From Bacteroidota bacterium (GTDB lineage: Bacteria > Bacteroidota > Bacteroidia > JAIBAJ01), in the NCBI GenBank assembly GCA_947475205.1, contig CANJNG010000003.1, forward strand, positions 5,726-69,725: a DNA stretch of 64,000 nucleotides. Reading direction: 5' to 3'. The notes beneath the pieces were generated by a model. It saw only the letters and a program-made list of their open reading frames with translations. It did no database searches and was not told the DNA's origin. Shown here one piece after another: positions 1 through 64,000 of the stretch (its first letter is position 1; every line of letters starts with the position of its first letter). The translations under genes and the position numbers were made by a program.

Positions 1-126
1 TTTCAAAACAAGTGCGAATGACGGATTTATTTCTTAAATATTGTTTTGAGGGTTAATTGGGTGTGTGTGAATTTCTGCAATCGCCCCAGTAGCCTTGTTC
101 TCAAATCGCCACAAGGCCTTGCCGCC

Positions 127-1044
127 TTATGCCATCACCCATTCCCCGATAAACATTTCTTTGCCATCGAAGAATACTTCCACGGTGAGGTTTTGATAGC
201 CTTCGCCCGACAGGGTAATAGCGTAAGTGCCTTTTTCGAGTTTCCCAAACCGGAAAAAGCCCCAGGCATTGGTGGTGGTTGTTAGTTTTAGCGAGGCAAT
301 TTCGGCCTGTATGCCTTTGATGTTTTCGCCTGTGGAGGCATCCTTCACCCGACCTTTTATGTCGATACCCCGGTCGGCATCTTTGCTTTCGGGTAGTAAA
401 AACAATTGATAGAGGGGGTAGTTATTGCGATAAATGAGTTTTGATGCAGCCGATACTTCGCTTAGGTAGTTCCACACTTTGTTGAGCAGCAATATCCGTT
501 CGCGGGTTTTCAGGGAGCGGCTTCGCAGAAAAAGTGTTCTGGAAATTATCACAGCTTCTAAGGCCGATTTGCGTGCCAAAACCTCATCAATATCGGTTTG
601 GGTAAAGTTTACAGTGGCCAATTTTGTGGCGTTTTGGCTTACTGCCTCGTGCAGCACAAGCATAAACACCAGCATCTTTTCGGGGCTTTTGCGGGTAGCT
701 TCATAGTCGGCATAACCAAACACCTTCCACATTTGAGGGTTGCCGGGGTAGGCTTTTTCAATGAAGAACTTCGCATTTTGGAAGCATATTCGGCATAACT
801 CCATTTCCTTGTCCAAAACTTCGGTGTTTTGCACTAAAGATATCTCAACATAATCATCCTTATCATACTGCCGGGCAGTATTTATGTCATTTTCCCAGTT
901 CGCTATATAGGTGGCATCAAACATAGGGTCGAATGTTTGAAAGTCGGCCAGGTTTAGCTCCAAAGCATACTTCATATCCAGAGCATGCATAAACATTATG
1001 GGGTCTTCAATGGCATAATCGCGAATAAATTCTGAATCCTGCAT
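127..1044 (-). CDS. Uncharacterised protein: long predicted-helical N-terminus plus C-terminal carboxypeptidase-regulatory-like (CarboxypepD_reg) beta-sandwich
   Basis: 305-aa ORF with no signal peptide. The C-terminus 'IKGRVKDASTGENIKGIQAEI...TTTNAWGFFRFGKLEKGTYAITLSGEGY' matches the CarboxypepD_reg pattern. A -7 box TATTTTTG lies on the minus strand at 1077-1084. Confidence 0.7.
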   Translation of the reverse strand: MQDSEFIRDYAIEDPIMFMHALDMKYALELNLADFQTFDPMFDATYIANWENDINTARQYDKDDYVEISLVQNTEVLDKEMELCRICFQNAKFFIEKAYPGNPQMWKVFGYADYEATRKSPEKMLVFMLVLHEAVSQNATKLATVNFTQTDIDEVLARKSALEAVIISRTLFLRSRSLKTRERILLLNKVWNYLSEVSAASKLIYRNNYPLYQLFLLPESKDADRGIDIKGRVKDASTGENIKGIQAEIASLKLTTTTNAWGFFRFGKLEKGTYAITLSGEGYQNLTVEVFFDGKEMFIGEWVMA

Positions 1045-1183
1045 AGTTTTTGATTTGTAAGATTGATTTGATTGTACAAAAATATGAATATCTATGATTG
1101 TAAGATTAATATATAATAATATTACTTAAATATTTAATGAAGCATGGGGTAGATATACTATAATTAGATATACTTTTTATTAT

Positions 1184-1239
1184 TTCAGTAAAACATTTAT
1201 AGTTTTCCGTTGACGGAAAACTATAAATGTTTTACTGAA
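1184..1239. repeat. Perfect inverted repeat: 27-bp arms, 2-nt centre
   Basis: TTCAGTAAAACATTTATAGTTTTCCGT (1184-1210), TG, ACGGAAAACTATAAATGTTTTACTGAA (1213-1239); the arms are exact reverse complements. Confidence 0.95.
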
Positions 1240-1418
1240 TAGCATGAATATTTAACTATATGCAATACATATTAAGAAGAAACAAATAAATATTAGATTA
1301 CATTTAATAGATAGTAATAAATAACTATTAAATATATAAAATTTAGAATAGAATCTTTTAGGATAGAATTACTTATCCTTTTATAAATATAGAAAAAGAT
1401 TCATAATCCTACGAAACC

Positions 1419-2498
1419 CTATTTATTAAGCCTATCATTTATCAGATTAATGTATTTCAGCAGGGTTTCATCAGCTTTGGGCTTGGGTTCTTTGGTGTAG
1501 CCTTCTAATAAAGCACTATCGCCGGCGAGACGTTCGAGAAGGAAATCTTTATCTAGGGGATATAATTCACCAGTTCGCATACTAAGTGTGTGAAGTGGGA
1601 AATCATATTTAGCCATATCTGCTGTGGTTAGCATTACTATTACTTCTCCAATTAGCCCCGCAGCTACACCGGCTGTAGTCATTAGCATTTGATGTTCTAA
1701 AGAGTATTTACCACTTCTATAGGTAAGAAACCGTCCTTTCGCTAAACAAAGAGAAAACATTATTGCACGATTGGGTGGGTGGGAATTCATAAATATGGAG
1801 TCGCCTTTTACAAAGGAATACATTTCTTCAAAAATGAATTTGTCGGAATAGGCATCGCCTTTAAACTTTAGTGTGTATATGTTACGCTTGCTAGGTGATG
1901 AGTTGTCGGGGCTAATTTGAGTTATCCCCATATCTGCAGTAAAGGCCGGGGTTTTGGTTCTGAACTGTTCAAAGTTGAGGTAAACCCCATCGGGAAATTT
2001 ATCGTAACGCATTGCGGCCAACAGGCTATCGGTGTTTAAGGGTTTCGTCGGGGAGATATCGCCCCCTAAGCTCTTCACTACTTTACTCCGCTTTCGGACT
2101 TCAATTGGTATCAATACTTTAAACGCCACAACAGCATCATAGCCTCCCGACCATAGCTTTTCGGCTTCGGTGAGGGAGAATGCAAAATCGGTTTCCTGTG
2201 CAGACTGCTCATTTCGAGTTTTTAATTCCCTAAAATATTCCGTTTTGCTGATATTCTTGTTTCCGCTGCCTCCTGTTATGAATGCCACTTTTATTCCGTG
2301 GAAATCCTGCCCGTCGCGGCGACCTTTTAAATACGTGTTTAGAAAATCGGCTTCGCTATTGTTTAGGATGGGGTCGTCGTTCAGGCCGCAACTTTCGAGA
2401 TTTTGAGCGATAATGTTGATGGAAAAGAGGCAGAGAAGGAGCGGTAAAATGGAGGAAAGGAAATGATTAGTTTTGATCATTAAAGATGGCAATATCAA
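1419..2498 (-). CDS. Secreted/envelope hypothetical protein, probably two domains
   Basis: 359-aa ORF with a hydrophobic N-terminal signal (start may be the ATG at 2480). The second half begins 'DGVYLNFEQFRTKTP'. No catalytic motif recognised. Confidence 0.65.
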   Translation of the reverse strand: MILPSLMIKTNHFLSSILPLLLCLFSINIIAQNLESCGLNDDPILNNSEADFLNTYLKGRRDGQDFHGIKVAFITGGSGNKNISKTEYFRELKTRNEQSAQETDFAFSLTEAEKLWSGGYDAVVAFKVLIPIEVRKRSKVVKSLGGDISPTKPLNTDSLLAAMRYDKFPDGVYLNFEQFRTKTPAFTADMGITQISPDNSSPSKRNIYTLKFKGDAYSDKFIFEEMYSFVKGDSIFMNSHPPNRAIMFSLCLAKGRFLTYRSGKYSLEHQMLMTTAGVAAGLIGEVIVMLTTADMAKYDFPLHTLSMRTGELYPLDKDFLLERLAGDSALLEGYTKEPKPKADETLLKYINLINDRLNK

Positions 2499-2752
2499 TA
2501 ATGAAACTTACACGAAATAATCACAATAGTATCGGCAGTAACCTTATACACCAACCGGTGTTCGCGGTTTATCCGGCGGCTCCAACAGCCTTTGAGGTTA
2601 TGCTTTAGGGCTTCGGGTTTACCAATCCCCTCAAAAGGTGTTTCCCTGCATTCGGCAACCAACCTTACAATCTTTTCAAATATGTTGGCATCATCTTTCT
2701 GCCACTTATAAAACTGTTCGAGAGCCGAATTCTCAAACTCCACTGTTCTCAT
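2495..2752 (-). CDS. yoeB: Txe/YoeB family type II toxin
   Basis: 'GIGKPEALKHNLKGCWSRRINREHRLVY' is the YoeB signature; overlaps the upstream antitoxin by 4 nt. Confidence 0.93.
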   Translation of the reverse strand: MRTVEFENSALEQFYKWQKDDANIFEKIVRLVAECRETPFEGIGKPEALKHNLKGCWSRRINREHRLVYKVTADTIVIISCKFHY

Positions 2753-2979
2753 TTCTTCAAATACTGGTCAATATCCACCTTGGTAGTTTTGCCTTGCTCG
2801 GCATTTTTAAGGGCATCGGCCAAGTGCTTACGGTTAGCCTCTGAGGAATGCAGGTATTCCGTTTCGTCTAAATCCTCTTCCACCGAAATAGCAATGCGTT
2901 TGTTCTTAAACATAGCTTTAATGCCCGCTATAAAACTTTCATCGAGTTCGTTGGCCTTTATGTGAATAGAAGTGTACAT
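2749..2979 (-). CDS. YefM-like antitoxin
   Basis: The C-terminal 'DETEYLHSSEANRKHL' is the YefM toxin-binding motif. Start placed at ATG 2979 because a -7 box TATCTTTG (minus strand, 2999-3006) lies inside the longer ORF call. Confidence 0.8.
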   Translation of the reverse strand: MYTSIHIKANELDESFIAGIKAMFKNKRIAISVEEDLDETEYLHSSEANRKHLADALKNAEQGKTTKVDIDQYLKK

Positions 2980-3070
2980 GAAATAATAATTAACTACGCA
3001 AAGATAAAGCGAAACACATTCCACTCGCCTTGTCGCCTTTTCGTTATTATTTCCCCATTACTTTCGCCCT

Positions 3071-6000
3071 GTGTCAAATGGTATAGTTTCGGTCTGGAAA
3101 TTCCTATCGGGGATTCGGGCAATTGCAATCCTGGTATTTATCGGCATTTTTGGTTTGGCCGCTTGGCAAGCCAGCAAAATTGAGCTGAATGAAGACATTT
3201 CGGCCTTTGTGCCGCAGGACGAAAACACGGCAAAAGCCACTGCCGTGCTCGAACAATCGGGCATAGCCGATAAAATAATCATTCAGATCTATGGAGAACA
3301 GTCGGACAATGAGGAAGCCTTAATGCAGGTGGCCGATTCGCTAGAAAAGGATTTAGAATCTGCCGAATTTTCAATCGTGGTTAAGCGGGTAAACTACCTC
3401 AGCCCCGACACGGTTTTAGAAACTTTCCTCGACCTGTTTTATGCTCACCTGCCCGTATTTCTCCACGATTCGGATTATGCCCTATATAAGCCCCTACTGA
3501 GCGACACAGGTACATTCAGGTTGCTTTCTGCCCTCAAAGAAAATCTCGAAAATCCTGCTTCCATCTTTAGTGCACAGTTTGCAGCCAAAGACCCGGCAGG
3601 GGTTTATACAAAAGCATTTTCCAAACTTAAAAGCGTTCAACCCGATAGCAATTTTGATATTTATGAAGGTCGTATTTTTTCATCCGACCACAAAAATCTG
3701 CTCCTTTTCATTACACCAAAATATCCGGCAAGCAACACTAGGCAAAATGGCGAACTGCTCAATAAACTGAATGCTTCCATAGCCAAAGCGAAGACGGGTT
3801 CGGCAGTGAATGTATCGGTTTATGGTGGCCCGGTGGTGGCACTAAGCAATAGCCGCCAAATGAAACACGATACGGTTTTCACCTCCATTTTAGCTGCGGT
3901 CTGCATCCTGCTTTTGCTGTTGGCCTTTTACCGCAGTGTATGGCTTACTTTTTTGGTATTTGTTCCGGTGTTGTTTGGTGCGGTGTGTTCGCTGGGATTG
4001 ATAAGTATTTTTAAGGGGGAAGTGTCGGCCATTGCCATCGCTGCCGGAAGCATTGTGATGGGCATTGCCATTAATTATGCCTTGCACTACATCACGCATT
4101 TGAAGCACGAAAAGTCAATTGCCAAAACCCTTGCCGAAATTGCCCGACCCATGCTTTTGGGTTGCGTTACCACAGCGGGTGCCTTCTTCGGGCTGTGTTT
4201 GGTCAAATCGGAAGCCTTGCAGCAATTGGGGCTTTTTGCGGGGCTTACGCTGATTTTTTCGGCGGCGGCCACCATGCTTGTATTGCCGCTATTGACATCT
4301 GACAACATTTCCATAAAAGAGGAAAGCACCCTGAAAGTTTCAAGGTTTGCGGTGTTGGATTATATCCGTGATAAATCTGAAACCTGGCCTGTGTTTTTGG
4401 TGGTGATACTGCTCACCATCGGTTTTTATTTCTTTTCGGGAAATGCTGAATTTGATAATGATTTGATGAAGGTGAATTATCTGGATCCTGAAACATTGGC
4501 GGCAGAAAAGAAGCTCGAATCTATCAGCAGCCATTCGCTTCGGAGTATTTATCTGGCCAATCAAAGTGCAACTGAAGAAGAGGTTCTGATTTCCAACGAA
4601 AGCACAGATTCAACGCTTTCGGCACTTAAAAGCAAGGGTGATTTGCAACATTATATTGTTCCATCTGCTTTGATTCCTTCGCTACAAACTCAGCATAAAC
4701 GTATTGCCCGCTGGGAAAATTTCTGGTCAAGAGAAACCATTGAAAGGGCGAAACAAAACCTCGAAACTCAAGGAAAGAAGTTGGGATTTAAGGCAAGTGC
4801 ATTCTCGGCCTTCTTTGCAAATATCGAAACGGCCAATCAGCCTTTATCAACTGAAAATAAAGATTGGTTGCGAAGCATTTTCTTTCAAGATTTTATGTTT
4901 CACAAAGCCGGGAATTGGTATATCATTTCCCAAATAAAAACTACCGAAACAAAACGAAATGCGGTAACCGAAACCCTGGCTCAAAGCCCGGACGCTATGT
5001 TGCTCGACAAGCAATTTCTTACCCGAAAATTTATCAGTTTGGTGAAGGAAGATTTCAGCACCATTCTTTGGGTGTCGGGCGGACTGGTATTTATAGTGCT
5101 GCTGTTAAGTTACGGAAGGATAGAACTTACCCTGATTAACTTCCTACCGATGTTGCTGAGTTGGATTTGGCTGTTGGGCCTGATGTCGATATTCGGGTTA
5201 AAGTTCAACATCGTAAACATCATCATCGGAACCCTGATATTTGGGTTAGGCGACGATTACAGCATTTTTGTTTTGGGTGGAATGCTCGAAGAGTTTAAAA
5301 CCGGGAAAAAGCTGTTGCCATCTTTCAAGACTTCTATTTTTCTGTCGGCAGCCACAACGTTTATCGGGGTGGGCGTGCTCATATTTGCCACACACCCTGC
5401 CCTGAAAAGTATTGCATCGGTTACCATTATAGGAATGGTTGGGGTGTTGGTTATATCGCTTACGGTTGCTCCATTTCTGTTTCGCATCCTGGCATTAGAC
5501 CGCAAGAAGAAAGGCTATCTTCCCTATACGGCTTCGGCCTTTGTGTTGTCGTTTATTGCATTTTTCTACTTCATAATAGGGTGCAGTGTGCTGAATATTG
5601 TTGGGTTCGTGCAGTTTAAAATCCTTCGGCAACGCAGCAAAGCGGCCAAAATGTTTTTCCACCGGGTGTTGAGTTGGTTTACGGGAAGCCTCGTTTACCT
5701 GATGGCCAATGTGAAAAAGAAAATCATCAATACCTCGGGGGAGACGTTTGAAAAGCCTGCTATCATTATTAGCAATCATCAAAGCTTTTTGGATATTCTA
5801 ACCATTACCATGCTTTCTCCAAGGATGATTTTGCTGACGAACGAATGGGTTTGGAATTCGCCGTTTTTTGGAACGTTCATTAAGTACGCCGACTATTTAC
5901 CGGTAGCCGATGGGATAGAGCATAATGTGGAGAAAATCCGCAACATCGTTAATCAGGGCTATAGCGTTTTGGTTTGGCCCGAAGGCACTCGCAGTCCCAA

Positions 6001-6910
6001 CGGGCAAATGAAACGTTTTCATAAAGGAGCGTTTCTTTTAGCTAAAGAATTGGGTTTAGAAATTCTTCCCATAATTGTCCATGGCACAGGCCATACGATG
6101 AGTAAGGGTGATTTCCTGTTGAAAAACGGGCAGATCACTTTGAAGATTATGCCCCGGATAAGCCTTAGCGAAGAAAGCACACCTGCCGAATTAGCCAAGA
6201 GCATTGGACGCTGGTTTAGGGGGGAATATACCCGGTTGTGCTTGGAAACGGAAACGCCATCCTATTACAAGGAAATTTTGCTAAAGAATTATATTTACAA
6301 AGGACCTGTTTTGGAATGGTATGCCCGGGTAAAGGTTACTTTGGAGAAAAACTATGAGCCTTTTCATAAGCTGGTGCCACTCGATGCCACGATTACTGAT
6401 ATTGGGTGTGGCAATGGCTTTATGGTTTGGATGCTTTCGTTCTTATCGCCCGCCCGCAAAATAACCGGGCTGGATTACGATAGCGAAAAGATTGAAGTGG
6501 CGGCTAATATTTCTACGCCAAATGATAGGGTAAATTTTCGGCAGGCCGATATCGTAAAAGAAGAACTGAGCCCGAGCGATGTATTTATTATGGCTGATGT
6601 AATCCATTATTTGCTTCCGACACAGCAGGAAGTTGTTTTGCGGAAAATGATGAATGCCCTGAACCCCGATGGCTTAATTATTCTTCGGGATGGGGACGCC
6701 GACTTGGTGAAACGTCAAAAAGGGACCTGGCTCACAGAACTGTTTTCTACTAAACTGGTTGGCTTCAATAAAACCCAAAACGAATTGCATTTTATTTCGG
6801 GGAAATGGCTGCATGATTTTGCGGCCAAGCATCAGTTCTCCGTATCGGTGAATGACGATACAAGGTTTACTTCTAATACGGTGTGGGTGCTGAAGCGGCG
6901 GATGAATTAA
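3071..6910 (+). CDS. Trifunctional MMPL/RND-like transporter + PlsC-type acyltransferase + class I SAM methyltransferase (flexirubin/aryl-polyene-cluster type)
   Basis: Two multi-TM blocks with 'GIAINYALH' and 'GLGDDYSIF'; PlsC motifs 'NHQSFLD' and 'WPEGTRS'; SAM motif 'DIGCGNG'. Confidence 0.85.
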   Translation: MSNGIVSVWKFLSGIRAIAILVFIGIFGLAAWQASKIELNEDISAFVPQDENTAKATAVLEQSGIADKIIIQIYGEQSDNEEALMQVADSLEKDLESAEFSIVVKRVNYLSPDTVLETFLDLFYAHLPVFLHDSDYALYKPLLSDTGTFRLLSALKENLENPASIFSAQFAAKDPAGVYTKAFSKLKSVQPDSNFDIYEGRIFSSDHKNLLLFITPKYPASNTRQNGELLNKLNASIAKAKTGSAVNVSVYGGPVVALSNSRQMKHDTVFTSILAAVCILLLLLAFYRSVWLTFLVFVPVLFGAVCSLGLISIFKGEVSAIAIAAGSIVMGIAINYALHYITHLKHEKSIAKTLAEIARPMLLGCVTTAGAFFGLCLVKSEALQQLGLFAGLTLIFSAAATMLVLPLLTSDNISIKEESTLKVSRFAVLDYIRDKSETWPVFLVVILLTIGFYFFSGNAEFDNDLMKVNYLDPETLAAEKKLESISSHSLRSIYLANQSATEEEVLISNESTDSTLSALKSKGDLQHYIVPSALIPSLQTQHKRIARWENFWSRETIERAKQNLETQGKKLGFKASAFSAFFANIETANQPLSTENKDWLRSIFFQDFMFHKAGNWYIISQIKTTETKRNAVTETLAQSPDAMLLDKQFLTRKFISLVKEDFSTILWVSGGLVFIVLLLSYGRIELTLINFLPMLLSWIWLLGLMSIFGLKFNIVNIIIGTLIFGLGDDYSIFVLGGMLEEFKTGKKLLPSFKTSIFLSAATTFIGVGVLIFATHPALKSIASVTIIGMVGVLVISLTVAPFLFRILALDRKKKGYLPYTASAFVLSFIAFFYFIIGCSVLNIVGFVQFKILRQRSKAAKMFFHRVLSWFTGSLVYLMANVKKKIINTSGETFEKPAIIISNHQSFLDILTITMLSPRMILLTNEWVWNSPFFGTFIKYADYLPVADGIEHNVEKIRNIVNQGYSVLVWPEGTRSPNGQMKRFHKGAFLLAKELGLEILPIIVHGTGHTMSKGDFLLKNGQITLKIMPRISLSEESTPAELAKSIGRWFRGEYTRLCLETETPSYYKEILLKNYIYKGPVLEWYARVKVTLEKNYEPFHKLVPLDATITDIGCGNGFMVWMLSFLSPARKITGLDYDSEKIEVAANISTPNDRVNFRQADIVKEELSPSDVFIMADVIHYLLPTQQEVVLRKMMNALNPDGLIILRDGDADLVKRQKGTWLTELFSTKLVGFNKTQNELHFISGKWLHDFAAKHQFSVSVNDDTRFTSNTVWVLKRRMN

Positions 6911-6966
6911 AAATCTGCAAAATGTATGTTAAGCTGAAACCCACTGTACATTGACTACATCTATCT

Positions 6967-8250
6967 TTGCTTCCAATGAATAGAGGAGCACTCCGGGTTT
7001 TTATCATTTTAGGTGTCATTTCTGTGTTGGGCGTAAGCACCTTGCAGATTTTTTGGTTGAACCGAGCATTTAACCTCGAAAATCAGGAATTTAACGACCG
7101 TGTAAATTTGGCATTGCGTAGGGTAGCCAACGTTATCAGCATAATGAATAAGGAAGAGCGACCTTATCAGCAGGTAACACAGGTAAGCAGCAACTATTTT
7201 GTGGTGAGTATGAACGATTCGCTACACCCGTATTTGCTCGAAAGACTGCTACGAACAGAATTCGACCGCCGGAATATTTATCAGGATTTCGAGTATGTAA
7301 TTTACGATTGCTTCACCAATAAAATTGTCTTTAGCAAGTACATCACCAAGAACGAAAACGGAGGCAAAGTCCCAGAAACTGTTGAGCCTCCCAAATGGGT
7401 GAAAGACAACCACTACTTTGGAGTATATTTCCCTAATAAAGCCCGGCATTTGATTGGTGAAATGGAAATCTGGATATTCAGTTCAGCGGTGTTGCTGATT
7501 GTAATTATCTTTTTTGCCTATTCTATGAGTGTGATTCTGAGGCAAAAGAAGTTGAGCGAAATCCGAAACGATTTCATCAACAACATGACTCACGAATTTA
7601 AAACACCTATTTCTACAATTAGCATTACAGGCGAAATGCTGGCCAAACCTGCTGTGCAGGCCGAACCTCAACGCATTGAACGCTATGCCGGAATTATTAC
7701 CGAAGAATCTACCCGGCTGCGAAATATGGTAGAGCGTTTGCTGCAAATGAGTGCATACGATAGAGAGGTAAAACTAAATCTGGATGATCAAAACATTCAC
7801 GAAATAATCGAACATTCTGTGCAGAGTATGGAGCTATTGCTGAACGAAAGAAACGGCTCCATTTCATGTAAACTAAATGCACCATCCCACATTATCAAAG
7901 CCGATAAGGTGCATTTGACTAACATTATTTACAACTTGCTCGACAACGCTATTAAATATACGGTGGATGAACCTAAAATTGAAATCAGCACTTTCAATAC
8001 CAAAAAACAGTTATGTATTAATATTAGAGATAACGGTATCGGTATGAACAAAGAAGCTCAGAAACAAATTTTCGATAAGTTTTATCGGGTTTCAACAGGA
8101 AACATTCACAAAGTAAAAGGTTTTGGTTTGGGATTAAATTATGTAAAACTTATAGCTAAAGCTCACGGCGGCACTGTAAAACTTATAGAAAGCCAAATTG
8201 GCAAAGGCAGCACATTTGAACTACGATTTCCGCTTGTTCCAAAAGGATAA
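6967..8250 (+). CDS. Membrane sensor histidine kinase (no adjacent regulator)
   Basis: Two TM helices, H-box 'MTHEFKTP', N-box 'NLLDNAIKY', G1 'DNGIG', G2 'GFGLGL'. Confidence 0.92.
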   Translation: MLPMNRGALRVFIILGVISVLGVSTLQIFWLNRAFNLENQEFNDRVNLALRRVANVISIMNKEERPYQQVTQVSSNYFVVSMNDSLHPYLLERLLRTEFDRRNIYQDFEYVIYDCFTNKIVFSKYITKNENGGKVPETVEPPKWVKDNHYFGVYFPNKARHLIGEMEIWIFSSAVLLIVIIFFAYSMSVILRQKKLSEIRNDFINNMTHEFKTPISTISITGEMLAKPAVQAEPQRIERYAGIITEESTRLRNMVERLLQMSAYDREVKLNLDDQNIHEIIEHSVQSMELLLNERNGSISCKLNAPSHIIKADKVHLTNIIYNLLDNAIKYTVDEPKIEISTFNTKKQLCINIRDNGIGMNKEAQKQIFDKFYRVSTGNIHKVKGFGLGLNYVKLIAKAHGGTVKLIESQIGKGSTFELRFPLVPKG

Positions 8251-8310
8251 TGCATGCTGGAGAAGAGTGTATTTTATTATTGAATAGAAAATATACACTA
8301 TTCGTATTGC

Positions 8311-8318
8311 TACCTTTG
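8311..8318 (+). promoter_or_regulatory. Bacteroidota sigma-70 -7 element upstream of lpdA
   Basis: TACCTTTG matches TAnnTTTG, 13 nt before the ATG at 8332. Confidence 0.6.
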
Positions 8319-8331
8319 CCCCCTAATTATT

Positions 8332-9735
8332 ATGGAAAAATTTGATGTAACCGTTATCGGTTCAGGTCCCGGAGGCTATGTTGCCGCCATTCGTTGTGCA
8401 CAGTTAGGTTTCAAAACTGCTATTATTGAAAAGTATCCTACTTTAGGAGGCACGTGCCTCAATGTAGGCTGTATTCCCTCAAAAGCACTGCTTGATAGTT
8501 CCGAGCATTTTCACAACGCCACCCACAACTTTCCCGACCACGGAATAATTGCCGAAGGCCTTCAGGCCGATTTGGGCCAGATGGTAAAACGCAAAAACGG
8601 TGTAGTGAAAGTAACCTGCGAAGGCGTGGCTTATTTAATGAAGAAAAACAAAATCACAGTCTTTGAAGGATTGGGATCTTTTGTTACGGCTAAACAAATA
8701 AAAATCACCAAACCTGATGGCAAATCGGATGTAATTGAAACGGATAAAACCATTATAGCAACAGGCTCAAAGCCTTCTTCACTGCCCGGAATTACAATTG
8801 ACAAAAAACGCATCATCACCAGCACAGAAGCATTAAATCTCACCGAAATTCCTGAGCATTTGCTTGTTATAGGTGGAGGTGTAATTGGATTAGAATTAGG
8901 GTCGGTTTATGCCCGATTAGGGTCAAAAGTTTCGGTTGTGGAATATTTAGACCGGATAATACCCGGAATGGATGGCTCGCTAAGTAAAGAATTGCAAAGG
9001 GTTTTAGGTAAATTGGGCTTTCAGTTTTATCTTAACCACAAAGTTCAAGGTGTTAAAGCTAAAGGCAAAACAGTTTCACTTCTTGCAACCGACAAAAACA
9101 GTAAAACTCTGGAACTAAAAGGCGATTACTGTTTGGTTTCGGTTGGCAGAAAACCATACACAGAAGGCTTGGGCTTAGAAAATGTAGGAATCAAAATCGA
9201 CGAACGCGGACGAATAGATGTGGATGCACATCTGCAAACCAATGTGCCCGGTATTTATGCTATTGGGGACGTAATAAAGGGGGCTATGTTGGCTCATAAA
9301 GCCGAAGAAGAAGGTGTATTTGTGGCCGAAGTAATAGCCGGGCAAAAACCACATATCAACTATAATGCTATTCCAGGGGTGGTTTACACTTGGCCCGAAG
9401 TTGCCGGAGTAGGCCAAACTGAAGAACAACTTAAAACGGAAGGTCGTAAATATAAAACCGGACAATTTCCGTTCCGTGCCTTGGGACGTGCCCGTGCCAG
9501 CATGGACTTAGATGGCTTTGTGAAAATATTGGCCGATGCCGAAACCGACGAAATGCTCGGAATGCATATCATCGGAGCTCGTGCTGCCGATATGATAGGC
9601 GAAGGGGTTACAGCACTGGAATTTAGAGCCAGTGCCGAAGATATTGCCAGAATCAGCCACGCACATCCCACTTATATGGAAGCCATTAAAGAAGCAGCCT
9701 TGGATGCAACCGGAAAGCGGGCGATGCATATTTAA
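8332..9735 (+). CDS. lpdA: Dihydrolipoyl dehydrogenase
   Basis: FAD motif 'GSGPGG', redox disulfide 'CLNVGCIP', NAD motif 'GGGVIG', C-terminal 'HAHPTYME'. Confidence 0.97.
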   Translation: MEKFDVTVIGSGPGGYVAAIRCAQLGFKTAIIEKYPTLGGTCLNVGCIPSKALLDSSEHFHNATHNFPDHGIIAEGLQADLGQMVKRKNGVVKVTCEGVAYLMKKNKITVFEGLGSFVTAKQIKITKPDGKSDVIETDKTIIATGSKPSSLPGITIDKKRIITSTEALNLTEIPEHLLVIGGGVIGLELGSVYARLGSKVSVVEYLDRIIPGMDGSLSKELQRVLGKLGFQFYLNHKVQGVKAKGKTVSLLATDKNSKTLELKGDYCLVSVGRKPYTEGLGLENVGIKIDERGRIDVDAHLQTNVPGIYAIGDVIKGAMLAHKAEEEGVFVAEVIAGQKPHINYNAIPGVVYTWPEVAGVGQTEEQLKTEGRKYKTGQFPFRALGRARASMDLDGFVKILADAETDEMLGMHIIGARAADMIGEGVTALEFRASAEDIARISHAHPTYMEAIKEAALDATGKRAMHI

Positions 9736-9774
9736 TCTGAACTGTTTCATTTTTCCCACCTTTCAATTACATCA

Positions 9775-10794
9775 TTGTCCAACACACCTTCCCAAAAAAC
9801 AGGGCTACTCATATTAAACCTCGGCACACCCGATAGCCCGGCTGTGGGTGATGTTCGCCGCTATCTTTCTCAGTTTCTTAACGACCCCAGAGTAATAGAC
9901 ATACCCTGGTTGGCTCGGAAAATATTGGTGAATGTCATCATAGTTCCGTTTCGTGCACCTAAATCGGCCAAGATTTATCAGGAACTTTGGACTCCCGAAG
10001 GCTCGCCATTATTAATTTATGGTGAAAAACTAAAAGCCAAAGTGCAAGCCGAATTGGGTGAAAATGTGGTGGTGGAATTCGCCATGCGATACCAAAATCC
10101 ATCTGCAAAAGTGGTATTGGAGCGAATGCGAAAAATGCACCTCGATAGGATAATTGTTTTCCCCTTATTCCCGCAGTATGCAAGCAGTAGCACAGGTTCT
10201 GCTTTGCAGGAAGTGATGGAAATAATTAAAAACTGGTGGGTAATTCCCGAACTTCGTTTAATAAGCCAATATTTCGACAACTCCAAATACTTAGATGCTG
10301 TTGCCGAAACGGGAAAGGCGTTTCCACATCAAAATTATGACCACGTTGTGTTTAGTTTTCACGGCCTACCGGTGCGACAAGTGGACAAAGTGTATGAAGA
10401 CCTTCAATGCAGCAACCACCATTGCGAAGATGAAATAAATGACGAAAACCGCTATTGCTACAAAGCCGGATGTTATTTTACAGCTCGCGAAGTAGCCTCT
10501 CGTTTAGGTATTCCAAAAGAAAAATATACGGTTAGTTTCCAGTCGCGGCTCGACGACAAGTGGATAAAACCCTATTCAGATAAAGTGGTTGAAGAGCTAG
10601 GAAAAAACGGAGCCAAAAACATTCTCTGTTTCTCTCCCGCCTTCACAGCCGATTGCCTCGAAACCATTATTGAAATCGGCCACGAATACCAAGACATTTT
10701 TGAAAAAGTCGGAGGACAGAAAGTTCAATTAGTGCCTAGCTTAAACGACAATGATAGTTGGGTAAAAGCGATTGTAGATATCGTTGAATTGTAG
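9775..10794 (+). CDS. hemH: Ferrochelatase
   Basis: 'LNLGTPDSP', 'FPLFPQYASSSTGS', 'FSFHGLP', 'FTADCLETIIEI'. Confidence 0.95.
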   Translation: MSNTPSQKTGLLILNLGTPDSPAVGDVRRYLSQFLNDPRVIDIPWLARKILVNVIIVPFRAPKSAKIYQELWTPEGSPLLIYGEKLKAKVQAELGENVVVEFAMRYQNPSAKVVLERMRKMHLDRIIVFPLFPQYASSSTGSALQEVMEIIKNWWVIPELRLISQYFDNSKYLDAVAETGKAFPHQNYDHVVFSFHGLPVRQVDKVYEDLQCSNHHCEDEINDENRYCYKAGCYFTAREVASRLGIPKEKYTVSFQSRLDDKWIKPYSDKVVEELGKNGAKNILCFSPAFTADCLETIIEIGHEYQDIFEKVGGQKVQLVPSLNDNDSWVKAIVDIVEL

Positions 10795-10809
10795 CATTTC
10801 TGCTCCAAT

Positions 10810-11136
10810 TCACACCATTTCTTTCTTAATTGCTACAAAAGCTAAGGGTAGCATCACTACCACCAACCAGCAAACCGGATTAATTCGGCTTTCTTGAATT
10901 AACGGCAACAAAGCACACCGGAAATGAAATAGGAAAGGATATACCGCCGCTGCCAAATAAATCCACAACCGATAATTAAATTTGAAAGCCATTGCTCCGA
11001 AGCAAATTCCATAGCTAAACAAATGAATTATATGCGAAAGGTTTGATTCGTTCGAAGGCTGAAACAGCGGAATATAAATGTGTACCGCAAAAGCTATCGC
11101 GAAGAAGAGCAAGAAGGGATATGCTATTTTAGACAT
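10810..11136 (-). CDS. Small multi-pass membrane hypothetical protein
   Basis: 108-aa ORF with about four hydrophobic segments, directly downstream of prfC on the same strand. Confidence 0.6.
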   Translation of the reverse strand: MSKIAYPFLLFFAIAFAVHIYIPLFQPSNESNLSHIIHLFSYGICFGAMAFKFNYRLWIYLAAAVYPFLFHFRCALLPLIQESRINPVCWLVVVMLPLAFVAIKKEMV

Positions 11137-11158
11137 GTTGCTGGGTTACCAATTATAA

Positions 11159-12757
11159 TCAAACCGCCGCTTCCATTTTAAACTCCGAAGTAAAGTGGAA
11201 TTTAAGTTTCGGATATTTCTCAATACTCGTATCTAAAATCCACGAACTTTCAGCAAAGAAAACCGGATTATTGTCTTTGTCGTAAGCAATGTTAGAGGTT
11301 TTAAACTGGATGAAATCTGCAAGTACCTTCTCATCGTCCGACGTAATCCAACAGGCTTTATAAAAGTTGAGCGGCTGAAATTTACAGGCTGCACCATATT
11401 CATTCAGCAAACGGTATTGAATCACCTCAAACTGCAGTTCGCCCACCGTTCCAATAATCTTACGATTACCCGGATTAATACGAAACAACTGTGCCACCCC
11501 TTCGTCTGACAGTTGCTCGATACCCTTTTCCAATTGTTTGCTCTTCATCGGGTCCGAATTAATAACCTCTTTGAAAAGTTCCGGTGAAAAACTCGGAATA
11601 CCCTTATACATTAGCTTTTCGCCTTCCGTCAGAGTATCACCTATTTTGAAGTTTCCCGTATCATAAAGCCCAACCACATCCCCCGGAAATGCTTCTTCCA
11701 CCACCGATTTATCCTGAGCCAAAAAAGAATAAGGATTTGAAAACCTAATTTCCTTCCCTAACCTAACATGAGTGAAGAATTTATTGCGTTCAAACTTCCC
11801 CGAACAAATTCTCAAAAAAGCAATCCTATCCCTATGCTTAGGGTCTAGGTTAGCGTGAATCTTAAATATAAACCCACTGAAATCTTCCTCATCCGGTTTC
11901 ACCAATCGAGTATCCGTATTCCGGGCAATCGGATGAGGGGCAATGCGAATAAAAGTTTCAAGCAATTCCTTCACCCCGAAATTATTTACAGCCGAACCGA
12001 AAAACACCGGAGCCAAATGTCCTTCCAAATAAATATCGGGCTTAAACGTGTCATAAACGCCTCCAATAAGTTCCACATCATCCCGAAGTTGGTCAGCATC
12101 CTTCTTCCCCACCAAATCATCCAACGCATCTTCGCCCAAATCCGAAATCGCCACCACATCCGCCGAAATCTTGGTTTTGTTCGCACTAAACAGATTCAGC
12201 GATTTGTCATATAAATTATAAACCCCCTTAAACTGAGCCCCAATGTTTATCGGCCAACTCAGCGGACGAACCTTAATCTTCAGCTTTTGTTCAATCTCAT
12301 CCAGCAAATCAAACGGATTGCTCCCCTCCCGGTCCATTTTATTGATAAACACAATCACCGGAGTGTTCCGCATCCGGCAAACCTCCATCAGCTTCTCCGT
12401 TTGTTCCTCCACCCCTTTCACGCAATCTATCACCAATATTACACTGTCCACCGCCGTCAGCGTGCGATAAGTATCCTCCGCAAAATCCTTGTGCCCCGGC
12501 GTATCCAGCAGATTCACCCGCGTACCTTTATACTCAAACGACATCACCGACGTAGCCACCGAAATCCCCCTTTGCTTCTCTATTTCCATAAAATCCGAAG
12601 CAGCCGTTTTAGTTATTTTATTGCTCTTCACCGCTCCCGCCGTTTGAATTGCCCCGCCAAACAGCAGCAGTTTTTCAGTCAGCGTAGTTTTTCCCGCATC
12701 CGGGTGCGAGATGATAGCGAAGGTGCGGCGTTTGTCTATTTCCTGTTCTAATTTCAT
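11159..12757 (-). CDS. prfC: Peptide chain release factor 3
   Basis: '[20 protein letters not shown]', '[14 protein letters not shown]', 'NKMDR'. Confidence 0.98.
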
Positions 12758-12873
12758 ACTATTTTTAAGGCGAGTGCGAAAGTACGGTTTCTTTACAATA
12801 GAGAATTTTGAACTTTTTAGCCTAATTTTTTAAGATTTGGAGCAGAACGTTCCATCTTCCAAACCAACGTTTG

Positions 12874-12980
12874 GGTCCCGCTTTCGCCTATAGCCGCCTC
12901 AAATGCAGGCGGGCTATTTGGCTCTATCGGGGCTAGACCAAAAGGGCAGAGCTTCGATGGGCGGGGGGAGGGATGCCCAT
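12874..12980. repeat. REP-like nested palindromic element plus a G-rich-loop hairpin
   Basis: GGTC...GACC closes TAGCCGCCT/AGGCGGGCTA (12891-12916); second hairpin ATGGGC/GCCCAT (12958-12980). GC-rich compared with its flanks. Confidence 0.45.
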
Positions 12981-12990
12981 TCGGCGGAAT

Positions 12991-13020
12991 AAAAAAAGCG
13001 TAGCTGGTTGGCTACGCTTT
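12991..13020 (-). terminator. Intrinsic terminator for the minus-strand accessory genes
   Basis: On the minus strand AAAGCGTAGC-caacca-GCTACGCTTT is followed by a T run. A related copy, AAAGCGTAGCC-aga-GGCTATCGCTT, lies at 13057-13081. Confidence 0.7.
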
Positions 13021-13113
13021 CTTAATAATATGAAGATGGCCAAAGGCCAGAGATATAAAGCGTAGCCAGAGGCTATCGCTTAGCGGATGCAAGCTACGGT
13101 TAGGGGGTAACGC

Positions 13114-14466
13114 TTAGTTTGGAAGAATTGAGGTATGCAAAAGCTGAAAATTTGGACCTTTGCTGCAATTTCCAATAAAACTTACGTCATATTTCAATTT
13201 TGATATTCGTAATGTGTATGATGGGGTCGAACTTATATCGTCAGTTGCTTTTAAATCACATTTAATCATAATATTATATGCATCTTCCTCCAAGATTTTA
13301 TATGTTCCTAAATAATTGGACTTTTTTTCTGCTGTGCCGTGCCTCAAAAAGGCTTCATTGTTATGCATAAAGACAAAATCATAGCTACATTCAGGAATTA
13401 GTAACCTATTGCCATAAAGACCTACTATTTCATTACAATTTTCACGTTTCATAAAGTAGCTTTCTTGGTAACCTGTATAAGCTCCAAGAAACTCATCTGG
13501 CAATTCTTCATGACTTCTTACGTCCGGCATCCAATAAATTGAAAGAATAACACTAACGATAATAAAAGCAATAAATGTGATTCGAAAGTTCACAGAGCGA
13601 ATGAGTGAACCAAAAGTAAAAGTTGGGTTGTATTTCAGAGTGAAATATCCAATAACACCAATTGTAATAGCAAATAAAAAAATTAACAGTAAAATACTTA
13701 GCGGTGACAATGCCTTTTCATTTTCTTCAATCTTTATTGCTTTTATCGAAGCGTTAATAGAGTCTTCCATAAATGCTTCATTCGCAATATTTATTGAATC
13801 AATTCTGTTTATGCTATCCCTTCTATTTTTATTTCTTACTTCCAAATCAATTTTAGAAGTAGAGGGTTCTTCTCTAATTACTTTGCCTTCAAGCAGGATT
13901 TGTTCTGTTTGGGGTGGTTCAACAATTTTGCCATCATCATATCTTAAGAAAATCTTTTTTGTAAGTGAAGGGCAACATCGACTGTCATCATCATCATACA
14001 GCATTGAGGAACAATAAATACTTCCCTTGTAGGCCTCGTTAACATTATAATCAAAATCATTGTTATTCCGAAGTTCACTTTTTAAAATGGAAGCACTTAG
14101 TGTAAACACATTCTCATTAAATAAATAAATGGCAAAACCTGATTCTATGCAATAGTCAAACATTAATGCATTTCCTTCTTGTTCTTGATCGTTGTCATCA
14201 TCCGTTGATTGAACACAATAATCCAAAAAGGCATCTACCTCATGGTCGTTATTTAAATCACTAAAAAAAACTTCAATTTTAATATTACTCCCTTCATATT
14301 TATTTTTTAAAAGTTTAATGTGTTTATTAATTACAGCCTGCTCCATATCAACGTATTGATATGGCGATAAATACTGCCCTTTATCAACTTTTTGTCCGAA
14401 GCCTATTTGGAGGCAATAAAGAAATATTAAAATAGCGACACTTAATGGTTTGTATAAATTTGTCAT
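13114..14466 (-). CDS. AT-rich orphan membrane protein (signal peptide, exported N-domain, two TM helices, C-domain)
   Basis: 450-aa ORF with a Ca-loop-like 'DLNNDHEVD', a 'DSRCCPS' motif reminiscent of LppP/LprE-type domains, and two internal hydrophobic helices. Visibly more AT-rich than prfC and nadB. Confidence 0.7.
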   Translation of the reverse strand: MTNLYKPLSVAILIFLYCLQIGFGQKVDKGQYLSPYQYVDMEQAVINKHIKLLKNKYEGSNIKIEVFFSDLNNDHEVDAFLDYCVQSTDDDNDQEQEGNALMFDYCIESGFAIYLFNENVFTLSASILKSELRNNNDFDYNVNEAYKGSIYCSSMLYDDDDSRCCPSLTKKIFLRYDDGKIVEPPQTEQILLEGKVIREEPSTSKIDLEVRNKNRRDSINRIDSINIANEAFMEDSINASIKAIKIEENEKALSPLSILLLIFLFAITIGVIGYFTLKYNPTFTFGSLIRSVNFRITFIAFIIVSVILSIYWMPDVRSHEELPDEFLGAYTGYQESYFMKRENCNEIVGLYGNRLLIPECSYDFVFMHNNEAFLRHGTAEKKSNYLGTYKILEEDAYNIMIKCDLKATDDISSTPSYTLRISKLKYDVSFIGNCSKGPNFQLLHTSILPN

Positions 14467-14470
14467 AATT

Positions 14471-15130
14471 CTATCTAAAACACCTCATGAAAAAATCTCT
14501 GGAAAGCAGATTGTGAAGTTTAAAGCGAAAATGGCCATTTCTGACATTTTCAGGCATTTCTTCTTTACTAATTAATATTGGTTTGGGTAGCATTATTAAA
14601 TCTTCCGTTTTAAATTTAACGTTTAATATATTTCTAGGAATTCTTCTGCAATCGTCAAAAGTTTCAACGCGAGCACCAACATTAATTAATTCGTTTCTCA
14701 TTAATTGAATTGTAGCCAATTCGGCACCAAGTGGCTCCATAAAATAATTGTAGACTACTTGAGCTTCATTGATTGATATACCTATCATATTTTTACAATA
14801 GGCAACAATGAAAATTCCTGCAACTGGCTCGCTTCTTATTGTGTAAAATACAACTTCGTATGGTTTGCCTATTTTGTCCTTAGCCTTGAATGCTTGAACA
14901 AATCCGTATCGCCATCCATCCTTAGTTAAAATTCCATCATTTCTATTTAACCATTCTTCATGTCCGTAGTTATTAGGGGAGCATTCGAATAAGGAATTTC
15001 TTTGGCATTTACCATAACGACTACTCGGTTTTTCCCATTTGTTATCGTTTGGAGTTAGTCTTGTAATATACATTTTGTTTGTTTTATTGTTTGTTTTTGT
15101 TTGATAAATTCCTAGCCCCGAAAAGTACAT
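14471..15130 (-). CDS. AT-rich cytoplasmic hypothetical protein
   Basis: 219-aa ORF (start may be ATG 15073) with motif 'WEKPS...GK...YGHEEWL...DGWRYGFVQ'. Confidence 0.7.
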   Translation of the reverse strand: MYFSGLGIYQTKTNNKTNKMYITRLTPNDNKWEKPSSRYGKCQRNSLFECSPNNYGHEEWLNRNDGILTKDGWRYGFVQAFKAKDKIGKPYEVVFYTIRSEPVAGIFIVAYCKNMIGISINEAQVVYNYFMEPLGAELATIQLMRNELINVGARVETFDDCRRIPRNILNVKFKTEDLIMLPKPILISKEEMPENVRNGHFRFKLHNLLSRDFFMRCFR

Positions 15131-15216
15131 AAAAAACTCTCCCTACATCCTCCCCGCCACCACCAAAAACAAAAACCCCACCAATCCCAAACCCATTAAC
15201 CCAATCTGCCCCCCGC

Positions 15217-15240
15217 TAATCGTAGCGTCCTCGCTACGAT
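15217..15240. repeat. REP-like GTAG hairpin
   Basis: AATCGTAGCG-tcct-CGCTACGATT, a perfect 10-bp stem. Confidence 0.55.
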
Positions 15241-15331
15241 TGGTACCCAAGGCCTCCGGCCAGCATTTCCATTCCCCGCATCAAAACTAAACCGACCTCC
15301 ATCCAGAGAAACCCCAAATGGCTTTGCCCCC

Positions 15332-15490
15332 GGAAACTTCCCAGCAATAGCGGCAGCAAGCACGAAGGGCTGGCAAAGGGCGTTTGGGTGCTTGATGTCC
15401 GCGGTTTCCCCTTCGGCCATAGCCGTTGGGGAAAATTGCCTTGGAAGTTTCCACGGTTTTTGGTTACTTTTTGCCAAGCCAAAAAGTGAC
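15332..15490 (+). ncRNA. Candidate multi-stem structured RNA or non-autonomous repeat element
   Basis: Stems GGAAACTTCC/GGAAGTTTCC (15332-41/15443-52), GCGG..GCAAGCAC/GTGCTTG..CCGC, TTCCCC/GGGGAA, and a terminal GTTACTTTTTG/CAAAAAGTGAC hairpin. Strand is uncertain. Confidence 0.45.
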
Positions 15491-15565
15491 ATAAAAATAC
15501 CATTTTACCCAAAAACACCCCTCCAGCCCAATAGAATCAAGCCTTTGCAATTCAGAAAAAGTGCG

Positions 15566-15838
15566 GTAGAAATTAATTCGGGGGTGGTAGAAACTCTACA
15601 AGGGTCGGTAGAAATTCAACCTTGCCCGGTAGAAATCAAACCGGATGCGTTAGAAACCCTACTAGGGTCGGTAGAAATTCAACCTTGCCCGGTAGAAATC
15701 AAACCTGACGTGGTAGAAACTCTACATAGGTCGGTAGAAATTCTACCGGATGTGGTAGAAGCTAAACAAGAGTTGGTAGAAATTCAACCCTAACCAGTAG
15801 AAACCCTACCCAGCCCGGTAAAAATTCATATATCCCCC
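15566..15838 (+). repeat. Tandem array of 13 x 21-nt units with a conserved GTAGAAA head
   Basis: Units start at 15566, 15587, 15608 ... 15818 with exact 21-nt spacing. Units 3 and 6 are identical; units 2/5/8 and 4/7 are related. Confidence 0.92.
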
Positions 15839-17440
15839 CTAAAACTTCCTGCTGCTTCCTTCGCCCGGCTTATAATCCACCGAATAATGCAAACCCCGGC
15901 TTTCCTTGCGTTTCATCGCACTCCGAATAATTATATACCCAATATTAATCAAGTTCCGCAATTCGCAAAGCTGCGGCGAAACCGTAGTGCGGTCATACAA
16001 GTCTTCGTTTTCTTGATAAATAATATTCAGGCGGTCCAAGGCACGCTTTAACCGAAGATCCGACCGCACAATACCCACATAACTACTCATTATTTGCTGC
16101 ACTTCACGCAGGTTTTGAGTAATCAGAACCATCTCTTCCGGATACGAAGTTCCGCTATCGTTCCAATCTGGAATATTGCCCTCAATAGAAATATTCCCTA
16201 TCGCTTTCGAGGCATCCAGTGCAGCTCGGTGGGCATAGACCACAGCTTCTAAAAGCGAGTTCGAAGCCAAACGATTCGCCCCATGCAGCCCCGTACTGCT
16301 ACATTCTCCGGCAGCATACAAATTCTCTATCGACGACCTGCCCCACATATCTACTTTAATTCCCCCACAGATATAGTGAGCCGCAGGCACCACAGGAATA
16401 AAATCTTTAGCCATATCTATCCCTATGCTTTTGCATTTAGCATAAATATTAGGAAAATGTTTAACAATCTCGTCAGGGTCAAGATGTGTACAATCAAGCC
16501 AAACATGCTCATGACCCAGAGTTTTCAACTCATTGTCAATAGCCCTTGCCACAATGTCTCGTGGAGCAAGCGAACCCTGTTTGTCATACTTCTGCATAAA
16601 CTCCTTACCGTTTTTCGTTCGAAGCAAACCACCTAAGCCCCTTACAGCTTCACTAATCAGGAAGCTCGGACGCTTAGCCGCTGCATTGTATAACGATGTT
16701 GGGTGAAACTGTATAAACTCCATATTCTCCACCCGCCCCTTGGCTCGGTAAACCATTGCAATGCCATCGCCGGTTGCAATCACCGGATTGGTTGTATTTT
16801 CATACACATTACCTGCCCCCCCTGTAGCCATCAAAGTAGTTTTTGCCAAAATGGTTTCCACCTTTCCGGTTTTCAAATTCAACACATACACCCCAAAACA
16901 CTTTACATCTGGTGTGTTTTTGTTTACCTCCACACCCAAATGGTGCTGGGTAATAATATCAACAACAAAAAAATGGTCGTGAATAATGATGTTAGAATTA
17001 CTGCGAGCTTGTTCGAGCAAGGCTCGTTCAATTTCAAATCCTGTTTTATCTTTATAGTGAAGGATTCGTTTCTCGCTGTGGCCGCCTTCCTTCGCCAAAT
17101 CATACTCCCCATCCGGCATTTTGTCGAACTTGGTTCCCCATTCTGCCAATTCAATAACCCGCTCGGTGCTTTCAGTTATCACCATCCGCACCACGGCCTC
17201 ATCGCATAGGCCATCCCCACATTCAAGCGTATCTTTTATGTGTTTTTCGTAACTGTCGGGCTCATGAATTACGGCAGCTATTCCGCCTTGAGCATATTTG
17301 GTATTGCTCTCATCTTCGTTATCTTTGGTGAGCATAATCACCTTCCCGTGGTCTGCAACTTTAAGGGCATAGGTAAGCCCCGCAATACCGGAGCCAATAA
17401 CGAGAAAATCGGTTTGGATTTGTTTCGATTCAGTTTTCAA
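15839..17440 (-). CDS. nadB: L-aspartate oxidase
   Basis: 'GSGIAG', 'TKYAQGGIA', 'QFHPT', 'LHGANRLASNSLLE', 'RKESRGLH'. Confidence 0.96.
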   Translation of the reverse strand: MKTESKQIQTDFLVIGSGIAGLTYALKVADHGKVIMLTKDNEDESNTKYAQGGIAAVIHEPDSYEKHIKDTLECGDGLCDEAVVRMVITESTERVIELAEWGTKFDKMPDGEYDLAKEGGHSEKRILHYKDKTGFEIERALLEQARSNSNIIIHDHFFVVDIITQHHLGVEVNKNTPDVKCFGVYVLNLKTGKVETILAKTTLMATGGAGNVYENTTNPVIATGDGIAMVYRAKGRVENMEFIQFHPTSLYNAAAKRPSFLISEAVRGLGGLLRTKNGKEFMQKYDKQGSLAPRDIVARAIDNELKTLGHEHVWLDCTHLDPDEIVKHFPNIYAKCKSIGIDMAKDFIPVVPAAHYICGGIKVDMWGRSSIENLYAAGECSSTGLHGANRLASNSLLEAVVYAHRAALDASKAIGNISIEGNIPDWNDSGTSYPEEMVLITQNLREVQQIMSSYVGIVRSDLRLKRALDRLNIIYQENEDLYDRTTVSPQLCELRNLINIGYIIIRSAMKRKESRGLHYSVDYKPGEGSSRKF

Positions 17441-17625
17441 TAGGCTGCGAATTTCTGCATTTTTGCTTAGTGCTGAGTTTAATTTCTTTGGGGCTCAAAA
17501 TGAAGCCTTGATATTGAAATGCAAAATTCAATTCCACATTTTCCGTGGATTAATAACAAAGTGCTAACTTCTATTCAGGGAAAAATAGTGGAGGTGCAAA
17601 CGCCTACCATCCCAATGAAATTCCC

Positions 17626-17991
17626 CTAAACAAACAGCCCACTCATTTTAAACGCAACCGTTCCGTCATTTTTTGAAAGCGAAAAATCTGCTTTGATTTT
17701 CCCCGAATCATTTAATGCAAGGCTAAAACCACATTTCAGCACCCCATCAATTTCAGGGTTCACAACCGAAAGAAACTTTATTTGTTTAGCTTCTTTCAAG
17801 CTAAGTTTTTTAGTTAAGGCCAAACCAATTACTTCTTGGCATAGTTTCACCATAGTGACTCCAGGTACAATTGGCTCACCGGGAAAATGTCCCTTGAAAA
17901 TGGGGTGAGATGAGTTTAGTGCAACATCACACGAAAAACCATTTTCGGAAGGTTTAATGTTGTGAAGAGTATAAAAAGAATTTAGAAGCAT
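17626..17991 (-). CDS. FabZ/ApeI-like hot-dog 3-hydroxyacyl-ACP dehydratase
   Basis: 'HPIFKGHFPGEPIVPGV' motif in a short stand-alone protein. Confidence 0.85.
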   Translation of the reverse strand: MLLNSFYTLHNIKPSENGFSCDVALNSSHPIFKGHFPGEPIVPGVTMVKLCQEVIGLALTKKLSLKEAKQIKFLSVVNPEIDGVLKCGFSLALNDSGKIKADFSLSKNDGTVAFKMSGLFV

Positions 17992-18101
17992 GTATAGTGA
18001 GTTTGGTTAAAGCTAAAGTAACTCAAAAAAAATAAAACTTAGAAGGCAAGGGCCTTTATCGTATTTAATATGAATTCTATCAAAATTACTCTATTTTTGT
18101 A

Positions 18102-19790
18102 GTGGATAAATTTACGAGTATGATTAAAGTTCTTATTCTCGAAGACAAAGAAACAGATTTAAAGTTAATCTTGGATGAACTAAAGCTGTTTAATGACCCT
18201 CATCAAATCAAGACAACTAAAACCAAATCAGGATTTGAAAAACTTCTTGTTGAATTTAAACCCAATGTTGTGTTGTCGGATTATAGCTTGCCCGACTATA
18301 ACGGCCTTCAAGCATTTAATTTTTGTAAAAGCCTAAACTACGAAGGAGTTTTCATTGTGCTTTCCGATACTTTGTTGGAAGAAACTTTGGTTGAGTTTCT
18401 CCAAGAAGGAATGGATGACTACATTCAGAAACCACACCTGAAAAGGCTTCCAGGAGCAATAAAAAATGCCTTAGAACGCATAGAGCTTCATCACTTAAAA
18501 GACAAACATATCATCAAATTAGAAGAACAGGACAAACTTTTAACCGACTTGTTCGACTCCTGCTTTGAAGCCACAATGATTACAAAAGAAGGCATTGTGC
18601 TTAACATAAATCCAACATTTACCAATTTGTTTGGTTTTACAAAAACCGATTTAATTGGAAAGTCGGTGTTCGCCTATTGCCATCCCGAATATTTAGAAAT
18701 AGCCAAGCACCACATGCTGAATAATTCTCGGGAACATTATCAATTGAAGTTTTATGACAAATCGAACCAGCTTGTTACTACCGAGGTTTTAGGAAGACCA
18801 ATAATGCTAGATGGAGAGGTTCACCGACTGACATCGTTTCGCGATTGCACAAAGATTGAAGCTATGGAAAGTGAATTGTCTGCAAAACAACAATCTTTAG
18901 TGAGGCAACAAAAGGTGCTTCTTGAGTTGGTGAGAGATAATCATGCTAATGTGGAAAATTCAATCCGAAAGATATTGAGTGCAGGTGGCATGTTACTAAA
19001 TGTAGAAAGGGTGAGTTTGTGGATGTATAACCCCGAACGCACTTGGATTCAATGCCGATTACTTTACAAACTATCCGAAAATAAATTTGATGCAGGGCCG
19101 GTAATTTTGAAAGAAGATAATCCTGTTTATTTCAATTTTATTGAAGAACATCGGTTTATTGCAGCCCACGATGCCCAAAAAGATGAGCGAACCATAGAGT
19201 TTACTGAAACCTATCTAAAAGCGAATAATATTTCCTCAATGCTCGACATTCCAATCTGGGTTCACGGACTCCACAAGGGTATAATTTGCTACGAACATAC
19301 TGGAAAAGTTAGGCAGTGGACAGACGATGAAATTAAATTGGCCGCAAACCTTGCCGATATCATGGCTGGGGCTTTGTGTGCCGAAGAGCAAGAAAGAACG
19401 CTCAAACGGTTATTAAAATCGGAAATCAGATTGTCGGAAAGCCAAAAGATTGCTGGAGTGGGTGATTGGGAATACGATATTGATTCTAAAACACTGATTT
19501 GCTCCCCCGAAACGTATCGTATTCACGAGCGTGAACCAAAAATTACCAGACTATCGCTTTACGAATATACCTTGCTTATTCATCCCGATGACCGAAATGC
19601 ATTTAATCAGGCCATCGACCGAATTGTCGAAACCCAAACTAATCAGCGTTTGGAATACCGCATTCTATTATTAGATGGCAAAACGAAATATGTTCATACA
19701 AACATAAAGGCTTTGAAGCAAAATGGAGAGATAAAACTATATGGCACTTTGCTGGATATGAAAGAAAAAGAAGTAGTGTTTCGAATGTGA
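18102..19790 (+). CDS. Receiver-PAS-GAF-PAS signalling protein with no output domain
   Basis: N-terminal REC ('VLILED', 'SDYSLPDYNG', 'QKP'), PAS, GAF ('ERVSLW', 'LDIPI..GIICYEH'), PAS ('GDWEYD', 'HPDD'), then a stop. Confidence 0.85.
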   Translation: MDKFTSMIKVLILEDKETDLKLILDELKLFNDPHQIKTTKTKSGFEKLLVEFKPNVVLSDYSLPDYNGLQAFNFCKSLNYEGVFIVLSDTLLEETLVEFLQEGMDDYIQKPHLKRLPGAIKNALERIELHHLKDKHIIKLEEQDKLLTDLFDSCFEATMITKEGIVLNINPTFTNLFGFTKTDLIGKSVFAYCHPEYLEIAKHHMLNNSREHYQLKFYDKSNQLVTTEVLGRPIMLDGEVHRLTSFRDCTKIEAMESELSAKQQSLVRQQKVLLELVRDNHANVENSIRKILSAGGMLLNVERVSLWMYNPERTWIQCRLLYKLSENKFDAGPVILKEDNPVYFNFIEEHRFIAAHDAQKDERTIEFTETYLKANNISSMLDIPIWVHGLHKGIICYEHTGKVRQWTDDEIKLAANLADIMAGALCAEEQERTLKRLLKSEIRLSESQKIAGVGDWEYDIDSKTLICSPETYRIHEREPKITRLSLYEYTLLIHPDDRNAFNQAIDRIVETQTNQRLEYRILLLDGKTKYVHTNIKALKQNGEIKLYGTLLDMKEKEVVFRM

Positions 19791-19806
19791 TTCATTTTGA
19801 TGCTAT

Positions 19807-20025
19807 TCACTTCCGAATCGCTTCCCGAATCAGCATATAAAACGCCAGACCAGTGGCCACTATTGCCGCCACTATGGTTATGTATGGGTTTTGAAACCGA
19901 AAATATCCATCAGCATAATGTCCACCCAGCGTAAACAGAACAATAATGCCAATCATCCGAAAGGTTAAACCCGACCAGCGAGAATACTCATTTAAGGGCT
20001 TTTGAGGGGGTTGATTTTGTGGCAT
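19807..20025 (-). CDS. AtpZ/AtpI family (ATPase gene1) membrane protein
   Basis: 72 aa, 'YSRWSGLTFRM...GGHYAD', two TM helices. Confidence 0.75.
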   Translation of the reverse strand: MPQNQPPQKPLNEYSRWSGLTFRMIGIIVLFTLGGHYADGYFRFQNPYITIVAAIVATGLAFYMLIREAIRK

Positions 20026-20032
20026 AATTCAG

Positions 20033-21175
20033 CTAAGTGGGTCTTTTTCCATAAAATCTCTTCTTTAGTTTCAAAAAGGGCATTTCAAAAAACTTAAAGC
20101 TCAATGCTGCAACAGGAATAATCAGCATAGAAGCAAAGATAGGCTTTAATGCTAACTCCCATATCAAAGTATCTTTTCCTCCAAACAGTTCCATCACTCG
20201 GTAGGCAATCATTAAGCCAATCTCGTGAAAGCAAAACAACCCGTAACTGATTAGACCGAGGTAGTTAATGACTTTAAATTTACCGAACTTCAAAAATGAA
20301 TTGGTGCAGAAGTTCTGTTCAAAAATGAAAAAGCCAAGCAAGGAAGCAAAAGTTAATCGTTCAAGAACTAAATTTAACCAAGCAGGAAGAAGTTCGTTTT
20401 CAAATACAGGTTTATAGCGTAGAATTAAGAGCAGGAAAATAGCATAAACTGACAGAATAGCCACTTTCGGCAAAGAAGAAAGCAGCTGAAATGATTTTCC
20501 CTTTGGTTGAAAAGAAATGAAGGCAAACAAGGCTCCAATTCCTATATCACCACACAAAAAAAGACTGTGAAAAAACACATTTAGTTTGTCGAAATAAATA
20601 GCCATAAAAGCTATAAACACAACGAGTAAAAGCGAAATTAGCCACAATCTTTGCCGATGAAAAAGCAATAAAAGCCAAGGCCAAAGCAGATAAAACTGTT
20701 CCTCAACACTCACACTCCACAGCACAGAAAGAGCTGGCAGGTAAGGGAAACCGTGTTCAATCATATAGAAATTTCCAACAAAAACAAGGAAAGGCCAAGC
20801 GGGTGTGTCAATAGCGAACGGTTCGTTTGCCGCCATCTTTATTAGTGGGAAAAATACAAAGCATACGAATATCATTAAAAAGTAGAGCGGCCAGATTCTT
20901 AATGCACGGCGGATATAAAATTGCAGTGGATGATACTTCCCTGAGCTTTCTCTTTCCTCTAAAATCACCCAGGTGTTTATATAGCTCGAAAGCACAAAGG
21001 CGAAGCTGAATCCGGTTTTTCCCAATATGTAAACATAGTTTTTGAGGACAGCATAGAGGTCGGAATTCTTAACAATTACACTTTCAGTATCTAAAGCATG
21101 TCCCCAGAAAATGAACAGGAACGAGATAAATCGTAACGCATCCAAATTGGAAAAATACATTTCTTTTCGTGGCAT
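20033..21175 (-). CDS. OafA/Acyl_transf_3 membrane O-acyltransferase
   Basis: 'LDALRF', 'FYIRRALRIWPLYF', 'LWSVSVEEQFYLLWP', 'LGLISYGL'. Confidence 0.9.
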   Translation of the reverse strand: MPRKEMYFSNLDALRFISFLFIFWGHALDTESVIVKNSDLYAVLKNYVYILGKTGFSFAFVLSSYINTWVILEERESSGKYHPLQFYIRRALRIWPLYFLMIFVCFVFFPLIKMAANEPFAIDTPAWPFLVFVGNFYMIEHGFPYLPALSVLWSVSVEEQFYLLWPWLLLLFHRQRLWLISLLLVVFIAFMAIYFDKLNVFFHSLFLCGDIGIGALFAFISFQPKGKSFQLLSSLPKVAILSVYAIFLLLILRYKPVFENELLPAWLNLVLERLTFASLLGFFIFEQNFCTNSFLKFGKFKVINYLGLISYGLFCFHEIGLMIAYRVMELFGGKDTLIWELALKPIFASMLIIPVAALSFKFFEMPFLKLKKRFYGKRPT

Positions 21176-21551
21176 TCTTTAATTTTACCGTTAATGATTT
21201 GGGAACACAAATGACGCTATTTGATCGAATAATCACAAATTTTGAATGCCTTGAAACCCCGATACATTATAATTATTTACCCTATTTAGCTTGATTGGTG
21301 TCATTTTTTGTTGGTAATTTTTTTGTTGAAACCAAGCGGGCGTTGCCGTTGCGTTCTAAAATATTGTTGCTATTTTAATTCAGAAATAAACCCGTTTTAT
21401 CACTTTTTTCTACCGATTCAAAGGTAATTGTATATAGTTGAAATGAATAGTGGAAAATAAATTAGAAATTCATTTGGAAGTTAAAGAAATTCGACTACTT
21501 TCGCATACCCAAAAAATCAACCTTAATTAATTAACAAAAAATTTAAAATCA

Positions 21552-21848
21552 ATGACAAAAGCAGAAATTGTAACCAAAATTACTGAAAAAACCGGTGTTG
21601 AAAAAGCAGCAGCTTCAGCCGCAGTAGAAGAGTTTATGAAAATCGTAAAAACGGCTATCACCGATGGCGATAACGTTTATTTACGTGGATTTGGTAGCTT
21701 CATCGTGAAAAAACGTGCTGCTAAAACAGGCCGTATCATCACCAAGAATCAATCAATTTTGATTCCTGAACACTACATTCCAGCTTTCCGTCCGGCTAAA
21801 TCTTTTACTGATAAAGTAAAGAAGTCGCACGAGAAAAAGAAAAAGTAA
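21552..21848 (+). CDS. HU/IHF family DNA-binding protein
   Basis: 'MTKAEIV...VYLRGFGSF...GRII...PAFRP'. Confidence 0.95.
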   Translation: MTKAEIVTKITEKTGVEKAAASAAVEEFMKIVKTAITDGDNVYLRGFGSFIVKKRAAKTGRIITKNQSILIPEHYIPAFRPAKSFTDKVKKSHEKKKK

Positions 21849-21863
21849 GCGAAGCTTAATTTT

Positions 21864-22697
21864 TTGATGAAACTGAACGGAAAGCAAATTGCGGCTATCG
21901 TATTCTGTATGATAGCTGCAATTTCCGTTTATTTTCTGCCTAAAAAAGCTCCTGCAGGCATTGCGAAAGCAATGCCAACGGCCAAAGCCGCCGACACCAC
22001 TTTCTCATTCGACGAATTTAAAATCGAAGCTAAAAATGCCCTCGACAGTGCATCGTTAGCTATGATTAATAAATGGGAAACTGCGGCTGATACAGGTTCT
22101 TTGCGGAATCTGTCAGGCTTTTGGGCATCCATAAATAACGCCGGACTTTCGGCTTATTACACTGAAAAGCTTTCAGGACTTGCCTCGAGTTCTGAAAACT
22201 GGTATAACGCCTCGTATCGCTACTTAGTAGCATCACGGGCGTCTCAAAAAGACGGCGAAAAGATTTTCTTTACCCGCAAAGCCATTGAAGGCTTTACGAA
22301 AGTAATGAGTATCGACCCGGCTAATTTGGAAGCGAAAGCCAATTTAGGCGTATGTTATGTAGAAGGTTCGCAAGTGCTCGGCACTGCACCAATGAAAGGT
22401 GTTGGGTTGCTTAAAGAAGTAATTGAAAAAGACCCTAAGAATATCACCGCACTGATAAACTTAGGCTATTTTGCCATTCAGAGCGGGCAATATGATAAAG
22501 CAATTGAGCGTTTTAATCAGGTATTGATTATCAAACCTGAATATTTGGACGCTTATATTTATTTAGCAGACACATACCAGCGGATGGGAAAGAAAGATGA
22601 AGCAATAAAAGTGCTGGAAACATTGAAATCGAAAAACAAAAACCCCGAAGTAGAAGCCAATGTAAATGAGTTTATTCGGGAATTGAAAGCGTCTTAG
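21864..22697 (+). CDS. Tetratricopeptide repeat protein with N-terminal membrane anchor
   Basis: TPR-like repeats 'ALINLGYFAIQSGQYDKAIERF' and 'AYIYLADTYQRMG'. Confidence 0.85.
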   Translation: MMKLNGKQIAAIVFCMIAAISVYFLPKKAPAGIAKAMPTAKAADTTFSFDEFKIEAKNALDSASLAMINKWETAADTGSLRNLSGFWASINNAGLSAYYTEKLSGLASSSENWYNASYRYLVASRASQKDGEKIFFTRKAIEGFTKVMSIDPANLEAKANLGVCYVEGSQVLGTAPMKGVGLLKEVIEKDPKNITALINLGYFAIQSGQYDKAIERFNQVLIIKPEYLDAYIYLADTYQRMGKKDEAIKVLETLKSKNKNPEVEANVNEFIRELKAS

Positions 22698-22742
22698 TAG
22701 AATTGTATTAAAATAATTGTTTAACTTAAAAACCAAGAAAAA

Positions 22743-22832
22743 ATGCCAAGCGGAAAAAAACGTAAGCGTCACAAAATTTCTACCCACAAACGTAAAAAAC
22801 GTTTAAGGAAGAATCGTCATAAAAAGAAATAG
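22743..22832 (+). CDS. Small ribosomal protein bS22 (AURKAIP1/COX24 family), 29 aa; not in the ORF track
   Basis: ATG at 22743 to TAG at 22830-32 reads MPSGKKRKRHKISTHKRKKRLRKNRHKKK. Confidence 0.9.
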   Translation: MPSGKKRKRHKISTHKRKKRLRKNRHKKK

Positions 22833-23043
22833 GCTTTTGCCCTAACGAAAGTTAGTGTAGATTTATGCTGTTAAATGCCCTTAATTAACGGGTTTGCAGC
22901 GAAATTCTATTACATCAGTTTCAAACAGCGAAGGATGCATTATATATGTGTCCTTTGCTTGTTTTGCTGTATGCCTATATTTTCATGCTTTATTGGTGTG
23001 AGTTTGCCATTTGGCGGATTTTTCTGAACAGAAAAATTACAGA

Positions 23044-24594
23044 ATGAATTACGAATTAGTTATTGATGCTTCGAAAAGTACCGAAGTGGTCATTGCTTTG
23101 CTTCGCGATAAACAGCTTATTGAGTTGCATCGTGAAAAGAACAACAAAGATTTTGCGGTAGGTGATATCTATTTAGGCAAGATTAAGAAGATTATGCCCA
23201 GCCTCAATGCTGTGTTCGTTGATGTGGGCTACGAGCGTGATGCCTTTTTGCATTATCTCGATTTGGGCCCGCAGGTGCAAAGCCTGGTTAAGTTCATGAA
23301 ACTTACTCAGCAAAACAAAATAAATCATTCCTCTTTACAGCACTTCAAATTAGAACCTGAGATTATTAAGACAGGGAAAATTACGCAGGTAATTAATAAT
23401 TTGGCGATGCTTCCCGTGCAGATTGCCAAAGAACCCATTTCTAATAAAGGCCCCCGAATTTCTACTGAATTATCTTTAGCCGGGCGGTATGTGGTGCTTG
23501 TGCCATTTAGTGACCGTGTTTCGGTTTCGCAAAAGATAAAAACCAACGAAGAACGGGACAGACTGCGTAAAATGACTCAGGAAGTAAAACCGAAAGGCTT
23601 TGGAGTGATTGTGCGTACCGTGGCCGAAGGAAAAACCGGAACCGAGATTGAAACCGATTTGAAAGAATTGGTAGCTCGCTGGGAAAAAATGTTTCAGGAG
23701 ATTAAAACAGCTACCCCTCCTACCCTGCTGGTTGGCGAAATAAATAAGAAGCTGACCATTCTGAGAGATGTTTTGAATGATACTTTCCAAGCCATTCATG
23801 TAAATAGTCCAGAAATAGCAGAGGAAATTGAAACGTATCTAAAAGAGAAATCAACCGGACTAGAAGGAATTGTAAAGCTATATAAAGGCAAGAGTCCCAT
23901 CTTCGATCAGTTTGGTATCGATCGTCAGATTAAAGCAGCATTCGGCAAGACTGTTACTTTCAAAAGTGGCGGCTACCTGATATTGGAGCATACCGAAGCC
24001 ATGCACGTTATTGATGTAAATAGCGGCAACCGGTCTACGGAATCCACTCAGGAAGGGAATGCCTTAGAAACAAATCTTGAGGCAGCCCGTGAAATTGCCC
24101 GCCAGCTTCGGTTGCGAGATATGGGTGGAATCATTGTGGTGGATTTCATTGATATGCACAATCCTGAACACAAAAACCAACTGTTTCAGGTGCTAAAGGA
24201 TGAAATGAAGCACGACAAAGCCAAACACAACATTTTACCTCCAAGCAAGTTTGGCCTTATGCAAATTACCCGCCAAAGGGTGCGTCCGGAAACGAATATT
24301 AAAGTGTTGGAAAAATGTCCAACCTGCAATGGCAGCGGTGAAATAGGCCCTTCGATATTGGTAACCGATGAAATAGAGAACAATCTGCGTTTTATTCTGA
24401 AAGAACAAAATGAGAAAAAGGTTTCGTTAGCCGTTCATCCTTTTGTAGCCGCATATTTAAAGGAAGGCTTCCCTTCTGTTCGCTTCAACTGGTGGCGTAA
24501 GTATGGCAAATGGGTGAAAGTGGAAGGGGTTTCTTCACTTAATTTTTTAGAGTATCAGTTTTATAATGGCGATGGAGAGGAAATAGCGATATAG
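23044..24594 (+). CDS. rng: Rne/Rng family ribonuclease (RNase G/E catalytic domain)
   Basis: S1 'GDIYLGK', 'AFLHY', 'VIDVNSG', 'DFIDM', Zn-link 'CPTCNGSG'. Start set at ATG 23044; the ORF track extends to TTG 23011. Confidence 0.92.
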   Translation: MNYELVIDASKSTEVVIALLRDKQLIELHREKNNKDFAVGDIYLGKIKKIMPSLNAVFVDVGYERDAFLHYLDLGPQVQSLVKFMKLTQQNKINHSSLQHFKLEPEIIKTGKITQVINNLAMLPVQIAKEPISNKGPRISTELSLAGRYVVLVPFSDRVSVSQKIKTNEERDRLRKMTQEVKPKGFGVIVRTVAEGKTGTEIETDLKELVARWEKMFQEIKTATPPTLLVGEINKKLTILRDVLNDTFQAIHVNSPEIAEEIETYLKEKSTGLEGIVKLYKGKSPIFDQFGIDRQIKAAFGKTVTFKSGGYLILEHTEAMHVIDVNSGNRSTESTQEGNALETNLEAAREIARQLRLRDMGGIIVVDFIDMHNPEHKNQLFQVLKDEMKHDKAKHNILPPSKFGLMQITRQRVRPETNIKVLEKCPTCNGSGEIGPSILVTDEIENNLRFILKEQNEKKVSLAVHPFVAAYLKEGFPSVRFNWWRKYGKWVKVEGVSSLNFLEYQFYNGDGEEIAI

Positions 24595-24807
24595 GGGGGA
24601 ATTATTTGTTGAATATTGTTCATTAAACCCTAATCAAAAGCCTTTTTTCCTCTAACTCCATAAGTAAGGCGAGGCAAATAAGTCGAACGATAACATTAGA
24701 GTTTTCGCTTAGGCCATTTAGATGATGTGTTTTCAAATTTGACCAAATTGCTGAGAGTTTATTAAGCGAATCTGAATATCCGAAACCGCCTCACATTTAA
24801 AACCGTC

Positions 24808-25839
24808 CTATAATTCTTCGCGGAAGAACAACTTGTAATAGTGTCTTCCGGTTTCTTCATCGAAGCCACGCTCAATCATTTCTTTATTTCCATGTACATA
24901 AACGTGAAAATTCTTGTCGAGCTTAATAACGCTTTTTACAAATTTTCCCTGCTTCTTGATGGTTGGTGCTGAAATCTCAAATTCCTCGGGAATTCGGTAG
25001 TCGGAGGCTATGGCTTGCTGTTCCACATAGCCTTTAAACGCATTAATTACTTCGGGCTGATTAATCACCTGCTGTTGAAATTCATCCATCTTAAAGGTTT
25101 CATTACCTTTCAGATAATTAATTGACCGTTGAATTAAGTCGGCTTGGTCCACTTTGCTTACTTCAAAGTTCTTAACCACTTCGTCCTGCACAAAATCTTT
25201 ATATACTTCCATTAATTGCTTTGTTTGAAAGTGCTTGTCTTGCTTGGGTTCAAGACCGAGGAAGCGTTCCTTCCAAAAATATCCTTCATCGCCACGCGAA
25301 GCCGAATCAATAGCGAAACTACGAAGCCCTTGTTCGTCTTCGAGGTTCAGCACTAAGAATGCACGGTCGAGTTTTGTGTTGCGGCTTCCGACTCTAAGGG
25401 AAAAGTTGCCTTCGTTTTCAACAATATCTGTAAAAAGAAAGTTTTCCTTTTGGTCTAATCTCACCACACATATTGCATCACAAATAGTGCTTTCATACAC
25501 TAATCCCCTAACAAAAGCAATGAGCGATTCGCCACGCGTAATCTTAGGATGTTCTCCGGCTTCATACATCAAGTCGGTAATTTCCTTAGAGGCTTCATGC
25601 AAGTCGAGCGTTCCGGCAAACACCTGTTCGATAAGTGGTTTTACTAAAGATTCTTTGGAAAAGCGAAATTCTTCAAACTGACGTGAAAAGGGAGCCATTA
25701 AAAAGTCGGCTAACCCTTTTTCGGTTACTTCATTTAGTTCTAAAGGAGAGTTAGAGAAGGTTGCTCCTTCGTTGTGATTGCGGTTTCCGGCAAGGTGCAG
25801 GCTGGCGTGAATTACTGAGGAATTGCCATAGTTAAGCAT
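24808..25839 (-). CDS. Nucleoid-associated protein (YejK/NdpA-like)
   Basis: 'LHLAGNR', 'KLDRAFLVLN', 'FWKERFLGL', 'IKLDKNFHVYVHG'. Confidence 0.8.
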   Translation of the reverse strand: MLNYGNSSVIHASLHLAGNRNHNEGATFSNSPLELNEVTEKGLADFLMAPFSRQFEEFRFSKESLVKPLIEQVFAGTLDLHEASKEITDLMYEAGEHPKITRGESLIAFVRGLVYESTICDAICVVRLDQKENFLFTDIVENEGNFSLRVGSRNTKLDRAFLVLNLEDEQGLRSFAIDSASRGDEGYFWKERFLGLEPKQDKHFQTKQLMEVYKDFVQDEVVKNFEVSKVDQADLIQRSINYLKGNETFKMDEFQQQVINQPEVINAFKGYVEQQAIASDYRIPEEFEISAPTIKKQGKFVKSVIKLDKNFHVYVHGNKEMIERGFDEETGRHYYKLFFREEL

Positions 25840-25880
25840 AGGTAAATATATTTGTTTGAAATTAATATTGGAGAAATGGG

Positions 25881-26369
25881 CTACTTTTTCGGAAGGTCGG
25901 AGAAAGTGCCGTTGGTAATGTCTTTGGTTTCGCCCGAAGCGGTGTCTTTTACAGAAACTTTGAAAGAACCGGCAAGTTTATCGTTATCTGTGGAGGAAAT
26001 GGTTATTGTTCCGCTTTCGCCTTGCCAGTTTTTGGTGGAAGAACCATCAGTTACAAAATATTGAAAGGTTGCTGATGGACTTGAAGAACTTCGTGGCTTT
26101 ATGCTGTATGTTCCGGTTGTTGTTCCCCAAACATCAATCTCCACATTCTTGTAATTATTCCCATCTAGAGTTTGCCAGTAAATGCGGATTCGGTTTGCCG
26201 AAATAGTTCGCCACGAGGCCGGTTGGGTTACCGGAACATCGCCAACTTTAAAGCAAAGACTTTCCGAATCGCAATCAATGTCGCTAATATTCGGGTCGTT
26301 TTTGTTGCAAGATAAACTTAAAGCAACTACGAGAAGAAGGAATATTGAAACCCGGTTCATTTTGGGCAA
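25881..26369 (-). CDS. Hypothetical lipoprotein
   Basis: Lipobox 'LSLSC' after a hydrophobic signal; beta-rich C-terminus 'GTITIS...LAGSF...ITNGTF'. Confidence 0.75.
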   Translation of the reverse strand: MPKMNRVSIFLLLVVALSLSCNKNDPNISDIDCDSESLCFKVGDVPVTQPASWRTISANRIRIYWQTLDGNNYKNVEIDVWGTTTGTYSIKPRSSSSPSATFQYFVTDGSSTKNWQGESGTITISSTDNDKLAGSFKVSVKDTASGETKDITNGTFSDLPKK

Positions 26370-26405
26370 AAGTAGTATTTCTAAACATGATAAGAAAGAG
26401 ATACT

Positions 26406-27074
26406 TTATTCCCACTTATACACAATCCCGTCCAATTCAAGGCCAGCAAATAGATGTGGGTAAAATTGCTTTAGTTCAAAAATGAACAAATCGCGGGGTA
26501 AATCGGTGAAACTCCCATGGTCTTTCACATATTCCATAAACAGGTTTCCGTTGGCATCGTATTGCTGAAAAATTGCATCATCGACGCCATTGAATTCGGT
26601 AGCCGGAACCCCAAACCGTTCACATAATTGAATATTAAAGGCCGGACTTGCCTTCACCCATTTGCCATTAAGCCACAGTTCGGCATATCCATGAAATACA
26701 AACACATCGGAACGCAAAATTTTAACTAACTTATCTGTGCTAAGATGGTTTTTTACGTTAGCAAATCCCAGCCGGGACGGGATACCCGCTGCACGGGCAC
26801 AAGCAGCTAGAAGATTTGCTTTTTCTACACAATAGCCATAGCCGTTTTTGAGAAGTACGCTGGCTTTAAGCATATCGGCTTTCAAATCTACATGATAGGG
26901 ATCGTATTTAAACTCATCACGCACCGCATAAAATAGTGCGATGGCTTTTTCGGTATCGCTTACTTTTCCTTGGGTATGAAGCTTGGCAAATGCAATTACT
27001 TCGGGATTATCGGAATCAATAAAAAAAGTTGGTTTCAGATATTCTTCTCCAGGCGAAGTGATAGTTTCGGACAT
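26406..27074 (-). CDS. Transglutaminase-like cysteine protein
   Basis: 'GYCVEKANLLAACARAAGIPSRLG', 'HGYAE..LNGKW'. Confidence 0.88.
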   Translation of the reverse strand: MSETITSPGEEYLKPTFFIDSDNPEVIAFAKLHTQGKVSDTEKAIALFYAVRDEFKYDPYHVDLKADMLKASVLLKNGYGYCVEKANLLAACARAAGIPSRLGFANVKNHLSTDKLVKILRSDVFVFHGYAELWLNGKWVKASPAFNIQLCERFGVPATEFNGVDDAIFQQYDANGNLFMEYVKDHGSFTDLPRDLFIFELKQFYPHLFAGLELDGIVYKWE

Positions 27075-27142
27075 AAATTAAATTGAGGGCGAAGTTATAG
27101 AAAAGCCCCCTCTGGAATCAGCGATAATTTGGAGGTTATATC

Positions 27143-27682
27143 TTAACGGCATCCCGAATTTCCAAGAATAATCTTAGCCTCCTCGTTGCCCATTTTCTTT
27201 GATTTCTTCCAATCATCGCAAGCACCTTTATCGTCGCCCAATCCCTTTTTAGCCCAGCCACGGTTGTTGTAAGCTTCTTGGTTTTCTGGTTCCAACTCAA
27301 TGGCTTTATTAAAATCAACCAAGGCATCATTAAACTTATTGAGTTTATTTAATGAACCGCCACGACTTATATGAGCCCAAACAAAATCGGGACGAATCTC
27401 TAAAACCCGAGTGTAATCAGCAATGGCCTTTTCATATTCCTTTTCGGCAGCATAACAAAATCCCCGTTGAAAATGGGCATTTGGATGGTCTTCTTTTATA
27501 GCAATGGCTTTGGTGTAATATTCGATAGCCTGTTTTTTATCACCGTTCTTTCGGCGGATTTCGCCTTCTTTAAATAAATCGTCAGCTGATTGGGCATTGG
27601 CGAATAAGCCAAAAGTTAAGAATAAACCTAAAAGGAAATTTTTCATGGAGATATTATTGAATTCGAGGCATTGCAACGGCAA
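27143..27682 (-). CDS. Secreted tetratricopeptide repeat protein
   Basis: Signal peptide plus four TPRs ('AHFQRG', 'AIADYT', 'AYNNRG', 'ACDDWKK'). Start may be the internal ATG of 'MKNFLL'. Confidence 0.85.
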   Translation of the reverse strand: MPLQCLEFNNISMKNFLLGLFLTFGLFANAQSADDLFKEGEIRRKNGDKKQAIEYYTKAIAIKEDHPNAHFQRGFCYAAEKEYEKAIADYTRVLEIRPDFVWAHISRGGSLNKLNKFNDALVDFNKAIELEPENQEAYNNRGWAKKGLGDDKGACDDWKKSKKMGNEEAKIILGNSGCR

Positions 27683-27699
27683 AACGCTACGAAGGTTAT

Positions 27700-28362
27700 T
27701 TATTCCACTGCCGTAAAAGCATACTGCACCAGATTCGCTCCCATCTTCAGGGCTTTCTCGCGGGCTTCGGGGCTGTCGTGATGGATGTCGGGGTCTTCCC
27801 AGCCATCACCAAGGTCACACTCGAAACTATAAAAACATACCAATCGGCCTTCGTAGATTATTCCATAACCTTGTGGTGGTTTATTGTCGTGTTCGTGAAT
27901 TTTGGGTAAACCTGTTTTGAAATCAAATTTCTGATGATAAATAGGATGCGAATAGGGTAGCTCCACAAATTCCAACTCTGGGAAGACCCGCTTCATTTGC
28001 GGACGAACAAATTTATCCATTCCGTAATTATCATCAATATGCAGAAAGCCGCCACCAATAAGATATTTCCGAATATTCTCTCCTTCCTTATCAGAAAATA
28101 CGATATTTCCATGTCCTGTAATGTGTACAAACGGATAATTGAACAATTCAGGACTTCCGGCTTCCACGATGGCTTGTGCAGGGTCAATGTTTGTGCCGAG
28201 GTTTTTATTGCAGAATCCTATCAGATTGGGCAAAGACGTTTGTAAATTAGCATACCAGTCACCTCCACCGTTATACTTCATCAAAGCAATTTTAACCGAA
28301 GACGGTGCAGGAGAAAAGGAAGAAAGCAGAATTAAGGCGGGAAGGAAAAGAAGTGATTTCAT
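27700..28362 (-). CDS. DUF4159 family protein
   Basis: 'GGGDWYAN', 'YPFVHITGHG', 'GGGFLHIDDNYG', 'DLGDGWED'. Confidence 0.85.
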   Translation of the reverse strand: MKSLLFLPALILLSSFSPAPSSVKIALMKYNGGGDWYANLQTSLPNLIGFCNKNLGTNIDPAQAIVEAGSPELFNYPFVHITGHGNIVFSDKEGENIRKYLIGGGFLHIDDNYGMDKFVRPQMKRVFPELEFVELPYSHPIYHQKFDFKTGLPKIHEHDNKPPQGYGIIYEGRLVCFYSFECDLGDGWEDPDIHHDSPEAREKALKMGANLVQYAFTAVE

Positions 28363-28399
28363 CTGAAAAAAGAATCTTTAACCCTTATGGACACGAACA

Positions 28400-29194
28400 C
28401 TATTCGGTAATAGTAACGTAGCCACTATTTATCCAAACAAATTCTTTGTTGAATATCGAAATTTTGTAGTCGCCGGGTTTGCGGAAAGAATAATGAAACA
28501 CAGCGGTGGACTTCGTTTTATCGGTTTTAAATTCTTTGGTGTCAAAATGTTCGTTAAACGATTGGTCATCGTTCTTCTTTTTCCAAACATCCACCATAAG
28601 CTTATCTGTACTTAAAGGTTTGTCAGAAGTGAGGATAATTTCCACATACTTCCCTTTTCCTTCTATTTTGAAACTTGTGCCTTCGTTTTGTGCCCTTCCT
28701 TCTTTAAATGCTTCGCAAAAAATGATCTTACTTAAACTAAACCGTTTGGTTTCGGCGGCATTCGCCATTTTATACGTGTCATCGGTTTTGCTATTCTCTT
28801 CCTTGCCTCGCAAAAACACATCCGTCGTGGCTAAGATATTGCCTTTGTCATCTCTTGCTGAAACAACATATTTGCCAATTTCAGGCAAATTGTAATAATC
28901 GGCCACCCAATTTTTGTTAGAACCCACATTGAAGATGAGTTTGGTAAGGCTATCGGCGGCATTCTTAATTTCTACATAAATTTTATGCGAATTAATTGTT
29001 TGTCGACCATTGTTAAAGATAATTGCTATTCGACTTTCAGCACTATCGGCATACCAAATATTGCGTTTGTTAAGTCCTTCACCTGTTTCAGTAAAAGATT
29101 TAGCAAACACAATAGTTTGGGCTGTTGAATGGAAACTTGCACCCACATAAAGCAGGAGAAAAAACAGAAAAGAGGTTTTAATGAATTTAGTCAA
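28400..29194 (-). CDS. Secreted hypothetical protein with two similar beta-rich halves
   Basis: 264-aa ORF with signal peptide; the halves begin 'IVFAKSFTETGEG' and 'IIFCEAFKEGRA'. Confidence 0.65.
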   Translation of the reverse strand: MTKFIKTSFLFFLLLYVGASFHSTAQTIVFAKSFTETGEGLNKRNIWYADSAESRIAIIFNNGRQTINSHKIYVEIKNAADSLTKLIFNVGSNKNWVADYYNLPEIGKYVVSARDDKGNILATTDVFLRGKEENSKTDDTYKMANAAETKRFSLSKIIFCEAFKEGRAQNEGTSFKIEGKGKYVEIILTSDKPLSTDKLMVDVWKKKNDDQSFNEHFDTKEFKTDKTKSTAVFHYSFRKPGDYKISIFNKEFVWINSGYVTITE

Positions 29195-29223
29195 TTTTCT
29201 CCGTGTAATTTATGCATTTAGAG

Positions 29224-29306
29224 TGCCCAGGACGAGATTCGAACTCGTACAACCGTAGGTCGCCACCCCCTCAAGATGGTGCGTCTACCAATTTCGCCAC
29301 CTGGGC
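29224..29306 (-). tRNA. tRNA-Leu (anticodon GAG)
   Basis: Minus strand GCCCAGG...CCATC-TTGAGGG-GGTGG, long variable arm, GTTCGAATC, CCTGGGC-A; CCA not encoded. Confidence 0.95.
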
Positions 29307-29425
29307 TTTAAAAGCGTGCAAAAATAGGATAATTTCGTTTAGATTTACTTGGGATGAAAGGAAAGGTCGATTAATTTAGAATAGACGGAATTCAAGGCAA
29401 ATAGCGATGCTTCACCAACAAGCAC

Positions 29426-29457
29426 AAAAAAAGCGAAACATTTCTGCTTCGCTTTTT
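29426..29457 (-). terminator. Intrinsic terminator after the 29482-29901 gene
   Basis: AAAAAAAGCGAA-10 nt-TTCGCTTTTT. Confidence 0.6.
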
Positions 29458-29481
29458 CTATTGTCTGAATATTCTATTGTT

Positions 29482-29901
29482 CTACTTAAACCCAATCAAC
29501 ATCACTGCACAGCCCGAAGCCTGATTAGTGGTAAAGAGTTGGGCCTCGATAGTAGTAGATAGCGTTGAAGCAAATTTCAAATCCCAGTAGGGAGCGTTCT
29601 TTTGGTCAGCATTGGTGAACAACAGGTTCTTTTCTTGGTCAAACACCGAGAAAACCAAATTGCCATCGGTAAACCCGCTGCAACCGGAGATACGGTAAGT
29701 GCTTCCACCATAAAATACAGTTTTGAATTCTGCAATTTCCTGATTATTTAAAAGAGCACGATAGCTTTGACCATCAGAAATATAGTTTTTAGCAATGTTC
29801 TTATTGCAAATATTAGCAATGCTATCACATTGAGCAAAAGCGTTCTGATTCACTAAACCAAAACCAATAGCTAATACGAAAATTGAAAGTAATTTCTTCA
29901 T
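29482..29901 (-). CDS. Secreted hypothetical protein
   Basis: 139 aa with signal peptide and four Cys; co-oriented with the upstream lipoprotein gene. Confidence 0.75.
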   Translation of the reverse strand: MKKLLSIFVLAIGFGLVNQNAFAQCDSIANICNKNIAKNYISDGQSYRALLNNQEIAEFKTVFYGGSTYRISGCSGFTDGNLVFSVFDQEKNLLFTNADQKNAPYWDLKFASTLSTTIEAQLFTTNQASGCAVMLIGFK

Positions 29902-29920
29902 TTTATTTTATCTTAATTAA

Positions 29921-30874
29921 TTAACCTACAATAGAGTTTCTGATTTTTTCTATCTTTTTAGTTATGGTTTCTAATTGTTCTTTGGTCATTACCACTTTAG
30001 TAGAACTGCTTATCGATGTAGTTTTAGTTGCTACATCGGTAACTGGTTTCACATATTTATATTCAATATCAATTGCATCGAAATCGTAAGCCAAATCAAT
30101 AAGGTCATTAATAAGGTCGGTATATTCAGGTTGTTTGTAATAAGGTTGAAGCAATTTAATCAAGTTATCCAAGGTGTATTTTTGCTCACCGATACGGTTT
30201 TTCAATTCCTGATTTTCTTTTGTGCCTAACACTTTTGTGCTGAAATATAAAGTTTCAATCCAGCCACCGGTTAATACCAATGCTCCAACATCCAAACGGT
30301 CATTATTCTTCAAAAAAGCATCGGATGAGCGATACCCAACAGCAACCATACTTAACATAGAGTCGCGTTTGCCTAAATTTTGCTCGAAACGCTTCATTGT
30401 GTTTGCGTCAAAGGCATTATTTATTCCCAACTCTTCGGTTAGTTTGCGAATGGAACCGATATAGCCCAAAGCATCCTGAGTTTGGTCATACATGGTTACA
30501 TAGCCCACATCGGCACCATAAACCCCAAGGTTAATTGCTTTTTTGTAGTTGGTGGAATATTTAGAAAAGTTCTTAGCCGAATTGAGCATTTCTTTATTGT
30601 AAGCTGCTCCGGTTGACTTGATTAACATCGCCGTTTGAAACGGTGAAGGAATGCTAAAATTAGCATTTCCAAGTTTTATTATGTTGGGTGTTGTAGCTGA
30701 ATCGGCATTGTTTTCTCCGTCTTTAGATTTAGAGCCGCCGCATCCAGATAGTAAAATACTTACGCTAAAAGCACATCCGACAAAGGTTTTTAGGGCTAAG
30801 GTTTTAATGTTCATTTGCTTTGAAAAAGGTTTGCAAGGATAGTAAAAATTTGTGTCGGCAAATAAAATGCTCAA
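29921..30874 (-). CDS. Hypothetical lipoprotein, predicted helical
   Basis: Lipobox 'LLSGC'; motifs 'AINLGVYGAD', 'GGWIETLY', 'RIGEQK'. True start is probably the ATG of 'MNIKTL'. Confidence 0.8.
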   Translation of the reverse strand: MSILFADTNFYYPCKPFSKQMNIKTLALKTFVGCAFSVSILLSGCGGSKSKDGENNADSATTPNIIKLGNANFSIPSPFQTAMLIKSTGAAYNKEMLNSAKNFSKYSTNYKKAINLGVYGADVGYVTMYDQTQDALGYIGSIRKLTEELGINNAFDANTMKRFEQNLGKRDSMLSMVAVGYRSSDAFLKNNDRLDVGALVLTGGWIETLYFSTKVLGTKENQELKNRIGEQKYTLDNLIKLLQPYYKQPEYTDLINDLIDLAYDFDAIDIEYKYVKPVTDVATKTTSISSSTKVVMTKEQLETITKKIEKIRNSIVG

Positions 30875-30910
30875 TTATTGTGAAAAAAGTTCAGTTGTGA
30901 AGCCATTGTG

Positions 30911-32098
30911 CTACGGCAGTATCGGATACGTTTTTACCGCTGTTAGCTGTCCCAGGGAGTCGGGAAACCAATATTGTGCTTTGTGAATAAGCGAAATGCG
31001 AAACAACTTTGCTTTAGTCGCATTCTTTAACAACACGGAATATTTTATTTCCGAACCATCGAGAGGGACATCATTGCCATATTCTCCCAAATGGGTATTG
31101 TTTTCCATATTGGAATACATTTCGGCATCAAATTCTTTTTTCTTGTTTATGCGGATGGTTTTATGGCCAAGCAAATTAGAATCCTTATCCAATACATCAC
31201 AATTCAAAATCATTTCTGGGCCGGGACTTATGCGGTGAGGTATTGAGGTGTTATTCCAGGTAATTTCCCCGCCTTTGCCCGATAGTTTGAAACGAAAGTC
31301 ATCCATGAGCCAATACATTTTGCTATTTACCTTTTCTTTAGGGTCATGGCTCCAATAATAATAGTGTGTGCCTTTTCCAGAGCTATATTCCTGATGGCAG
31401 TTTACGCATAACACAGAGCCGGTTCGGGCAATGGCTATTTTAGGTTTAATTTGTTTTACCACATCGGCATGACAGGTGAAGCACGAAATATTATTCTTGG
31501 TAATGGTAGTAAGCGTTTGCAATGCCGGAATAGAATCATCTTTAGAGGATACATGCTTGAGCGAAACCATACCTTTTCCATCATAATGACAGCTAAAGCA
31601 ATCAATACTTGTTACTCGGGAACCTTCCCCAGTTCGGGACTCCGGCCGAGGATGCGAAATTTGCAAAAGCCCGGCAATAAACTTATCGGGGTTGTTTAAT
31701 GTGTCTTTCAGACTGGTTTCAAACAAATTCTTCGGTGCATGGCAGCCCATACAATCATTAAAAGACCGATTAACACTTCGGGTATAAAACCCACAGGAAT
31801 ATTTGTCGCTATTTACAAAATCACGATGAGCCACTAACTGCTGATAGGCATTTCCGTGAGGCCCCTTGCTTTCGTTCTCCACCTGTTCTTTGTGGCACGA
31901 TGCACACTTGGTTATTTGTTCTTTGCGGTTAAGGGTTTTAAATTCTTCGCTTTGCAGAAAATCGTGGTAAGGCGTATTTGATTTATTGTAATTGCAACAG
32001 TTCAGCATAATGGCTACCACAGTAACCATAAATACAGCCAGAAGAATTCTGTGAGTAGTGAGCATAAATACCCTTCCTTTATAAAGGAGAGAAGGCAC
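30911..32098 (-). CDS. Multiheme (5 x CxxCH) c-type cytochrome, probable lipoprotein
   Basis: CASCH, CMGCH, CFSCH, CFTCH, CVNCH; hydrophobic signal ending 'LNCC'. Start may be ATG 32065. Confidence 0.85.
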   Translation of the reverse strand: MPSLLYKGRVFMLTTHRILLAVFMVTVVAIMLNCCNYNKSNTPYHDFLQSEEFKTLNRKEQITKCASCHKEQVENESKGPHGNAYQQLVAHRDFVNSDKYSCGFYTRSVNRSFNDCMGCHAPKNLFETSLKDTLNNPDKFIAGLLQISHPRPESRTGEGSRVTSIDCFSCHYDGKGMVSLKHVSSKDDSIPALQTLTTITKNNISCFTCHADVVKQIKPKIAIARTGSVLCVNCHQEYSSGKGTHYYYWSHDPKEKVNSKMYWLMDDFRFKLSGKGGEITWNNTSIPHRISPGPEMILNCDVLDKDSNLLGHKTIRINKKKEFDAEMYSNMENNTHLGEYGNDVPLDGSEIKYSVLLKNATKAKLFRISLIHKAQYWFPDSLGQLTAVKTYPILP

Positions 32099-32238
32099 AA
32101 AACTACCAAATAATACCGTTTGCTATTAAACCAGGCGTAAGCACACACTTGGCAAATAGAAAAGAGTGGGAATAATTACTCTCCTGAACAAAAAACGGTT
32201 AATGCCTTTGCCTCGCCGTTCACCTTGTTAAAATATCG

Positions 32239-33350
32239 CTAATCTTTTAAGCACCTCACTGCATTTCCATGTATCTTACTTGAAGTGCTATACTTAGATG
32301 CCATATGAATTACAGGATTAGGAAAATTAGGGAACAAGTCAATATTAATTGTTTTAGCTAAAAATTAATCGGCCCGGTTGTTGAACTCCACCATTCAGCA
32401 CCTGTCCCAAAAACAACGCCGCCTAAACCGGAGCCAACAGCAGTAAAGCCACTTAAATTTGTTGCTGTTGCATTATATCCAGCTACCCAATGTGCTGAAC
32501 CTATTTCTGTCATCATATCGCCACTAATAGTATCATATTGAGGTTGATTTGGATTTAGATAGGTACGCAATGTTCCCCATTCTGTTATAGAAGGCAGATG
32601 CCAACCTGCTGGGCATGCATTACGGGAATCAGTAACAGTGTACCAAGAATAATATTTTCCATAGGGAACATCCAATGCAGATGAATCTCTGTACCAACAC
32701 CATTGACTTGTTGTTGTATCTGCAATGTTACTTGACCATTCACCAGAAAAATATGTAAGATTGTTTATTGGATCCCCATTCGCAAACCGTGTCGTTCTCA
32801 AATTCTGCTGCATCCATTCCTGTGTGCCCAATATAATAGAGGTATAAGTGTTGCCGTCAATATCGGTTACTCCGTTACCCATGGTATAGATGTCTCCCGT
32901 AGTAAAGCTTACTTCGTTGCCGTAGGCTGTGCCTGCACTGTTTATGGCTTAGGCCCTAACGTAATAGGTAGTGTTTGCACTCAAGCCTGTTAGGGTGCTG
33001 GTGTAGCTTCCTGTGCCGGTGCCTGTACCGTTTAGGGTGGTGTCGTTAGCAGTTGTTGGGCTGGTGGTGGTTGCCCAGCATACGCCACGGTGGCTTATGG
33101 TGCTGCCGCCATCGGCGGTTATATTGCCTCCGCTTAATGCACTGGGGCCGCTTATGCCCGTTACGCCGGTTGTGGTAATGGTGGCTAAGGTGCCCGGGGT
33201 CATAATCTCGTATGTTATGCTATCAATAGTAGAGATATCTATTTGCAGAACCTGTCCATTGCTCTGGTAGATGTTCATATAGGTTTGAGCTTTGGAATTG
33301 ACAATTGATAATTGACAAATGATAATTAAGAGGAGGATGAACTTGTTCAT
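32239..33350 (-). pseudogene. FN3-like + FISUMP (Fib_succ_major) secreted protein, interrupted by an in-frame TAA and a 1-nt frameshift
   Basis: 'YYVRA*AINSAGTAYG' (TAA at 32949-51) continues in frame into 'TDIDGNTY..IILGTQEWMQQNLRTT' and 'CPAGWHLPS'. Adding one base to the A5 run at 32360-64 restores '...GNAVRCLKD*', ending at 32239 (371 codons). Confidence 0.85.
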
Positions 33351-33684
33351 TGGTATTAGTTTTGAAATCCAAAGATATAGATTGTAGTTGTCTGCTTAAC
33401 TTTTTTAAGTAAATGCACTTATGAAGAAGAAAAAATATTGTGGGCTAAACCGAATAGCTTTAACACAAAATTCCTTCACAATTTATTAACAGAGAATATT
33501 GTCACCATCGCAAATAAACGCTGAAAGGGAGCCATTCCTGCAAAGGATATTGCTTCGCAACTACCCATTCAACGAAGTTATGTACATTATAAAGGAACAG
33601 CTACCACACATAGGCTTTCACTTCTGTTTATTGTTGCCTACAATTATCCTTTTAAAATTTCTGCTCTATACTCCCTTCCAATTT

Positions 33685-33930
33685 CAACCAATATAGCTTC
33701 GATATTGGTTATGTTTTCTCCATATCAACCAATATAGCTTCAATATTGGTTAGTTTTTCCCAATATCAACCAATATAGCTTCGATATTGGTTAGTTTTTT
33801 CCTATATCAACCAATATAGCTTCAATATTGGTTAGTTTTTTTCCATATCAACCAATATAGCATCAATATTGGTTAGTTTTTTTCAATCTTAACCAAGATA
33901 GCATCAATCTTGGTTAGTTTGAGTTTCAAC
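33685..33930. repeat. Tandem array of 6 x 41-bp units, each with a 9-bp inverted repeat around a 7-nt loop and a T-rich linker
   Basis: Units start at 33685, 33726, 33767, 33808, 33849 and 33890. Core AACCAATAT-agc(t/a)tc(a/g)-ATATTGGTT; unit 6 is AACCAAGAT/ATCTTGGTT. Confidence 0.95.
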
Positions 33931-34116
33931 TGTTGCTTTAATCGGTTATCGGGCATGTTAAAATCCTTTTTGGTTTGATATTCAGTGATATATTCATTTT
34001 ATTGAAAAATAATTTACATTTCACACAATAAAAAACACAACGGTGCGTTATCTCTACAAGATATTCGGAGCACACGCATCCGGAATCGTTTTATTAACAA
34101 TTTAATTTTTTACAAA

Positions 34117-34734
34117 ATGAAAAAAGTAAAATTAGGGCTAAGTAATCTTAGCTCATTGCAACTGGCCGCAAAAGCCCAGCACCTTGTAACAATGCTTACA
34201 GGCAATGCAAATTTTGTAACTCCAAACCCCACCTTAGTTTTTATCTTGGGGCTTATGAACGCACTATTACTTGCCGTGGAGGATGCTTCCAATGGCGATA
34301 AAGTGAAAAAAGCTGCCGAACGCACTGCATACACCAACCTTAAAAACGCAATTGTGCTTTTGGGTGGCTATGTGCAAGAGGCGAGCGGTGGCGATGAAAC
34401 CAAAATCCTGAGTTCGGGATTTGAGGTAGTAGGTCAAAGGCATCCGCAGAGTGTATTGACTGCAGTTGAAAACGTGCATTCGATTGCTACCAACATCGAG
34501 CATCAAGTTATTTTGAAATGGAATAATTTGAAAGGGGCTAGTGCATACCTTATCTCGTTTGCCGAAAACCCCGATGGTGATTGGATAATTGTTACTGCAT
34601 GCACTAAGGCCGCAATTACGCATTCGCTTAATGGCCTTCCCATTGGCACAACAAAAGTGTGGGTAAAGGTGGCCGGGGTAAACGCTGCCGGAGTGGGGGC
34701 ATATTCTGCTGCTATTAGCGTTAGGGTGCTGTAA
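34117..34734 (+). CDS. Uncharacterised cytoplasmic protein: helical N-domain plus C-terminal fibronectin type III domain
   Basis: 205 aa, no signal peptide; FN3 pattern 'VILKW..LKGASAYLI...W...SLNGL...VWVKVAGVNAAGVGAYS'. Confidence 0.85.
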   Translation: MKKVKLGLSNLSSLQLAAKAQHLVTMLTGNANFVTPNPTLVFILGLMNALLLAVEDASNGDKVKKAAERTAYTNLKNAIVLLGGYVQEASGGDETKILSSGFEVVGQRHPQSVLTAVENVHSIATNIEHQVILKWNNLKGASAYLISFAENPDGDWIIVTACTKAAITHSLNGLPIGTTKVWVKVAGVNAAGVGAYSAAISVRVL

Positions 34735-34754
34735 TTGGCCTTGTCCTTTTTGAG

Positions 34755-34790
34755 AAACCGACCTTAGCGTGTGAAAGGGTCGGTTTTTTT
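34755..34790 (+). terminator. Intrinsic terminator of the FN3 gene
   Basis: AAACCGACC...GGTCGGTTT followed by a T run. Confidence 0.8.
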
Positions 34791-34874
34791 GTGAGCAATT
34801 TGCAATGGATTATTGATACGGTGATGACTTATACAACCAAATAGCTTTCCTTTGTAAATCTTAGCATTTACAAC

Positions 34875-36308
34875 GTGTCGCCCCGTTCGCAGCATTTTCT
34901 TACCTTACTTTTAAAGAACTTCTCACACCAGCCGCTTCCCGGGCAGTTGGAGTTTATGAAGCACTTTTCGGAATTTATGGCCGATGGGACTTCGATGGAA
35001 GTTTTCATTCTGAAAGGATATGCCGGAACCGGAAAAACATCACTGGTGAAAAGCATCATTAAGTCTTTACCCGCTTTAAAGTTTAAAAGTCTGCTGCTTG
35101 CCCCTACAGGCCGGGCAGCAAAGGTCTTGGGCAGCTATTCAGATAAGCGAGCATTTACCATCCATTCTAAAATCTACAAAATGTCCACAAATGCTTTTGG
35201 TGGCATTTTCTTTTCTCCGGCGGCCAATACCCAAACCGACACACTTTTTATAGTGGACGAAGCCAGTATGATTCACGGCGAAGATAGGGAAATGAAAACC
35301 GGAGGAATGGAAGCTACCGATGTTTTGGCCGATTTGCTCGAACATGTTTTTTCGGGCGAAAATTGCAAACTGCTCATCATTGGCGACACAGCTCAATTGC
35401 CGCCTGTGGGGTTAAATTTAAGCCCGGCTTTAGATGCGGACTTTCTTCAGCAAGCCTATCATTTAAATAAGATTTCAGTAACCGAACTAACCGAAGTGGC
35501 CCGCCAAAGCAGTGGAAGTAATATTTTAGCACAAGCCACCCGCATACGGCAATTTATAAGTGATGATTCGCTTGCCGAGGAACTTAAAATTTTGGCTAAA
35601 GATGATGTGGAGAACCTCGACAATGAAACGTTTTTAGACAATCTTAACTCCAGTTACGGCAAGCAGGGCTTCGACGAAAGTGTAATTATTACCCGAAGCA
35701 ACAAGCGAGCGAACCAATACAATATTGGAATCAGGGCAAGGGTGCTGTATCGGGAAGATGAAATTGGAGCCGGAGATATTTTGATGGTGGTGCGAAACAA
35801 TTATTTTTGGCTTCCGCCCGAATCGAAAGCCGGATTTATAGCCAACGGCGATTTTGTGGAGGTGCAACGAATCAAGAATTTCAGAGAGATGCACGGCCAC
35901 CGCTTTGCCGATGCCACGCTGCGAATGCTGGACTACCCCGATGATTCCCCTGTTGAATGCACATTACTGCTCGATGTGCTTGCTTTGGAATCGGCTAACT
36001 TGGGCTGGACAGAAAGTAAAGCTCTTTATGAATCGGTGTCGCAGGATTATATGGAGATTCTAGATAAACGCAAACGGGCTTTAGCCATTCGGCAAGATAA
36101 ATACCTGAATGCCTTGCAGGTGAAGTTTGGGTACGCCATTACTTGCCACAAAGCTCAAGGCGGACAATGGAATCACGTTTACCTCGACCACGGTTGGTTA
36201 GGCGAAAACTTCCTAACCAAAGAGTTTTATCGCTGGCTTTATACTGGCGTTACCCGTGCGAAGCAGAAATTATACTTGGTGAATTTCGCAAAGGCATTGG
36301 TGGAGTAG
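34875..36308 (+). CDS. RecD-like superfamily 1 ATP-dependent helicase
   Basis: Walker A 'GYAGTGKT', 'LAPTGRAAK', 'IVDEASMI', 'GDTAQLPPVG', 'YAITCHKAQG', 'YTGVTRA'. Confidence 0.9.
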   Translation: MSPRSQHFLTLLLKNFSHQPLPGQLEFMKHFSEFMADGTSMEVFILKGYAGTGKTSLVKSIIKSLPALKFKSLLLAPTGRAAKVLGSYSDKRAFTIHSKIYKMSTNAFGGIFFSPAANTQTDTLFIVDEASMIHGEDREMKTGGMEATDVLADLLEHVFSGENCKLLIIGDTAQLPPVGLNLSPALDADFLQQAYHLNKISVTELTEVARQSSGSNILAQATRIRQFISDDSLAEELKILAKDDVENLDNETFLDNLNSSYGKQGFDESVIITRSNKRANQYNIGIRARVLYREDEIGAGDILMVVRNNYFWLPPESKAGFIANGDFVEVQRIKNFREMHGHRFADATLRMLDYPDDSPVECTLLLDVLALESANLGWTESKALYESVSQDYMEILDKRKRALAIRQDKYLNALQVKFGYAITCHKAQGGQWNHVYLDHGWLGENFLTKEFYRWLYTGVTRAKQKLYLVNFAKALVE

Positions 36309-36333
36309 TGTTTCGGGATTTATCAAGAAAGGG

Positions 36334-37593
36334 CTACTGACTTCTTGCTTTTTTAAGCACAATATTATAGAATGCCAAAAAGAAATACTTTATATCGGTA
36401 AGGATTGGACTCTTTTCGTAAGCTTTTAAATACCGAGTTTCAGAATCCATAATTTCATCCAAAGTTTTAGGCATATCTGCATAAAATGGTGGCACCAAAC
36501 CGGGTTTGTGTTTAAGCCTTAGATCGCGTAACTCTTGACTGTATAAACTCAAGTAATGTTGGCTAAGCGGACGAACACCAATTAATTTTAAGTCGCCATT
36601 CAGCAAATTGGCGAGCATAGGCAATTCGTCAATCCAAACCCGTCTGAAAATCTTTCCGGCTGTGGTAACCCTGAAATCATCTCCCATTTTACCACCTTCT
36701 GCCAAATCGTTCCGTTCATAAACAAACTTTTGCAAGTATTCTGAATAGGGATACATGGTGCGAAGTTTGTAAACGTAAATAATCTTACCGCCCTTACCAA
36801 TCCTTTTCATTTTAAACACCGGCCCATACGATGGATTTGCGGGATAGTGAGGCTCGCTCACTTTTTTCATCACAAAATAATAAAGCCCTTCGATATAGGC
36901 TTCATCCACAAAATCGAAGCCGCAGGAATGAAGCCGTCCTAAAACTTCGGTGCGGCTAATAGCTCGGTTTTGGCCTTTTGTAAGATAGAAATAAATTTTG
37001 CGGGTAGGGTTGCTAATTTTCGGAAAAACCCGTTTTACAATATAATCTAAGCCCAGATAAGCATAATTTATTCCGGCGGGGAAACGCTTTAAAATGCGTT
37101 GTTTCCTTAGCATTCGGGTTTCTGCACAACCAATAAATGTATCGCCATCGTTCAGCTTACTATTTACTGCCTCAAAAAACTTATTGATGTACTTAATGTC
37201 GTTTATCCTGTGAAAGTTTACCAAAGAGGTAAATACACCATCGGGTTGATTAATTACATTGAAACGGGTGGTTGTACTAATTATACAAGTGGAAGTGGAG
37301 GCAGTATCAATAAATTTATTGATATATTCATAAACTTCCTCGCTTGACTCTTCTATAATCTGCTTTCTCGAAACGCTCATTTTGTTTTTGCTTCGATTAT
37401 TCTTTCCTAAATTGAATTGCGAAGGTATATCTAAAGCTGCCTCGCTTTGAGAAATCGACCTATCCACAATTTCGTATTTCTTACCAATATTGTCAAAGTA
37501 TAGCATATTGTTCTGCTTTCCAAACAACAGCTTTAAAATAAAGCCGGGTAAAGGTAAATTTTTATACCTGAGCGAAGGGGTATTTGTACTCAT
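36334..37593 (-). CDS. Bacterial sugar transferase (initiating phosphoglycosyltransferase) with long N-terminal extension
   Basis: C-terminal 'YKLRTM', 'DDFRVTTAGKIFRRVWIDELP', 'LIGVRPL', 'KPGL'. Confidence 0.88.
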   Translation of the reverse strand: MSTNTPSLRYKNLPLPGFILKLLFGKQNNMLYFDNIGKKYEIVDRSISQSEAALDIPSQFNLGKNNRSKNKMSVSRKQIIEESSEEVYEYINKFIDTASTSTCIISTTTRFNVINQPDGVFTSLVNFHRINDIKYINKFFEAVNSKLNDGDTFIGCAETRMLRKQRILKRFPAGINYAYLGLDYIVKRVFPKISNPTRKIYFYLTKGQNRAISRTEVLGRLHSCGFDFVDEAYIEGLYYFVMKKVSEPHYPANPSYGPVFKMKRIGKGGKIIYVYKLRTMYPYSEYLQKFVYERNDLAEGGKMGDDFRVTTAGKIFRRVWIDELPMLANLLNGDLKLIGVRPLSQHYLSLYSQELRDLRLKHKPGLVPPFYADMPKTLDEIMDSETRYLKAYEKSPILTDIKYFFLAFYNIVLKKARSQ

Positions 37594-37723
37594 TTCAATA
37601 GGAATTTCGATGTTTAACCGATTTTCGTCCTAATTGAACAACGCTTTTTTAAAACGAGAACCGATTTAAAATATAATGATGCACGAAATGCCCAAAAGGT
37701 TGCATCCAAAAAAAAATATTTTT

Positions 37724-38692
37724 TTATTTGGCGGAAATTATCCGCTTCAAACCATCGTCAAGCCCTGTGTTGGCCTGCCATCCAAGCAAATTGAGAGCTT
37801 TTTCGGTATTGGCTGATTTTGCCTGAATATCATCCTCACCATTTGCATAAAACTGTGGGATATGCCTAATGGGATATTCGTTTGGCAATTTCCTGAAAAG
37901 AGCAATGATTTTCTGTGCCAAATCATTTACCGATATTTCACTTTCTGCCGGCCCTTGAATATTGAATATTTGATTAGTCGATTTTTGGGTTTCTAACATC
38001 AACACTAATGCCCTAATCGCATCATCGATATAGGTGAAAACCCTTTTCTGTTCGCCTCTTCCGTGAATTTCGATGGGTTTTCCTGCTTTAATATTTTCGA
38101 TGAAGGCCGACTGAACGCCTCCCATCCAAGAAGGGTGTTGTCGTTTCCCATAAACACTGAAAAGTCGTGCTATGGTATAATCTAAGCCAAACTCCCGCCC
38201 GAAGGCAGCAAAGTAATGTTCGGAATGAAGCTTGGAGGCCGCATAAACCCAACGTTTATCTGTGGGGCTTCCAATTGAAACAGCTTCATTTTCAATAAAA
38301 GGAAGTTTAGATAATGGACCATACACCTCTGAAGTGGAGGCGAAAATTAATTTACACTTATGTTTTTTCCAAACGGCTGTAATCCACTCCAAGCCTTTAG
38401 CGGCAGAAGAAATGGTTTTAAATCCGCTGTCTTTTTCATCTCGTGGAATTTTGCCCGAAGCCAAATGATAGATTCCACCAAGTGAAACTTCTTTCTTTAA
38501 GTTCACTTTTTCAAAATCCTTTTGAATAAATGTGAAACGCGGGTTTTGAAGAATATCCACTAAATTTCTCAAAAACCCATTGGAAAGGTTATCAATCCCG
38601 ATAACGGAATAGCCTGATTTCAGAAGGCATTCGGCTAAATGACTGCCAATGAATCCGGCTACTCCGGTGATGAGAATCGTAGGTTTTTGCAA
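37724..38692 (-). CDS. NAD-dependent epimerase/dehydratase (UDP-sugar decarboxylase-like SDR)
   Basis: 'TGVAGFIGSH', 'FASTSEVYG', YxxxK 'YAASK'. Confidence 0.9.
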   Translation of the reverse strand: MQKPTILITGVAGFIGSHLAECLLKSGYSVIGIDNLSNGFLRNLVDILQNPRFTFIQKDFEKVNLKKEVSLGGIYHLASGKIPRDEKDSGFKTISSAAKGLEWITAVWKKHKCKLIFASTSEVYGPLSKLPFIENEAVSIGSPTDKRWVYAASKLHSEHYFAAFGREFGLDYTIARLFSVYGKRQHPSWMGGVQSAFIENIKAGKPIEIHGRGEQKRVFTYIDDAIRALVLMLETQKSTNQIFNIQGPAESEISVNDLAQKIIALFRKLPNEYPIRHIPQFYANGEDDIQAKSANTEKALNLLGWQANTGLDDGLKRIISAK

Positions 38693-38788
38693 TTAAAATC
38701 CAAACTACGAATGAAGTTTCAGCAGCCCGGATATAGCACGAAGATATTTAGAAATTATTGTGTCGGGTAAACATAAATGGAAATCTTG

Positions 38789-38845
38789 CAACAGAGGCAC
38801 AGAGAACACAGAGTTTCACGGAGTATACTCTGTGCCTCCGTGGTT
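38789..38845. repeat. Intergenic palindromic repeat built from CAGAG units (REP-like)
   Basis: ACAGAGGCACAGAGAACACAGAG...CTCTGTGCCTCCGTGG; about 9-nt internal period, with the two arms complementary. Confidence 0.7.
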
Positions 38846-38857
38846 AATTGTTTCCCT

Positions 38858-41716
38858 CTAAAACCTAAACACTACGCCTAAGGTGTAATACACTCCGGTA
38901 TAGTATTTCTGTTGCTGCTGGTCTTTTTTGCGGTCCAGTTTACCATCGCCGTTAGCATCTTGCAAAAGCAAAAAGGCTTGGTTTAAGATGTTTTGAGCCG
39001 CCGCTTTAATTTCAAGATGGCGTTTCCACACATATTTAGAAATGCTGATATCTAATGTTCCACGAGGCATTTCATAAATATCGGGTGTGCCATAAGTCCC
39101 CACTACACGGATTCGAGGGCCGGTAACATTATAAAGCACACTGGCACTAAAGCCGATGGTGTCGTTTTGATAATAGATTCCTCCGTTGATTGTATAGGGC
39201 GATTGTCCCATCATAGGGCGGCGGCGAGCCTGACCCGATGATTTTTCGCCTAAGTCCACTTCTGATTTGATATAAGTGCCATTAGCTACAACGGAGAAAT
39301 CTTTCCAAACTCCTTTCTTAGAAATGAAATCAAGCGATTTGCGAACTTCAATTTCTATCCCAATGCTTTTTGCCGAAAGAGCATTGCGGTAAGAGAAATT
39401 CCTAACTCCACCACCACCTGTACCGGGAACAAAATAGGTTTCGATGGGGTTTGTGAAGGTTTTGTAAAACACGCCCACATTAATCATTTCGCCACTTTGC
39501 GGATACCATTCCCAGCGGGCATCATAGTTTTGGATGGTGGATATCTTTATGCTGTCGTTACCGTAATTAACATTGTTGAAGCTGAAATCATAGAATGCAT
39601 AGGGGGCTAATTCTCTAAATTCGGGTCGATTGAGGGTTTTGCCATACGCTAAACGCATCAGCATTTTTTGGGTAATGTTTACGGTGAGGGTGGCCGAAGG
39701 CAAAACGCTAATAATGTGTTTATCTATAAACAAATCTTTGCTTTTAAGGTCTTTGCTGGTAAGCGATTGCCGATTGTCTTCTATTCTAGCACCGCCATAA
39801 AGCGTGGCATACTTTAGAATTGGAATTTCCAAAGCCCCATAGTAAGCATAGAGGTTGTTTGTGGCAGTGTAGCTGTCGGTGCCTTTGGTGTCTTCGGCAA
39901 TTTTCAACCCGTTTGTGTTGTTGATGTTTGTGTCGGCAAAGAGGGTGTTTATTGGTTGGGTTAAAAGTGCATAATTGTTATTTGTTGCAGCGGGTGAAGC
40001 AGCTGCATAGCCCAAGTTGCGAGCAGAGAACGAACGGTCTTTCAACTCGCCATAAAATCCGGCTTTGATGTGTGGAACAAAGTTTTCGGAAATTGGAATT
40101 TTTTGGTCAATATTTACATTGGCTGTTTTGATGTTTTCATTCAAATCAAAAAACAAACGACCCAAAAAGAACGGGCTTGCTGAAAAAGGAATATAGGCTT
40201 TATACTGCGTGCTGTCGGGTTCACGAGTGGTTTGTACACGTTTCCAGTCGGGATCTTTTCGCACCGAGCGGCTATAGGCCACAGTCCAATCAATGGAAGT
40301 GAGCTCGTTGAAGAGTTTGTGTGTTCCGCCGAGCTGTCCGGTGTATATGCTGCGGTTGAAATACCGGAAAGAATAATCCCGATGAATCATTCCTTCTTCG
40401 TTATTCAACCCTTCACGAATGGTGGTGGTATTATTGCCTATTTGGTTAAAAATATTCTTGAATTCTACCTTGTGTTTGGTGCCGAAACCAAAACTCCAGT
40501 TGTGTAAAATCCCTTCACGCACTTGGTTTATGTAAACGTGGTCGTTATAATCGAAGATGGTATCGCTTGATTGTTTTAAGCTATCGTAAGAGTTGTAATC
40601 TGTACGACGACTTGTATAACTTTGCTTGGTGTTGCTATAATTCAATGCCGTAATATGCCCCACTTTTACCTTTTCGCCTAAGTTAAATCTGCGGGCAAAT
40701 TCCAAATTGAATCGCATATCGGGGCTGGCGTTATGCGTTGTAGTGCCCCAATTGTTGTTCAGTTCACGTCCTAATCGGGTTAACTCGTTCTTACCTTCTT
40801 TGTTGTTGAGTCCTTTTAGGCTTTCAGGAAAATCGGTTGGCAAACTGCGGCTTCCACCATCAAAACCCAACCATTCGGTTTTGCTACCTTGGTTTACTAA
40901 AAACTCATTGAAGCTAGTTCCACCACGATATGAACCCGAAAGCCCAACCTTGATTTCATTTTTTTCGGGAACTGTTTTGGTAAACACTTTTATCACACCT
41001 CCGGCAAATTCGCCGGGAAGTTCGGGAGCGGGAGTTTTGTAAATCAATAAACGGTCGATTAGCGAGCTGGGAACCATATCGAAGGCAAATGCTTTTACAT
41101 CTGTTTCCACCGATGGCGAAGAGGTATTATTCAACCACACCATATTATAGCGTTCGGCTAAACCACGAATGTTTACATATTTATCGTCGATGATGGTAAC
41201 ACCGGGTACACGCTTAATCACCTCAGCAGCGTCTCTATCCTGGCTTTTAGCAATCTGCTGACTACCTATTCCACTCACTATTTGTTGTGACTGACGAATT
41301 TCCGCTATCACTGCCTTTTCTGTATTACGAATACGTTCGGCTTGCACAACAGTAGTCTGAAGCGTTTTTACATCGGCCTTCATAATGAAGTTCAACGATG
41401 CGTTTTCGCCCGGTTTAATCTGAACTTTTTGCGATGTGGGGATATATCCAACAAAAGTGGCCACCACTTCGAACGTTCCAGCAGGAAGCTCAAATCTGAA
41501 ATTACCATCGAAATCGGTAGTAGCTCCAAAGCTTGTGTTCGGAACGGCTACGTTAGCAAAAGCCACCGGAACTTCTTTACCGTTCAAAATCTCTACCACT
41601 TTCCCACTCAAACTTGCACTAAAAGCATCGTTTTCGGCAAAGCTACTGAGGGCTATAAATATAAAGTATAAACTAAGGACTATTCGTGTTTTCATTGCGA
41701 ATTTATAATTCTGCAA
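38858..41716 (-). CDS. TonB-dependent receptor
   Basis: N-terminal CarboxypepD_reg-like domain, plug 'QDRDAAEVIKRVPGV', beta-barrel, C-terminal Phe. Confidence 0.92.
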   Translation of the reverse strand: MQNYKFAMKTRIVLSLYFIFIALSSFAENDAFSASLSGKVVEILNGKEVPVAFANVAVPNTSFGATTDFDGNFRFELPAGTFEVVATFVGYIPTSQKVQIKPGENASLNFIMKADVKTLQTTVVQAERIRNTEKAVIAEIRQSQQIVSGIGSQQIAKSQDRDAAEVIKRVPGVTIIDDKYVNIRGLAERYNMVWLNNTSSPSVETDVKAFAFDMVPSSLIDRLLIYKTPAPELPGEFAGGVIKVFTKTVPEKNEIKVGLSGSYRGGTSFNEFLVNQGSKTEWLGFDGGSRSLPTDFPESLKGLNNKEGKNELTRLGRELNNNWGTTTHNASPDMRFNLEFARRFNLGEKVKVGHITALNYSNTKQSYTSRRTDYNSYDSLKQSSDTIFDYNDHVYINQVREGILHNWSFGFGTKHKVEFKNIFNQIGNNTTTIREGLNNEEGMIHRDYSFRYFNRSIYTGQLGGTHKLFNELTSIDWTVAYSRSVRKDPDWKRVQTTREPDSTQYKAYIPFSASPFFLGRLFFDLNENIKTANVNIDQKIPISENFVPHIKAGFYGELKDRSFSARNLGYAAASPAATNNNYALLTQPINTLFADTNINNTNGLKIAEDTKGTDSYTATNNLYAYYGALEIPILKYATLYGGARIEDNRQSLTSKDLKSKDLFIDKHIISVLPSATLTVNITQKMLMRLAYGKTLNRPEFRELAPYAFYDFSFNNVNYGNDSIKISTIQNYDARWEWYPQSGEMINVGVFYKTFTNPIETYFVPGTGGGGVRNFSYRNALSAKSIGIEIEVRKSLDFISKKGVWKDFSVVANGTYIKSEVDLGEKSSGQARRRPMMGQSPYTINGGIYYQNDTIGFSASVLYNVTGPRIRVVGTYGTPDIYEMPRGTLDISISKYVWKRHLEIKAAAQNILNQAFLLLQDANGDGKLDRKKDQQQQKYYTGVYYTLGVVFRF

Positions 41717-41800
41717 ATCAACAACGGCAATTTCACCTCAATATTTCGGCAAGGTTAAGGATATGTTATGTAAGGCTGTTTGTACTTATGGATTAGACCC

Positions 41801-44506
41801 TTAAAACAAATCCATCGTGGTTTGCTTGGGAGGGAAAAATGGTGGCTTAGGCTGAGGGTTGTCGGGGTCGCTATTGCTCCCTGTATTTAAGTCCTCATCC
41901 CCACCATTTTCGGGGGCATCATTACTTTCAGCTAAATTAATAGGCGTTGCCACTATGGGTTCGGGTTCTTCTTCCGCAGGTAGCGGTTCAAGTAGATTTA
42001 TCTCTTTTACCTTGCGGTTTGTAAGCCTGTTGCCTTTTGCCTTAAAGCCTTTCACATCAATAAACTCGTGGGCATTTATTACTTCCTTGGGTAATTCGCC
42101 ATTGATTTTCCCCTCCATATAAATGAGTTCTAAAACCGGGAACATATCGCTACTAACAATCTCAAGTCTTGAACCTTCAGCCTCGCCAATAAAGATAACT
42201 TTCTTGTCGGAAGGCTCAGGCAGGAAGCGTTTAATATTAAACTGTTTGTTCTCCTGATCCCAATACACCGCTGTAATGGGTTTTCGTGGGTTGAATTTCT
42301 CGATAAGAATCAAATCCTCATCGAAGTGATTGCTCAGGTCGAAACCATAGAGGCGATAATGCCCGCTTTGGTAAACGATCAAAATTTTATCATCACCCGA
42401 AAAACGGCCAAGCAGCGTACCTCGCCCATCAGCGTTGAGGCGTTGCACACTATCATCAAACCAAATTTGACGGGCGGCCAAAGTGGAAACACCTTTTTCC
42501 TTTTGAATGATTTTCCGAACCTCTTCTTTTGTTAAGATATTCCCCTGGGCATCGCGGCCTTTGATGCTTTGTTCGCCAAAATCAACATCAAATTGCACCT
42601 TTTTAAGGTTCGGGCGTGGCCGAAGCTGAATGGTTACCAGTTCGCTTTCTCCGTTTGGATTAGCAGTGAAATAAACAATCTTGCTATCCTTAGTTCCTTT
42701 CGTTAGGGGATATTCCTTATCGCGGGTAGTGCCGGTTACAGCAAACCGCTTGATGTATTTTGCACCGTATTTCCCATCCCTGTAAATCATATTGTAGATG
42801 GTGCGGTTATCGCTCTTCTTGAAAACAGCAATATGGATTATATTTTTCCCCACGAAAGCCTTCTCGGAAACCTTGGTAACTATCATCGTGCCGTCTTCGC
42901 GGAAAACGATAATGTCATCGATATCGGAGCAATCGCTCACATACTCATCTTTCTTAATTCCAAATCCTGCAAAGCCTTCCACACGGTTTACATAAAGTTT
43001 TTCGTTGGCCACAGCCACACGGGTAGCCACAATATTGTCGAAAGGGCGAATCTCGGTTTTGCGTTCGCGGCCTTTGCCATACTTCTTTTTCAGATTCTTG
43101 TAATAATCAATAGCGAAGTCGATAATATTAGCCAAATGATGATTTATCTCCGCAATCTGCTCAGTGAGTTTCCTCATTTTTTCATCGGCAGCCGAAGAAT
43201 CAAAACGAGTAATCCGAATCATCGGGATTTGGGTTAAGCGTTCGAAATCGGCTTCAACAATCTCCCGAAAAAGGTTCTTTTTGTGAGGTTCAAATCGTTT
43301 ATCTAAATACACAAAAAGGTCGGGCTTGTTGTCGTATTCCTTGAATGGAATATACATTTCCTCGTTGATGAAAATCTGTTCGAGCGAAGCAAAATAGAAA
43401 TCTTCTTCCAATTCAGCCTTGCGTATTTCCAACTCACGTTTCAGTAAGTAGAGGGTGTTTTGGGTGCAGATTTTCAGAATTTCATTCACCCCTATAAAAT
43501 GCGGCCTGTCTTTTTGAATAATGCAGGCATTGGGGGAAATAGAAATTTCGCAATCGGTGAAGGCGTAGAGTGCATCTATGGTCTTGTCGGGCGAAATGCC
43601 GGGAGCAAGATGGATAACTATTTCTACGTTTTCGGAGGTGTTGTCCTCCACTTTTCTCACCTTGATTTTCTCTTTGTCGTTAGCTTTGAGAATGGTGTCA
43701 ATCAGTGAAGAGGTAGTAGTCCCAAACGGAATTTCGGTAATAACGAGGGTCTTCTTATCAAGCTGATTAATCTTGGCTCGCACCCGCACCTTCCCGCCTC
43801 GCAATCCATTGTTGTAATTGGTAAAATCGGCAAATCCGCCCGTAGGGAAATCGGGCATAATGTTGGTGGGTTTTCCTCTCAGAATATCAATCGAAGCGTC
43901 AATAAGTTCGATGAAATTATGTGGAAGAATTTTACAAGCCAACCCAACTGCAATCCCTTCAACGCCTTGGGCAAGCAATAATGGAAATTTGATGGGAAGC
44001 GTTACCGGTTCTTTATTGCGGCCATCGTAGCTCAATTTCCAAACGGTGGTTTTGGGATTAAACGCTACTTCAAGAGCAAACTTGCTTAGTCGGGCCTCGA
44101 TATAACGGGCCGCAGCAGCAGAGTCGCCGGTGAGCGTGTTGCCCCAGTTTCCCTGGCAATCTACCATTATATCCTTTTGGCCAATACCCACCAATGCATC
44201 ACCGATAGACACATCGCCGTGGGGGTGATACTTCATGGTGTGGCCTATAATATTGGCCACCTTGTTATAGCGGCCGTCTTCCAACTCCCACATGGCGTGC
44301 ATCAGGCGGCGTTGAACGGGTTTTAGTCCATCGTCCACATAAGGCACGGCACGTTCTAAAATTACATAGCTGGCATAGTCGAGAAACCAGTTTTGATACA
44401 TCCCCGACACCTTGATAACGTTGTGTTCGCCATCATGCGTGGCTTGCTCTTCAGGCTGAACGTTGTCTTCGTTATCGGGTAAAAGTGGCTCTGCTTCTTC
44501 GCTCAT
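41801..44506 (-). CDS. parC: DNA topoisomerase IV subunit A
   Basis: 'FLDYASYVILERAVP..DDGLKPVQRR', 'YHPHGD', active-site 'AARYIEARL'; no GyrA-box seen; acidic tail. Confidence 0.88.
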   Translation of the reverse strand: MSEEAEPLLPDNEDNVQPEEQATHDGEHNVIKVSGMYQNWFLDYASYVILERAVPYVDDGLKPVQRRLMHAMWELEDGRYNKVANIIGHTMKYHPHGDVSIGDALVGIGQKDIMVDCQGNWGNTLTGDSAAAARYIEARLSKFALEVAFNPKTTVWKLSYDGRNKEPVTLPIKFPLLLAQGVEGIAVGLACKILPHNFIELIDASIDILRGKPTNIMPDFPTGGFADFTNYNNGLRGGKVRVRAKINQLDKKTLVITEIPFGTTTSSLIDTILKANDKEKIKVRKVEDNTSENVEIVIHLAPGISPDKTIDALYAFTDCEISISPNACIIQKDRPHFIGVNEILKICTQNTLYLLKRELEIRKAELEEDFYFASLEQIFINEEMYIPFKEYDNKPDLFVYLDKRFEPHKKNLFREIVEADFERLTQIPMIRITRFDSSAADEKMRKLTEQIAEINHHLANIIDFAIDYYKNLKKKYGKGRERKTEIRPFDNIVATRVAVANEKLYVNRVEGFAGFGIKKDEYVSDCSDIDDIIVFREDGTMIVTKVSEKAFVGKNIIHIAVFKKSDNRTIYNMIYRDGKYGAKYIKRFAVTGTTRDKEYPLTKGTKDSKIVYFTANPNGESELVTIQLRPRPNLKKVQFDVDFGEQSIKGRDAQGNILTKEEVRKIIQKEKGVSTLAARQIWFDDSVQRLNADGRGTLLGRFSGDDKILIVYQSGHYRLYGFDLSNHFDEDLILIEKFNPRKPITAVYWDQENKQFNIKRFLPEPSDKKVIFIGEAEGSRLEIVSSDMFPVLELIYMEGKINGELPKEVINAHEFIDVKGFKAKGNRLTNRKVKEINLLEPLPAEEEPEPIVATPINLAESNDAPENGGDEDLNTGSNSDPDNPQPKPPFFPPKQTTMDLF

Positions 44507-44783
44507 CGGGGCTTTAAATCCAAAATAAAATTTGGAGTGTAAAAATAGTAGCTTAGCACTAATAGAATATGTTTGAGAGGGTTTATTTTAAACAGATTTT
44601 TGAACAGTTTAAAACTGACCACGACCAGAATTGCGTATCAACTTTAGGGATATTATTATGTCTGTAGCACCAATTATGGGTTCTGTGCTTTTTCTATCTT
44701 TGTCATCAACTTCGACATTTTCATTTGTATTAGTTAACCTTTAGCACAATTGGAGAAGGTAAGAAGGAGAGGTGATTTAATCT

Positions 44784-46238
44784 ATGAAAAGTAATAACAT
44801 TAGAAACAGTCCAATTAGTATAGTTCAAGGCGATACTTCAATTTCGTCGGCTGATTTTAATGTAATCGTTAATCAATTTCGTTATGAGTTGCTCAATAGT
44901 GGAGTAAAAGAGCAGCAGGTAATTGCCGTAAAAGGTGAAAACAGCATTGACTTCATTATAGCCATGTATGCCGTGATGGCTGCCGGAGCAATAGCCCTGC
45001 CGGTGTATCATTTATCGGGAAAGGACGAATGGCAGGAAATGCTGAAAAAAGCTAACGTAGCTTGGGCGATTTTCCAAAACAAATTCATTCCTCAAGAATC
45101 AAAACTCAAGATTTTGGATGTTGAGAAATACACTTTTGGATTAGAAAAGTTTGAAAGTTCAGTTGACGCAGCTCTCCTCCATTCAAAGGGGGAGTTGGAG
45201 GGGGTTTCAAACAAAAAATTCCATAACAGAGAAAGCCCACCTCGGTTCATTCGCTTCACGAGTGGCACTACCGGGGCGGCAAAAGGCGTTTTATTATCCG
45301 AAAGAAGTATAGAAGAACGCATTGAGGCTGCCAACAAAACGTTAAACCTCGGCCCAAACGATACCGTACTTTGGGTGCTTCCAATGGCATTTCACTTTGT
45401 AGTTTCTATAATGCTATATGTTCGGTTTGGAGTTAAGATAGTTATTGCAAACAGCAATCTTCCGTCAGATTTGTTGACTTTAGCCGAAACCCATCAAGCC
45501 ACGTTTCTCTATTTAAGCCCCCTGCACATTAAATTCTTCGCTTCGGCTAAGGTGGAAAACTTCCCAAAATCCATCAAAACAGTTATTTCAACCTCGGCCG
45601 GTGCAAATACCGAAGACTGCAAAAAATTCTTTCAGCTTTACGGAATACCTGTTTCGCAGGCGTATGGCATCATTGAATTAGGTTTACCGATTATCAATTT
45701 AAACGATGCCGAACACTTTCCCAATTCGGCGGGGAAGGCAACGCCCGGCTATGAAGTAGGTATTTTAGATGAAAACCTAAACCCCTTAAGTTTTGGCAAA
45801 CAAGGAAAATTAGCGATTAAGGGAGTCGGAATGTTTGAAGCGTATTTAGCACCCTGGAAGCCTAAAAATGATGTATTGCAAAATGGCTGGTTCTTAACCG
45901 GCGATATTGCCGAAACAGATAGTGAGGGACGGGTATTTATCAAAGGACGCGAAAAATCAATGATAAACCTTAGCGGTCTGAAAGTGTTTCCAGAAGAGGT
46001 TGAAGCGGTAATTAACCAAATAAAAGGTGTGGAAACATGTCGGGTTTATGGAGTTACGGATTCAAAAATGCAGGAAACCCTCGAAGCCGAAGTAGTAATA
46101 AGCGATAAAACCACTTTAACCGAATCAGACATTAAACAAACCTGCCGAATGCATTTGGCGATGTATAAAATTCCAACAAAAATCTACTTTGTGGAAACAA
46201 TTACCGAAACACAAAGCGGGAAAGTGAAACGGGGGTAG
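44784..46238 (+). CDS. Class I adenylate-forming enzyme (acyl-CoA/acyl-ACP ligase)
   Basis: 'FTSGTTGAAKGV', 'AYGIIE', 'TGDI', 'GREK', 'KVFPEEVE', terminal 'SGKVKR'. Confidence 0.92.
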   Translation: MKSNNIRNSPISIVQGDTSISSADFNVIVNQFRYELLNSGVKEQQVIAVKGENSIDFIIAMYAVMAAGAIALPVYHLSGKDEWQEMLKKANVAWAIFQNKFIPQESKLKILDVEKYTFGLEKFESSVDAALLHSKGELEGVSNKKFHNRESPPRFIRFTSGTTGAAKGVLLSERSIEERIEAANKTLNLGPNDTVLWVLPMAFHFVVSIMLYVRFGVKIVIANSNLPSDLLTLAETHQATFLYLSPLHIKFFASAKVENFPKSIKTVISTSAGANTEDCKKFFQLYGIPVSQAYGIIELGLPIINLNDAEHFPNSAGKATPGYEVGILDENLNPLSFGKQGKLAIKGVGMFEAYLAPWKPKNDVLQNGWFLTGDIAETDSEGRVFIKGREKSMINLSGLKVFPEEVEAVINQIKGVETCRVYGVTDSKMQETLEAEVVISDKTTLTESDIKQTCRMHLAMYKIPTKIYFVETITETQSGKVKRG

Positions 46239-46262
46239 GGAATGGGTTGGACTTAATCAAAC

Positions 46263-48335
46263 GTGCTTTTTCGGCATTTCATACTGAAACAGGAAAACAG
46301 CTTAATTTGTATTTCAAAACCCATAGTTAAACTAATGTTCAAAAGACTACTTCCACTTTTGGTTTTTATCCTAAGTGGACAGTTTATTCTTAGCCAAAAC
46401 CTTGTGCCTAATGGAGATTTTGAGGGTTATACGTCGTTACCCAATTCATCTGGCGAATGGTATCGGTGTATTGGATGGTCAAATGTAAACGGGGTCCAAC
46501 CAACGGTATGGCCAAATCCAACTACTGATTATTATAATAGTATGGCTTCGGGAGCGTTTGGGTTGCCGAATGCTCTCTTTTTGACTGTTTACCCCTATTC
46601 AGGAAATGGAGTTATGGGTATAGTTGTTAGAGGAAATGAACCCGAATACCGAGAATATATTTCTAGCCGTTTATATTTACCTTTAGAAATTGGTAAAACC
46701 TACAATGTTTCATTTGCAATAACTAGTGGCATTCCTAATCCTGAGTATTTAGGATGTAGTAGCAATCATATTGGTTTACGATTCTCAAATTCTGCATTAA
46801 CGCAGTCAGAACATGAACCCATAGGTGGTATTCCGCAATTTGAAATTTTAGGAGAGTTTTGGGATACTTCATGGCAGGTTTTTACATTCAATTTTACAGC
46901 CGATTCTGCTTATGAATTCATAACATTCGGCAATTTTTATAGCGACTCCGTAACCTCATATACACAAAGGGTAATAGGCAGTTTAGATGGTGCATATAAT
47001 GTGTTTGATAAAATTGAAATAGTTCCAACCGGATTGTTTATTTGGGGAGATGTTAATGTATGTAGAGGACATACTGTGATATTGAGAGCCTACAATGGCT
47101 CTTCTTATGCTTGGGCAAATAGTTTAAGTCCCAATTCCATTATTTCTACCGATTCAATGATTGCTGTGGAGGCAACAGAAAACTCCATTTATTATGTTTA
47201 CAGTAATGGTGATACAGCATCGTTTACAATAACAGTTGAAGACCCGTTGCCTTCATCTATTTTCGGCAATGATACGACAGTGTGCAATGGACTTAACATA
47301 ACCTTAGATGCAACCACCCCTGGGGCTACCTCCTATGTGTGGACAAGTGAAGGCTATCTATCTGCTCCTACTTTTATTACGCCCCACCCCGACTATTATG
47401 TTGTAGATGTTGGCAACAGCTGTGGAACAGTAACTGATGGTATAGAGGTTGACATAGTTTCCTACAACCAAACTGTAAATTTAGGCCCCGATGCTACATA
47501 TTGCGATGAGGATACCATAACTTTAGACGCAACCTTGCAACAATACAATACTTATTTATGGCAGGATGGCTCAACCAATTTTACATTTACTGTTACTCAA
47601 AGCGGCACCTACTGGGCTAGAGAGACCAATGTATGTGGCAGCAGATCCGATACCATTCATCTCGTTTTTGCCAACACCCCTGTTATCGAACTAGGTGCAA
47701 ATATTTCTCTTTGCCAGGATTCCGTTGTGCTTTATGGCGGCTCAGCCTCAAGCTATTTATGGTCAACCGGCTCTACCGATTCTTCCATTACCGTTTCCAC
47801 CACCGGAACATATACCCTGCAAGCCAGTAATAGCAATTGTTCTGATGTAGATGCCGTGCAGGTTATTGTTCATCCTGCCCCTTCTGCTCAAATTATCCAA
47901 AATGGCAACGAAATAACTGGAAATGGAAATGGTAGTTTTCAGTGGTATTTCAATGGTGAAGTTATTCCCAGCCAAACAGACACCACCTACACCATTACTC
48001 AAAGCGGTTCCTATTATGTTGTTGCCACGACTTCAACAGATTGCTATGTACAATCAAACACACTCGAACTTACCTATATTGGAATAGAGGAGGCTTTACT
48101 TTCAGGTTTTCGGACTTATCCAAATCCTGTAGGTCAAATGTTGTATATCGAAAACACCAAAAGCGAACCTAAAACTGTTAGCCTTTATGATGTGTTGGGG
48201 CGAAAAATGCTGGAAGAAATTTTTGAAGGAGGGCAAACTCACACAATTGATTTCTCTAAGTTTTCTAAAGGGATTTATGTTATTTGCTTTCAACTGAAAG
48301 GTGTAGCGATAAGAAAGAGACTTGTAAAAGAATAA
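46263..48335 (+). CDS. T9SS type A sorting domain protein with N-terminal carbohydrate-binding-like domain and Ig-like repeats
   Basis: 'QNLVPNGDFE', repeated 'YLWSTGS/YLWQDGS' modules, CTD 'YPNP...LYDVLGRK...GIYVI'. Start may be 46335. Confidence 0.85.
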   Translation: MLFRHFILKQENSLICISKPIVKLMFKRLLPLLVFILSGQFILSQNLVPNGDFEGYTSLPNSSGEWYRCIGWSNVNGVQPTVWPNPTTDYYNSMASGAFGLPNALFLTVYPYSGNGVMGIVVRGNEPEYREYISSRLYLPLEIGKTYNVSFAITSGIPNPEYLGCSSNHIGLRFSNSALTQSEHEPIGGIPQFEILGEFWDTSWQVFTFNFTADSAYEFITFGNFYSDSVTSYTQRVIGSLDGAYNVFDKIEIVPTGLFIWGDVNVCRGHTVILRAYNGSSYAWANSLSPNSIISTDSMIAVEATENSIYYVYSNGDTASFTITVEDPLPSSIFGNDTTVCNGLNITLDATTPGATSYVWTSEGYLSAPTFITPHPDYYVVDVGNSCGTVTDGIEVDIVSYNQTVNLGPDATYCDEDTITLDATLQQYNTYLWQDGSTNFTFTVTQSGTYWARETNVCGSRSDTIHLVFANTPVIELGANISLCQDSVVLYGGSASSYLWSTGSTDSSITVSTTGTYTLQASNSNCSDVDAVQVIVHPAPSAQIIQNGNEITGNGNGSFQWYFNGEVIPSQTDTTYTITQSGSYYVVATTSTDCYVQSNTLELTYIGIEEALLSGFRTYPNPVGQMLYIENTKSEPKTVSLYDVLGRKMLEEIFEGGQTHTIDFSKFSKGIYVICFQLKGVAIRKRLVKE

Positions 48336-48396
48336 TGTCTTTGTCTAATCATCATTCCTTCTGTTTTAGTTTCAGTACGCTAAGAGTACCGAGCAT

Positions 48397-48423
48397 AAAA
48401 AAAGCCGCTTTATGCGGCTTTTT
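48397..48423. terminator. Bidirectional intrinsic terminator
   Basis: AAAAAAAGCCGC-tttat-GCGGCTTTTT between convergent genes. Confidence 0.8.
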
Positions 48424-48443
48424 CAAATTCGATAATCCTTAGA

Positions 48444-48629
48444 TTAGTGATGTTCAGCAGGTGCAGCGGCAGTTGCAGAATCAGCAGTTGCAACAGCAGC
48501 AGTGTCAGCAGTTGCTTCAGCAGCTACAGCCGTTGAATCAGCAGCAGCAGCTTCTTCTTTGTGTTCTCCACCGCAAGATACTAAAGCGAATGTGCCTACT
48601 ACAGCAACAAGAGTAAAAAGTTTTTTCAT
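48444..48629 (-). CDS. Small Ala-rich lipoprotein
   Basis: 'MKKLFTLVAVVGTFALVSC' lipobox followed by a low-complexity A/D/T tail. Confidence 0.85.
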   Translation of the reverse strand: MKKLFTLVAVVGTFALVSCGGEHKEEAAAADSTAVAAEATADTAAVATADSATAAAPAEHH

Positions 48630-48820
48630 TGTTAAATTTCCTTTTTAGGGGGTTAATAGTTTTTGATAATTTGAGGGCAAAATTAACAATAAATTAACAA
48701 CTCCACAGAAACGTGTGAAAAAATGTTTGAAACTATCAACATCGTTTTGTTGGTAAGGCAGGACAAGGCAAATGTCGCTAATTCTTTCCGGGTTAATTCA
48801 ATTTGCTGTTGAGCCAAGAA

Positions 48821-50461
48821 TCACTCGTACGCTACAAAACCATTCTTTTCCCACAGCACATTAAGCTTAGGTTTTTCAGCAAGAATATCCGCTTTTGAGT
48901 TGCATTTAGAAATGTAAACAGTGTCTAAGCCTATCCCTTCCTGTTTCTGAGCATAGAAAAACTGAGCGTAAGATTTATAGCCCATTGTAATGATTTCGGT
49001 ACGCTTATTTTGCTTGGAAATGAAGTAGTCAATTGCTGCTCCCTGAGTTATCCGCTCAATTTTTGGAACAATAAGCGGCAAGGCCGTAAGCAGCATAATT
49101 AGGTTTGCGACAAACAAAAAAGCATATCCTCCATTTGGATTTTGCTTTTTCAAAAAGTAAACAAAACCAATTGCCCCAACCAATAAAGCGAAGCCCGGCA
49201 AAGCACCGCACAGTGTCCAGTTTACCTCTGCTTTCAGGTTTTCCATGGCAAAGGCATCTTTGACAATTCCCAGTTCAGCAATGTGGCTGTAATTATTTGA
49301 AATATACATCCCGGCGAAAGGCAAAGCGAAAACGGCCAATCCGGTTATCAAACCTAAAACAAGGGTGAGATAGTTAGTGAAGGTAGATTTGGACTTTTCT
49401 GAATTCAGCCATTCAGCAGCAAAAAAGGTAATGGGAAAGTAACAAAGTGATGAATAATGCACAATTTTAGTGGTTACAGCCGAAAACAGCAGTAATACAA
49501 AGCCAAAGAAAATGAGCATTAACAGGGAAAACTCCGAGCCTTGGCTTCTTTCTTTTTGGAAGAATTGCGTTTTTATAACCCTAATCATCCCAGCCAGTGC
49601 CGGAATTGAAATAGGGAAACAGCCAAAAAACAACACCACAGGATGATAGAACCAAGGTTGCCCATGTCCGGCTTCGCCTTGGGTAAGTAAGCGAATTTGA
49701 TACTCGATGAATTGCGAAATAACGCTTTGATAACCGGCAAACCACAGCCAAATAAACCAGCTCAAACCGGCGAGTAAGGCTACAAAAGCCCAAAGCAATA
49801 AATATAGCCAGCGATTCAAAATGGCTTTAAGATTGAAGCAGGCAAACAAAAATGACACTCCGCCAATAACCAGCAATGCCACCGGGCCTTTGGTCAAAAC
49901 GGCTAATCCGGCAGCAATGGCCGATACAAAGAGGATTATCGGTTTTCCTTTCCGAATAAAAAACTCATAAAGCCCAATCAACGAAATGGCGATAAATAGA
50001 TTGAACCAAGGGTCTATTATTCCGCTATGGAAATAAAAGTGGGGCAAAAGCGAACAGCCGAAACAGGCCGCCCAGAGTAAGCCAATATTCCGATTTCGTA
50101 TTCTTTCACCAATCAGGAAAAGTAAGGATAGTGTGACTGCTCCGCAAATTGCATTGGGTAGTCGTGCCGAAAATTCACTCACACCAAATAGCTTCATACT
50201 CACTACCTGCATCCAAATAAAAAGTGGAGGTTTTTCCCAAAAAGGCTGAAAATCTATTTGAACGGACAGGTAATTTCCGCTTACAAGCATCTCTCTTGCA
50301 CATTCGGCAAAGTTTATTTCGTCCCAGTCAAACAAGTGCGTTCGTCCTAAAAAAGGAAGAAACAAGCATAACGAAACCGTAAAAATTGAAACAGAGAGCT
50401 TGATCGAAGAAAGACTATTTAATGTCTTTGAAAGAGCAGCTATTGAAAATCGGGAATTCAA
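48821..50461 (-). CDS. ArnT/GT39-like (GT-C) membrane glycosyltransferase
   Basis: 'DWDEINFAECAREM', 'EKPPLFIW', 'EFSARLP', 'LAVLTKGPVA', about 12 TM segments. Confidence 0.88.
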   Translation of the reverse strand: MNSRFSIAALSKTLNSLSSIKLSVSIFTVSLCLFLPFLGRTHLFDWDEINFAECAREMLVSGNYLSVQIDFQPFWEKPPLFIWMQVVSMKLFGVSEFSARLPNAICGAVTLSLLFLIGERIRNRNIGLLWAACFGCSLLPHFYFHSGIIDPWFNLFIAISLIGLYEFFIRKGKPIILFVSAIAAGLAVLTKGPVALLVIGGVSFLFACFNLKAILNRWLYLLLWAFVALLAGLSWFIWLWFAGYQSVISQFIEYQIRLLTQGEAGHGQPWFYHPVVLFFGCFPISIPALAGMIRVIKTQFFQKERSQGSEFSLLMLIFFGFVLLLFSAVTTKIVHYSSLCYFPITFFAAEWLNSEKSKSTFTNYLTLVLGLITGLAVFALPFAGMYISNNYSHIAELGIVKDAFAMENLKAEVNWTLCGALPGFALLVGAIGFVYFLKKQNPNGGYAFLFVANLIMLLTALPLIVPKIERITQGAAIDYFISKQNKRTEIITMGYKSYAQFFYAQKQEGIGLDTVYISKCNSKADILAEKPKLNVLWEKNGFVAYE

Positions 50462-50472
50462 ACAGAAACCAT

Positions 50473-51687
50473 TTAAACACCCATAACTTCATTCACACTA
50501 TCCCTCACAGCGGCAATAACCGTTTTTACTTGTTCATCGGTGAGGGTGAAATACACAGGTAATGAAATTTCTCGTTTGTAATTATCATAAGCCACAGGAT
50601 AGTCGCTCATGTTGAACATTCCGCTATATGCCGAAAGAAGGGGCAAAGGCTTGAAATGCACATTCACCGATACATCTTTATCAAATATTTTTTGAATAAT
50701 GGCATTACGTTGTTCGAGGCTTGCACCCTTTATCCGCAACATATACAAGTGATAGGAGGAAACTTTGTCGGAGGTTTCAAATACAGGAAGTTCAGCCCAA
50801 GTTTCGTTCTTAAAACCTTCCGAATACATTTCCATGATGCGTTTGCGGCGAACCAAATCCTCTGAATCGTAATTAGTAAGCGATGCCAAACCAATGGCGG
50901 CCAATACATCGGGCATATTCCATTTGTAACCGGGTTCTACAATGTCGTATTCCCAATTACCTTTTTGCGTCTTGGCTAATGCGTCTTTGTTTTGGCCGTG
51001 CAGAGCCTTTGTATTCAGCTTGGCATACACTTCTTCCACATCAAAACTAGCTGGAAGGTTCAAGCAAACCGCTCCACCCTCAGCAGTAGTAAGGTTTTTT
51101 ACGGCATGGAACGAAAACACCGAAGCATCGGCATACACAGCGGCTTTCTTGCCTTTATAGTTTGCCCCAAACGAGTGTGCAGCATCGGCCAACACAAATA
51201 TGCGACCAATTTTTGCTTGGTTTTCCGAATTGGGTTTGAAACGATTTTTGATTTCCGCTTCATTCACTAAAGCTAATATTTCAGAGTAGTCCACCGGCAA
51301 TCCGGCAATGTCCACCGGCATAATTACTTTTGTGTTTGGTGAAATAGCCTTGCGTATTTCATCAACGGAAATATTGAAATCGTCAGGGTTTACATCCACC
51401 AATATCGGGGATGCTCCACAGTGCATAACCACATTGGCCGTAGCCGAATAGGTGTAGGCTGGCAAAATAACCTCATCGCCGGGGCCAACACCCAACCAGC
51501 GAAGAATAAGCTCCAAACCCGCCGTAGCAGAATTTAAGCAAAGCACTTTCGCTACGCCATTGTATTTGGCTACCTCAACTTCTAGTTTTTTGGTTTTAGG
51601 CCCAGTGGTAATCCAGCCCGACTTGAGAGATTCTACTACGCTGTCAATGGCTTCTTGGGTGATGTGGGGCGGGGAGAAGGGGATCAT
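50473..51687 (-). CDS. DegT/DnrJ/EryC1/StrS sugar aminotransferase
   Basis: 'SGWITTGPK', 'ADAAHSFG', PLP-Lys motif 'FSFHAVKNLTTAEGG'. Confidence 0.93.
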   Translation of the reverse strand: MIPFSPPHITQEAIDSVVESLKSGWITTGPKTKKLEVEVAKYNGVAKVLCLNSATAGLELILRWLGVGPGDEVILPAYTYSATANVVMHCGASPILVDVNPDDFNISVDEIRKAISPNTKVIMPVDIAGLPVDYSEILALVNEAEIKNRFKPNSENQAKIGRIFVLADAAHSFGANYKGKKAAVYADASVFSFHAVKNLTTAEGGAVCLNLPASFDVEEVYAKLNTKALHGQNKDALAKTQKGNWEYDIVEPGYKWNMPDVLAAIGLASLTNYDSEDLVRRKRIMEMYSEGFKNETWAELPVFETSDKVSSYHLYMLRIKGASLEQRNAIIQKIFDKDVSVNVHFKPLPLLSAYSGMFNMSDYPVAYDNYKREISLPVYFTLTDEQVKTVIAAVRDSVNEVMGV

Positions 51688-52025
51688 GGTTTTGGCTTTA
51701 AATGGTTAATCAATCTATTTATCAATAAGGAGTAGGTTTCTGGGCTAACGTTTCCCAATACTCCTATTATTCGTTCTTTTGAAATGGTGGAAAGAAATCC
51801 CAGGCGAATTAAACCTGAATAATCGAGACCACTGGTTTCAAAATCGTTTGAACCCTTTAATAACAAGATGTCAAAACCTTGAATTTCTAAATTTAGGCTA
51901 CCACTAATACCACAGATTAACCAATCGTTGTAAAGGGGCATTGCCCTAAGTAAAATAGCTGGCCTGCGTTTAATACTTCCATCGGACTGCATAAAATCAG
52001 CAGCAACAATATCCCCTGCAATCAT
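51684..52025 (-). CDS. PemK/MazF family type II toxin
   Basis: 'GDIV..DF.QSDGSIKRRPAILL' and 'SGL..SGLIRLGFL' MazF pattern. Confidence 0.8.
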   Translation of the reverse strand: MIAGDIVAADFMQSDGSIKRRPAILLRAMPLYNDWLICGISGSLNLEIQGFDILLLKGSNDFETSGLDYSGLIRLGFLSTISKERIIGVLGNVSPETYSLLINRLINHLKPKP

Positions 52026-52453
52026 AATTTCTTGTAGTCCAGATTTAATTCCCTGAATTGAAGATGAGATATATCTGGTTCGTTTTCAGTATAGGCATTA
52101 TTCAAATTGATATTGGCAAATCTGTACCATTCCTCATTTTCAAGATTTGCAGTATTTTGAACTTCGCATTTAATGCCATATTCAACTTCAATCTGTTTTT
52201 GAAGTTCCTCAAGTGATAATGTTTTAAAACTTTCTTCAATCTTACTCAGAATAGATTTGCTCCTTGCTTGCGAACCCATATAGCGAGCAACACCCATCAA
52301 TACTCCAACTACTACCATTGTGGAAATGCGTTCCTTCCTGTCTGCCGATACTATTTTAATGAGGTCGCCAAATTGGGGTTTCGCCTTTTCAATCTGTGCT
52401 TGCAACCCTTTTGGCTGTGGATTTTGTTCAATTTCAAGTTCTATCGTCTTCAT
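52022..52453 (-). CDS. Probable antitoxin partner of the PemK/MazF toxin
   Basis: Overlaps the toxin by 4 nt; acidic C-terminus 'EEWYRF...AYTENEPD'; -7 box TAATTTTG just upstream. Confidence 0.6.
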   Translation of the reverse strand: MKTIELEIEQNPQPKGLQAQIEKAKPQFGDLIKIVSADRKERISTMVVVGVLMGVARYMGSQARSKSILSKIEESFKTLSLEELQKQIEVEYGIKCEVQNTANLENEEWYRFANINLNNAYTENEPDISHLQFRELNLDYKKL

Positions 52454-52636
52454 GGTGCAAAATTAGGCAATAAATTACCAAAAAGAAACCGATACAATAT
52501 TACTGCCCTTCCTATTTCATTTTTTCTCTGTTCCCCGCCGATTGACAGCCTTTGTTGAAATCTTTTGGAAACCCAAAAGTTGAAATGTTCACCCCTCAAC
52601 TACTTTCGCTTCCATATCCGAAAACGCAGATTTACA

Positions 52637-53590
52637 ATGAATATTACGAAATACTCCGAAGATAAAGACACCCGAGGCGGCTTTGGTGAAGGGCTTTTAG
52701 AGCTTGGCAGAAAGAACCCTAACGTGGTGGCATTATGTGCCGACCTAACTGGGTCGTTGAAGATGGATGCTTTCGAAAAAGAGTTTCCTGAACGTTTTTT
52801 TCAGATTGGAATTGCCGAAGCCAATATGATGGGCATAGCTGCCGGACTTACCATTGGCGGGAAAATTCCGTTTACCGGAACATTTGCTAACTTTAGCACA
52901 GGCAGGGTGTATGATCAAATACGCCAATCTATTGCTTATTCCGGAAAAAATGTAAAGATATGTGCATCGCACGCTGGGGTTACTTTGGGTGAAGATGGAG
53001 CAACACACCAAATATTGGAAGATTTGGGTTTAATGAAAATGCTTCCGGGGATGACGGTTATAAACCCATGCGACCATAATCAAACCAAGGCTGCCACATT
53101 GGCTATTGCCGAACACGAAGGCCCGGTTTATCTCCGTTTTGGCCGCCCTAAAGTGCCAAACATTACGCCACCCGACCAAAAGTTTGTGATTGGGAAAGCG
53201 GTGGTTTTAAAAGAAGGAAAGGATGTTTCGATATTCTGCACCGGCCATTTGGTTATAAAAGCCTTGCTGGCCGAAGAGCTTTTAGCGGCAAAGGGAATTA
53301 ACGCTGAAATAATCAATATTCACACCATTAAACCGCTGGATGAAGAGGCCATACTGAAAAGTGTTGCTAAAACAGGCTGTGCGGTTAGCTGCGAAGAGCA
53401 TCAAATTGCCGGAGGATTAGGCGATAGCATTGCTCAGGTTTTAGCAAAGAAACTTCCAAAACCTCTCGAATATGTTGGGGTAAACGATAGCTTTGGCGAA
53501 AGCGGAACTCCAGACCAGCTAATGACAAAATATGGAATGGATGTGGACGATGTGGTGGCCGCTGTGTTAAGAGCGGTAGGCAGAAAGTAG
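52637..53590 (+). CDS. Transketolase C-terminal subunit (pyrimidine-binding + C-terminal domains)
   Basis: 'GIAEANMM', 'GEDGATHQ', 'GPVYLRFGR', 'CEEHQIAGGLG'. Start at ATG 52637, downstream of a TACTTTCG box (ORF track starts at 52565). Confidence 0.92.
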   Translation: MNITKYSEDKDTRGGFGEGLLELGRKNPNVVALCADLTGSLKMDAFEKEFPERFFQIGIAEANMMGIAAGLTIGGKIPFTGTFANFSTGRVYDQIRQSIAYSGKNVKICASHAGVTLGEDGATHQILEDLGLMKMLPGMTVINPCDHNQTKAATLAIAEHEGPVYLRFGRPKVPNITPPDQKFVIGKAVVLKEGKDVSIFCTGHLVIKALLAEELLAAKGINAEIINIHTIKPLDEEAILKSVAKTGCAVSCEEHQIAGGLGDSIAQVLAKKLPKPLEYVGVNDSFGESGTPDQLMTKYGMDVDDVVAAVLRAVGRK

Positions 53591-53596
53591 TGCCTC

Positions 53597-53875
53597 TTAA
53601 TCCCAGGTTTTAATTTTGGGACTGCTTAGCTCCACTTTATAAATATAGGTTCCGTCGTCGGCAGAAAAGCCATAATAAACATGGGTATTGGTGATTCCCA
53701 ACCCAAAACCGCCACCACTCTGCATATTGGCAGGGATTTTTGATTCTAAAAACTGGCCGGGTGTTTCTGCTGTGGCTTTGGTTACTGTCCAAATGAGGAG
53801 GCTGCCGCTGCAAAGCACTACACTAAGTCCTAAGCATATTGCTAAAAAGCGTTTTGAGAAATTATCTGTAAACAT
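53597..53875 (-). CDS. Small single-TM hypothetical protein
   Basis: ATG 53875 'MFTDNFSKRFLAICLGLSVVLCSGSLLIW'; ORF track extends to 53935. Confidence 0.55.
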   Translation of the reverse strand: MFTDNFSKRFLAICLGLSVVLCSGSLLIWTVTKATAETPGQFLESKIPANMQSGGGFGLGITNTHVYYGFSADDGTYIYKVELSSPKIKTWD

Positions 53876-54168
53876 AGTTTTAATATTTGGCTGAAAAGTA
53901 GAGAATATTTGCGTTTCTATTTTCAGCACAAGCAATAATATAGATACTTTATCTGTATTAACCTGAATTTGTGTAAGAAAATAAGGCTTTTGGGTTAAAT
54001 AGTCCGAAGGGCTGCCTAACCTGAATTTTCACCATCCCTTTATCCTTAATGTCGTATTTTTGTACCGTTCACTATGTGTTTGTCGGCTTTTGGCTTTTAT
54101 CCTCTAAAAAACAGGTTGAAGAATAGCCAAATTCATATCATCTGCATACCAATAATCTCTCCTAATTT

Positions 54169-55479
54169 ATGCGAACCAAATCGCTCAAGAAAAATAAAAT
54201 AAACGTTGTAACACTGGGTTGCAGCAAAAACCTGTTCGATAGCGAAGTGCTGATGGGACAGCTCAAAGCCAACGGTATGGATGCCACCCACGAAAGCAAA
54301 AAAGACGATGCCAATATTGTTGTTATAAACACCTGCGGTTTCATTGATAATGCCAAGCAGGAAAGTATTGACACCATTTTACGATATGCCGAAGCCAAAG
54401 AATCGGGATTGATAGATAGGCTTTATGTTACCGGATGTTTGTCGGAACGCTACAAACCCGATTTGGAAAAGGAAATCCCAGAAGTGGATAGCTATTTCGG
54501 AACCCGTGATTTGCCTCGCTTACTCAAAACTTTGGGAGCAGACTACAAACACGAACTTATTGGTGAGCGTATTTTAACCACTCCGAATCATTATGCTTAT
54601 TTCAAAATATCGGAAGGCTGCGACCGCCCATGCTCATTTTGTGCTATTCCATTGATGCGGGGAAAGCATATCAGTACGCCGATTGAAACTTTGGTAAGCA
54701 ATGCTAAAAGTCTTGTGGCCAAAGGGGTGAAAGAGCTGATTCTTATTGCTCAGGATTCCACCTATTATGGTTTAGATATTTACGGGAAACGCTCGCTTCA
54801 TGAACTATTAGCCCAGCTTTCGGATGTGGAAGGGCTGGATTGGATTCGTCTTCACTATGCTTTTCCATCAGGGTTTCCGTTGGAGATTTTGGATGTAATG
54901 CGGCAGAAATCAAATATCTGCAACTACCTCGATATGCCCTTGCAACACATCAGCGATTCGATGCTGAAAAGTATGAAACGTGGCACCACCAAACAAAAAA
55001 CCTTGAAGTTGGTAGATACCATTCGGGAAAGAGTGCCCGGCATTACGCTTCGCACCACCTTAATTACAGGTTATCCGGGTGAAACCGAACACGACCATCA
55101 GGAAATGCTTGAATGGGTTGAACAAGCAAAGTTTGATCGGCTAGGAGCGTTCACATATTCCCACGAGGAAAATACATCTGCTTATAAATTAGACGACAAT
55201 GTACCCGATGAAGTGAAAAAAGAAAGAGCCGAGGCCGTGATGGAAATTCAACAAGGCGTTTCGGAAGAGCTGAACAGCCGAAAAATTGGTCAAACGCTAA
55301 AAGTGTTGATTGACCGCAAAGAAGGCAACAGTTTCATTGGTCGCACCGAAGCCGATTCGCCAGAAGTGGACAACGAAGTAATTGTTTCTGCCGAAAAACA
55401 CTATCTGCGGATAGGCGATTTTGCCAATATTGAAATCACAAGTGCCGATATGTTTGATTTAATGGGAGAGGTGGTTTAG
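54169..55479 (+). CDS. rimO: Ribosomal protein S12 methylthiotransferase
   Basis: 'TLGCSKNLFDSE', 'NTCGFI', radical-SAM 'CDRPCSFC', C-terminal TRAM 'DSPEVD'. Confidence 0.95.
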   Translation: MRTKSLKKNKINVVTLGCSKNLFDSEVLMGQLKANGMDATHESKKDDANIVVINTCGFIDNAKQESIDTILRYAEAKESGLIDRLYVTGCLSERYKPDLEKEIPEVDSYFGTRDLPRLLKTLGADYKHELIGERILTTPNHYAYFKISEGCDRPCSFCAIPLMRGKHISTPIETLVSNAKSLVAKGVKELILIAQDSTYYGLDIYGKRSLHELLAQLSDVEGLDWIRLHYAFPSGFPLEILDVMRQKSNICNYLDMPLQHISDSMLKSMKRGTTKQKTLKLVDTIRERVPGITLRTTLITGYPGETEHDHQEMLEWVEQAKFDRLGAFTYSHEENTSAYKLDDNVPDEVKKERAEAVMEIQQGVSEELNSRKIGQTLKVLIDRKEGNSFIGRTEADSPEVDNEVIVSAEKHYLRIGDFANIEITSADMFDLMGEVV

Positions 55480-55748
55480 ACAACTAAAATCACTAGTGTG
55501 TACTTAAAAAAGATAGATACTTTATAGGGATTTTGTCAAGCTGATAAATTCCGGTTTCGAGCAAAAATTTTAAAACCATACTGAAGGTTTTGAATTTACA
55601 ATTGGTAATCATTACCTTTGGTGTTTCCCAAGCTAAGTTTGAATACATCAAATTAGGAATTTTGAAACAGGACAATAAACAGCCGTATAGAAAACCGAGT
55701 ACTATAAACCTTTTCCAAAAAATGGTTTCTAAGGGTCAGCATATCTGA

Positions 55749-58565
55749 ATGAAAAAAGCAAAAACGCATATTGTCCTTCTTGGTTTTTGTTTGCTGTGGC
55801 AAAGTGTTTTTTCTCAACAGTCGCAGCAAGATTGCTACAGAGCACTAAGTATTTGCGACCCCACATATAGTACCAATGTGGTGTATCCGGGAGTGGGTTT
55901 GGTGGCCGATGTGCCGCTAAACGCTACTTGTATTCCTACCGGCGAACAAAATTCGTCATGGTTTCAGTTCAATGTTATTTCGTCGGGTTCGTTCACTTTT
56001 CAGTTGGTGCCCAATAATGCTAACGATGATTATGATTACATTCTCTATAACTTAACGAATGATAGCTGTCCCTCCATTGAATCAAATGCATTAGCCCCGG
56101 CCCGCTGTAATTTTTCTTCTACGCCGGGCAGCACGGGTCTGCAGACCGGGGCATCGGGTACAAATACTCCGGCATCTGGTTCGCCGCAATGCCAACCCAT
56201 CAGCGCTTCCACCGGCGAGGTGTATGTGCTTTTGATAAATAACTACACCGCGTCGCAAAATGGATATGTGTTGCAAATCGGTGGCACGGCTTCCGTGGTT
56301 GATAATATTACCCCAACTTTAGATACTGTTACTTACGGCACAGCCTGCAACCCTAAAGTCTTGCGATTGGTGTTTTCTGAACCAATTTTATGTAACACAA
56401 TTTCAGACGAAATAACCATTACAGGACCTTCGGCAATTACCATCAACACTACTACCGGAGTTGGCTGCAACACTCAAGGGGAAACAGATAAAATTTCCAT
56501 CGTTTTGTCCGGAAACATTTTGGTTGCCGGAACATATACAATCACCATTGGAACGGGTACGGACGGGAACACCTTTGGTGATGTCTGCCAAAATTATGTT
56601 ACTGCAGGAAGCAGTATTACTTTCACTATCACCAACATCGGCCCAACGGTTACATTGAATAGTTATACCAATACAGCTTGTGGGGGAGCAACAGGAACAA
56701 TAAATGTGAACGTAACGGGAGGCACTCAGCCATATTCCTATTCTTGGAACACCTCGCCGCCGCAGACCACCCAGGATCTTGCAAACCTGCCCAGTGGAAA
56801 TTATACTCTTGTTGTTACTGATGCCAATGGCTGCACCACGCCTTTGGGTCGCAGTATAAGTCAAGCAAATGCCCCCACCGTTACAATTTCTACAAATACA
56901 CCCGTTTCGTGTTATGGAGATAACAATGGTACGGCAGTGGTGAGTGCCGATAACGGTACACCACCTTACACCTTTTCGTGGAACACCACCCCTCCGCAAG
57001 CATCAAACGCTGCTCATAACCTAAGCCCAGGAGTGCATATTGTAACTGTAACCGATGCTGCGGGCTGTTCTCGCCAATTAAGTGTTACTACCGCCCAGCC
57101 GCCTTCATTGCTTGTGGATATGGAATATACCAACACCAATTGCGGAGCATCTACCGGCACAGCAACCGCAAGTGCATCGGGAGGCAATAGCCCTTACACC
57201 TATCTCTGGAATACCACCCCGGCTCAAAGCACTCAGGGAATTACTCAATTGGGTGCAGGCGTGTATACAGTAACAGTTAAAGATGCCCGAAATTGTCAGG
57301 TTCAGCAAATAGTGGCTATTCAAAGTGCTGCAAATCTTGGAGCTGCTATTATTAATGCACAAGGGACCTGCGATGAAGTAAGCGGACAGGCCACAGCCAC
57401 AACTAATAACTCTAATCCACCTTATAGCTTTCAATGGAATACTACCCCGGTGCAAACCACTCCGACGGCTTTCAACCTGCCCGAAGGAAGCACTTATGTT
57501 GTGGTTACCGATGGCAGCGGATGCAGTCAGGTTTTAAACGTAAAAATTGATACACTATATGATGTGGTAGCCAAAGTGGTTTCGGTTACAGAAAGTTCAT
57601 GCGGGGGCAGCGATGGACAAATAGCGATGGACGGAATTGGCGGTCCGGCTCCCTTTACCTATAAATGGCTTACCAATCCGGTGCAAACCACAGCTACTGC
57701 CACCGGACTAACTCACGGTATTTATACTGTAGTAATTACCGATGCTAATGGCTGCGACGATACCACTTCGGCAGAGGTGAAAGAGTTCATTGGCCAGGCC
57801 GATTTTAGTTGGAATGAAGGCTGTTTTGGTTTGCCCACCACTTTTTTAGGAATAGCCAACTCCGAAGTAGATACTTTTTCTTGGAATTTTGGAAATCCGG
57901 TTGGCGGACTTACCAATTTCGACACAGGAAGTACAGTAACCTATACCTACCCCGAAATAACGTCCTACACCATAACCTTGATTGCGAAAGGAAGATGCGT
58001 TAAAGATACTGTTTCGAAAGTTTTTACCATAAACAATGTCCCTAAACCCCAGTTTCAGGCAGGACACGATACCCTCTTCAGTGTTTCTACTATTCCATTC
58101 TTTTACACAGGCACACCGGTTAGCGAATATTACTGGGATTTCGGAAACGGACTATTATCTAATGCCGAAAACCCTACCAGTTATTATCATGATAGCGGAA
58201 CGTATTTCGTTACCTTAATTGTGATAGATAGCAATACCTGCACAGATACCGTTTCGGGATATATTTATGTGTTTAAAGAACCCCGCATTTACCTTCCCAA
58301 CGCCTTCACACCCGAATCAGGCAATCAAAACGACCAATATTTGGTGTTTGGAAACGGCATCGAAAGCCTTAGATTTACCATCTTTAACCGTTGGGGACAA
58401 AACGTTTATGAAACCAACAGCGTGCATGAGGCTACCACAATAGGGTGGGACGGTACTCAGTTTGGAAAACCCTTACAGCAGGGTGTTTATGGGTATAAAC
58501 TTAATGCTAAGTTTATCAATAGCCGCGACTATTCCAGAACCGGAACCATTACCTTGATAAGGTAG
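55749..58565 (+). CDS. Gliding-motility-associated (T9SS type B CTD) adhesin with SprB-like repeats and PKD domains
   Basis: Repeats 'GGTQPYSYSW...L..G.YT..VTDANGC', PKD 'YYWDFGNG', CTD 'PNAFTP...IFNRWG...WDG...GVY.Y'. Confidence 0.92.
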   Translation: MKKAKTHIVLLGFCLLWQSVFSQQSQQDCYRALSICDPTYSTNVVYPGVGLVADVPLNATCIPTGEQNSSWFQFNVISSGSFTFQLVPNNANDDYDYILYNLTNDSCPSIESNALAPARCNFSSTPGSTGLQTGASGTNTPASGSPQCQPISASTGEVYVLLINNYTASQNGYVLQIGGTASVVDNITPTLDTVTYGTACNPKVLRLVFSEPILCNTISDEITITGPSAITINTTTGVGCNTQGETDKISIVLSGNILVAGTYTITIGTGTDGNTFGDVCQNYVTAGSSITFTITNIGPTVTLNSYTNTACGGATGTINVNVTGGTQPYSYSWNTSPPQTTQDLANLPSGNYTLVVTDANGCTTPLGRSISQANAPTVTISTNTPVSCYGDNNGTAVVSADNGTPPYTFSWNTTPPQASNAAHNLSPGVHIVTVTDAAGCSRQLSVTTAQPPSLLVDMEYTNTNCGASTGTATASASGGNSPYTYLWNTTPAQSTQGITQLGAGVYTVTVKDARNCQVQQIVAIQSAANLGAAIINAQGTCDEVSGQATATTNNSNPPYSFQWNTTPVQTTPTAFNLPEGSTYVVVTDGSGCSQVLNVKIDTLYDVVAKVVSVTESSCGGSDGQIAMDGIGGPAPFTYKWLTNPVQTTATATGLTHGIYTVVITDANGCDDTTSAEVKEFIGQADFSWNEGCFGLPTTFLGIANSEVDTFSWNFGNPVGGLTNFDTGSTVTYTYPEITSYTITLIAKGRCVKDTVSKVFTINNVPKPQFQAGHDTLFSVSTIPFFYTGTPVSEYYWDFGNGLLSNAENPTSYYHDSGTYFVTLIVIDSNTCTDTVSGYIYVFKEPRIYLPNAFTPESGNQNDQYLVFGNGIESLRFTIFNRWGQNVYETNSVHEATTIGWDGTQFGKPLQQGVYGYKLNAKFINSRDYSRTGTITLIR

Positions 58566-58571
58566 GCGATA

Positions 58572-59795
58572 TTATTCTCTGAATTCACAAACAAAATACT
58601 TCACCACAGGCTCGCTCAATGCCGAAATATTAAGTTGGTCGGCTGCCTCGGCAATGTCTTTTACTTCACCGTTGCGTTGCAATATATAAATCTTGTCGCT
58701 TTTAGGATTGTAGGCATTGTTGACAATGCTTCCTGAAAACACAAATAGGTTTGATTGTTCTAGTAGAATGTTATATTTTCCCGAAAATGCTTTTTGCTTT
58801 TGCCGCAGAAGTTCAACACTTATTGGGTTTTGAGAAATTACAACCTTAAATAGATTTCGTGCAATGAGCTGGCGACAAAGCATAGATAATGCTTTATCCT
58901 TAACGTTTTGCCAGCTTTTTATTGCAGAATAAATATCATTATCGTCAAGATTATTAAACATTTCCAGTGCCTTTCCTGCTGATTCAAAGTCGGCTTTATT
59001 GGGCGAGTTTTCCAAAAACCAACACAATGATTCCGATGCGAAAAGATGCTCGCCATCCACAGTGAGTTCTTTGGCTCGCCGAAGTATATTATTGAGAATA
59101 TTCTCGGCACTCAAAACCGTTTTGTGAAGATAAACCTGCCAATACATTAGCCGTCGGGCCACAATAAATTTCTCGATTGAATAAATTCCCTTTTCCGATA
59201 CCACCAGCACATCGTCTTTCACTTGCAGCATTTTTATAATCCTATCGCTGCTGATTACCCCTTCCGACACCCCGGTAAAAAAGCTATCCCGCATCAAGTA
59301 ATCAAGCCTGTCCATGTCCAATTGCGACGACACAAGTTGATGTAGAAACTTTTTAGGATAAGAATTTTTGAAAATCTGAATGGCTGTTGAAAGTTTCCCC
59401 TCAAATTCCTCATTTAACTTCACCATCAAGATTAGGCTTAAATCTTCGTGATGAAGATTTTCGGCCAAAGAACTTTCTAAAGCATGAGAAAAGGGGCCGT
59501 GTCCAATATCGTGGAGCAATATAGCAATGGTTACCCCTATAGCTTCGTCTTCAGTAATGCTATTGCCTTTGTTTCGTAGTTCATCAATAGCCAGCGTCAT
59601 CAGGTGCATAGCCCCCAATGCATGATGAAAGCGGGTGTGAATGGCACCGGGATATACTAAATGAGTCATACCCAGCTGCCGTATATAACGTAGCCGCTGA
59701 AACCATCGATGTTCAATTAAATCGAAAACGATAGAATAAGGAATTCCAATAAATCCATAAACAGGGTCGTTAATTATTTTGAGTTTATTGAACAT
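58572..59795 (-). CDS. HD-domain phosphohydrolase (dNTP triphosphohydrolase-like)
   Basis: 'FQRLRYIRQLG', 'HTRFHHALG', 'LLHDIGHGPFSH', 'DMDRLDYL.RD'. Confidence 0.92.
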   Translation of the reverse strand: MFNKLKIINDPVYGFIGIPYSIVFDLIEHRWFQRLRYIRQLGMTHLVYPGAIHTRFHHALGAMHLMTLAIDELRNKGNSITEDEAIGVTIAILLHDIGHGPFSHALESSLAENLHHEDLSLILMVKLNEEFEGKLSTAIQIFKNSYPKKFLHQLVSSQLDMDRLDYLMRDSFFTGVSEGVISSDRIIKMLQVKDDVLVVSEKGIYSIEKFIVARRLMYWQVYLHKTVLSAENILNNILRRAKELTVDGEHLFASESLCWFLENSPNKADFESAGKALEMFNNLDDNDIYSAIKSWQNVKDKALSMLCRQLIARNLFKVVISQNPISVELLRQKQKAFSGKYNILLEQSNLFVFSGSIVNNAYNPKSDKIYILQRNGEVKDIAEAADQLNISALSEPVVKYFVCEFRE

Positions 59796-59921
59796 AGCGG
59801 GGAAAGTACATTATTGGAATAGCCCAACAAAGGAAGGAGAATAAATGCAAATGAGGGTTAGGATAAATTTATGGTTTCTCCTAACCCTCAAATGTTCTGT
59901 ATCAGCAAAAATTTATTGTAT

Positions 59922-61595
59922 TTATTCTATCCGAATAAGCTTTTTAGAACTTATCGAACCATTAACATTTACCGTTACAAAGTAAATTCCCGATGCTAAG
60001 TTCTCTTTTTCTGCATTAAGTTGTAAATGCTGTTTTCCTTCAGTTTGCAAACCACTGAAAATAGCTTTCAATTTCTTTCCGGTGTAATCAAACAAATCAA
60101 CAGCAACATTAGTTGTGTGGTTTGTTGTGTAGCTTAGGTTGAATACGTCCTTACTCGGGTTTGGATATATGGACAGTGAATTTATTCCATAAGATGTTTC
60201 CTCAATAGCATTTGGGGGTAATTCAGATGTATATTGAAAATATGTAATGAACATTTCTTCTTTTGTGGTAAAACCAAACGGAATTGTTTCGGGAGTGTTG
60301 TTTACCCAAGTAGCCTCAAATACCAGCCCTTTGTTCATATCCACTTCCAACAGAGGACTAAATCTACGCACTGCCGGATGGGTATAATTGTAATAGTTTT
60401 GATTAGCGGTGTAATCTTCATTATAAAACCCTTCATAAATTTGTTCGCCTTTTGTGCCGTCTTGATTAGCTAAGAACATATCATAATCTGTTCCACGGCT
60501 ATGAGAATGGGCTTGCATTGTCCAAAAATAACGGGTTTCACCTGCTACGGTAAAATGATTTTGAAGGGTGAAAGGCTGACCTGTAGGAGGAATTTGAAGC
60601 ACAAACGGATTAAATCCGCCATACGTTGCAAGGTCGGTATGCATTTCCACAGCACCTGAATTGGCGGGCTGGGTATAAATATTTATATATGCAGTAGCAG
60701 CTAATAAAGAATCTCCACTATAGTTCGGAATATGCAGATTTAACAGAATTGCCTGCCCAGAATCTTGGAAAATAGCTGTTCCAGTAGGCAACGGAATATC
60801 TCCCGAAAACTGCCATACTCCCATATACCGAGCATACTGATATACCAAGGTTTGAGCCTGAACAGTAGTTCCAAGCATTGGGGAAACCGGAAAATTACTT
60901 TCTCCACCTGCATTAATAGAACGCAAAACCCAATGGTGAGAAGAAGAAGACATTTTAGATGTCATTTTATAAATCTCTTTTGCTGAAGTAGCATTAGTTT
61001 TATAAGGTTGAAAATATTCAAATTCACCTAAAGTGTCTACAAATATTGGCCCGAATTTAACTTGATAACCCTCTTTGCCCTCTTCTTCTGGAGTAGGCGG
61101 AGGTGTTGCTTCTGCCATACCTTGACCAGCATAAAAATTGTGAATAAGATTAACATTATAAGTAAGTCCAGTGTCGGGAGCTCCCCATAGTATCCACTGA
61201 CGGATTAATTCTATTTCTTCATTATTAATTGTTATCGAACCATTGTTTGGCATTAAACTTCCCTCGCCTGCACTTAAAACCAATTTAGGGTCTAAACCAT
61301 GATTTACTTTCTTAAACAGGTAACTAGTTTTAGGATAACCTGGATCTACTCTTTTAAGGTGATTGGCTACTGCAGCAGGGTTTGTAGGGTTTACATTCAC
61401 TAACCGGGCATAAACTTCTTCGGGAGTTCCCTGTAAGCTCAAATTGCCAGAAAGCGATGAGGAACTATGGCAGCCTAACATACATTTCCCTTGAAAAATA
61501 GTGTAAACCCTTTCATAGGTGGAGGTGGTTTGAGCCTTCGCTGATAGGCTAAAGATGCTTAAAATTACGGAAGAAACTAAGTAGATTTTTTTCAT
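59922..61595 (-). CDS. T9SS-secreted fusion: cytochrome c-like domain + PHM/DBH-type copper monooxygenase + type A CTD
   Basis: 'CMLGCH...LMP...IRQWILWGAP'; CuH-like 'SHHW' and 'LNLH'; CuM-like 'HSH' and 'GFTTKEEM'; CTD 'IYPNP...GIYFV'. Confidence 0.75.
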   Translation of the reverse strand: MKKIYLVSSVILSIFSLSAKAQTTSTYERVYTIFQGKCMLGCHSSSSLSGNLSLQGTPEEVYARLVNVNPTNPAAVANHLKRVDPGYPKTSYLFKKVNHGLDPKLVLSAGEGSLMPNNGSITINNEEIELIRQWILWGAPDTGLTYNVNLIHNFYAGQGMAEATPPPTPEEEGKEGYQVKFGPIFVDTLGEFEYFQPYKTNATSAKEIYKMTSKMSSSSHHWVLRSINAGGESNFPVSPMLGTTVQAQTLVYQYARYMGVWQFSGDIPLPTGTAIFQDSGQAILLNLHIPNYSGDSLLAATAYINIYTQPANSGAVEMHTDLATYGGFNPFVLQIPPTGQPFTLQNHFTVAGETRYFWTMQAHSHSRGTDYDMFLANQDGTKGEQIYEGFYNEDYTANQNYYNYTHPAVRRFSPLLEVDMNKGLVFEATWVNNTPETIPFGFTTKEEMFITYFQYTSELPPNAIEETSYGINSLSIYPNPSKDVFNLSYTTNHTTNVAVDLFDYTGKKLKAIFSGLQTEGKQHLQLNAEKENLASGIYFVTVNVNGSISSKKLIRIE

Positions 61596-61754
61596 ACAGC
61601 AGATTTAATAATTTAAAATGATGGTATTAGTGATAAACTTTTGGCCAAATATATAGCTTTTATCCACTAATTACTAGAGCCTTAAGAAATATTTTTACTC
61701 AAATATTTCACTCTTGAAATTAATACTACATTTGCAACCCCAAAAAACGGAGGA

Positions 61755-61827
61755 GGTATGGTAGCTCAGTCGGTAGAGCAAAGGACTGAAAATCCTTGTG
61801 TCGGCGGTTCGAACCCGCCCCGTACCA
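61755..61827 (+). tRNA. tRNA-Phe (anticodon GAA)
   Basis: GGTATGG/CCGTACC acceptor stem, AAGGA-CTGAAAA-TCCTT anticodon arm, GTTCGAAC T-loop; CCA not encoded. Confidence 0.97.
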
Positions 61828-61829
61828 CT

Positions 61830-61865
61830 AAAAAAACCCGGACTTTTATAAAGTTCGGGTTTTTT
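61830..61865 (+). terminator. Intrinsic terminator after tRNA-Phe
   Basis: AAAAAACCCGGACTTT...AAAGTTCGGGTTTTTT. Confidence 0.8.
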
Positions 61866-61979
61866 GTTGGAACTATCTCCAAATTTTTCAAAAACACTAC
61901 TCACCTTTTTTGGGTATTGTGTAATTTCGCCCCGCAATAGCAATACTTAATACTCATTACTTAATACTTTATATAACAA

Positions 61980-64000
61980 ATGGCATTCGACATCGAAATG
62001 ATCAAGGCTCATTACAGCCGCATCCCCGCTAGAATAGCTGCTGCCCGCAAAGTTGTAGGCCGCCCTCTCACCCTTTCAGAAAAAATCCTTTACAGCCACC
62101 TCACCGAAGGCGATGCTGCTGCGGCCTACAGTCGTGGTAAGGATTATGTGGATTTCAATCCCGACCGTGTGGCAATGCAGGATGCTACGGCTCAAATGGC
62201 TTTGTTGCAATTTATGCAAGCCGGTCGCCCAAAGGTTGCCGTTCCTTCTACCGTGCACTGCGACCACTTGATTACGGCTAAGGTTGGTGCAAAAGACGAT
62301 TTGGCGTATGCCAACAAAGAAAGCAAAGAGGTTTACGACTTCTTGGCTTCTGTATCCAATAAATATGGTCTTGGTTTTTGGAAACCGGGTGCGGGTATCA
62401 TTCACCAAGTTGTATTGGAGAACTACGCTTTCCCGGGTGGAATGATGATTGGAACCGATTCGCACACTGTGAATGCAGGTGGATTGGGAATGTTAGCGAT
62501 TGGTGTTGGTGGAGCTGATGCCTGTGATGTAATGGCCGGATTACCTTGGGAGCTTAAATTCCCTAAACTTATCGGTGTTAAACTCACCGGAAAGCTCAAT
62601 GGTTGGACCGCTGCAAAAGATGTAATCTTGAAAGTAGCCGGTATCTTAACTGTGAAAGGTGGAACGGGTGCTATTGTTGAATATTTTGGCGAGGGTGCTA
62701 TCTCGCTTTCTTGCACCGGAAAAGGTACAATCTGCAACATGGGTGCTGAAATCGGTGCCACAACTTCTACCTTTGGCTACGATGAGTCTATGGAGCGTTA
62801 CCTACGTTCTACAAGCCGCAACGATATTGCTGATGCCGCAAACGGAATTAAAGAACATTTGACTGCCGATGCAGAGGTGTACGCCAATCCTGAAGCCTAT
62901 TTCGATCAAGTAATCGAAATTGACTTGAATACTTTGGAACCCCATTTGAACGGCCCTTTCACGCCGGACTTGGCTACTCCGCTTTCTAAAATAAAAGAAG
63001 AAGCTGAAAAGAATGGCTGGCCAATGAAAGTGGAATGGGGACTGATTGGTTCTTGCACCAACTCTTCTTACGAAGACCTTTCGCGTGCTGCCTCCATTGC
63101 TAAACAAGCTTTGGATAAAGGTTTGGTAACAAAGGCTGAGTTTGGTATCAATCCAGGCTCGGAGCAAGTACGTTACACTGCCGACCGCGATGGTTTGCTT
63201 GGAACCTTCACCGATTTGGATGCTACTATTTTTACTAACGCCTGCGGCCCTTGTATCGGGATGTGGGATCGTGTAGGTGCTGAAAAGAAAGAGAAAAACA
63301 CCATCGTTCACTCTTTCAACCGGAACTTTGCTAAGCGTGCCGACGGCAATCCGAATACGTATGCTTTTGTGGCTTCGCCTGAATTGGTAGCTGCCTTAGC
63401 TATTGCGGGTGATTTATCGTTCAACCCCATCACTGACACCTTAACGAATAATAAAGGTGAGCAAGTAAAATTGGATGCTCCAGTAGGCGACGAACTTCCT
63501 GCGAAAGGTTTTGCGGTAGAAGATGCGGGCTTTCAAGCTCCAGCTGTGGATGGTTCGGGAGTGAGTGTTTTGGTTTCGGAAACCTCTGATCGTTTGCAAC
63601 TCTTAGCTCCGTTTGCTCCATGGGAAGGAACGGATTTGAAAGGTTTGAAGCTGCTGATTAAAGCAAAAGGAAAATGTACCACCGACCATATTTCAATGGC
63701 GGGCCCGTGGTTGAAATACCGTGGACACTTGGATAATATTTCGAACAATATGCTGATTGGTGCGGTGAATTTCTACAACGAAAAAACCGATGAGGTGAAA
63801 AACCAATTGACAGGAACTTATGGGCCGGTGCCGGCTACACAACGTAGTTACAAATCTGCCGGTGTTGGTTCTATAGTTGTGGGTGATGAGAACTACGGCG
63901 AAGGTTCTAGCCGCGAACATGCTGCCATGGAGCCTCGCTTCTTGGGTGTGCGTGCGGTGCTTGTGAAATCGTTTGCCCGTATTCACGAAACGAACCTTAA
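61980..64000 (+). CDS. acnA: Aconitate hydratase (mitochondrial-like type), runs off the window end; not in the ORF track
   Basis: ATG at 61980 '[12 protein letters not shown]'; '[14 protein letters not shown]', 'HCDH', '[11 protein letters not shown]', 'NACGPCIG', 'TTDHIS', '[10 protein letters not shown]'. No stop before base 64000. Confidence 0.93.

Follow-up and report, generated by a model that had tools for sequence, protein, structure and literature searches.

Helix-phased tandem arrays precede two large families of unannotated helical-bundle and beta-sandwich genes in Bacteroidota and related bacteria

Results

The window, by which we mean the whole 64 kb stretch of DNA analysed, comes from a freshwater member of the Bacteroidota, and both genes considered here are unannotated. 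Gene 1 (127–1044, minus strand) encodes a protein of 305 residues, defined by its open reading frame, a CarboxypepD_reg match and a helical model. The protein has a helical N-domain (residues 1–220; 385–1044, minus strand), delimited by the AlphaFold2 helices and by hhalign comparison of its two halves, and a CarboxypepD_reg-like beta-sandwich (residues 229–289; 178–360, minus strand) that matches Pfam PF13620 at E 2.6e-10, with 41 bits against a cut-off of 32.3. In the AlphaFold2 model the helices span residues 14–205, with pLDDT of 85–95 over residues 20–170. The model is poor at residues 209–305 (pLDDT below 50) because the alignment held only 3 sequences.

Gene 2 (34117–34734, plus strand) encodes 205 residues, which according to the structural model and Foldseek form a three-helix N-domain (residues 1–105) and a fibronectin type III (FN3) sandwich (residues ~113–205). 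The model has a mean pLDDT of 88 and contains helices at residues 13–27, 38–59 and 62–90, followed by the beta-sandwich. Foldseek aligns this sandwich with FN3 domains of DCC and neogenin (E 1e-6, probability 1.0, rmsd about 2 Å over ~100 residues). A Pfam scan of the gene 2 protein at E ≤ 0.1 gave no match, fn3 (PF00041) included; fn3 is matched in 5 of 13 relatives (best E 1.1e-10), and the family profile matches titin and fibronectin FN3 domains in the PDB.

An earlier sequence-only reading of this DNA had described two stand-alone genes, each joining a helical N-terminus to a beta-sandwich and lacking an export signal. Open reading frames, Pfam, AlphaFold2 and Foldseek bear out both genes, and we found no export signal in either protein; the model folds the gene 2 N-terminus with confidence (pLDDT 89–94), and relatives have charged residues in that stretch. 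The same reading had proposed that the two might belong to one family, and here the result is divided. BLASTP detects no similarity between the two proteins, but profile comparison gives weak matches that run end to end and in register. The gene 2 N-domain aligns with the first half of the gene 1 N-domain over 92 columns at hhalign E 4.5e-4, with a score of 24.8 against 9.7±1.9 for shuffles (maximum 16.1) and 8.4 for the reversed control. The two halves of gene 1 also align with each other over 98 columns (E 1.4e-3; score 22.1 against 10.8±2.3 for column shuffles), and an HMM of the first half matches the second half of several family members from end to end. HMM cross-matches between the gene 1 and gene 2 N-domains are likewise in register, and the N-domain profile matches are weak throughout, with HH probabilities of 18–33%. 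These profile alignments suggest that gene 2 probably has one copy, and gene 1 two copies, of a three-helix module of ~100 residues, and that the two N-domains are probably weakly homologous.

Both families are large, unannotated and made of stand-alone genes, and they are found in Bacteroidota, Ignavibacteriota and related bacteria, where an array of tandem repeats typically precedes the gene. An exhaustive profile search for the gene 1 family, a large FCB-group family, returned 1215 cluster representatives at E ≤ 1e-3, of which 781 remain at E ≤ 1e-10. Its members consist of a helical N-domain of ~215 residues and an optional C-terminal sandwich (PF13620 is matched in 36 of the 60 members scanned), and the source databases name them only "hypothetical" or "carboxypeptidase-like regulatory domain-containing". 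For gene 2, 62 loci with relatives were found in metagenomes. The encoded proteins, acidic and without export signals, look like scaffold or binding proteins and not like enzymes.

Upstream of gene 1 lies a perfect 56-bp palindrome (1184–1239) with 27-nt arms (1184–1210 and 1213–1239) and a 2-nt centre. The arms are 100% complementary, and this is the sole perfect long inverted repeat in the window. Its centre reads TTTTCCG-TCAA-CGGAAAA and its arms hold TTATAGT and ACTATAA. The palindrome is identical in a second assembly (L012), a further contig (L013) breaks at its centre, and the TTATAGT-(23 bp)-ACTATAA pair is retained at the locus of a 63% ortholog (L007). The palindrome sits in an AT-rich spacer (1045–1418) in which autocorrelation reveals a decayed 21-bp register: the top periods are 21, 63 and 42 bp (0.45 against a 95% shuffle maximum of 0.424), and those of the ortholog spacer are 21, 63, 84 and 42 bp (0.517 against 0.447). 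In the gene 1 spacer of the window, one dyad of a decayed 21-bp-phased region is turned into a perfect 56-bp palindrome. A candidate Bacteroidota –7 box, TATTTTTG (1077–1084, minus strand), placed by sequence reading as a match to the consensus TAnnTTTG only, lies 99 bp downstream of the palindrome and ~33 nt ahead of the gene 1 ATG.

The DNA upstream of gene 2 is of another kind, a tandem array of 5.9 units of 41 bp (33679–33920) with a 90% match between units. Each unit carries a 9–10-bp inverted repeat, AACCAATAT-N7-ATATTGGTT, and a T-run, and the last unit has changed on both sides in a way that preserves the dyad (AACCAAGAT...ATCTTGGTT). A length of 41 bp corresponds to four helical turns and is not divisible by 3. 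The copy number is 6 in the window and 5, about 4 and 3 in the near-identical contigs L009, L011 and L010, respectively, differences to which assembly collapse may contribute. A weak candidate –7 box, TAATTTAC (34010–34017, plus strand), an imperfect match to TAnnTTTG by sequence reading, lies 90 bp downstream of the array. Neither the palindrome nor the 41-bp array has a further copy in the window. The AT-rich palindromic DNA that had been noted at both loci is real as repeated DNA, but it differs in kind, being a single long palindrome at one locus and a tandem array at the other. We rejected a CRISPR, as the units stand head to tail without spacers and the flanks contain no cas genes.

The hairpin-forming units raise the possibility that the element acts as RNA, the array being transcribed as a leader or small RNA of repeated 21- or 41-nt hairpin units that would titrate an RNA-binding protein, like a sponge RNA of the CsrB/RsmZ type, or govern stability or termination of the downstream message. 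The T-runs that follow the 9–10-bp hairpins and the double change that keeps the pairing would suit such a role, as would the last gene 2 unit, the only one to pass a lenient terminator scan. However, the stems contain only 2–3 G–C pairs and the gene to the left of the array is transcribed away from it, so that no upstream gene reads toward the array; for these reasons the units were rejected as intrinsic terminators. A dyad kept by double change is equally expected from a dimer site or from hairpin-templated repair, and the element has no Rfam match.

We then scored as an array any tandem repeat detected by TRF with a period of 21×n, a length of at least 40 bp and a position within 450 bp upstream of a gene. 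Such an array (period 21, 42 or 63 bp) precedes 22 of 26 gene 1 family genes and 28 of 51 gene 2 family genes. Of the 231 control genes taken from these loci, only 4 are preceded by such an array, each of them a divergent neighbour that uses the spacer of the family gene (Fisher P about 1e-24). Autocorrelation, which does not depend on TRF, agrees: its top period is 20–22 or 41–43 bp in 24/27 gene 1, 32/48 gene 2 and 23/221 control spacers. Over all loci the TRF periods are 21 (75 rows), 42 (42), 63 (16), 41 (5) and 20 bp (4). The arrays reach up to 19 units and end 60–370 bp ahead of the ATG in both families; about 45% of gene 2 relatives have no clean array. Arrays accompany 11 of 13 short and 11 of 13 long forms of gene 1, which shows that they go with the helical module and that the sandwich is optional. 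Hence the coupling of gene and upstream repeated DNA, first suspected from two loci, is family-wide in both families and far above background.

The palindromes did not generalise in the same way. Upstream of homologs, the median length of the longest inverted-repeat arm is 6–7 nt, equal to controls, and the survey thus shows no enrichment. What the loci have in common is a strict 21-bp register (two or four helical turns), not palindromes. Dyad arms of at least 8 nt occur in 14 of 30 gene 2 family arrays, and TTCCG motifs at one locus (L078) run to within ~35 nt of the ATG, both of which would fit an RNA. By contrast, such arms are present in only 3 of 22 gene 1 arrays, most of which are plain direct repeats without hairpins. 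The composition of the arrays has no strand bias, and a period that is a multiple of 10.5 bp is a property of duplex DNA and not of RNA. We consider an RNA-level element unlikely.

The distribution of the arrays also bears on whether they are neutral or selfish minisatellites, similar to REP/BIME elements, that were generated by slippage within long AT-rich spacers and do nothing for the gene. The copy-number differences among near-identical strains would be expected of such sequences, and weak IS200/Y1-transposase-like (Y1_Tnp-like) ORFs lie near four loci only. Against this origin stand the very strong association with two gene families across phyla, the place of the array, which is kept while its sequence turns over, the strict helical period, which slippage alone would not produce, and the 231 control genes, none of which has an array in a spacer of its own. 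We regard it as very unlikely.

The unit sequences vary from lineage to lineage, and the gene 1 arrays nevertheless have features in common. CGGA(A) appears once per unit in 12–14 of 22 gene 1 arrays, and 13–16 of 21 unit positions are identical between several genera. The palindrome of the window contains the same core at its centre (TTCCG/CGGAA). About 10 arrays carry CGGAA on the strand of the gene and about 4 carry it on the other strand. Evidence for orientation reversal is marginal, with 13/21 identities where the null reached 14 at most. The arrays are non-coding, because periods of 41, 20 and 40 bp occur, differences show no excess at third codon positions, and the arrays are overlain by ORFs on either strand or by none. 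Few relatives have an exact TAnnTTTG box between the array and the start codon. The window has a further array at 15564–15804, beside an unrelated gene, and the three arrays of this one genome share no clear motif.

Discussion

The explanation we favour, with confidence that stands about midway, is that the array is a platform on which proteins bind in phase upstream of the promoter, and that it represents an undescribed means of gene control. The array would work as DNA just upstream of the promoter, the promoter being placed by consensus boxes only. Each unit would seat copies of a protein, all on a single face of the helix, with dimers on the dyad units, and the bound copies would jointly switch the downstream gene's transcription or tune it. 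Gain or loss of units between strains would alter the setting. Action at the level of DNA and not RNA is suggested by the lack of strand bias, by CGGAA on both strands and by arrays common to divergent genes. The family-specific CGGA(A) core points to a sequence-specific factor that travels with the gene 1 family. Several observations count against a platform: up to 19 units are many for a transcription factor, exact TAnnTTTG boxes are rare downstream of the arrays of relatives, about 45% of gene 2 relatives have no clean array, and one array of the window lies beside an unrelated gene.

The lack of a clear common motif among the three arrays of one genome is fitted equally well by a reader of shape or spacing, or by intrinsic curvature, as by specific factors. 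Intrinsic DNA shape could suffice if two-turn repeats summed small bends into curved DNA that stimulates or insulates the adjacent promoter without a dedicated protein, and a conserved period with free sequence just upstream of consensus-placed promoters is what such DNA would look like. This leaves unexplained the family-specific core, the positions conserved across genera and the dyad-symmetric units, and we think shape alone decidedly unlikely.

The binding protein could also be the product of the gene itself. In this case the protein with the three-helix module would polymerise on its own array, for autoregulation or within a higher-order complex, on the model of ParR/parC, SopB/sopC and Rep/iterons. 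A superfamily of three-helix modules, with or without Ig-like sandwiches, would then form self-contained, co-evolving pairs with its own helix-phased arrays; the protein, or a complex that it nucleates, would coat the array unit by unit by an undescribed mode of DNA binding, as a chromosomal nucleoprotein structure beyond simple autoregulation. Array and gene do move as a stand-alone pair through unrelated genomic contexts, the core motif is specific to the gene 1 family, and both families conserve a basic, strand-like N-terminal stretch ahead of helix 1, which contains the nearly invariant R8 in the gene 1 family and KVK in the gene 2 family. However, most proteins of both families are acidic (median pI 5.0 for gene 1 and 5.9 for gene 2), which makes binding to their own element less likely; Pfam, PDB sequence search and Foldseek found no DNA-binding domain in either family, and a partner NTPase or Rep gene is absent. 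We judge this arrangement quite unlikely, both as a self-polymerising module and in its extended form.

The suggestion that these are mobile or anti-phage modules is already largely refuted by context, and we consider it most unlikely. The genes stand alone in variable contexts, and a helicase beside gene 2 matches the PADLOC candidate-defence helicase PDC-M16A (E 4e-109). However, PADLOC returned no match for either protein, no neighbour recurs across more than 80 loci and no recurrent cluster is a helicase, IMG/VR viral contigs contain no relatives, and no integrase or flanking repeats were seen.

Several known systems offer parallels for these arrays. Upstream of their promoters, OmpR (F1–F3/C1–C3), PhoB (pho boxes) and BvgA (fha and ptx) bind adjacent 20–22-bp sites that seat dimers cooperatively on one helix face. 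Those systems have 2–6 sites, and in each the regulator is known and the regulon has a single conserved sequence, whereas the present arrays have up to 19 units and lineage-specific sequences. Partition centromeres and iterons (sopC, with 12 × 43 bp and inverted repeats; pSK41 parC, with 20-bp repeats; R1 parC; plasmid Rep iterons) are tandem 20–43-bp units, some with dyads, that lie beside the gene for a coating protein with which their sequence co-varies. The present arrays differ in having no ParA, ParM or Rep partner, a chromosomal location and acidic proteins without a known DNA-binding fold. An identity as plasmid iterons or partition centromeres was rejected: the neighbours are ordinary chromosomal genes, no Rep, ParA, ParB or ParR partner is present and IMG/VR contains no relatives. 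E. coli REP/BIME elements are intergenic tandem palindromic units with strain-variable copy number. They are one sequence family at hundreds of sites, mostly 3′ of genes, in contrast to arrays that are unique in sequence each time, lie 5′ of a specific gene family and keep the helical period.

The closest precedent in print is the class of bacterial tandem repeats of constant size (20–23 nt) and variable sequence that Subirana & Messeguer described as enigmatic (PMC8161180 and the 2020 paper cited there). Their work describes non-coding arrays with a unit fixed at about 21 nt, a sequence that differs by array and species, and a short conserved core, and as a guess its authors name either an RNA transcribed from the array or a protein whose polymerisation on DNA requires this size. 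Our arrays are alike in their fixed unit of ~21 nt (or multiples), variable sequence and non-coding nature. The earlier study catalogues repeats across whole genomes and gives no gene context; as far as we have read it, it draws no link to particular downstream gene families and makes no mention of 42- and 63-bp multiples, dyad units or a position upstream of promoters. The literature accessible to us contained no published link between 20–23-nt repeats and these gene families.

The present findings tie 21-nt arrays, so far an unexplained curiosity, to defined gene families that are unannotated and very large and that have the arrays on their 5′ side; the gene 1 family alone forms about 1,200 clusters when grouped at 50% identity. 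Across phyla the arrays hold their helical register despite sequence change, and why the proteins have Ig-like sandwiches but no export signal is likewise unexplained. The array–gene pairs make the binding factor, unit number, phasing and protein role experimentally approachable in cultured Bacteroidota and Ignavibacteriota. If expression is tuned by gain and loss of units, the arrays would amount to contingency loci of a new kind among environmental bacteria.

Phased arrays upstream of two gene families

Tandem repeats are strongly enriched upstream of the relatives of both gene 1 and gene 2 compared with other genes in the same loci (controls), and their periods cluster at 21, 42, and 63 bp. 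After removal of near-duplicate loci, an array of this type was found within the 450 bp upstream of 22/26 gene-1 relatives and 28/51 gene-2 relatives, and upstream of 4/231 controls, all four of which are divergent neighbors that have their spacer in common with the family gene. A measure independent of TRF, the strongest autocorrelation period in the window from −330 to −30, fell at 20–22 or 41–43 bp for 24/27 gene-1, 32/48 gene-2, and 23/221 control genes. The arrays end 60–370 bp before the start codon and hold from 3 to about 19 units. Short gene-1 forms are preceded by them as often as long ones, and the array is therefore tied to the helical module rather than to the sandwich. The sequence-only reading had proposed a recurring module of gene plus DNA element, which is right in substance, but the defining feature is helical phasing and not palindromy: long palindromes show no enrichment, and the median longest perfect arm upstream of homologs (6–7 nt) equals that of controls.

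The gene-2 array (33679–33920) comprises 5.9 copies of a 41-bp unit. Each unit contains a 9–10-bp dyad, and that of the last unit is preserved through a change on both arms. Unit number at this locus is 6, 5, about 4, and 3 across near-identical contigs, a difference to which assembly collapse may contribute; in the Logan DNA contigs the array region was too broken up for units to be counted. Unit-number differences of this kind bear on a reading of the arrays as neutral minisatellites, to which we give lower weight than to a role in the DNA itself.

The third array of the window (15564–15804) comprises about 11–13 units, each exactly 21 bp long and with a constant GGTAGAAA core, has a higher order of 63 bp, and adjoins no member of either family. 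Read on the minus strand, it is followed by a G+C-rich stretch of ~420 bp (15140–15560) that lacks a credible ORF, matches nothing in Rfam, and folds only slightly better than shuffles (z −1.7); a 219-aa gene lacking a Pfam match comes next. Four related loci (L001–L004, about 1586–2234) carry a 21-bp array of unit ATCATAACCATGATACAACTA that measures 258 bp, 363 bp, or a split 141 + 162 bp on contigs that are otherwise identical. A 203-aa predicted membrane protein is encoded 254 bp downstream of it, two genes before a gene-2 relative that lacks its own array but has a perfect 12+12 palindrome.

The gene-1 palindrome and the content of the arrays

Upstream of gene 1, between a TATTTTTG box (1077–1084) and the point where a DUF6563 gene stops, is a perfect palindrome with 27-nt arms (1184–1239); the window has no other like it. 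Its center reads TTTTCCG-TCAA-CGGAAAA, and a second assembly has the identical palindrome. TRF did not flag the gene-1 spacer, whose top autocorrelation periods are nonetheless 21, 63, and 42 and exceed the threshold set by shuffling; at L007, the locus of a 63%-identical gene-1 ortholog, the spacer has stronger periods of 21, 63, 84, and 42. Common to both spacers is TTATAGT followed 23 bp on by ACTATAA. At L007 this word turns up again after another 21 bp, and in the window the two words make up the arms of the perfect palindrome. The palindrome is thus a local dyad, recently 'perfected' within a decayed phased array, and no separate kind of element. Both upstream elements had been read as palindromic, which fits the gene-1 palindrome and the dyad units of gene 2, although the elements differ in kind. 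One metagenome contig produced by another assembler stops precisely at the center of this 56-bp palindrome (L013:1), as is usual for assemblers at true palindromes, which illustrates that palindromes of such kind break assemblies.

Array units vary widely between lineages. CGGA(A) or its complement occurs once per unit in 12–14 of the 22 gene-1 arrays, against a chance expectation of a few percent for any one 5-mer, and gene-1-family units of several genera are identical in register at 13–16 of 21 positions. No common core was found in the gene-2 arrays, about half of which contain internal dyads. Array composition shows no strand bias; about ten arrays have the CGGAA core on the gene strand and about four have it on the opposite one. 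True inversion of a whole unit has only marginal support.

We considered whether the arrays are coding (heptad repeats) and rejected this, as periods of 41, 40, and 20 are present, unit differences follow no codon-position pattern, and ORFs across the arrays, where there are any, occur on one strand or the other. A terminator reading was likewise rejected. An element acting at the RNA level is given lower weight than one acting in the DNA; Rfam returned no known-RNA match, and a search of RNA-seq runs turned up none that contains the locus. In relatives an exact −7 box is rare in the stretch from array to ATG and hence uninformative, and no sigma-54-type boxes were seen by eye in a few leaders.

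The proteins and their surroundings

Gene 1 (127–1044, minus strand) is an ORF of 305 aa. In its AlphaFold2 model residues 14–205 are all-helical, residues 20–170 at high confidence, and precede a CarboxypepD_reg domain (residues 229–289) that exceeds the curated Pfam cut-off; this sandwich was modeled poorly because the alignment had just three sequences. Gene 2 (34117–34734, plus strand; 205 aa) gave a good model (mean pLDDT 88), in which helices at 13–27, 38–59, and 62–90 are followed by a beta sandwich matched by Foldseek to FN3 domains with probability 1.0. No export signal was found in either protein; the gene-2 N-terminus belongs to the confidently modeled fold, and the same stretch holds charged residues in its relatives. 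The ORFs and models, with the palindrome and the 41-bp units, bear out the earlier description of two loci that each combine a signal-less helical-plus-sandwich gene with an upstream DNA element. The helical domains of both genes had no match in Pfam, NCBIfam, PHROGs, or PADLOC, that of gene 1 has no relative with a solved structure, and Foldseek against the PDB and BFVD gave generic helical or coiled-coil matches alone (TM below 0.3), the gene-2 search being obscured by FN3 matches.

A word-index search recovered few relatives, and the size of the gene-1 family comes from an exhaustive profile search: at 50% identity, 1215 representatives pass E<=1e-3 and 781 pass E<=1e-10. The best 149 relatives comprise 53 short forms of at most 260 aa that consist of the helical domain, 88 with one sandwich, and 8 longer, and the database names of family members are 'hypothetical' or taken from the sandwich. 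With a narrowed alignment, 25 MAG loci of this family were collected from Bacteroidota, Ignavibacteriota, and Cloacimonadota; the gene-2 family is represented by 62 metagenomic loci. Both families consist of stand-alone genes in ordinary chromosomal surroundings, and their loci show no conserved operon partner or regulator. Neither family has relatives on viral contigs and neither protein matches a PADLOC defense model, so the suggestion of a mobile or anti-phage module found no support.

The sole recurrent neighbor cluster (L026:2420–3199, L088:5056–5511, L091:5205–5543, and L092:1619–2161) consists of ORFs weakly resembling IS200/Y1 transposases (E 2e-5 and 1.7e-3); such ORFs lie directly downstream of a gene-1 relative in three Ignavibacteriota loci. 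Paralogs occur in tandem for gene 2 (L022:650–1273 and 1709–2332, a short 21-bp array before each) and 3.5 kb apart for gene 1 (L093:3–380 and 3977–4699). In the window, gene 2 is followed directly by the gene of a PIF1/RecD-like helicase (34875–36308, plus strand), which matches a candidate-defense model of PADLOC, PDC-M16A (E 4e-109); helicases are absent from the recurrent neighbors at other gene-2 loci. Two genes upstream of gene 1 is a YoeB-type toxin gene (2495–2979, minus strand; Pfam E 8.5e-33), and the 76-aa ORF that overlaps it upstream is probably its antitoxin. A 1195-aa fusion of MMPL transporter, acyltransferase, and methyltransferase domains is encoded at 3323–6910 (plus strand).

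A helical module likely common to both proteins

BLASTP found no similarity between the two proteins, and whole-protein hhalign was insignificant. A signal arose solely from larger alignments cut at domain level: the first half of the gene-1 helical domain gives an end-to-end alignment with the gene-2 N-domain (92 columns, E 4.5e-4, score 24.8), and the two gene-1 halves align with one another (98 columns, E 1.4e-3, score 22.1). Column-shuffled controls scored 9.7±1.9 and 10.8±2.3, respectively, with 0/60 reaching the real score, and reversed controls 8.4 and 11.0. Profile-sequence searches gave weak in-register cross-matches, some onto both halves of one gene-1 member. The predicted helices agree in both length and order: one short helix comes first, next a ~10-residue loop that holds a conserved aromatic/proline motif, and last two long helices. 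We consider homology of a ~100-aa three-helix module likely but not proven. The proposal of a single family is partly supported, by domain profiles but not by whole-protein comparison. The two families never co-occur in the loci collected.

Relation to known repeats and a possible role

The arrays match the repeats described in the accessible text of Subirana and Messeguer (PMC8161180), bacterial tandem repeats whose size is constant (20–23 nt) and whose sequence varies apart from a short conserved core, for which that text gives no known function and guesses at a polymerizing protein or small RNA. In the accessible portions of the literature on such repeats, we found no description of a tie to specific downstream gene families, of 42/63-bp multiples, or of dyad variants.

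That the core is specific to one family points to a sequence-specific factor associated with the gene-1 family. The gene-1-type product itself is a candidate for this array-binding factor, but acidic proteins predominate in both families (median pI 5.0 for gene 1 and 5.9 for gene 2) and no DNA-binding fold was found in either. A role for curvature only is given lower weight. A DNA-level platform is best supported, because the helical register is conserved, the arrays are positioned just 5′ of the predicted promoter region, and orientation is seemingly irrelevant. On such a platform, copies of a protein would sit in phase along the array on a single face of the helix, and the array-bound protein would control the gene downstream.

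Follow-up and report, generated by a model that had tools for sequence, protein, structure and literature searches.

The 64,000-nucleotide stretch of Bacteroidota DNA analysed here, referred to as the window, contains a row of six tandem hairpin-forming units upstream of a small stand-alone gene whose product carries a fibronectin type III (FN3) domain, raising the question of what such an array does in front of such a gene. The original prediction, made from the letters alone, offered three readings, namely an operator or cruciform array, tandem terminators, and a processed repeat RNA partnering the protein in the manner of type III antitoxins, and regarded the locus as the window's best candidate for an undescribed system. 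The latter judgement is reasonable; Rfam, Pfam, PADLOC and the literature yielded no precedent. Regarding the three readings, comparison with related loci points to a protein-binding control region rather than to an RNA or a chance repeat, and supports an operator-like array phased at whole helical turns as the best of them.

Architecture of the array

The array proved to be real. TRF detects it as a single array at 33679–33920 with a period of 41 bp, 5.9 copies, 90% matches, no indels and a score of 358, while the pattern AACCAATAT-N7-ATATTGGTT is matched six times (at 33686, 33727, 33768, 33809, 33850 and 33891) and nowhere else in the 64-kb window, the chance expectation being 0.11 and six matches being reached in none of 100 shuffles. 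Each unit is composed of AACCAATAT, a 7-nt centre, ATATTGGTT and a T-rich spacer of 16 nt (9 + 7 + 9 + 16 = 41), one more than the 15 nt initially assigned to this linker, and every unit contains TAGTTTTT. Units 1–5 display perfect 9-bp arms around the 7-nt centre, their variation being limited to centre positions 4 and 7 and to the spacer. The constancy of the period in spite of a changing T-run, previously highlighted, is trivial because T/C substitutions where the T-run meets the C-run, and no indels, lengthen the former from T4 to T7. The period of 41 bp is slightly off four helical turns, the unit shows only a weak 21/20-bp sub-repeat, and 197 bp separate the array from the ATG of the FN3 gene (Table 1).

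Unit 6 had been presented as a case of covariation, and pairing is indeed preserved in it: a T>G change in the left arm is matched by an A>C change in the right arm, symmetry is retained and the stem extends to 11 pairs. Nonetheless, a third matching change (ATATC to ATCTT) is found in the spacer just before the unit, and these three concerted changes in spacer, left arm and right arm create two copies of TCAATCTT 21 bp apart; thus, unit 6 does not reflect simple stem covariation. The variant is not present in the last unit of locus L001. Single units fold better than shuffles (z about −4) and their hairpins are weak, with −7.7 kcal/mol per unit and two G-C pairs. Four assemblies of this locus contain 3, 4, 5 or 6 units, copy numbers that must be taken as soft because short-read assemblies may collapse repeats.

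Table 1. Features of the array and of the FN3 gene in the window (positions of the 64-kb stretch)
Feature	Position	Strand	Basis or detail
Tandem array, six 41-bp units	33680..33925	.	TRF, pattern matches, unit listing, assemblies
Units 1–5, identical 9-bp arms	33686..33874	.	Pattern matches, unit listing
Variant unit 6 with preceding spacer	33884..33917	.	TCAATCTT-AACCAAGAT-AGCA-TCAATCTT-GGTT
Spacer between array and leader, presumed promoter	33926..34040	+	Best -7-like box TACATTTC at 34015
Leader hairpin followed by CGTTTTATT	34041..34095	+	−14.4 kcal/mol, z −2.3
Gene for 205-residue protein	34117..34734	+	ORF, alignments, models, FN3 matches
Intrinsic terminator of the gene, AAACCGACC...GGTCGGTTT hairpin and T-run	34752..34792	+	−18.7 kcal/mol

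The FN3 gene and its upstream region

The gene is self-contained and ends in its own terminator, as anticipated, the hairpin of the latter spanning 34752–34789. Its product comprises an N-terminal helical domain (residues 1–105), with the invariant motifs GN..[FY]..P.P.L and YVQ.AS.GD...IL.SG, and a C-terminal domain (residues about 107–205) for which the FN3 assignment holds. This half matches thousands of FN3 repeats in a library-wide profile search, as well as PDB sequences, and Foldseek matches FN3 domains only, with TM scores to the target of 0.6–0.8; the protein thus shows the seven-strand beta sandwich of PF00041. The profile search was swamped by giant multi-FN3 proteins and confirms the FN3 half only. 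In direct searches the 205-residue protein matched no Pfam, NCBIfam or PADLOC family, remaining below the Pfam threshold that its homolog P0002 passes. Structure models of the protein reach pLDDT values of 88 and 96, that of the N-terminal domain being confident (pLDDT 96); this domain finds no structural match (best E 1.2) and its model contains no helix-turn-helix. A search with the N-terminal domain only retrieved it exclusively in proteins of the same 100–210-residue architecture, and by sequence and model it is a new domain. The protein had been labelled cytoplasmic, the sole basis for this being that no signal peptide is visible.

As for transcription signals, a putative -7 box had been placed downstream of the array; no canonical Bacteroidetes TAnnTTTG occurs between array and ATG, the best candidate being the box given in Table 1, and weak sigma-70-like matches at 33985–34029 are not more frequent than in shuffles. 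The leader folds into a minimum-energy stem at 34041–34082, with ATTCGGA/TCCGGAAT at 34063–34086 as an alternative, and leader comparison identifies it as the counterpart of the hairpin that precedes the ribosome-binding site in clade-A homologs. Neighbouring genes in the window encode a lipoprotein-like protein and a RecD/PIF1-like helicase, and those upstream of the array lie on the other strand.

Arrays upstream of homologous genes

The protein belongs to a small family present in Bacteroidota and Verrucomicrobiota, and the homolog comparison that the original prediction had proposed did reveal upstream arrays of conserved period and varying sequence. With an array defined as a 126-bp stretch showing at least 50% self-match at a lag of 21, 22, 41, 42 or 63 within 800 bp upstream, 22 of 41 independent loci carry one. 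Among 209 control windows taken at these loci only 5 are positive, and in one of the five the signal is a further-upstream array of the same kind. Likewise, the 19 kb of upstream sequence contains 12 arrays by TRF, versus 7 in 155 kb elsewhere. The period is 21 bp or a multiple of it in all cases but one (22 bp), a rule common to Chitinophagaceae, Prolixibacteraceae, other Bacteroidota and Verrucomicrobiota, and the homolog arrays mostly consist of 6–18 copies of 21–22-bp units. About 40% of loci are devoid of an array (L020, L026, L027, L039 and L051 among others), which is therefore not obligatory.

Where an array exists, it invariably occupies the 5' side of the gene, usually at 100–250 bp from the ATG. 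In clade A, it lies upstream of a conserved promoter-like motif, and in L015 this promoter-like motif is itself part of what is repeated. In Verrucomicrobiota, a mere 25–80 bp or so separates the array from the true start codon, which means that the last units and the core promoter must overlap. Other genes stand between array and FN3 gene in L004, L018 and L040. No conserved neighbour or partner gene emerged from all-against-all BLAST of the ORFs of 22 loci. The loci are on chromosomal MAG contigs of up to 3.9 Mb, and the family is often found among defence genes, including PDC-S41, AbiU, PDC-S37, Hhe, MADS and type I RM, as well as an MmeI fragment and a CRISPR array, with PDC-M16A in the window; insertion and deletion breakpoints coincide with the module edge.

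Array sequences are unrelated between loci, and beyond A-tracts no k-mer is shared above chance; TTGG/CCAA is present in 11 arrays out of 23 but falls short of significance once multiple k-mers are corrected for. Even clade-A proteins that are 60–78% identical are preceded by entirely different arrays, or by none. Within each array, an invariant core of 6–14 bp is accompanied by a spacer showing variation in roughly half of the units, as in L017, where TTGGGA is kept in 10 of 10 units. Palindromes are present in only about half of the arrays.

Phased protein-binding sites as the preferred explanation

We consider the array to be a cis-acting row of helically phased, sequence-specific protein-binding sites controlling the FN3 gene, an explanation to which we would grant about an even chance of being correct. 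The sites would be spaced at whole helical turns, with a basic period of 21 bp and of 41 bp in the window, and would therefore all face the same side of the duplex, directly upstream of the FN3 gene promoter or overlapping it. They would be occupied cooperatively by a protein, in all probability dimeric where the units are palindromic, that determines how the gene is transcribed, and gain and loss of whole units would tune this control; binding, cooperativity and transcriptional output are here inferred. The cruciform that had been coupled to the operator reading is unlikely, with arms of only 9 bp around a 7-nt centre and two G-C pairs. The same geometry is known from paired operators: ARG boxes of ArgR are 18-bp palindromes located 21 bp centre to centre, and LytTR regulators recognize 9-bp direct repeats 21–22 bp apart, the palindromic or direct cores being located beside a promoter. 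These systems present two to four sites and a known regulator, whereas here 6 to 18 sites occur with no regulator gene.

Autoregulation by the FN3 protein is the simplest guess regarding the identity of the binder, because the FN3 gene alone always travels with the arrays; nothing in its modelled fold supports DNA binding. Moreover, the different arrays beside relatives of 60–78% identity speak against the FN3 protein recognizing specific sequences, unless its specificity evolves fast. A further and tentative proposal, which we hold to be possible though rather improbable, is that array and gene together constitute an undescribed, self-contained module of two parts, located in variable or defence islands of Bacteroidota and Verrucomicrobiota, in which the N-terminal domain of the FN3 protein recognizes its own fast-evolving, two-turn-phased iterons, possibly as a switch or sensor in phage or plasmid conflict rather than as a housekeeping regulator. 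If so, the FN3 protein would be a DNA-binding protein of a new class, paired with cognate iterons. More generally, the FN3 protein as binder would add a new DNA-recognition module; otherwise, the arrays would indicate another regulator or a sequence-independent way of building promoters. In either case, a small family with half of its fold unknown is marked across two phyla by an array every two turns of the helix, whatever its sequence. To our knowledge, such a two-turn repeat rule is seldom seen except in plasmid origins and centromeres, and the arrays described here follow it without plasmid-origin or centromere genes, providing a testable handle on an unannotated gene family among phage-defence genes.

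Alternative explanations

The phased units could also act with no dedicated binder. Any unit recurring at two-turn spacing would contribute its small intrinsic bend in phase with the others, and the array would amount to a curved or wrapped upstream element, or to a series of duplicated upstream promoter parts, that increases or decreases promoter activity by way of RNA polymerase or of a general nucleoid protein. Such sequence-independent structural DNA, which we regard as unlikely, would be consistent with a period that is conserved while the sequence is not, and accounts for unrelated arrays beside close protein relatives. It would also agree with the enrichment of A5/T5 tracts, which no other word shares (they occur in 9 of 23 arrays, a figure exceeding the 95th percentile of shuffles), with the T4–T7 run of the window unit, and with the duplication of a promoter-like motif in the L015 unit and the -35-like TTGGGA of Verrucomicrobial units. 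However, A-tracts are missing from many arrays (L023, L045, L024, L036), curvature alone would not require palindromic cores to be nearly as common as they are, and degenerate arrays keep a strictly invariant core beside a free spacer, which is the mark of sequence-specific recognition.

Sequence-specific recognition might alternatively be that of an iteron module related to conflict, one that mimics iterons or works as such: a decoy titrating the replication initiator of a phage or plasmid, a landing site through which an invader's protein would turn on the FN3 gene, or, with the FN3 protein binding its sites, the centromere or origin of some small integrated element. Rep-iteron systems of theta plasmids and phages (R6K, P1, F, RK2) resemble the arrays in having direct repeats of about 17–22 bp at two turns, an invariant core with a variable spacer, several to many copies, adjacency to a gene and lineage-specific sequence. 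Repeats of iteron type, 21–22-bp direct units with a conserved core in 6–18 copies, characterize the family as a whole, the window unit being of 41 bp, and the fast evolution of the arrays, their defence-gene context and the indel breakpoints at the module edge fit as well. The arrays differ from Rep-iteron systems in that no Rep (winged-helix) gene is found here, the context is chromosomal and variable, and the protein is a helical bundle with an FN3 domain. Formally, the window array comes closest to sopC of the F plasmid, with 12 direct 43-bp repeats, each containing a 16-bp inverted repeat bound by SopB (PMC3177203), both consisting of head-to-tail units of about four turns with one palindromic site each. 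In contrast to sopC, the window array precedes a single small gene, with no sopA/sopB-like (ParA/ParB) genes, and most of its relatives have 21-bp units. Neither a conserved Rep gene nor ParA/ParM/TubZ NTPase and centromere-binding genes were found beside the family in 22 loci or around the window array, and no integrase adjoins the module. In addition, phage, plasmid and viral-contig searches gave no support to the decoy variant: the window array is unmatched in 50,697 phage and 72,556 plasmid records, three unit motifs gave only single, chance-level matches in 2.9 million viral contigs, and no family member occurs on viral contigs. Altogether, we consider an iteron module of this kind to be quite unlikely.

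A different fate of the units would be transcription into an RNA that partners the protein, as type III antitoxins do, or that is processed into small RNA. The window superficially fits the published type III description of tandem repeats, a Rho-independent terminator and a gene (PMC12283969), with a terminator-like hairpin at 34041–34082, followed by CGTTTTATT, lying between array and gene; the counterpart hairpins of homologs have no U-run. Likewise, toxIN, cptIN and tenpIN combine tandem repeats, a hairpin and a gene of about 200 codons in defence contexts, and the folding of the window units and the preserved pairing of unit 6 also favour an RNA. Against this, the protein is unrelated in sequence and fold to type III toxins, with no ToxN, AbiQ, CptN or TenpN signature and no endoribonuclease assignment, and unit length, pairing and the fold of a repeat RNA are not conserved with the family as an RNA partner would require. 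Homolog units are mostly of 21–22 nt, many being without hairpin or with "loops" of 2 nt, and substitutions ignore pairing, changes in arms being mostly one-sided (55 pair-breaking, 33 G·T, 5 compensatory and 3 double-broken, leaving out the mis-registered L018). Furthermore, a period of two DNA turns is meaningless for RNA, clade-A arrays are upstream of the promoter-like motif and elsewhere other genes intervene. Searches for known RNA families at the Rfam gathering threshold in the window and at E ≤ 1 in six related loci returned only tRNAs and chance sub-threshold matches. All these aspects make a repeat RNA very unlikely.

Finally, a neutral minisatellite (VNTR), or tandem terminators or an insulator unlinked to the gene, is barely credible and is largely refuted by the comparative sequence data: whole-unit copy-number differences between assemblies and the plus-strand hairpins with T-runs would suit it, but arrays recur independently at the same position, beside the same gene family, in two phyla and with the same period, cores are conserved in old arrays, related hairpin arrays (L036, L038, L014) have not kept the T-run, and the weak window hairpins, of which only that of unit 6 passes a terminator scan, have no co-directional gene upstream. 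Known promoter-proximal, phase-variable VNTRs share the whole-unit copy-number polymorphism upstream of a promoter; they are mostly species-specific with units of 1–7 bp, in contrast to the two-turn period that here recurs across phyla with a gene family.

Other repeat classes and additional arrays

Three further assignments were rejected. Coding of heptad repeats (21 bp being 7 codons) is contradicted by the lack of codon-phase bias in array variation, by stops in all six frames in the window array, L014 and L047, and by the periods of 41 and 22 bp, which are not multiples of 3. The six-unit array is not a CRISPR array, its 16-nt linkers being near-identical T-rich copies rather than unique spacers, and REP/BIME elements are discarded since all six full palindrome matches are in the array, half-sites being at chance level elsewhere in the 64 kb.

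The 21-bp signal at window positions 801–1600 corresponds to an AT-rich region with one long palindrome and not to an array. A second 21-bp array does exist in the window at 15564–15804; the neighbouring 219-residue protein has only three relatives, and the two examined show no 21-bp array. Among the related loci, two sets of repeats were set aside: the 77-bp array of L022, which is a genuine CRISPR, and a group of 21/27-bp arrays at L041:2217–2463, which look REP-like and adjoin what appears to be a remnant of a putative RAYT-type transposase.

Organization of the Window Array and Its Gene

TRF detected a single array ahead of the FN3 gene, with a period of 41 bp, 5.9 copies, 90% matches and 0 indels, while a search for AACCAATAT-N7-ATATTGGTT tolerating up to 3 mismatches returned six matches at exact 41-bp steps and none elsewhere in the 64 kb, against a chance expectation of 0.11. 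The six-unit array of the original prediction is thus real. Each unit comprises two 9-bp arms around a 7-nt centre (AGCTTCG/A or AGCATCA), followed by a spacer of 16 nt, not the 15 nt initially proposed. The T-run lengthens across the units, from T4 to T7, via T/C substitutions, so the constancy of the period despite this change, to which attention had been drawn, needs no special explanation. No ORF of at least 40 aa crosses the array, stops being present in all six frames.

Unit 6 had been described as changing both arms while preserving pairing. Its arms do carry a paired change (T>G/A>C), but the preceding spacer is also altered (ATATC to ATCTT), and owing to the unit 6 changes TCAATCTT is present twice, 21 bp apart. 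Three copies of one short motif have changed in concert, which is not simple stem covariation, and a lone compensatory event is weak evidence by itself. Folded as RNA, a typical unit reaches -7.7 kcal/mol and unit 6 reaches -11.7 kcal/mol, each surpassing shuffled sequences; the hairpins are weak and contain two G-C pairs. Across four assemblies this locus has 6, 5, 3 and 4 units, differing by whole units between near-identical flanks, although some copies may have been collapsed by short-read assembly.

The adjacent gene is self-contained, as predicted, its 205-aa ORF being followed by a good terminator hairpin of its own (-18.7 kcal/mol). The protein has no family in Pfam, NCBIfam or PADLOC and no informative PHROG. 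AlphaFold models it as a helical bundle (residues 1-105) followed by an FN3 sandwich (residues ~107-205), with a pLDDT of 88 over the full length and of 96 when only the N-domain is modelled. The FN3 half matched thousands of FN3 domains, whereas Foldseek comparison of the N-domain with solved structures gave no match (best E 1.2), and a profile search found this domain only within proteins of the same two-domain architecture. Invariant residues of the family sit in two loops, GN..[FY]..P.P.L and YVQ.AS.GD...IL.SG. Verrucomicrobial members also display an N-terminal extension of ~26-29 aa (MPFYD..ATYDSGL.YD), absent from Bacteroidota proteins.

Tandem Arrays at Homologous Loci

Protein databases provided 14 homologs initially and 40 with an N-domain profile, whose contigs were retrieved; scans of GTDB species genomes and JGI metagenomes gave 17 and 22 loci. 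Loci are numbered with the prefix L. Hosts are Chitinophagaceae, Prolixibacteraceae, other Bacteroidota and several Verrucomicrobiota, and no members were found on viral contigs. All relatives are metagenome assemblies, and many contigs end within or near the array (e.g., L019 and L023), those of L007, L009 and L011 each beginning 83 bp before the gene.

TRF and autocorrelation scans revealed a tandem array 5' of the gene at most loci. When each distinct sequence is counted as a single locus, a 126-bp stretch with a self-match of at least 50% is present in 23 of the 41 upstream 800-bp windows, versus 11 of 209 control windows drawn from those loci and the remainder of the window. This threshold is arbitrary, though array-less loci peak at 0.38-0.44, and the loci are not fully independent phylogenetically (near-duplicates L021/L043 and L032/L049 were counted once where noted). 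Six of the passing controls are coding repeats at other lags and five show lags of 21, 42 or 63, one of these being a same-kind array further upstream. TRF alone found 12 arrays in 19 kb of upstream sequence versus 7 in 155 kb elsewhere, four of the latter again lying further upstream of an FN3-family gene. Best lags of the 23 upstream arrays are 42 (10 loci), 21 (5), 63 (5), 41, 22 and 27 bp (1 each), the 27-bp one being REP-like. Homolog arrays contain 3-18 units and usually end 100-250 bp ahead of the ATG. Both expectations attached to the original prediction, upstream arrays at homologs and a conserved unit length with varying sequence, were therefore borne out.

Array sequences are unrelated between loci, only A-tracts being shared beyond shuffle level; units of L036 and L038 share the window-unit design, including the AGC-rich 7-nt centre. 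In older, degenerate arrays, 6-14 contiguous bp stay unchanged, and up to half of the units differ in the remainder. A heptad-coding origin of the 21-bp period is ruled out, since the variation exhibits no codon-phase pattern. A palindromic core is seen in roughly half of the arrays, and the rest are plain direct repeats. When each unit's arms were compared with the consensus pair in the palindromic arrays, leaving out the mis-registered L018, 55 changes were one-sided and pair-breaking, 33 one-sided G·T, 5 compensatory and 3 pair-breaking doubles, and one arm is often invariant while the other drifts, as in L017. Arm changes being mostly pair-breaking or G·T, the conserved property of the arrays is not pairing.

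Promoter Region and Leader

One clade (L004, L013, L015, L018, L019, L020, L022, L026, L029, L041 and, partly, L028) shares two upstream features. The first is a promoter-like motif, TTTACAATTCCATGACAATTG...CAACATCAA...AAAGCGTTCTTA, containing two GACAATT copies 11 bp apart, with the arrays situated upstream of it; the L015 86-bp repeat contains the motif itself. The second is a ~150-nt leader, ...GGTGAAGGTCCTC...AAACTGAAGACAG, followed by a hairpin with locus-specific arms; its conservation is at the nucleotide rather than the peptide level, reading frames differ, and no Rfam match was obtained. The window has the last leader part only, GCGTTATCT, followed by a hairpin. Motif and leader together constitute a candidate new cis-regulatory RNA or operator. 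In Verrucomicrobiota, the N-terminal extension is conserved with synonymous differences, so the true start would lie ~25-80 bp past the last unit, and with that start the promoter must overlap the array; Verrucomicrobial units contain a -35-like TTGGGA.

Locations and units of features at the window and homologous loci
Locus	Feature	Position	Strand	Details
Window	Array (TRF)	33679-33920		
Window	Hairpin after leader part	34063-34086		
Window	FN3 gene	34117-34734	+	
Window	Terminator	34752-34789		
Window	RecD/PIF1-like helicase	34875-36308	+	
Window	Second array	15564-15804		
Window	L-aspartate-oxidase-like gene	15839-17440	minus	
Window	Low-GC orphan genes	14471-15130, 13114-14466	minus	
Window	Inverted repeat	1184-1239		
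Window	AT-rich intergenic region	1045-1418		
Window	Lipoprotein-like gene	32358-33350	minus	
Window	AATTGAC repeat	33296-33327		
L001	Lipoprotein-like gene	1423-2520		
L004	Promoter-like motif, leader	5760-6000		
L015	Promoter-like motif, leader	1550-1751		
L018	Promoter-like motif, leader	4760-5000		
L019	Promoter-like motif, leader	250-472		
L020	Promoter-like motif, leader	2170-2423		
L026	Promoter-like motif, leader	3400-3678		
L029	Promoter-like motif, leader	4760-5000		
L018	Defence stretch	1063-4593		
L022	CRISPR array	7-1886		
L040	Truncated MmeI	212-391		
L037	Y1 transposase	177-380		
L038	Y1 transposase	8-448		
L041	Y1 transposase	2480-2700		
L021	N-terminal extension	~4914-5000		
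L023	N-terminal extension	~228-302		
L032	N-terminal extension	~4911-5000		
L017	Array			TTTGGGATaTCCCa, 10 units
L021	Array			CGGACGGCGTTTGGGAGT, 9 units
L023	Array			22-bp unit, 9 units
L024	Array			21-bp unit, 16-18 units
L029	Array			CCAAACTTTCACTTGAC, 13 units
L030	Array			GCATTTTT-ATAC-AAAAATGC
L036	Array			ATCCAAGT-AGCCTTC-ACTTGGAT within 42-bp unit, 6 units
L038	Array			TACCAAGT-N7-ACTTGGTA, 42 bp
L045	Array			ATGTTG-CC-CAACAT, 14 units

Genomic Neighbourhood

The family tends to be located in variable, defence-rich regions, although this is not a rule, and no second conserved gene accompanies it across 22 loci. Directly 3' of the window FN3 gene, a RecD/PIF1-like helicase aligns along its entire length with PDC-M16A, a candidate defence family of PADLOC (E 4e-109). 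In L018, 4 kb containing PDC-S41 (E 1e-289), HpaII-like and HIRAN/PDC-M03B-like proteins separate array and gene; this PDC-S41 is a Schlafen-like helicase. A truncated MmeI N-terminus lies between array and gene in L040, whose protein shares 99% identity with the one encoded at the array-less L020, homology between both loci beginning exactly at the promoter motif. A CRISPR array with a 47-nt repeat and 30-nt spacers is found upstream in L022, and a PADLOC scan of 105 neighbour proteins identified AbiU, PDC-S37, Hhe, MADS components and type I RM.

Remnants or copies of IS200/RAYT-type Y1 transposases were observed near three members, from a precomputed Pfam Y1_Tnp match in L038 and by-eye reading of translations in L037 and L041; the L041 remnant is accompanied by REP-like hairpin arrays with 21- and 27-bp periods.

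Possible Nature of the Arrays

The arrays may well represent sequence-specific binding sites for protein, lined up along one DNA face and acting on the adjacent promoter, a reading on which our confidence is evenly balanced. It is suggested by the two-turn period (21 bp or a multiple) in more than 20 unrelated arrays, a core kept constant beside a freely varying spacer, a dyad symmetry that is frequent but dispensable, and a constant position at the promoter. A putative binder would occupy the same-face sites and act on the FN3 promoter. The FN3 protein, the sole constant companion of the arrays, is without a recognisable DNA-binding fold, and at 60-78% protein identity the arrays are already unrelated or missing. 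Among the readings of the original prediction, the operator array is also the best supported, repeat RNA and tandem terminators faring poorly. Literature searches covering repeat periodicity, iterons, defence islands, sopC and FN3 returned no account of the array-gene module.

A rather unlikely alternative would be structural DNA in helical phase, or promoter parts that have been duplicated. Array anatomy is that of iterons, and the window unit in particular resembles F sopC (12 x 43 bp, with a 16-bp inverted repeat in each, SopB-bound; PMC3177203), but the partner genes defining iteron systems, and those of sopC, are absent. An iteron-type decoy, origin or centromere tied to mobile-element conflict is unlikely, viral-contig scans and BLAST searches having given no support. 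A repeat RNA resembling type III antitoxins appears improbable: in such loci repeats are followed by a terminator and then the toxin (PMC12283969), an arrangement that the window resembles only superficially, the protein and the family-wide repeat properties failing to agree. A neutral VNTR or tandem terminators would be very improbable.

Other Observations in the Window

A second tandem array of ~12 units has a 21-bp period (also scored at 42 and 63), and its invariant core reads TTTCTACC in minus-strand orientation. It is flanked by an L-aspartate-oxidase-like gene on one side and a pair of low-GC orphan genes on the other, and is followed by a 430-bp G-rich stretch, possibly structured. It obeys the two-turn rule yet does not adjoin an FN3-family gene. 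Elsewhere, an inverted repeat with perfect 27-bp arms and a 2-bp centre sits between genes, in DNA of very high AT content, upstream of one on the minus strand. Upstream of the FN3 gene, a Fib_succ_major lipoprotein-like gene appears as two ORFs (133 and 174 aa) and in another assembly (L001) as a single 365-aa ORF; the split may stem from a frameshift, from differing assembly or from variation in domain number. An AATTGAC 7/14-bp repeat is located in its signal-peptide coding part.
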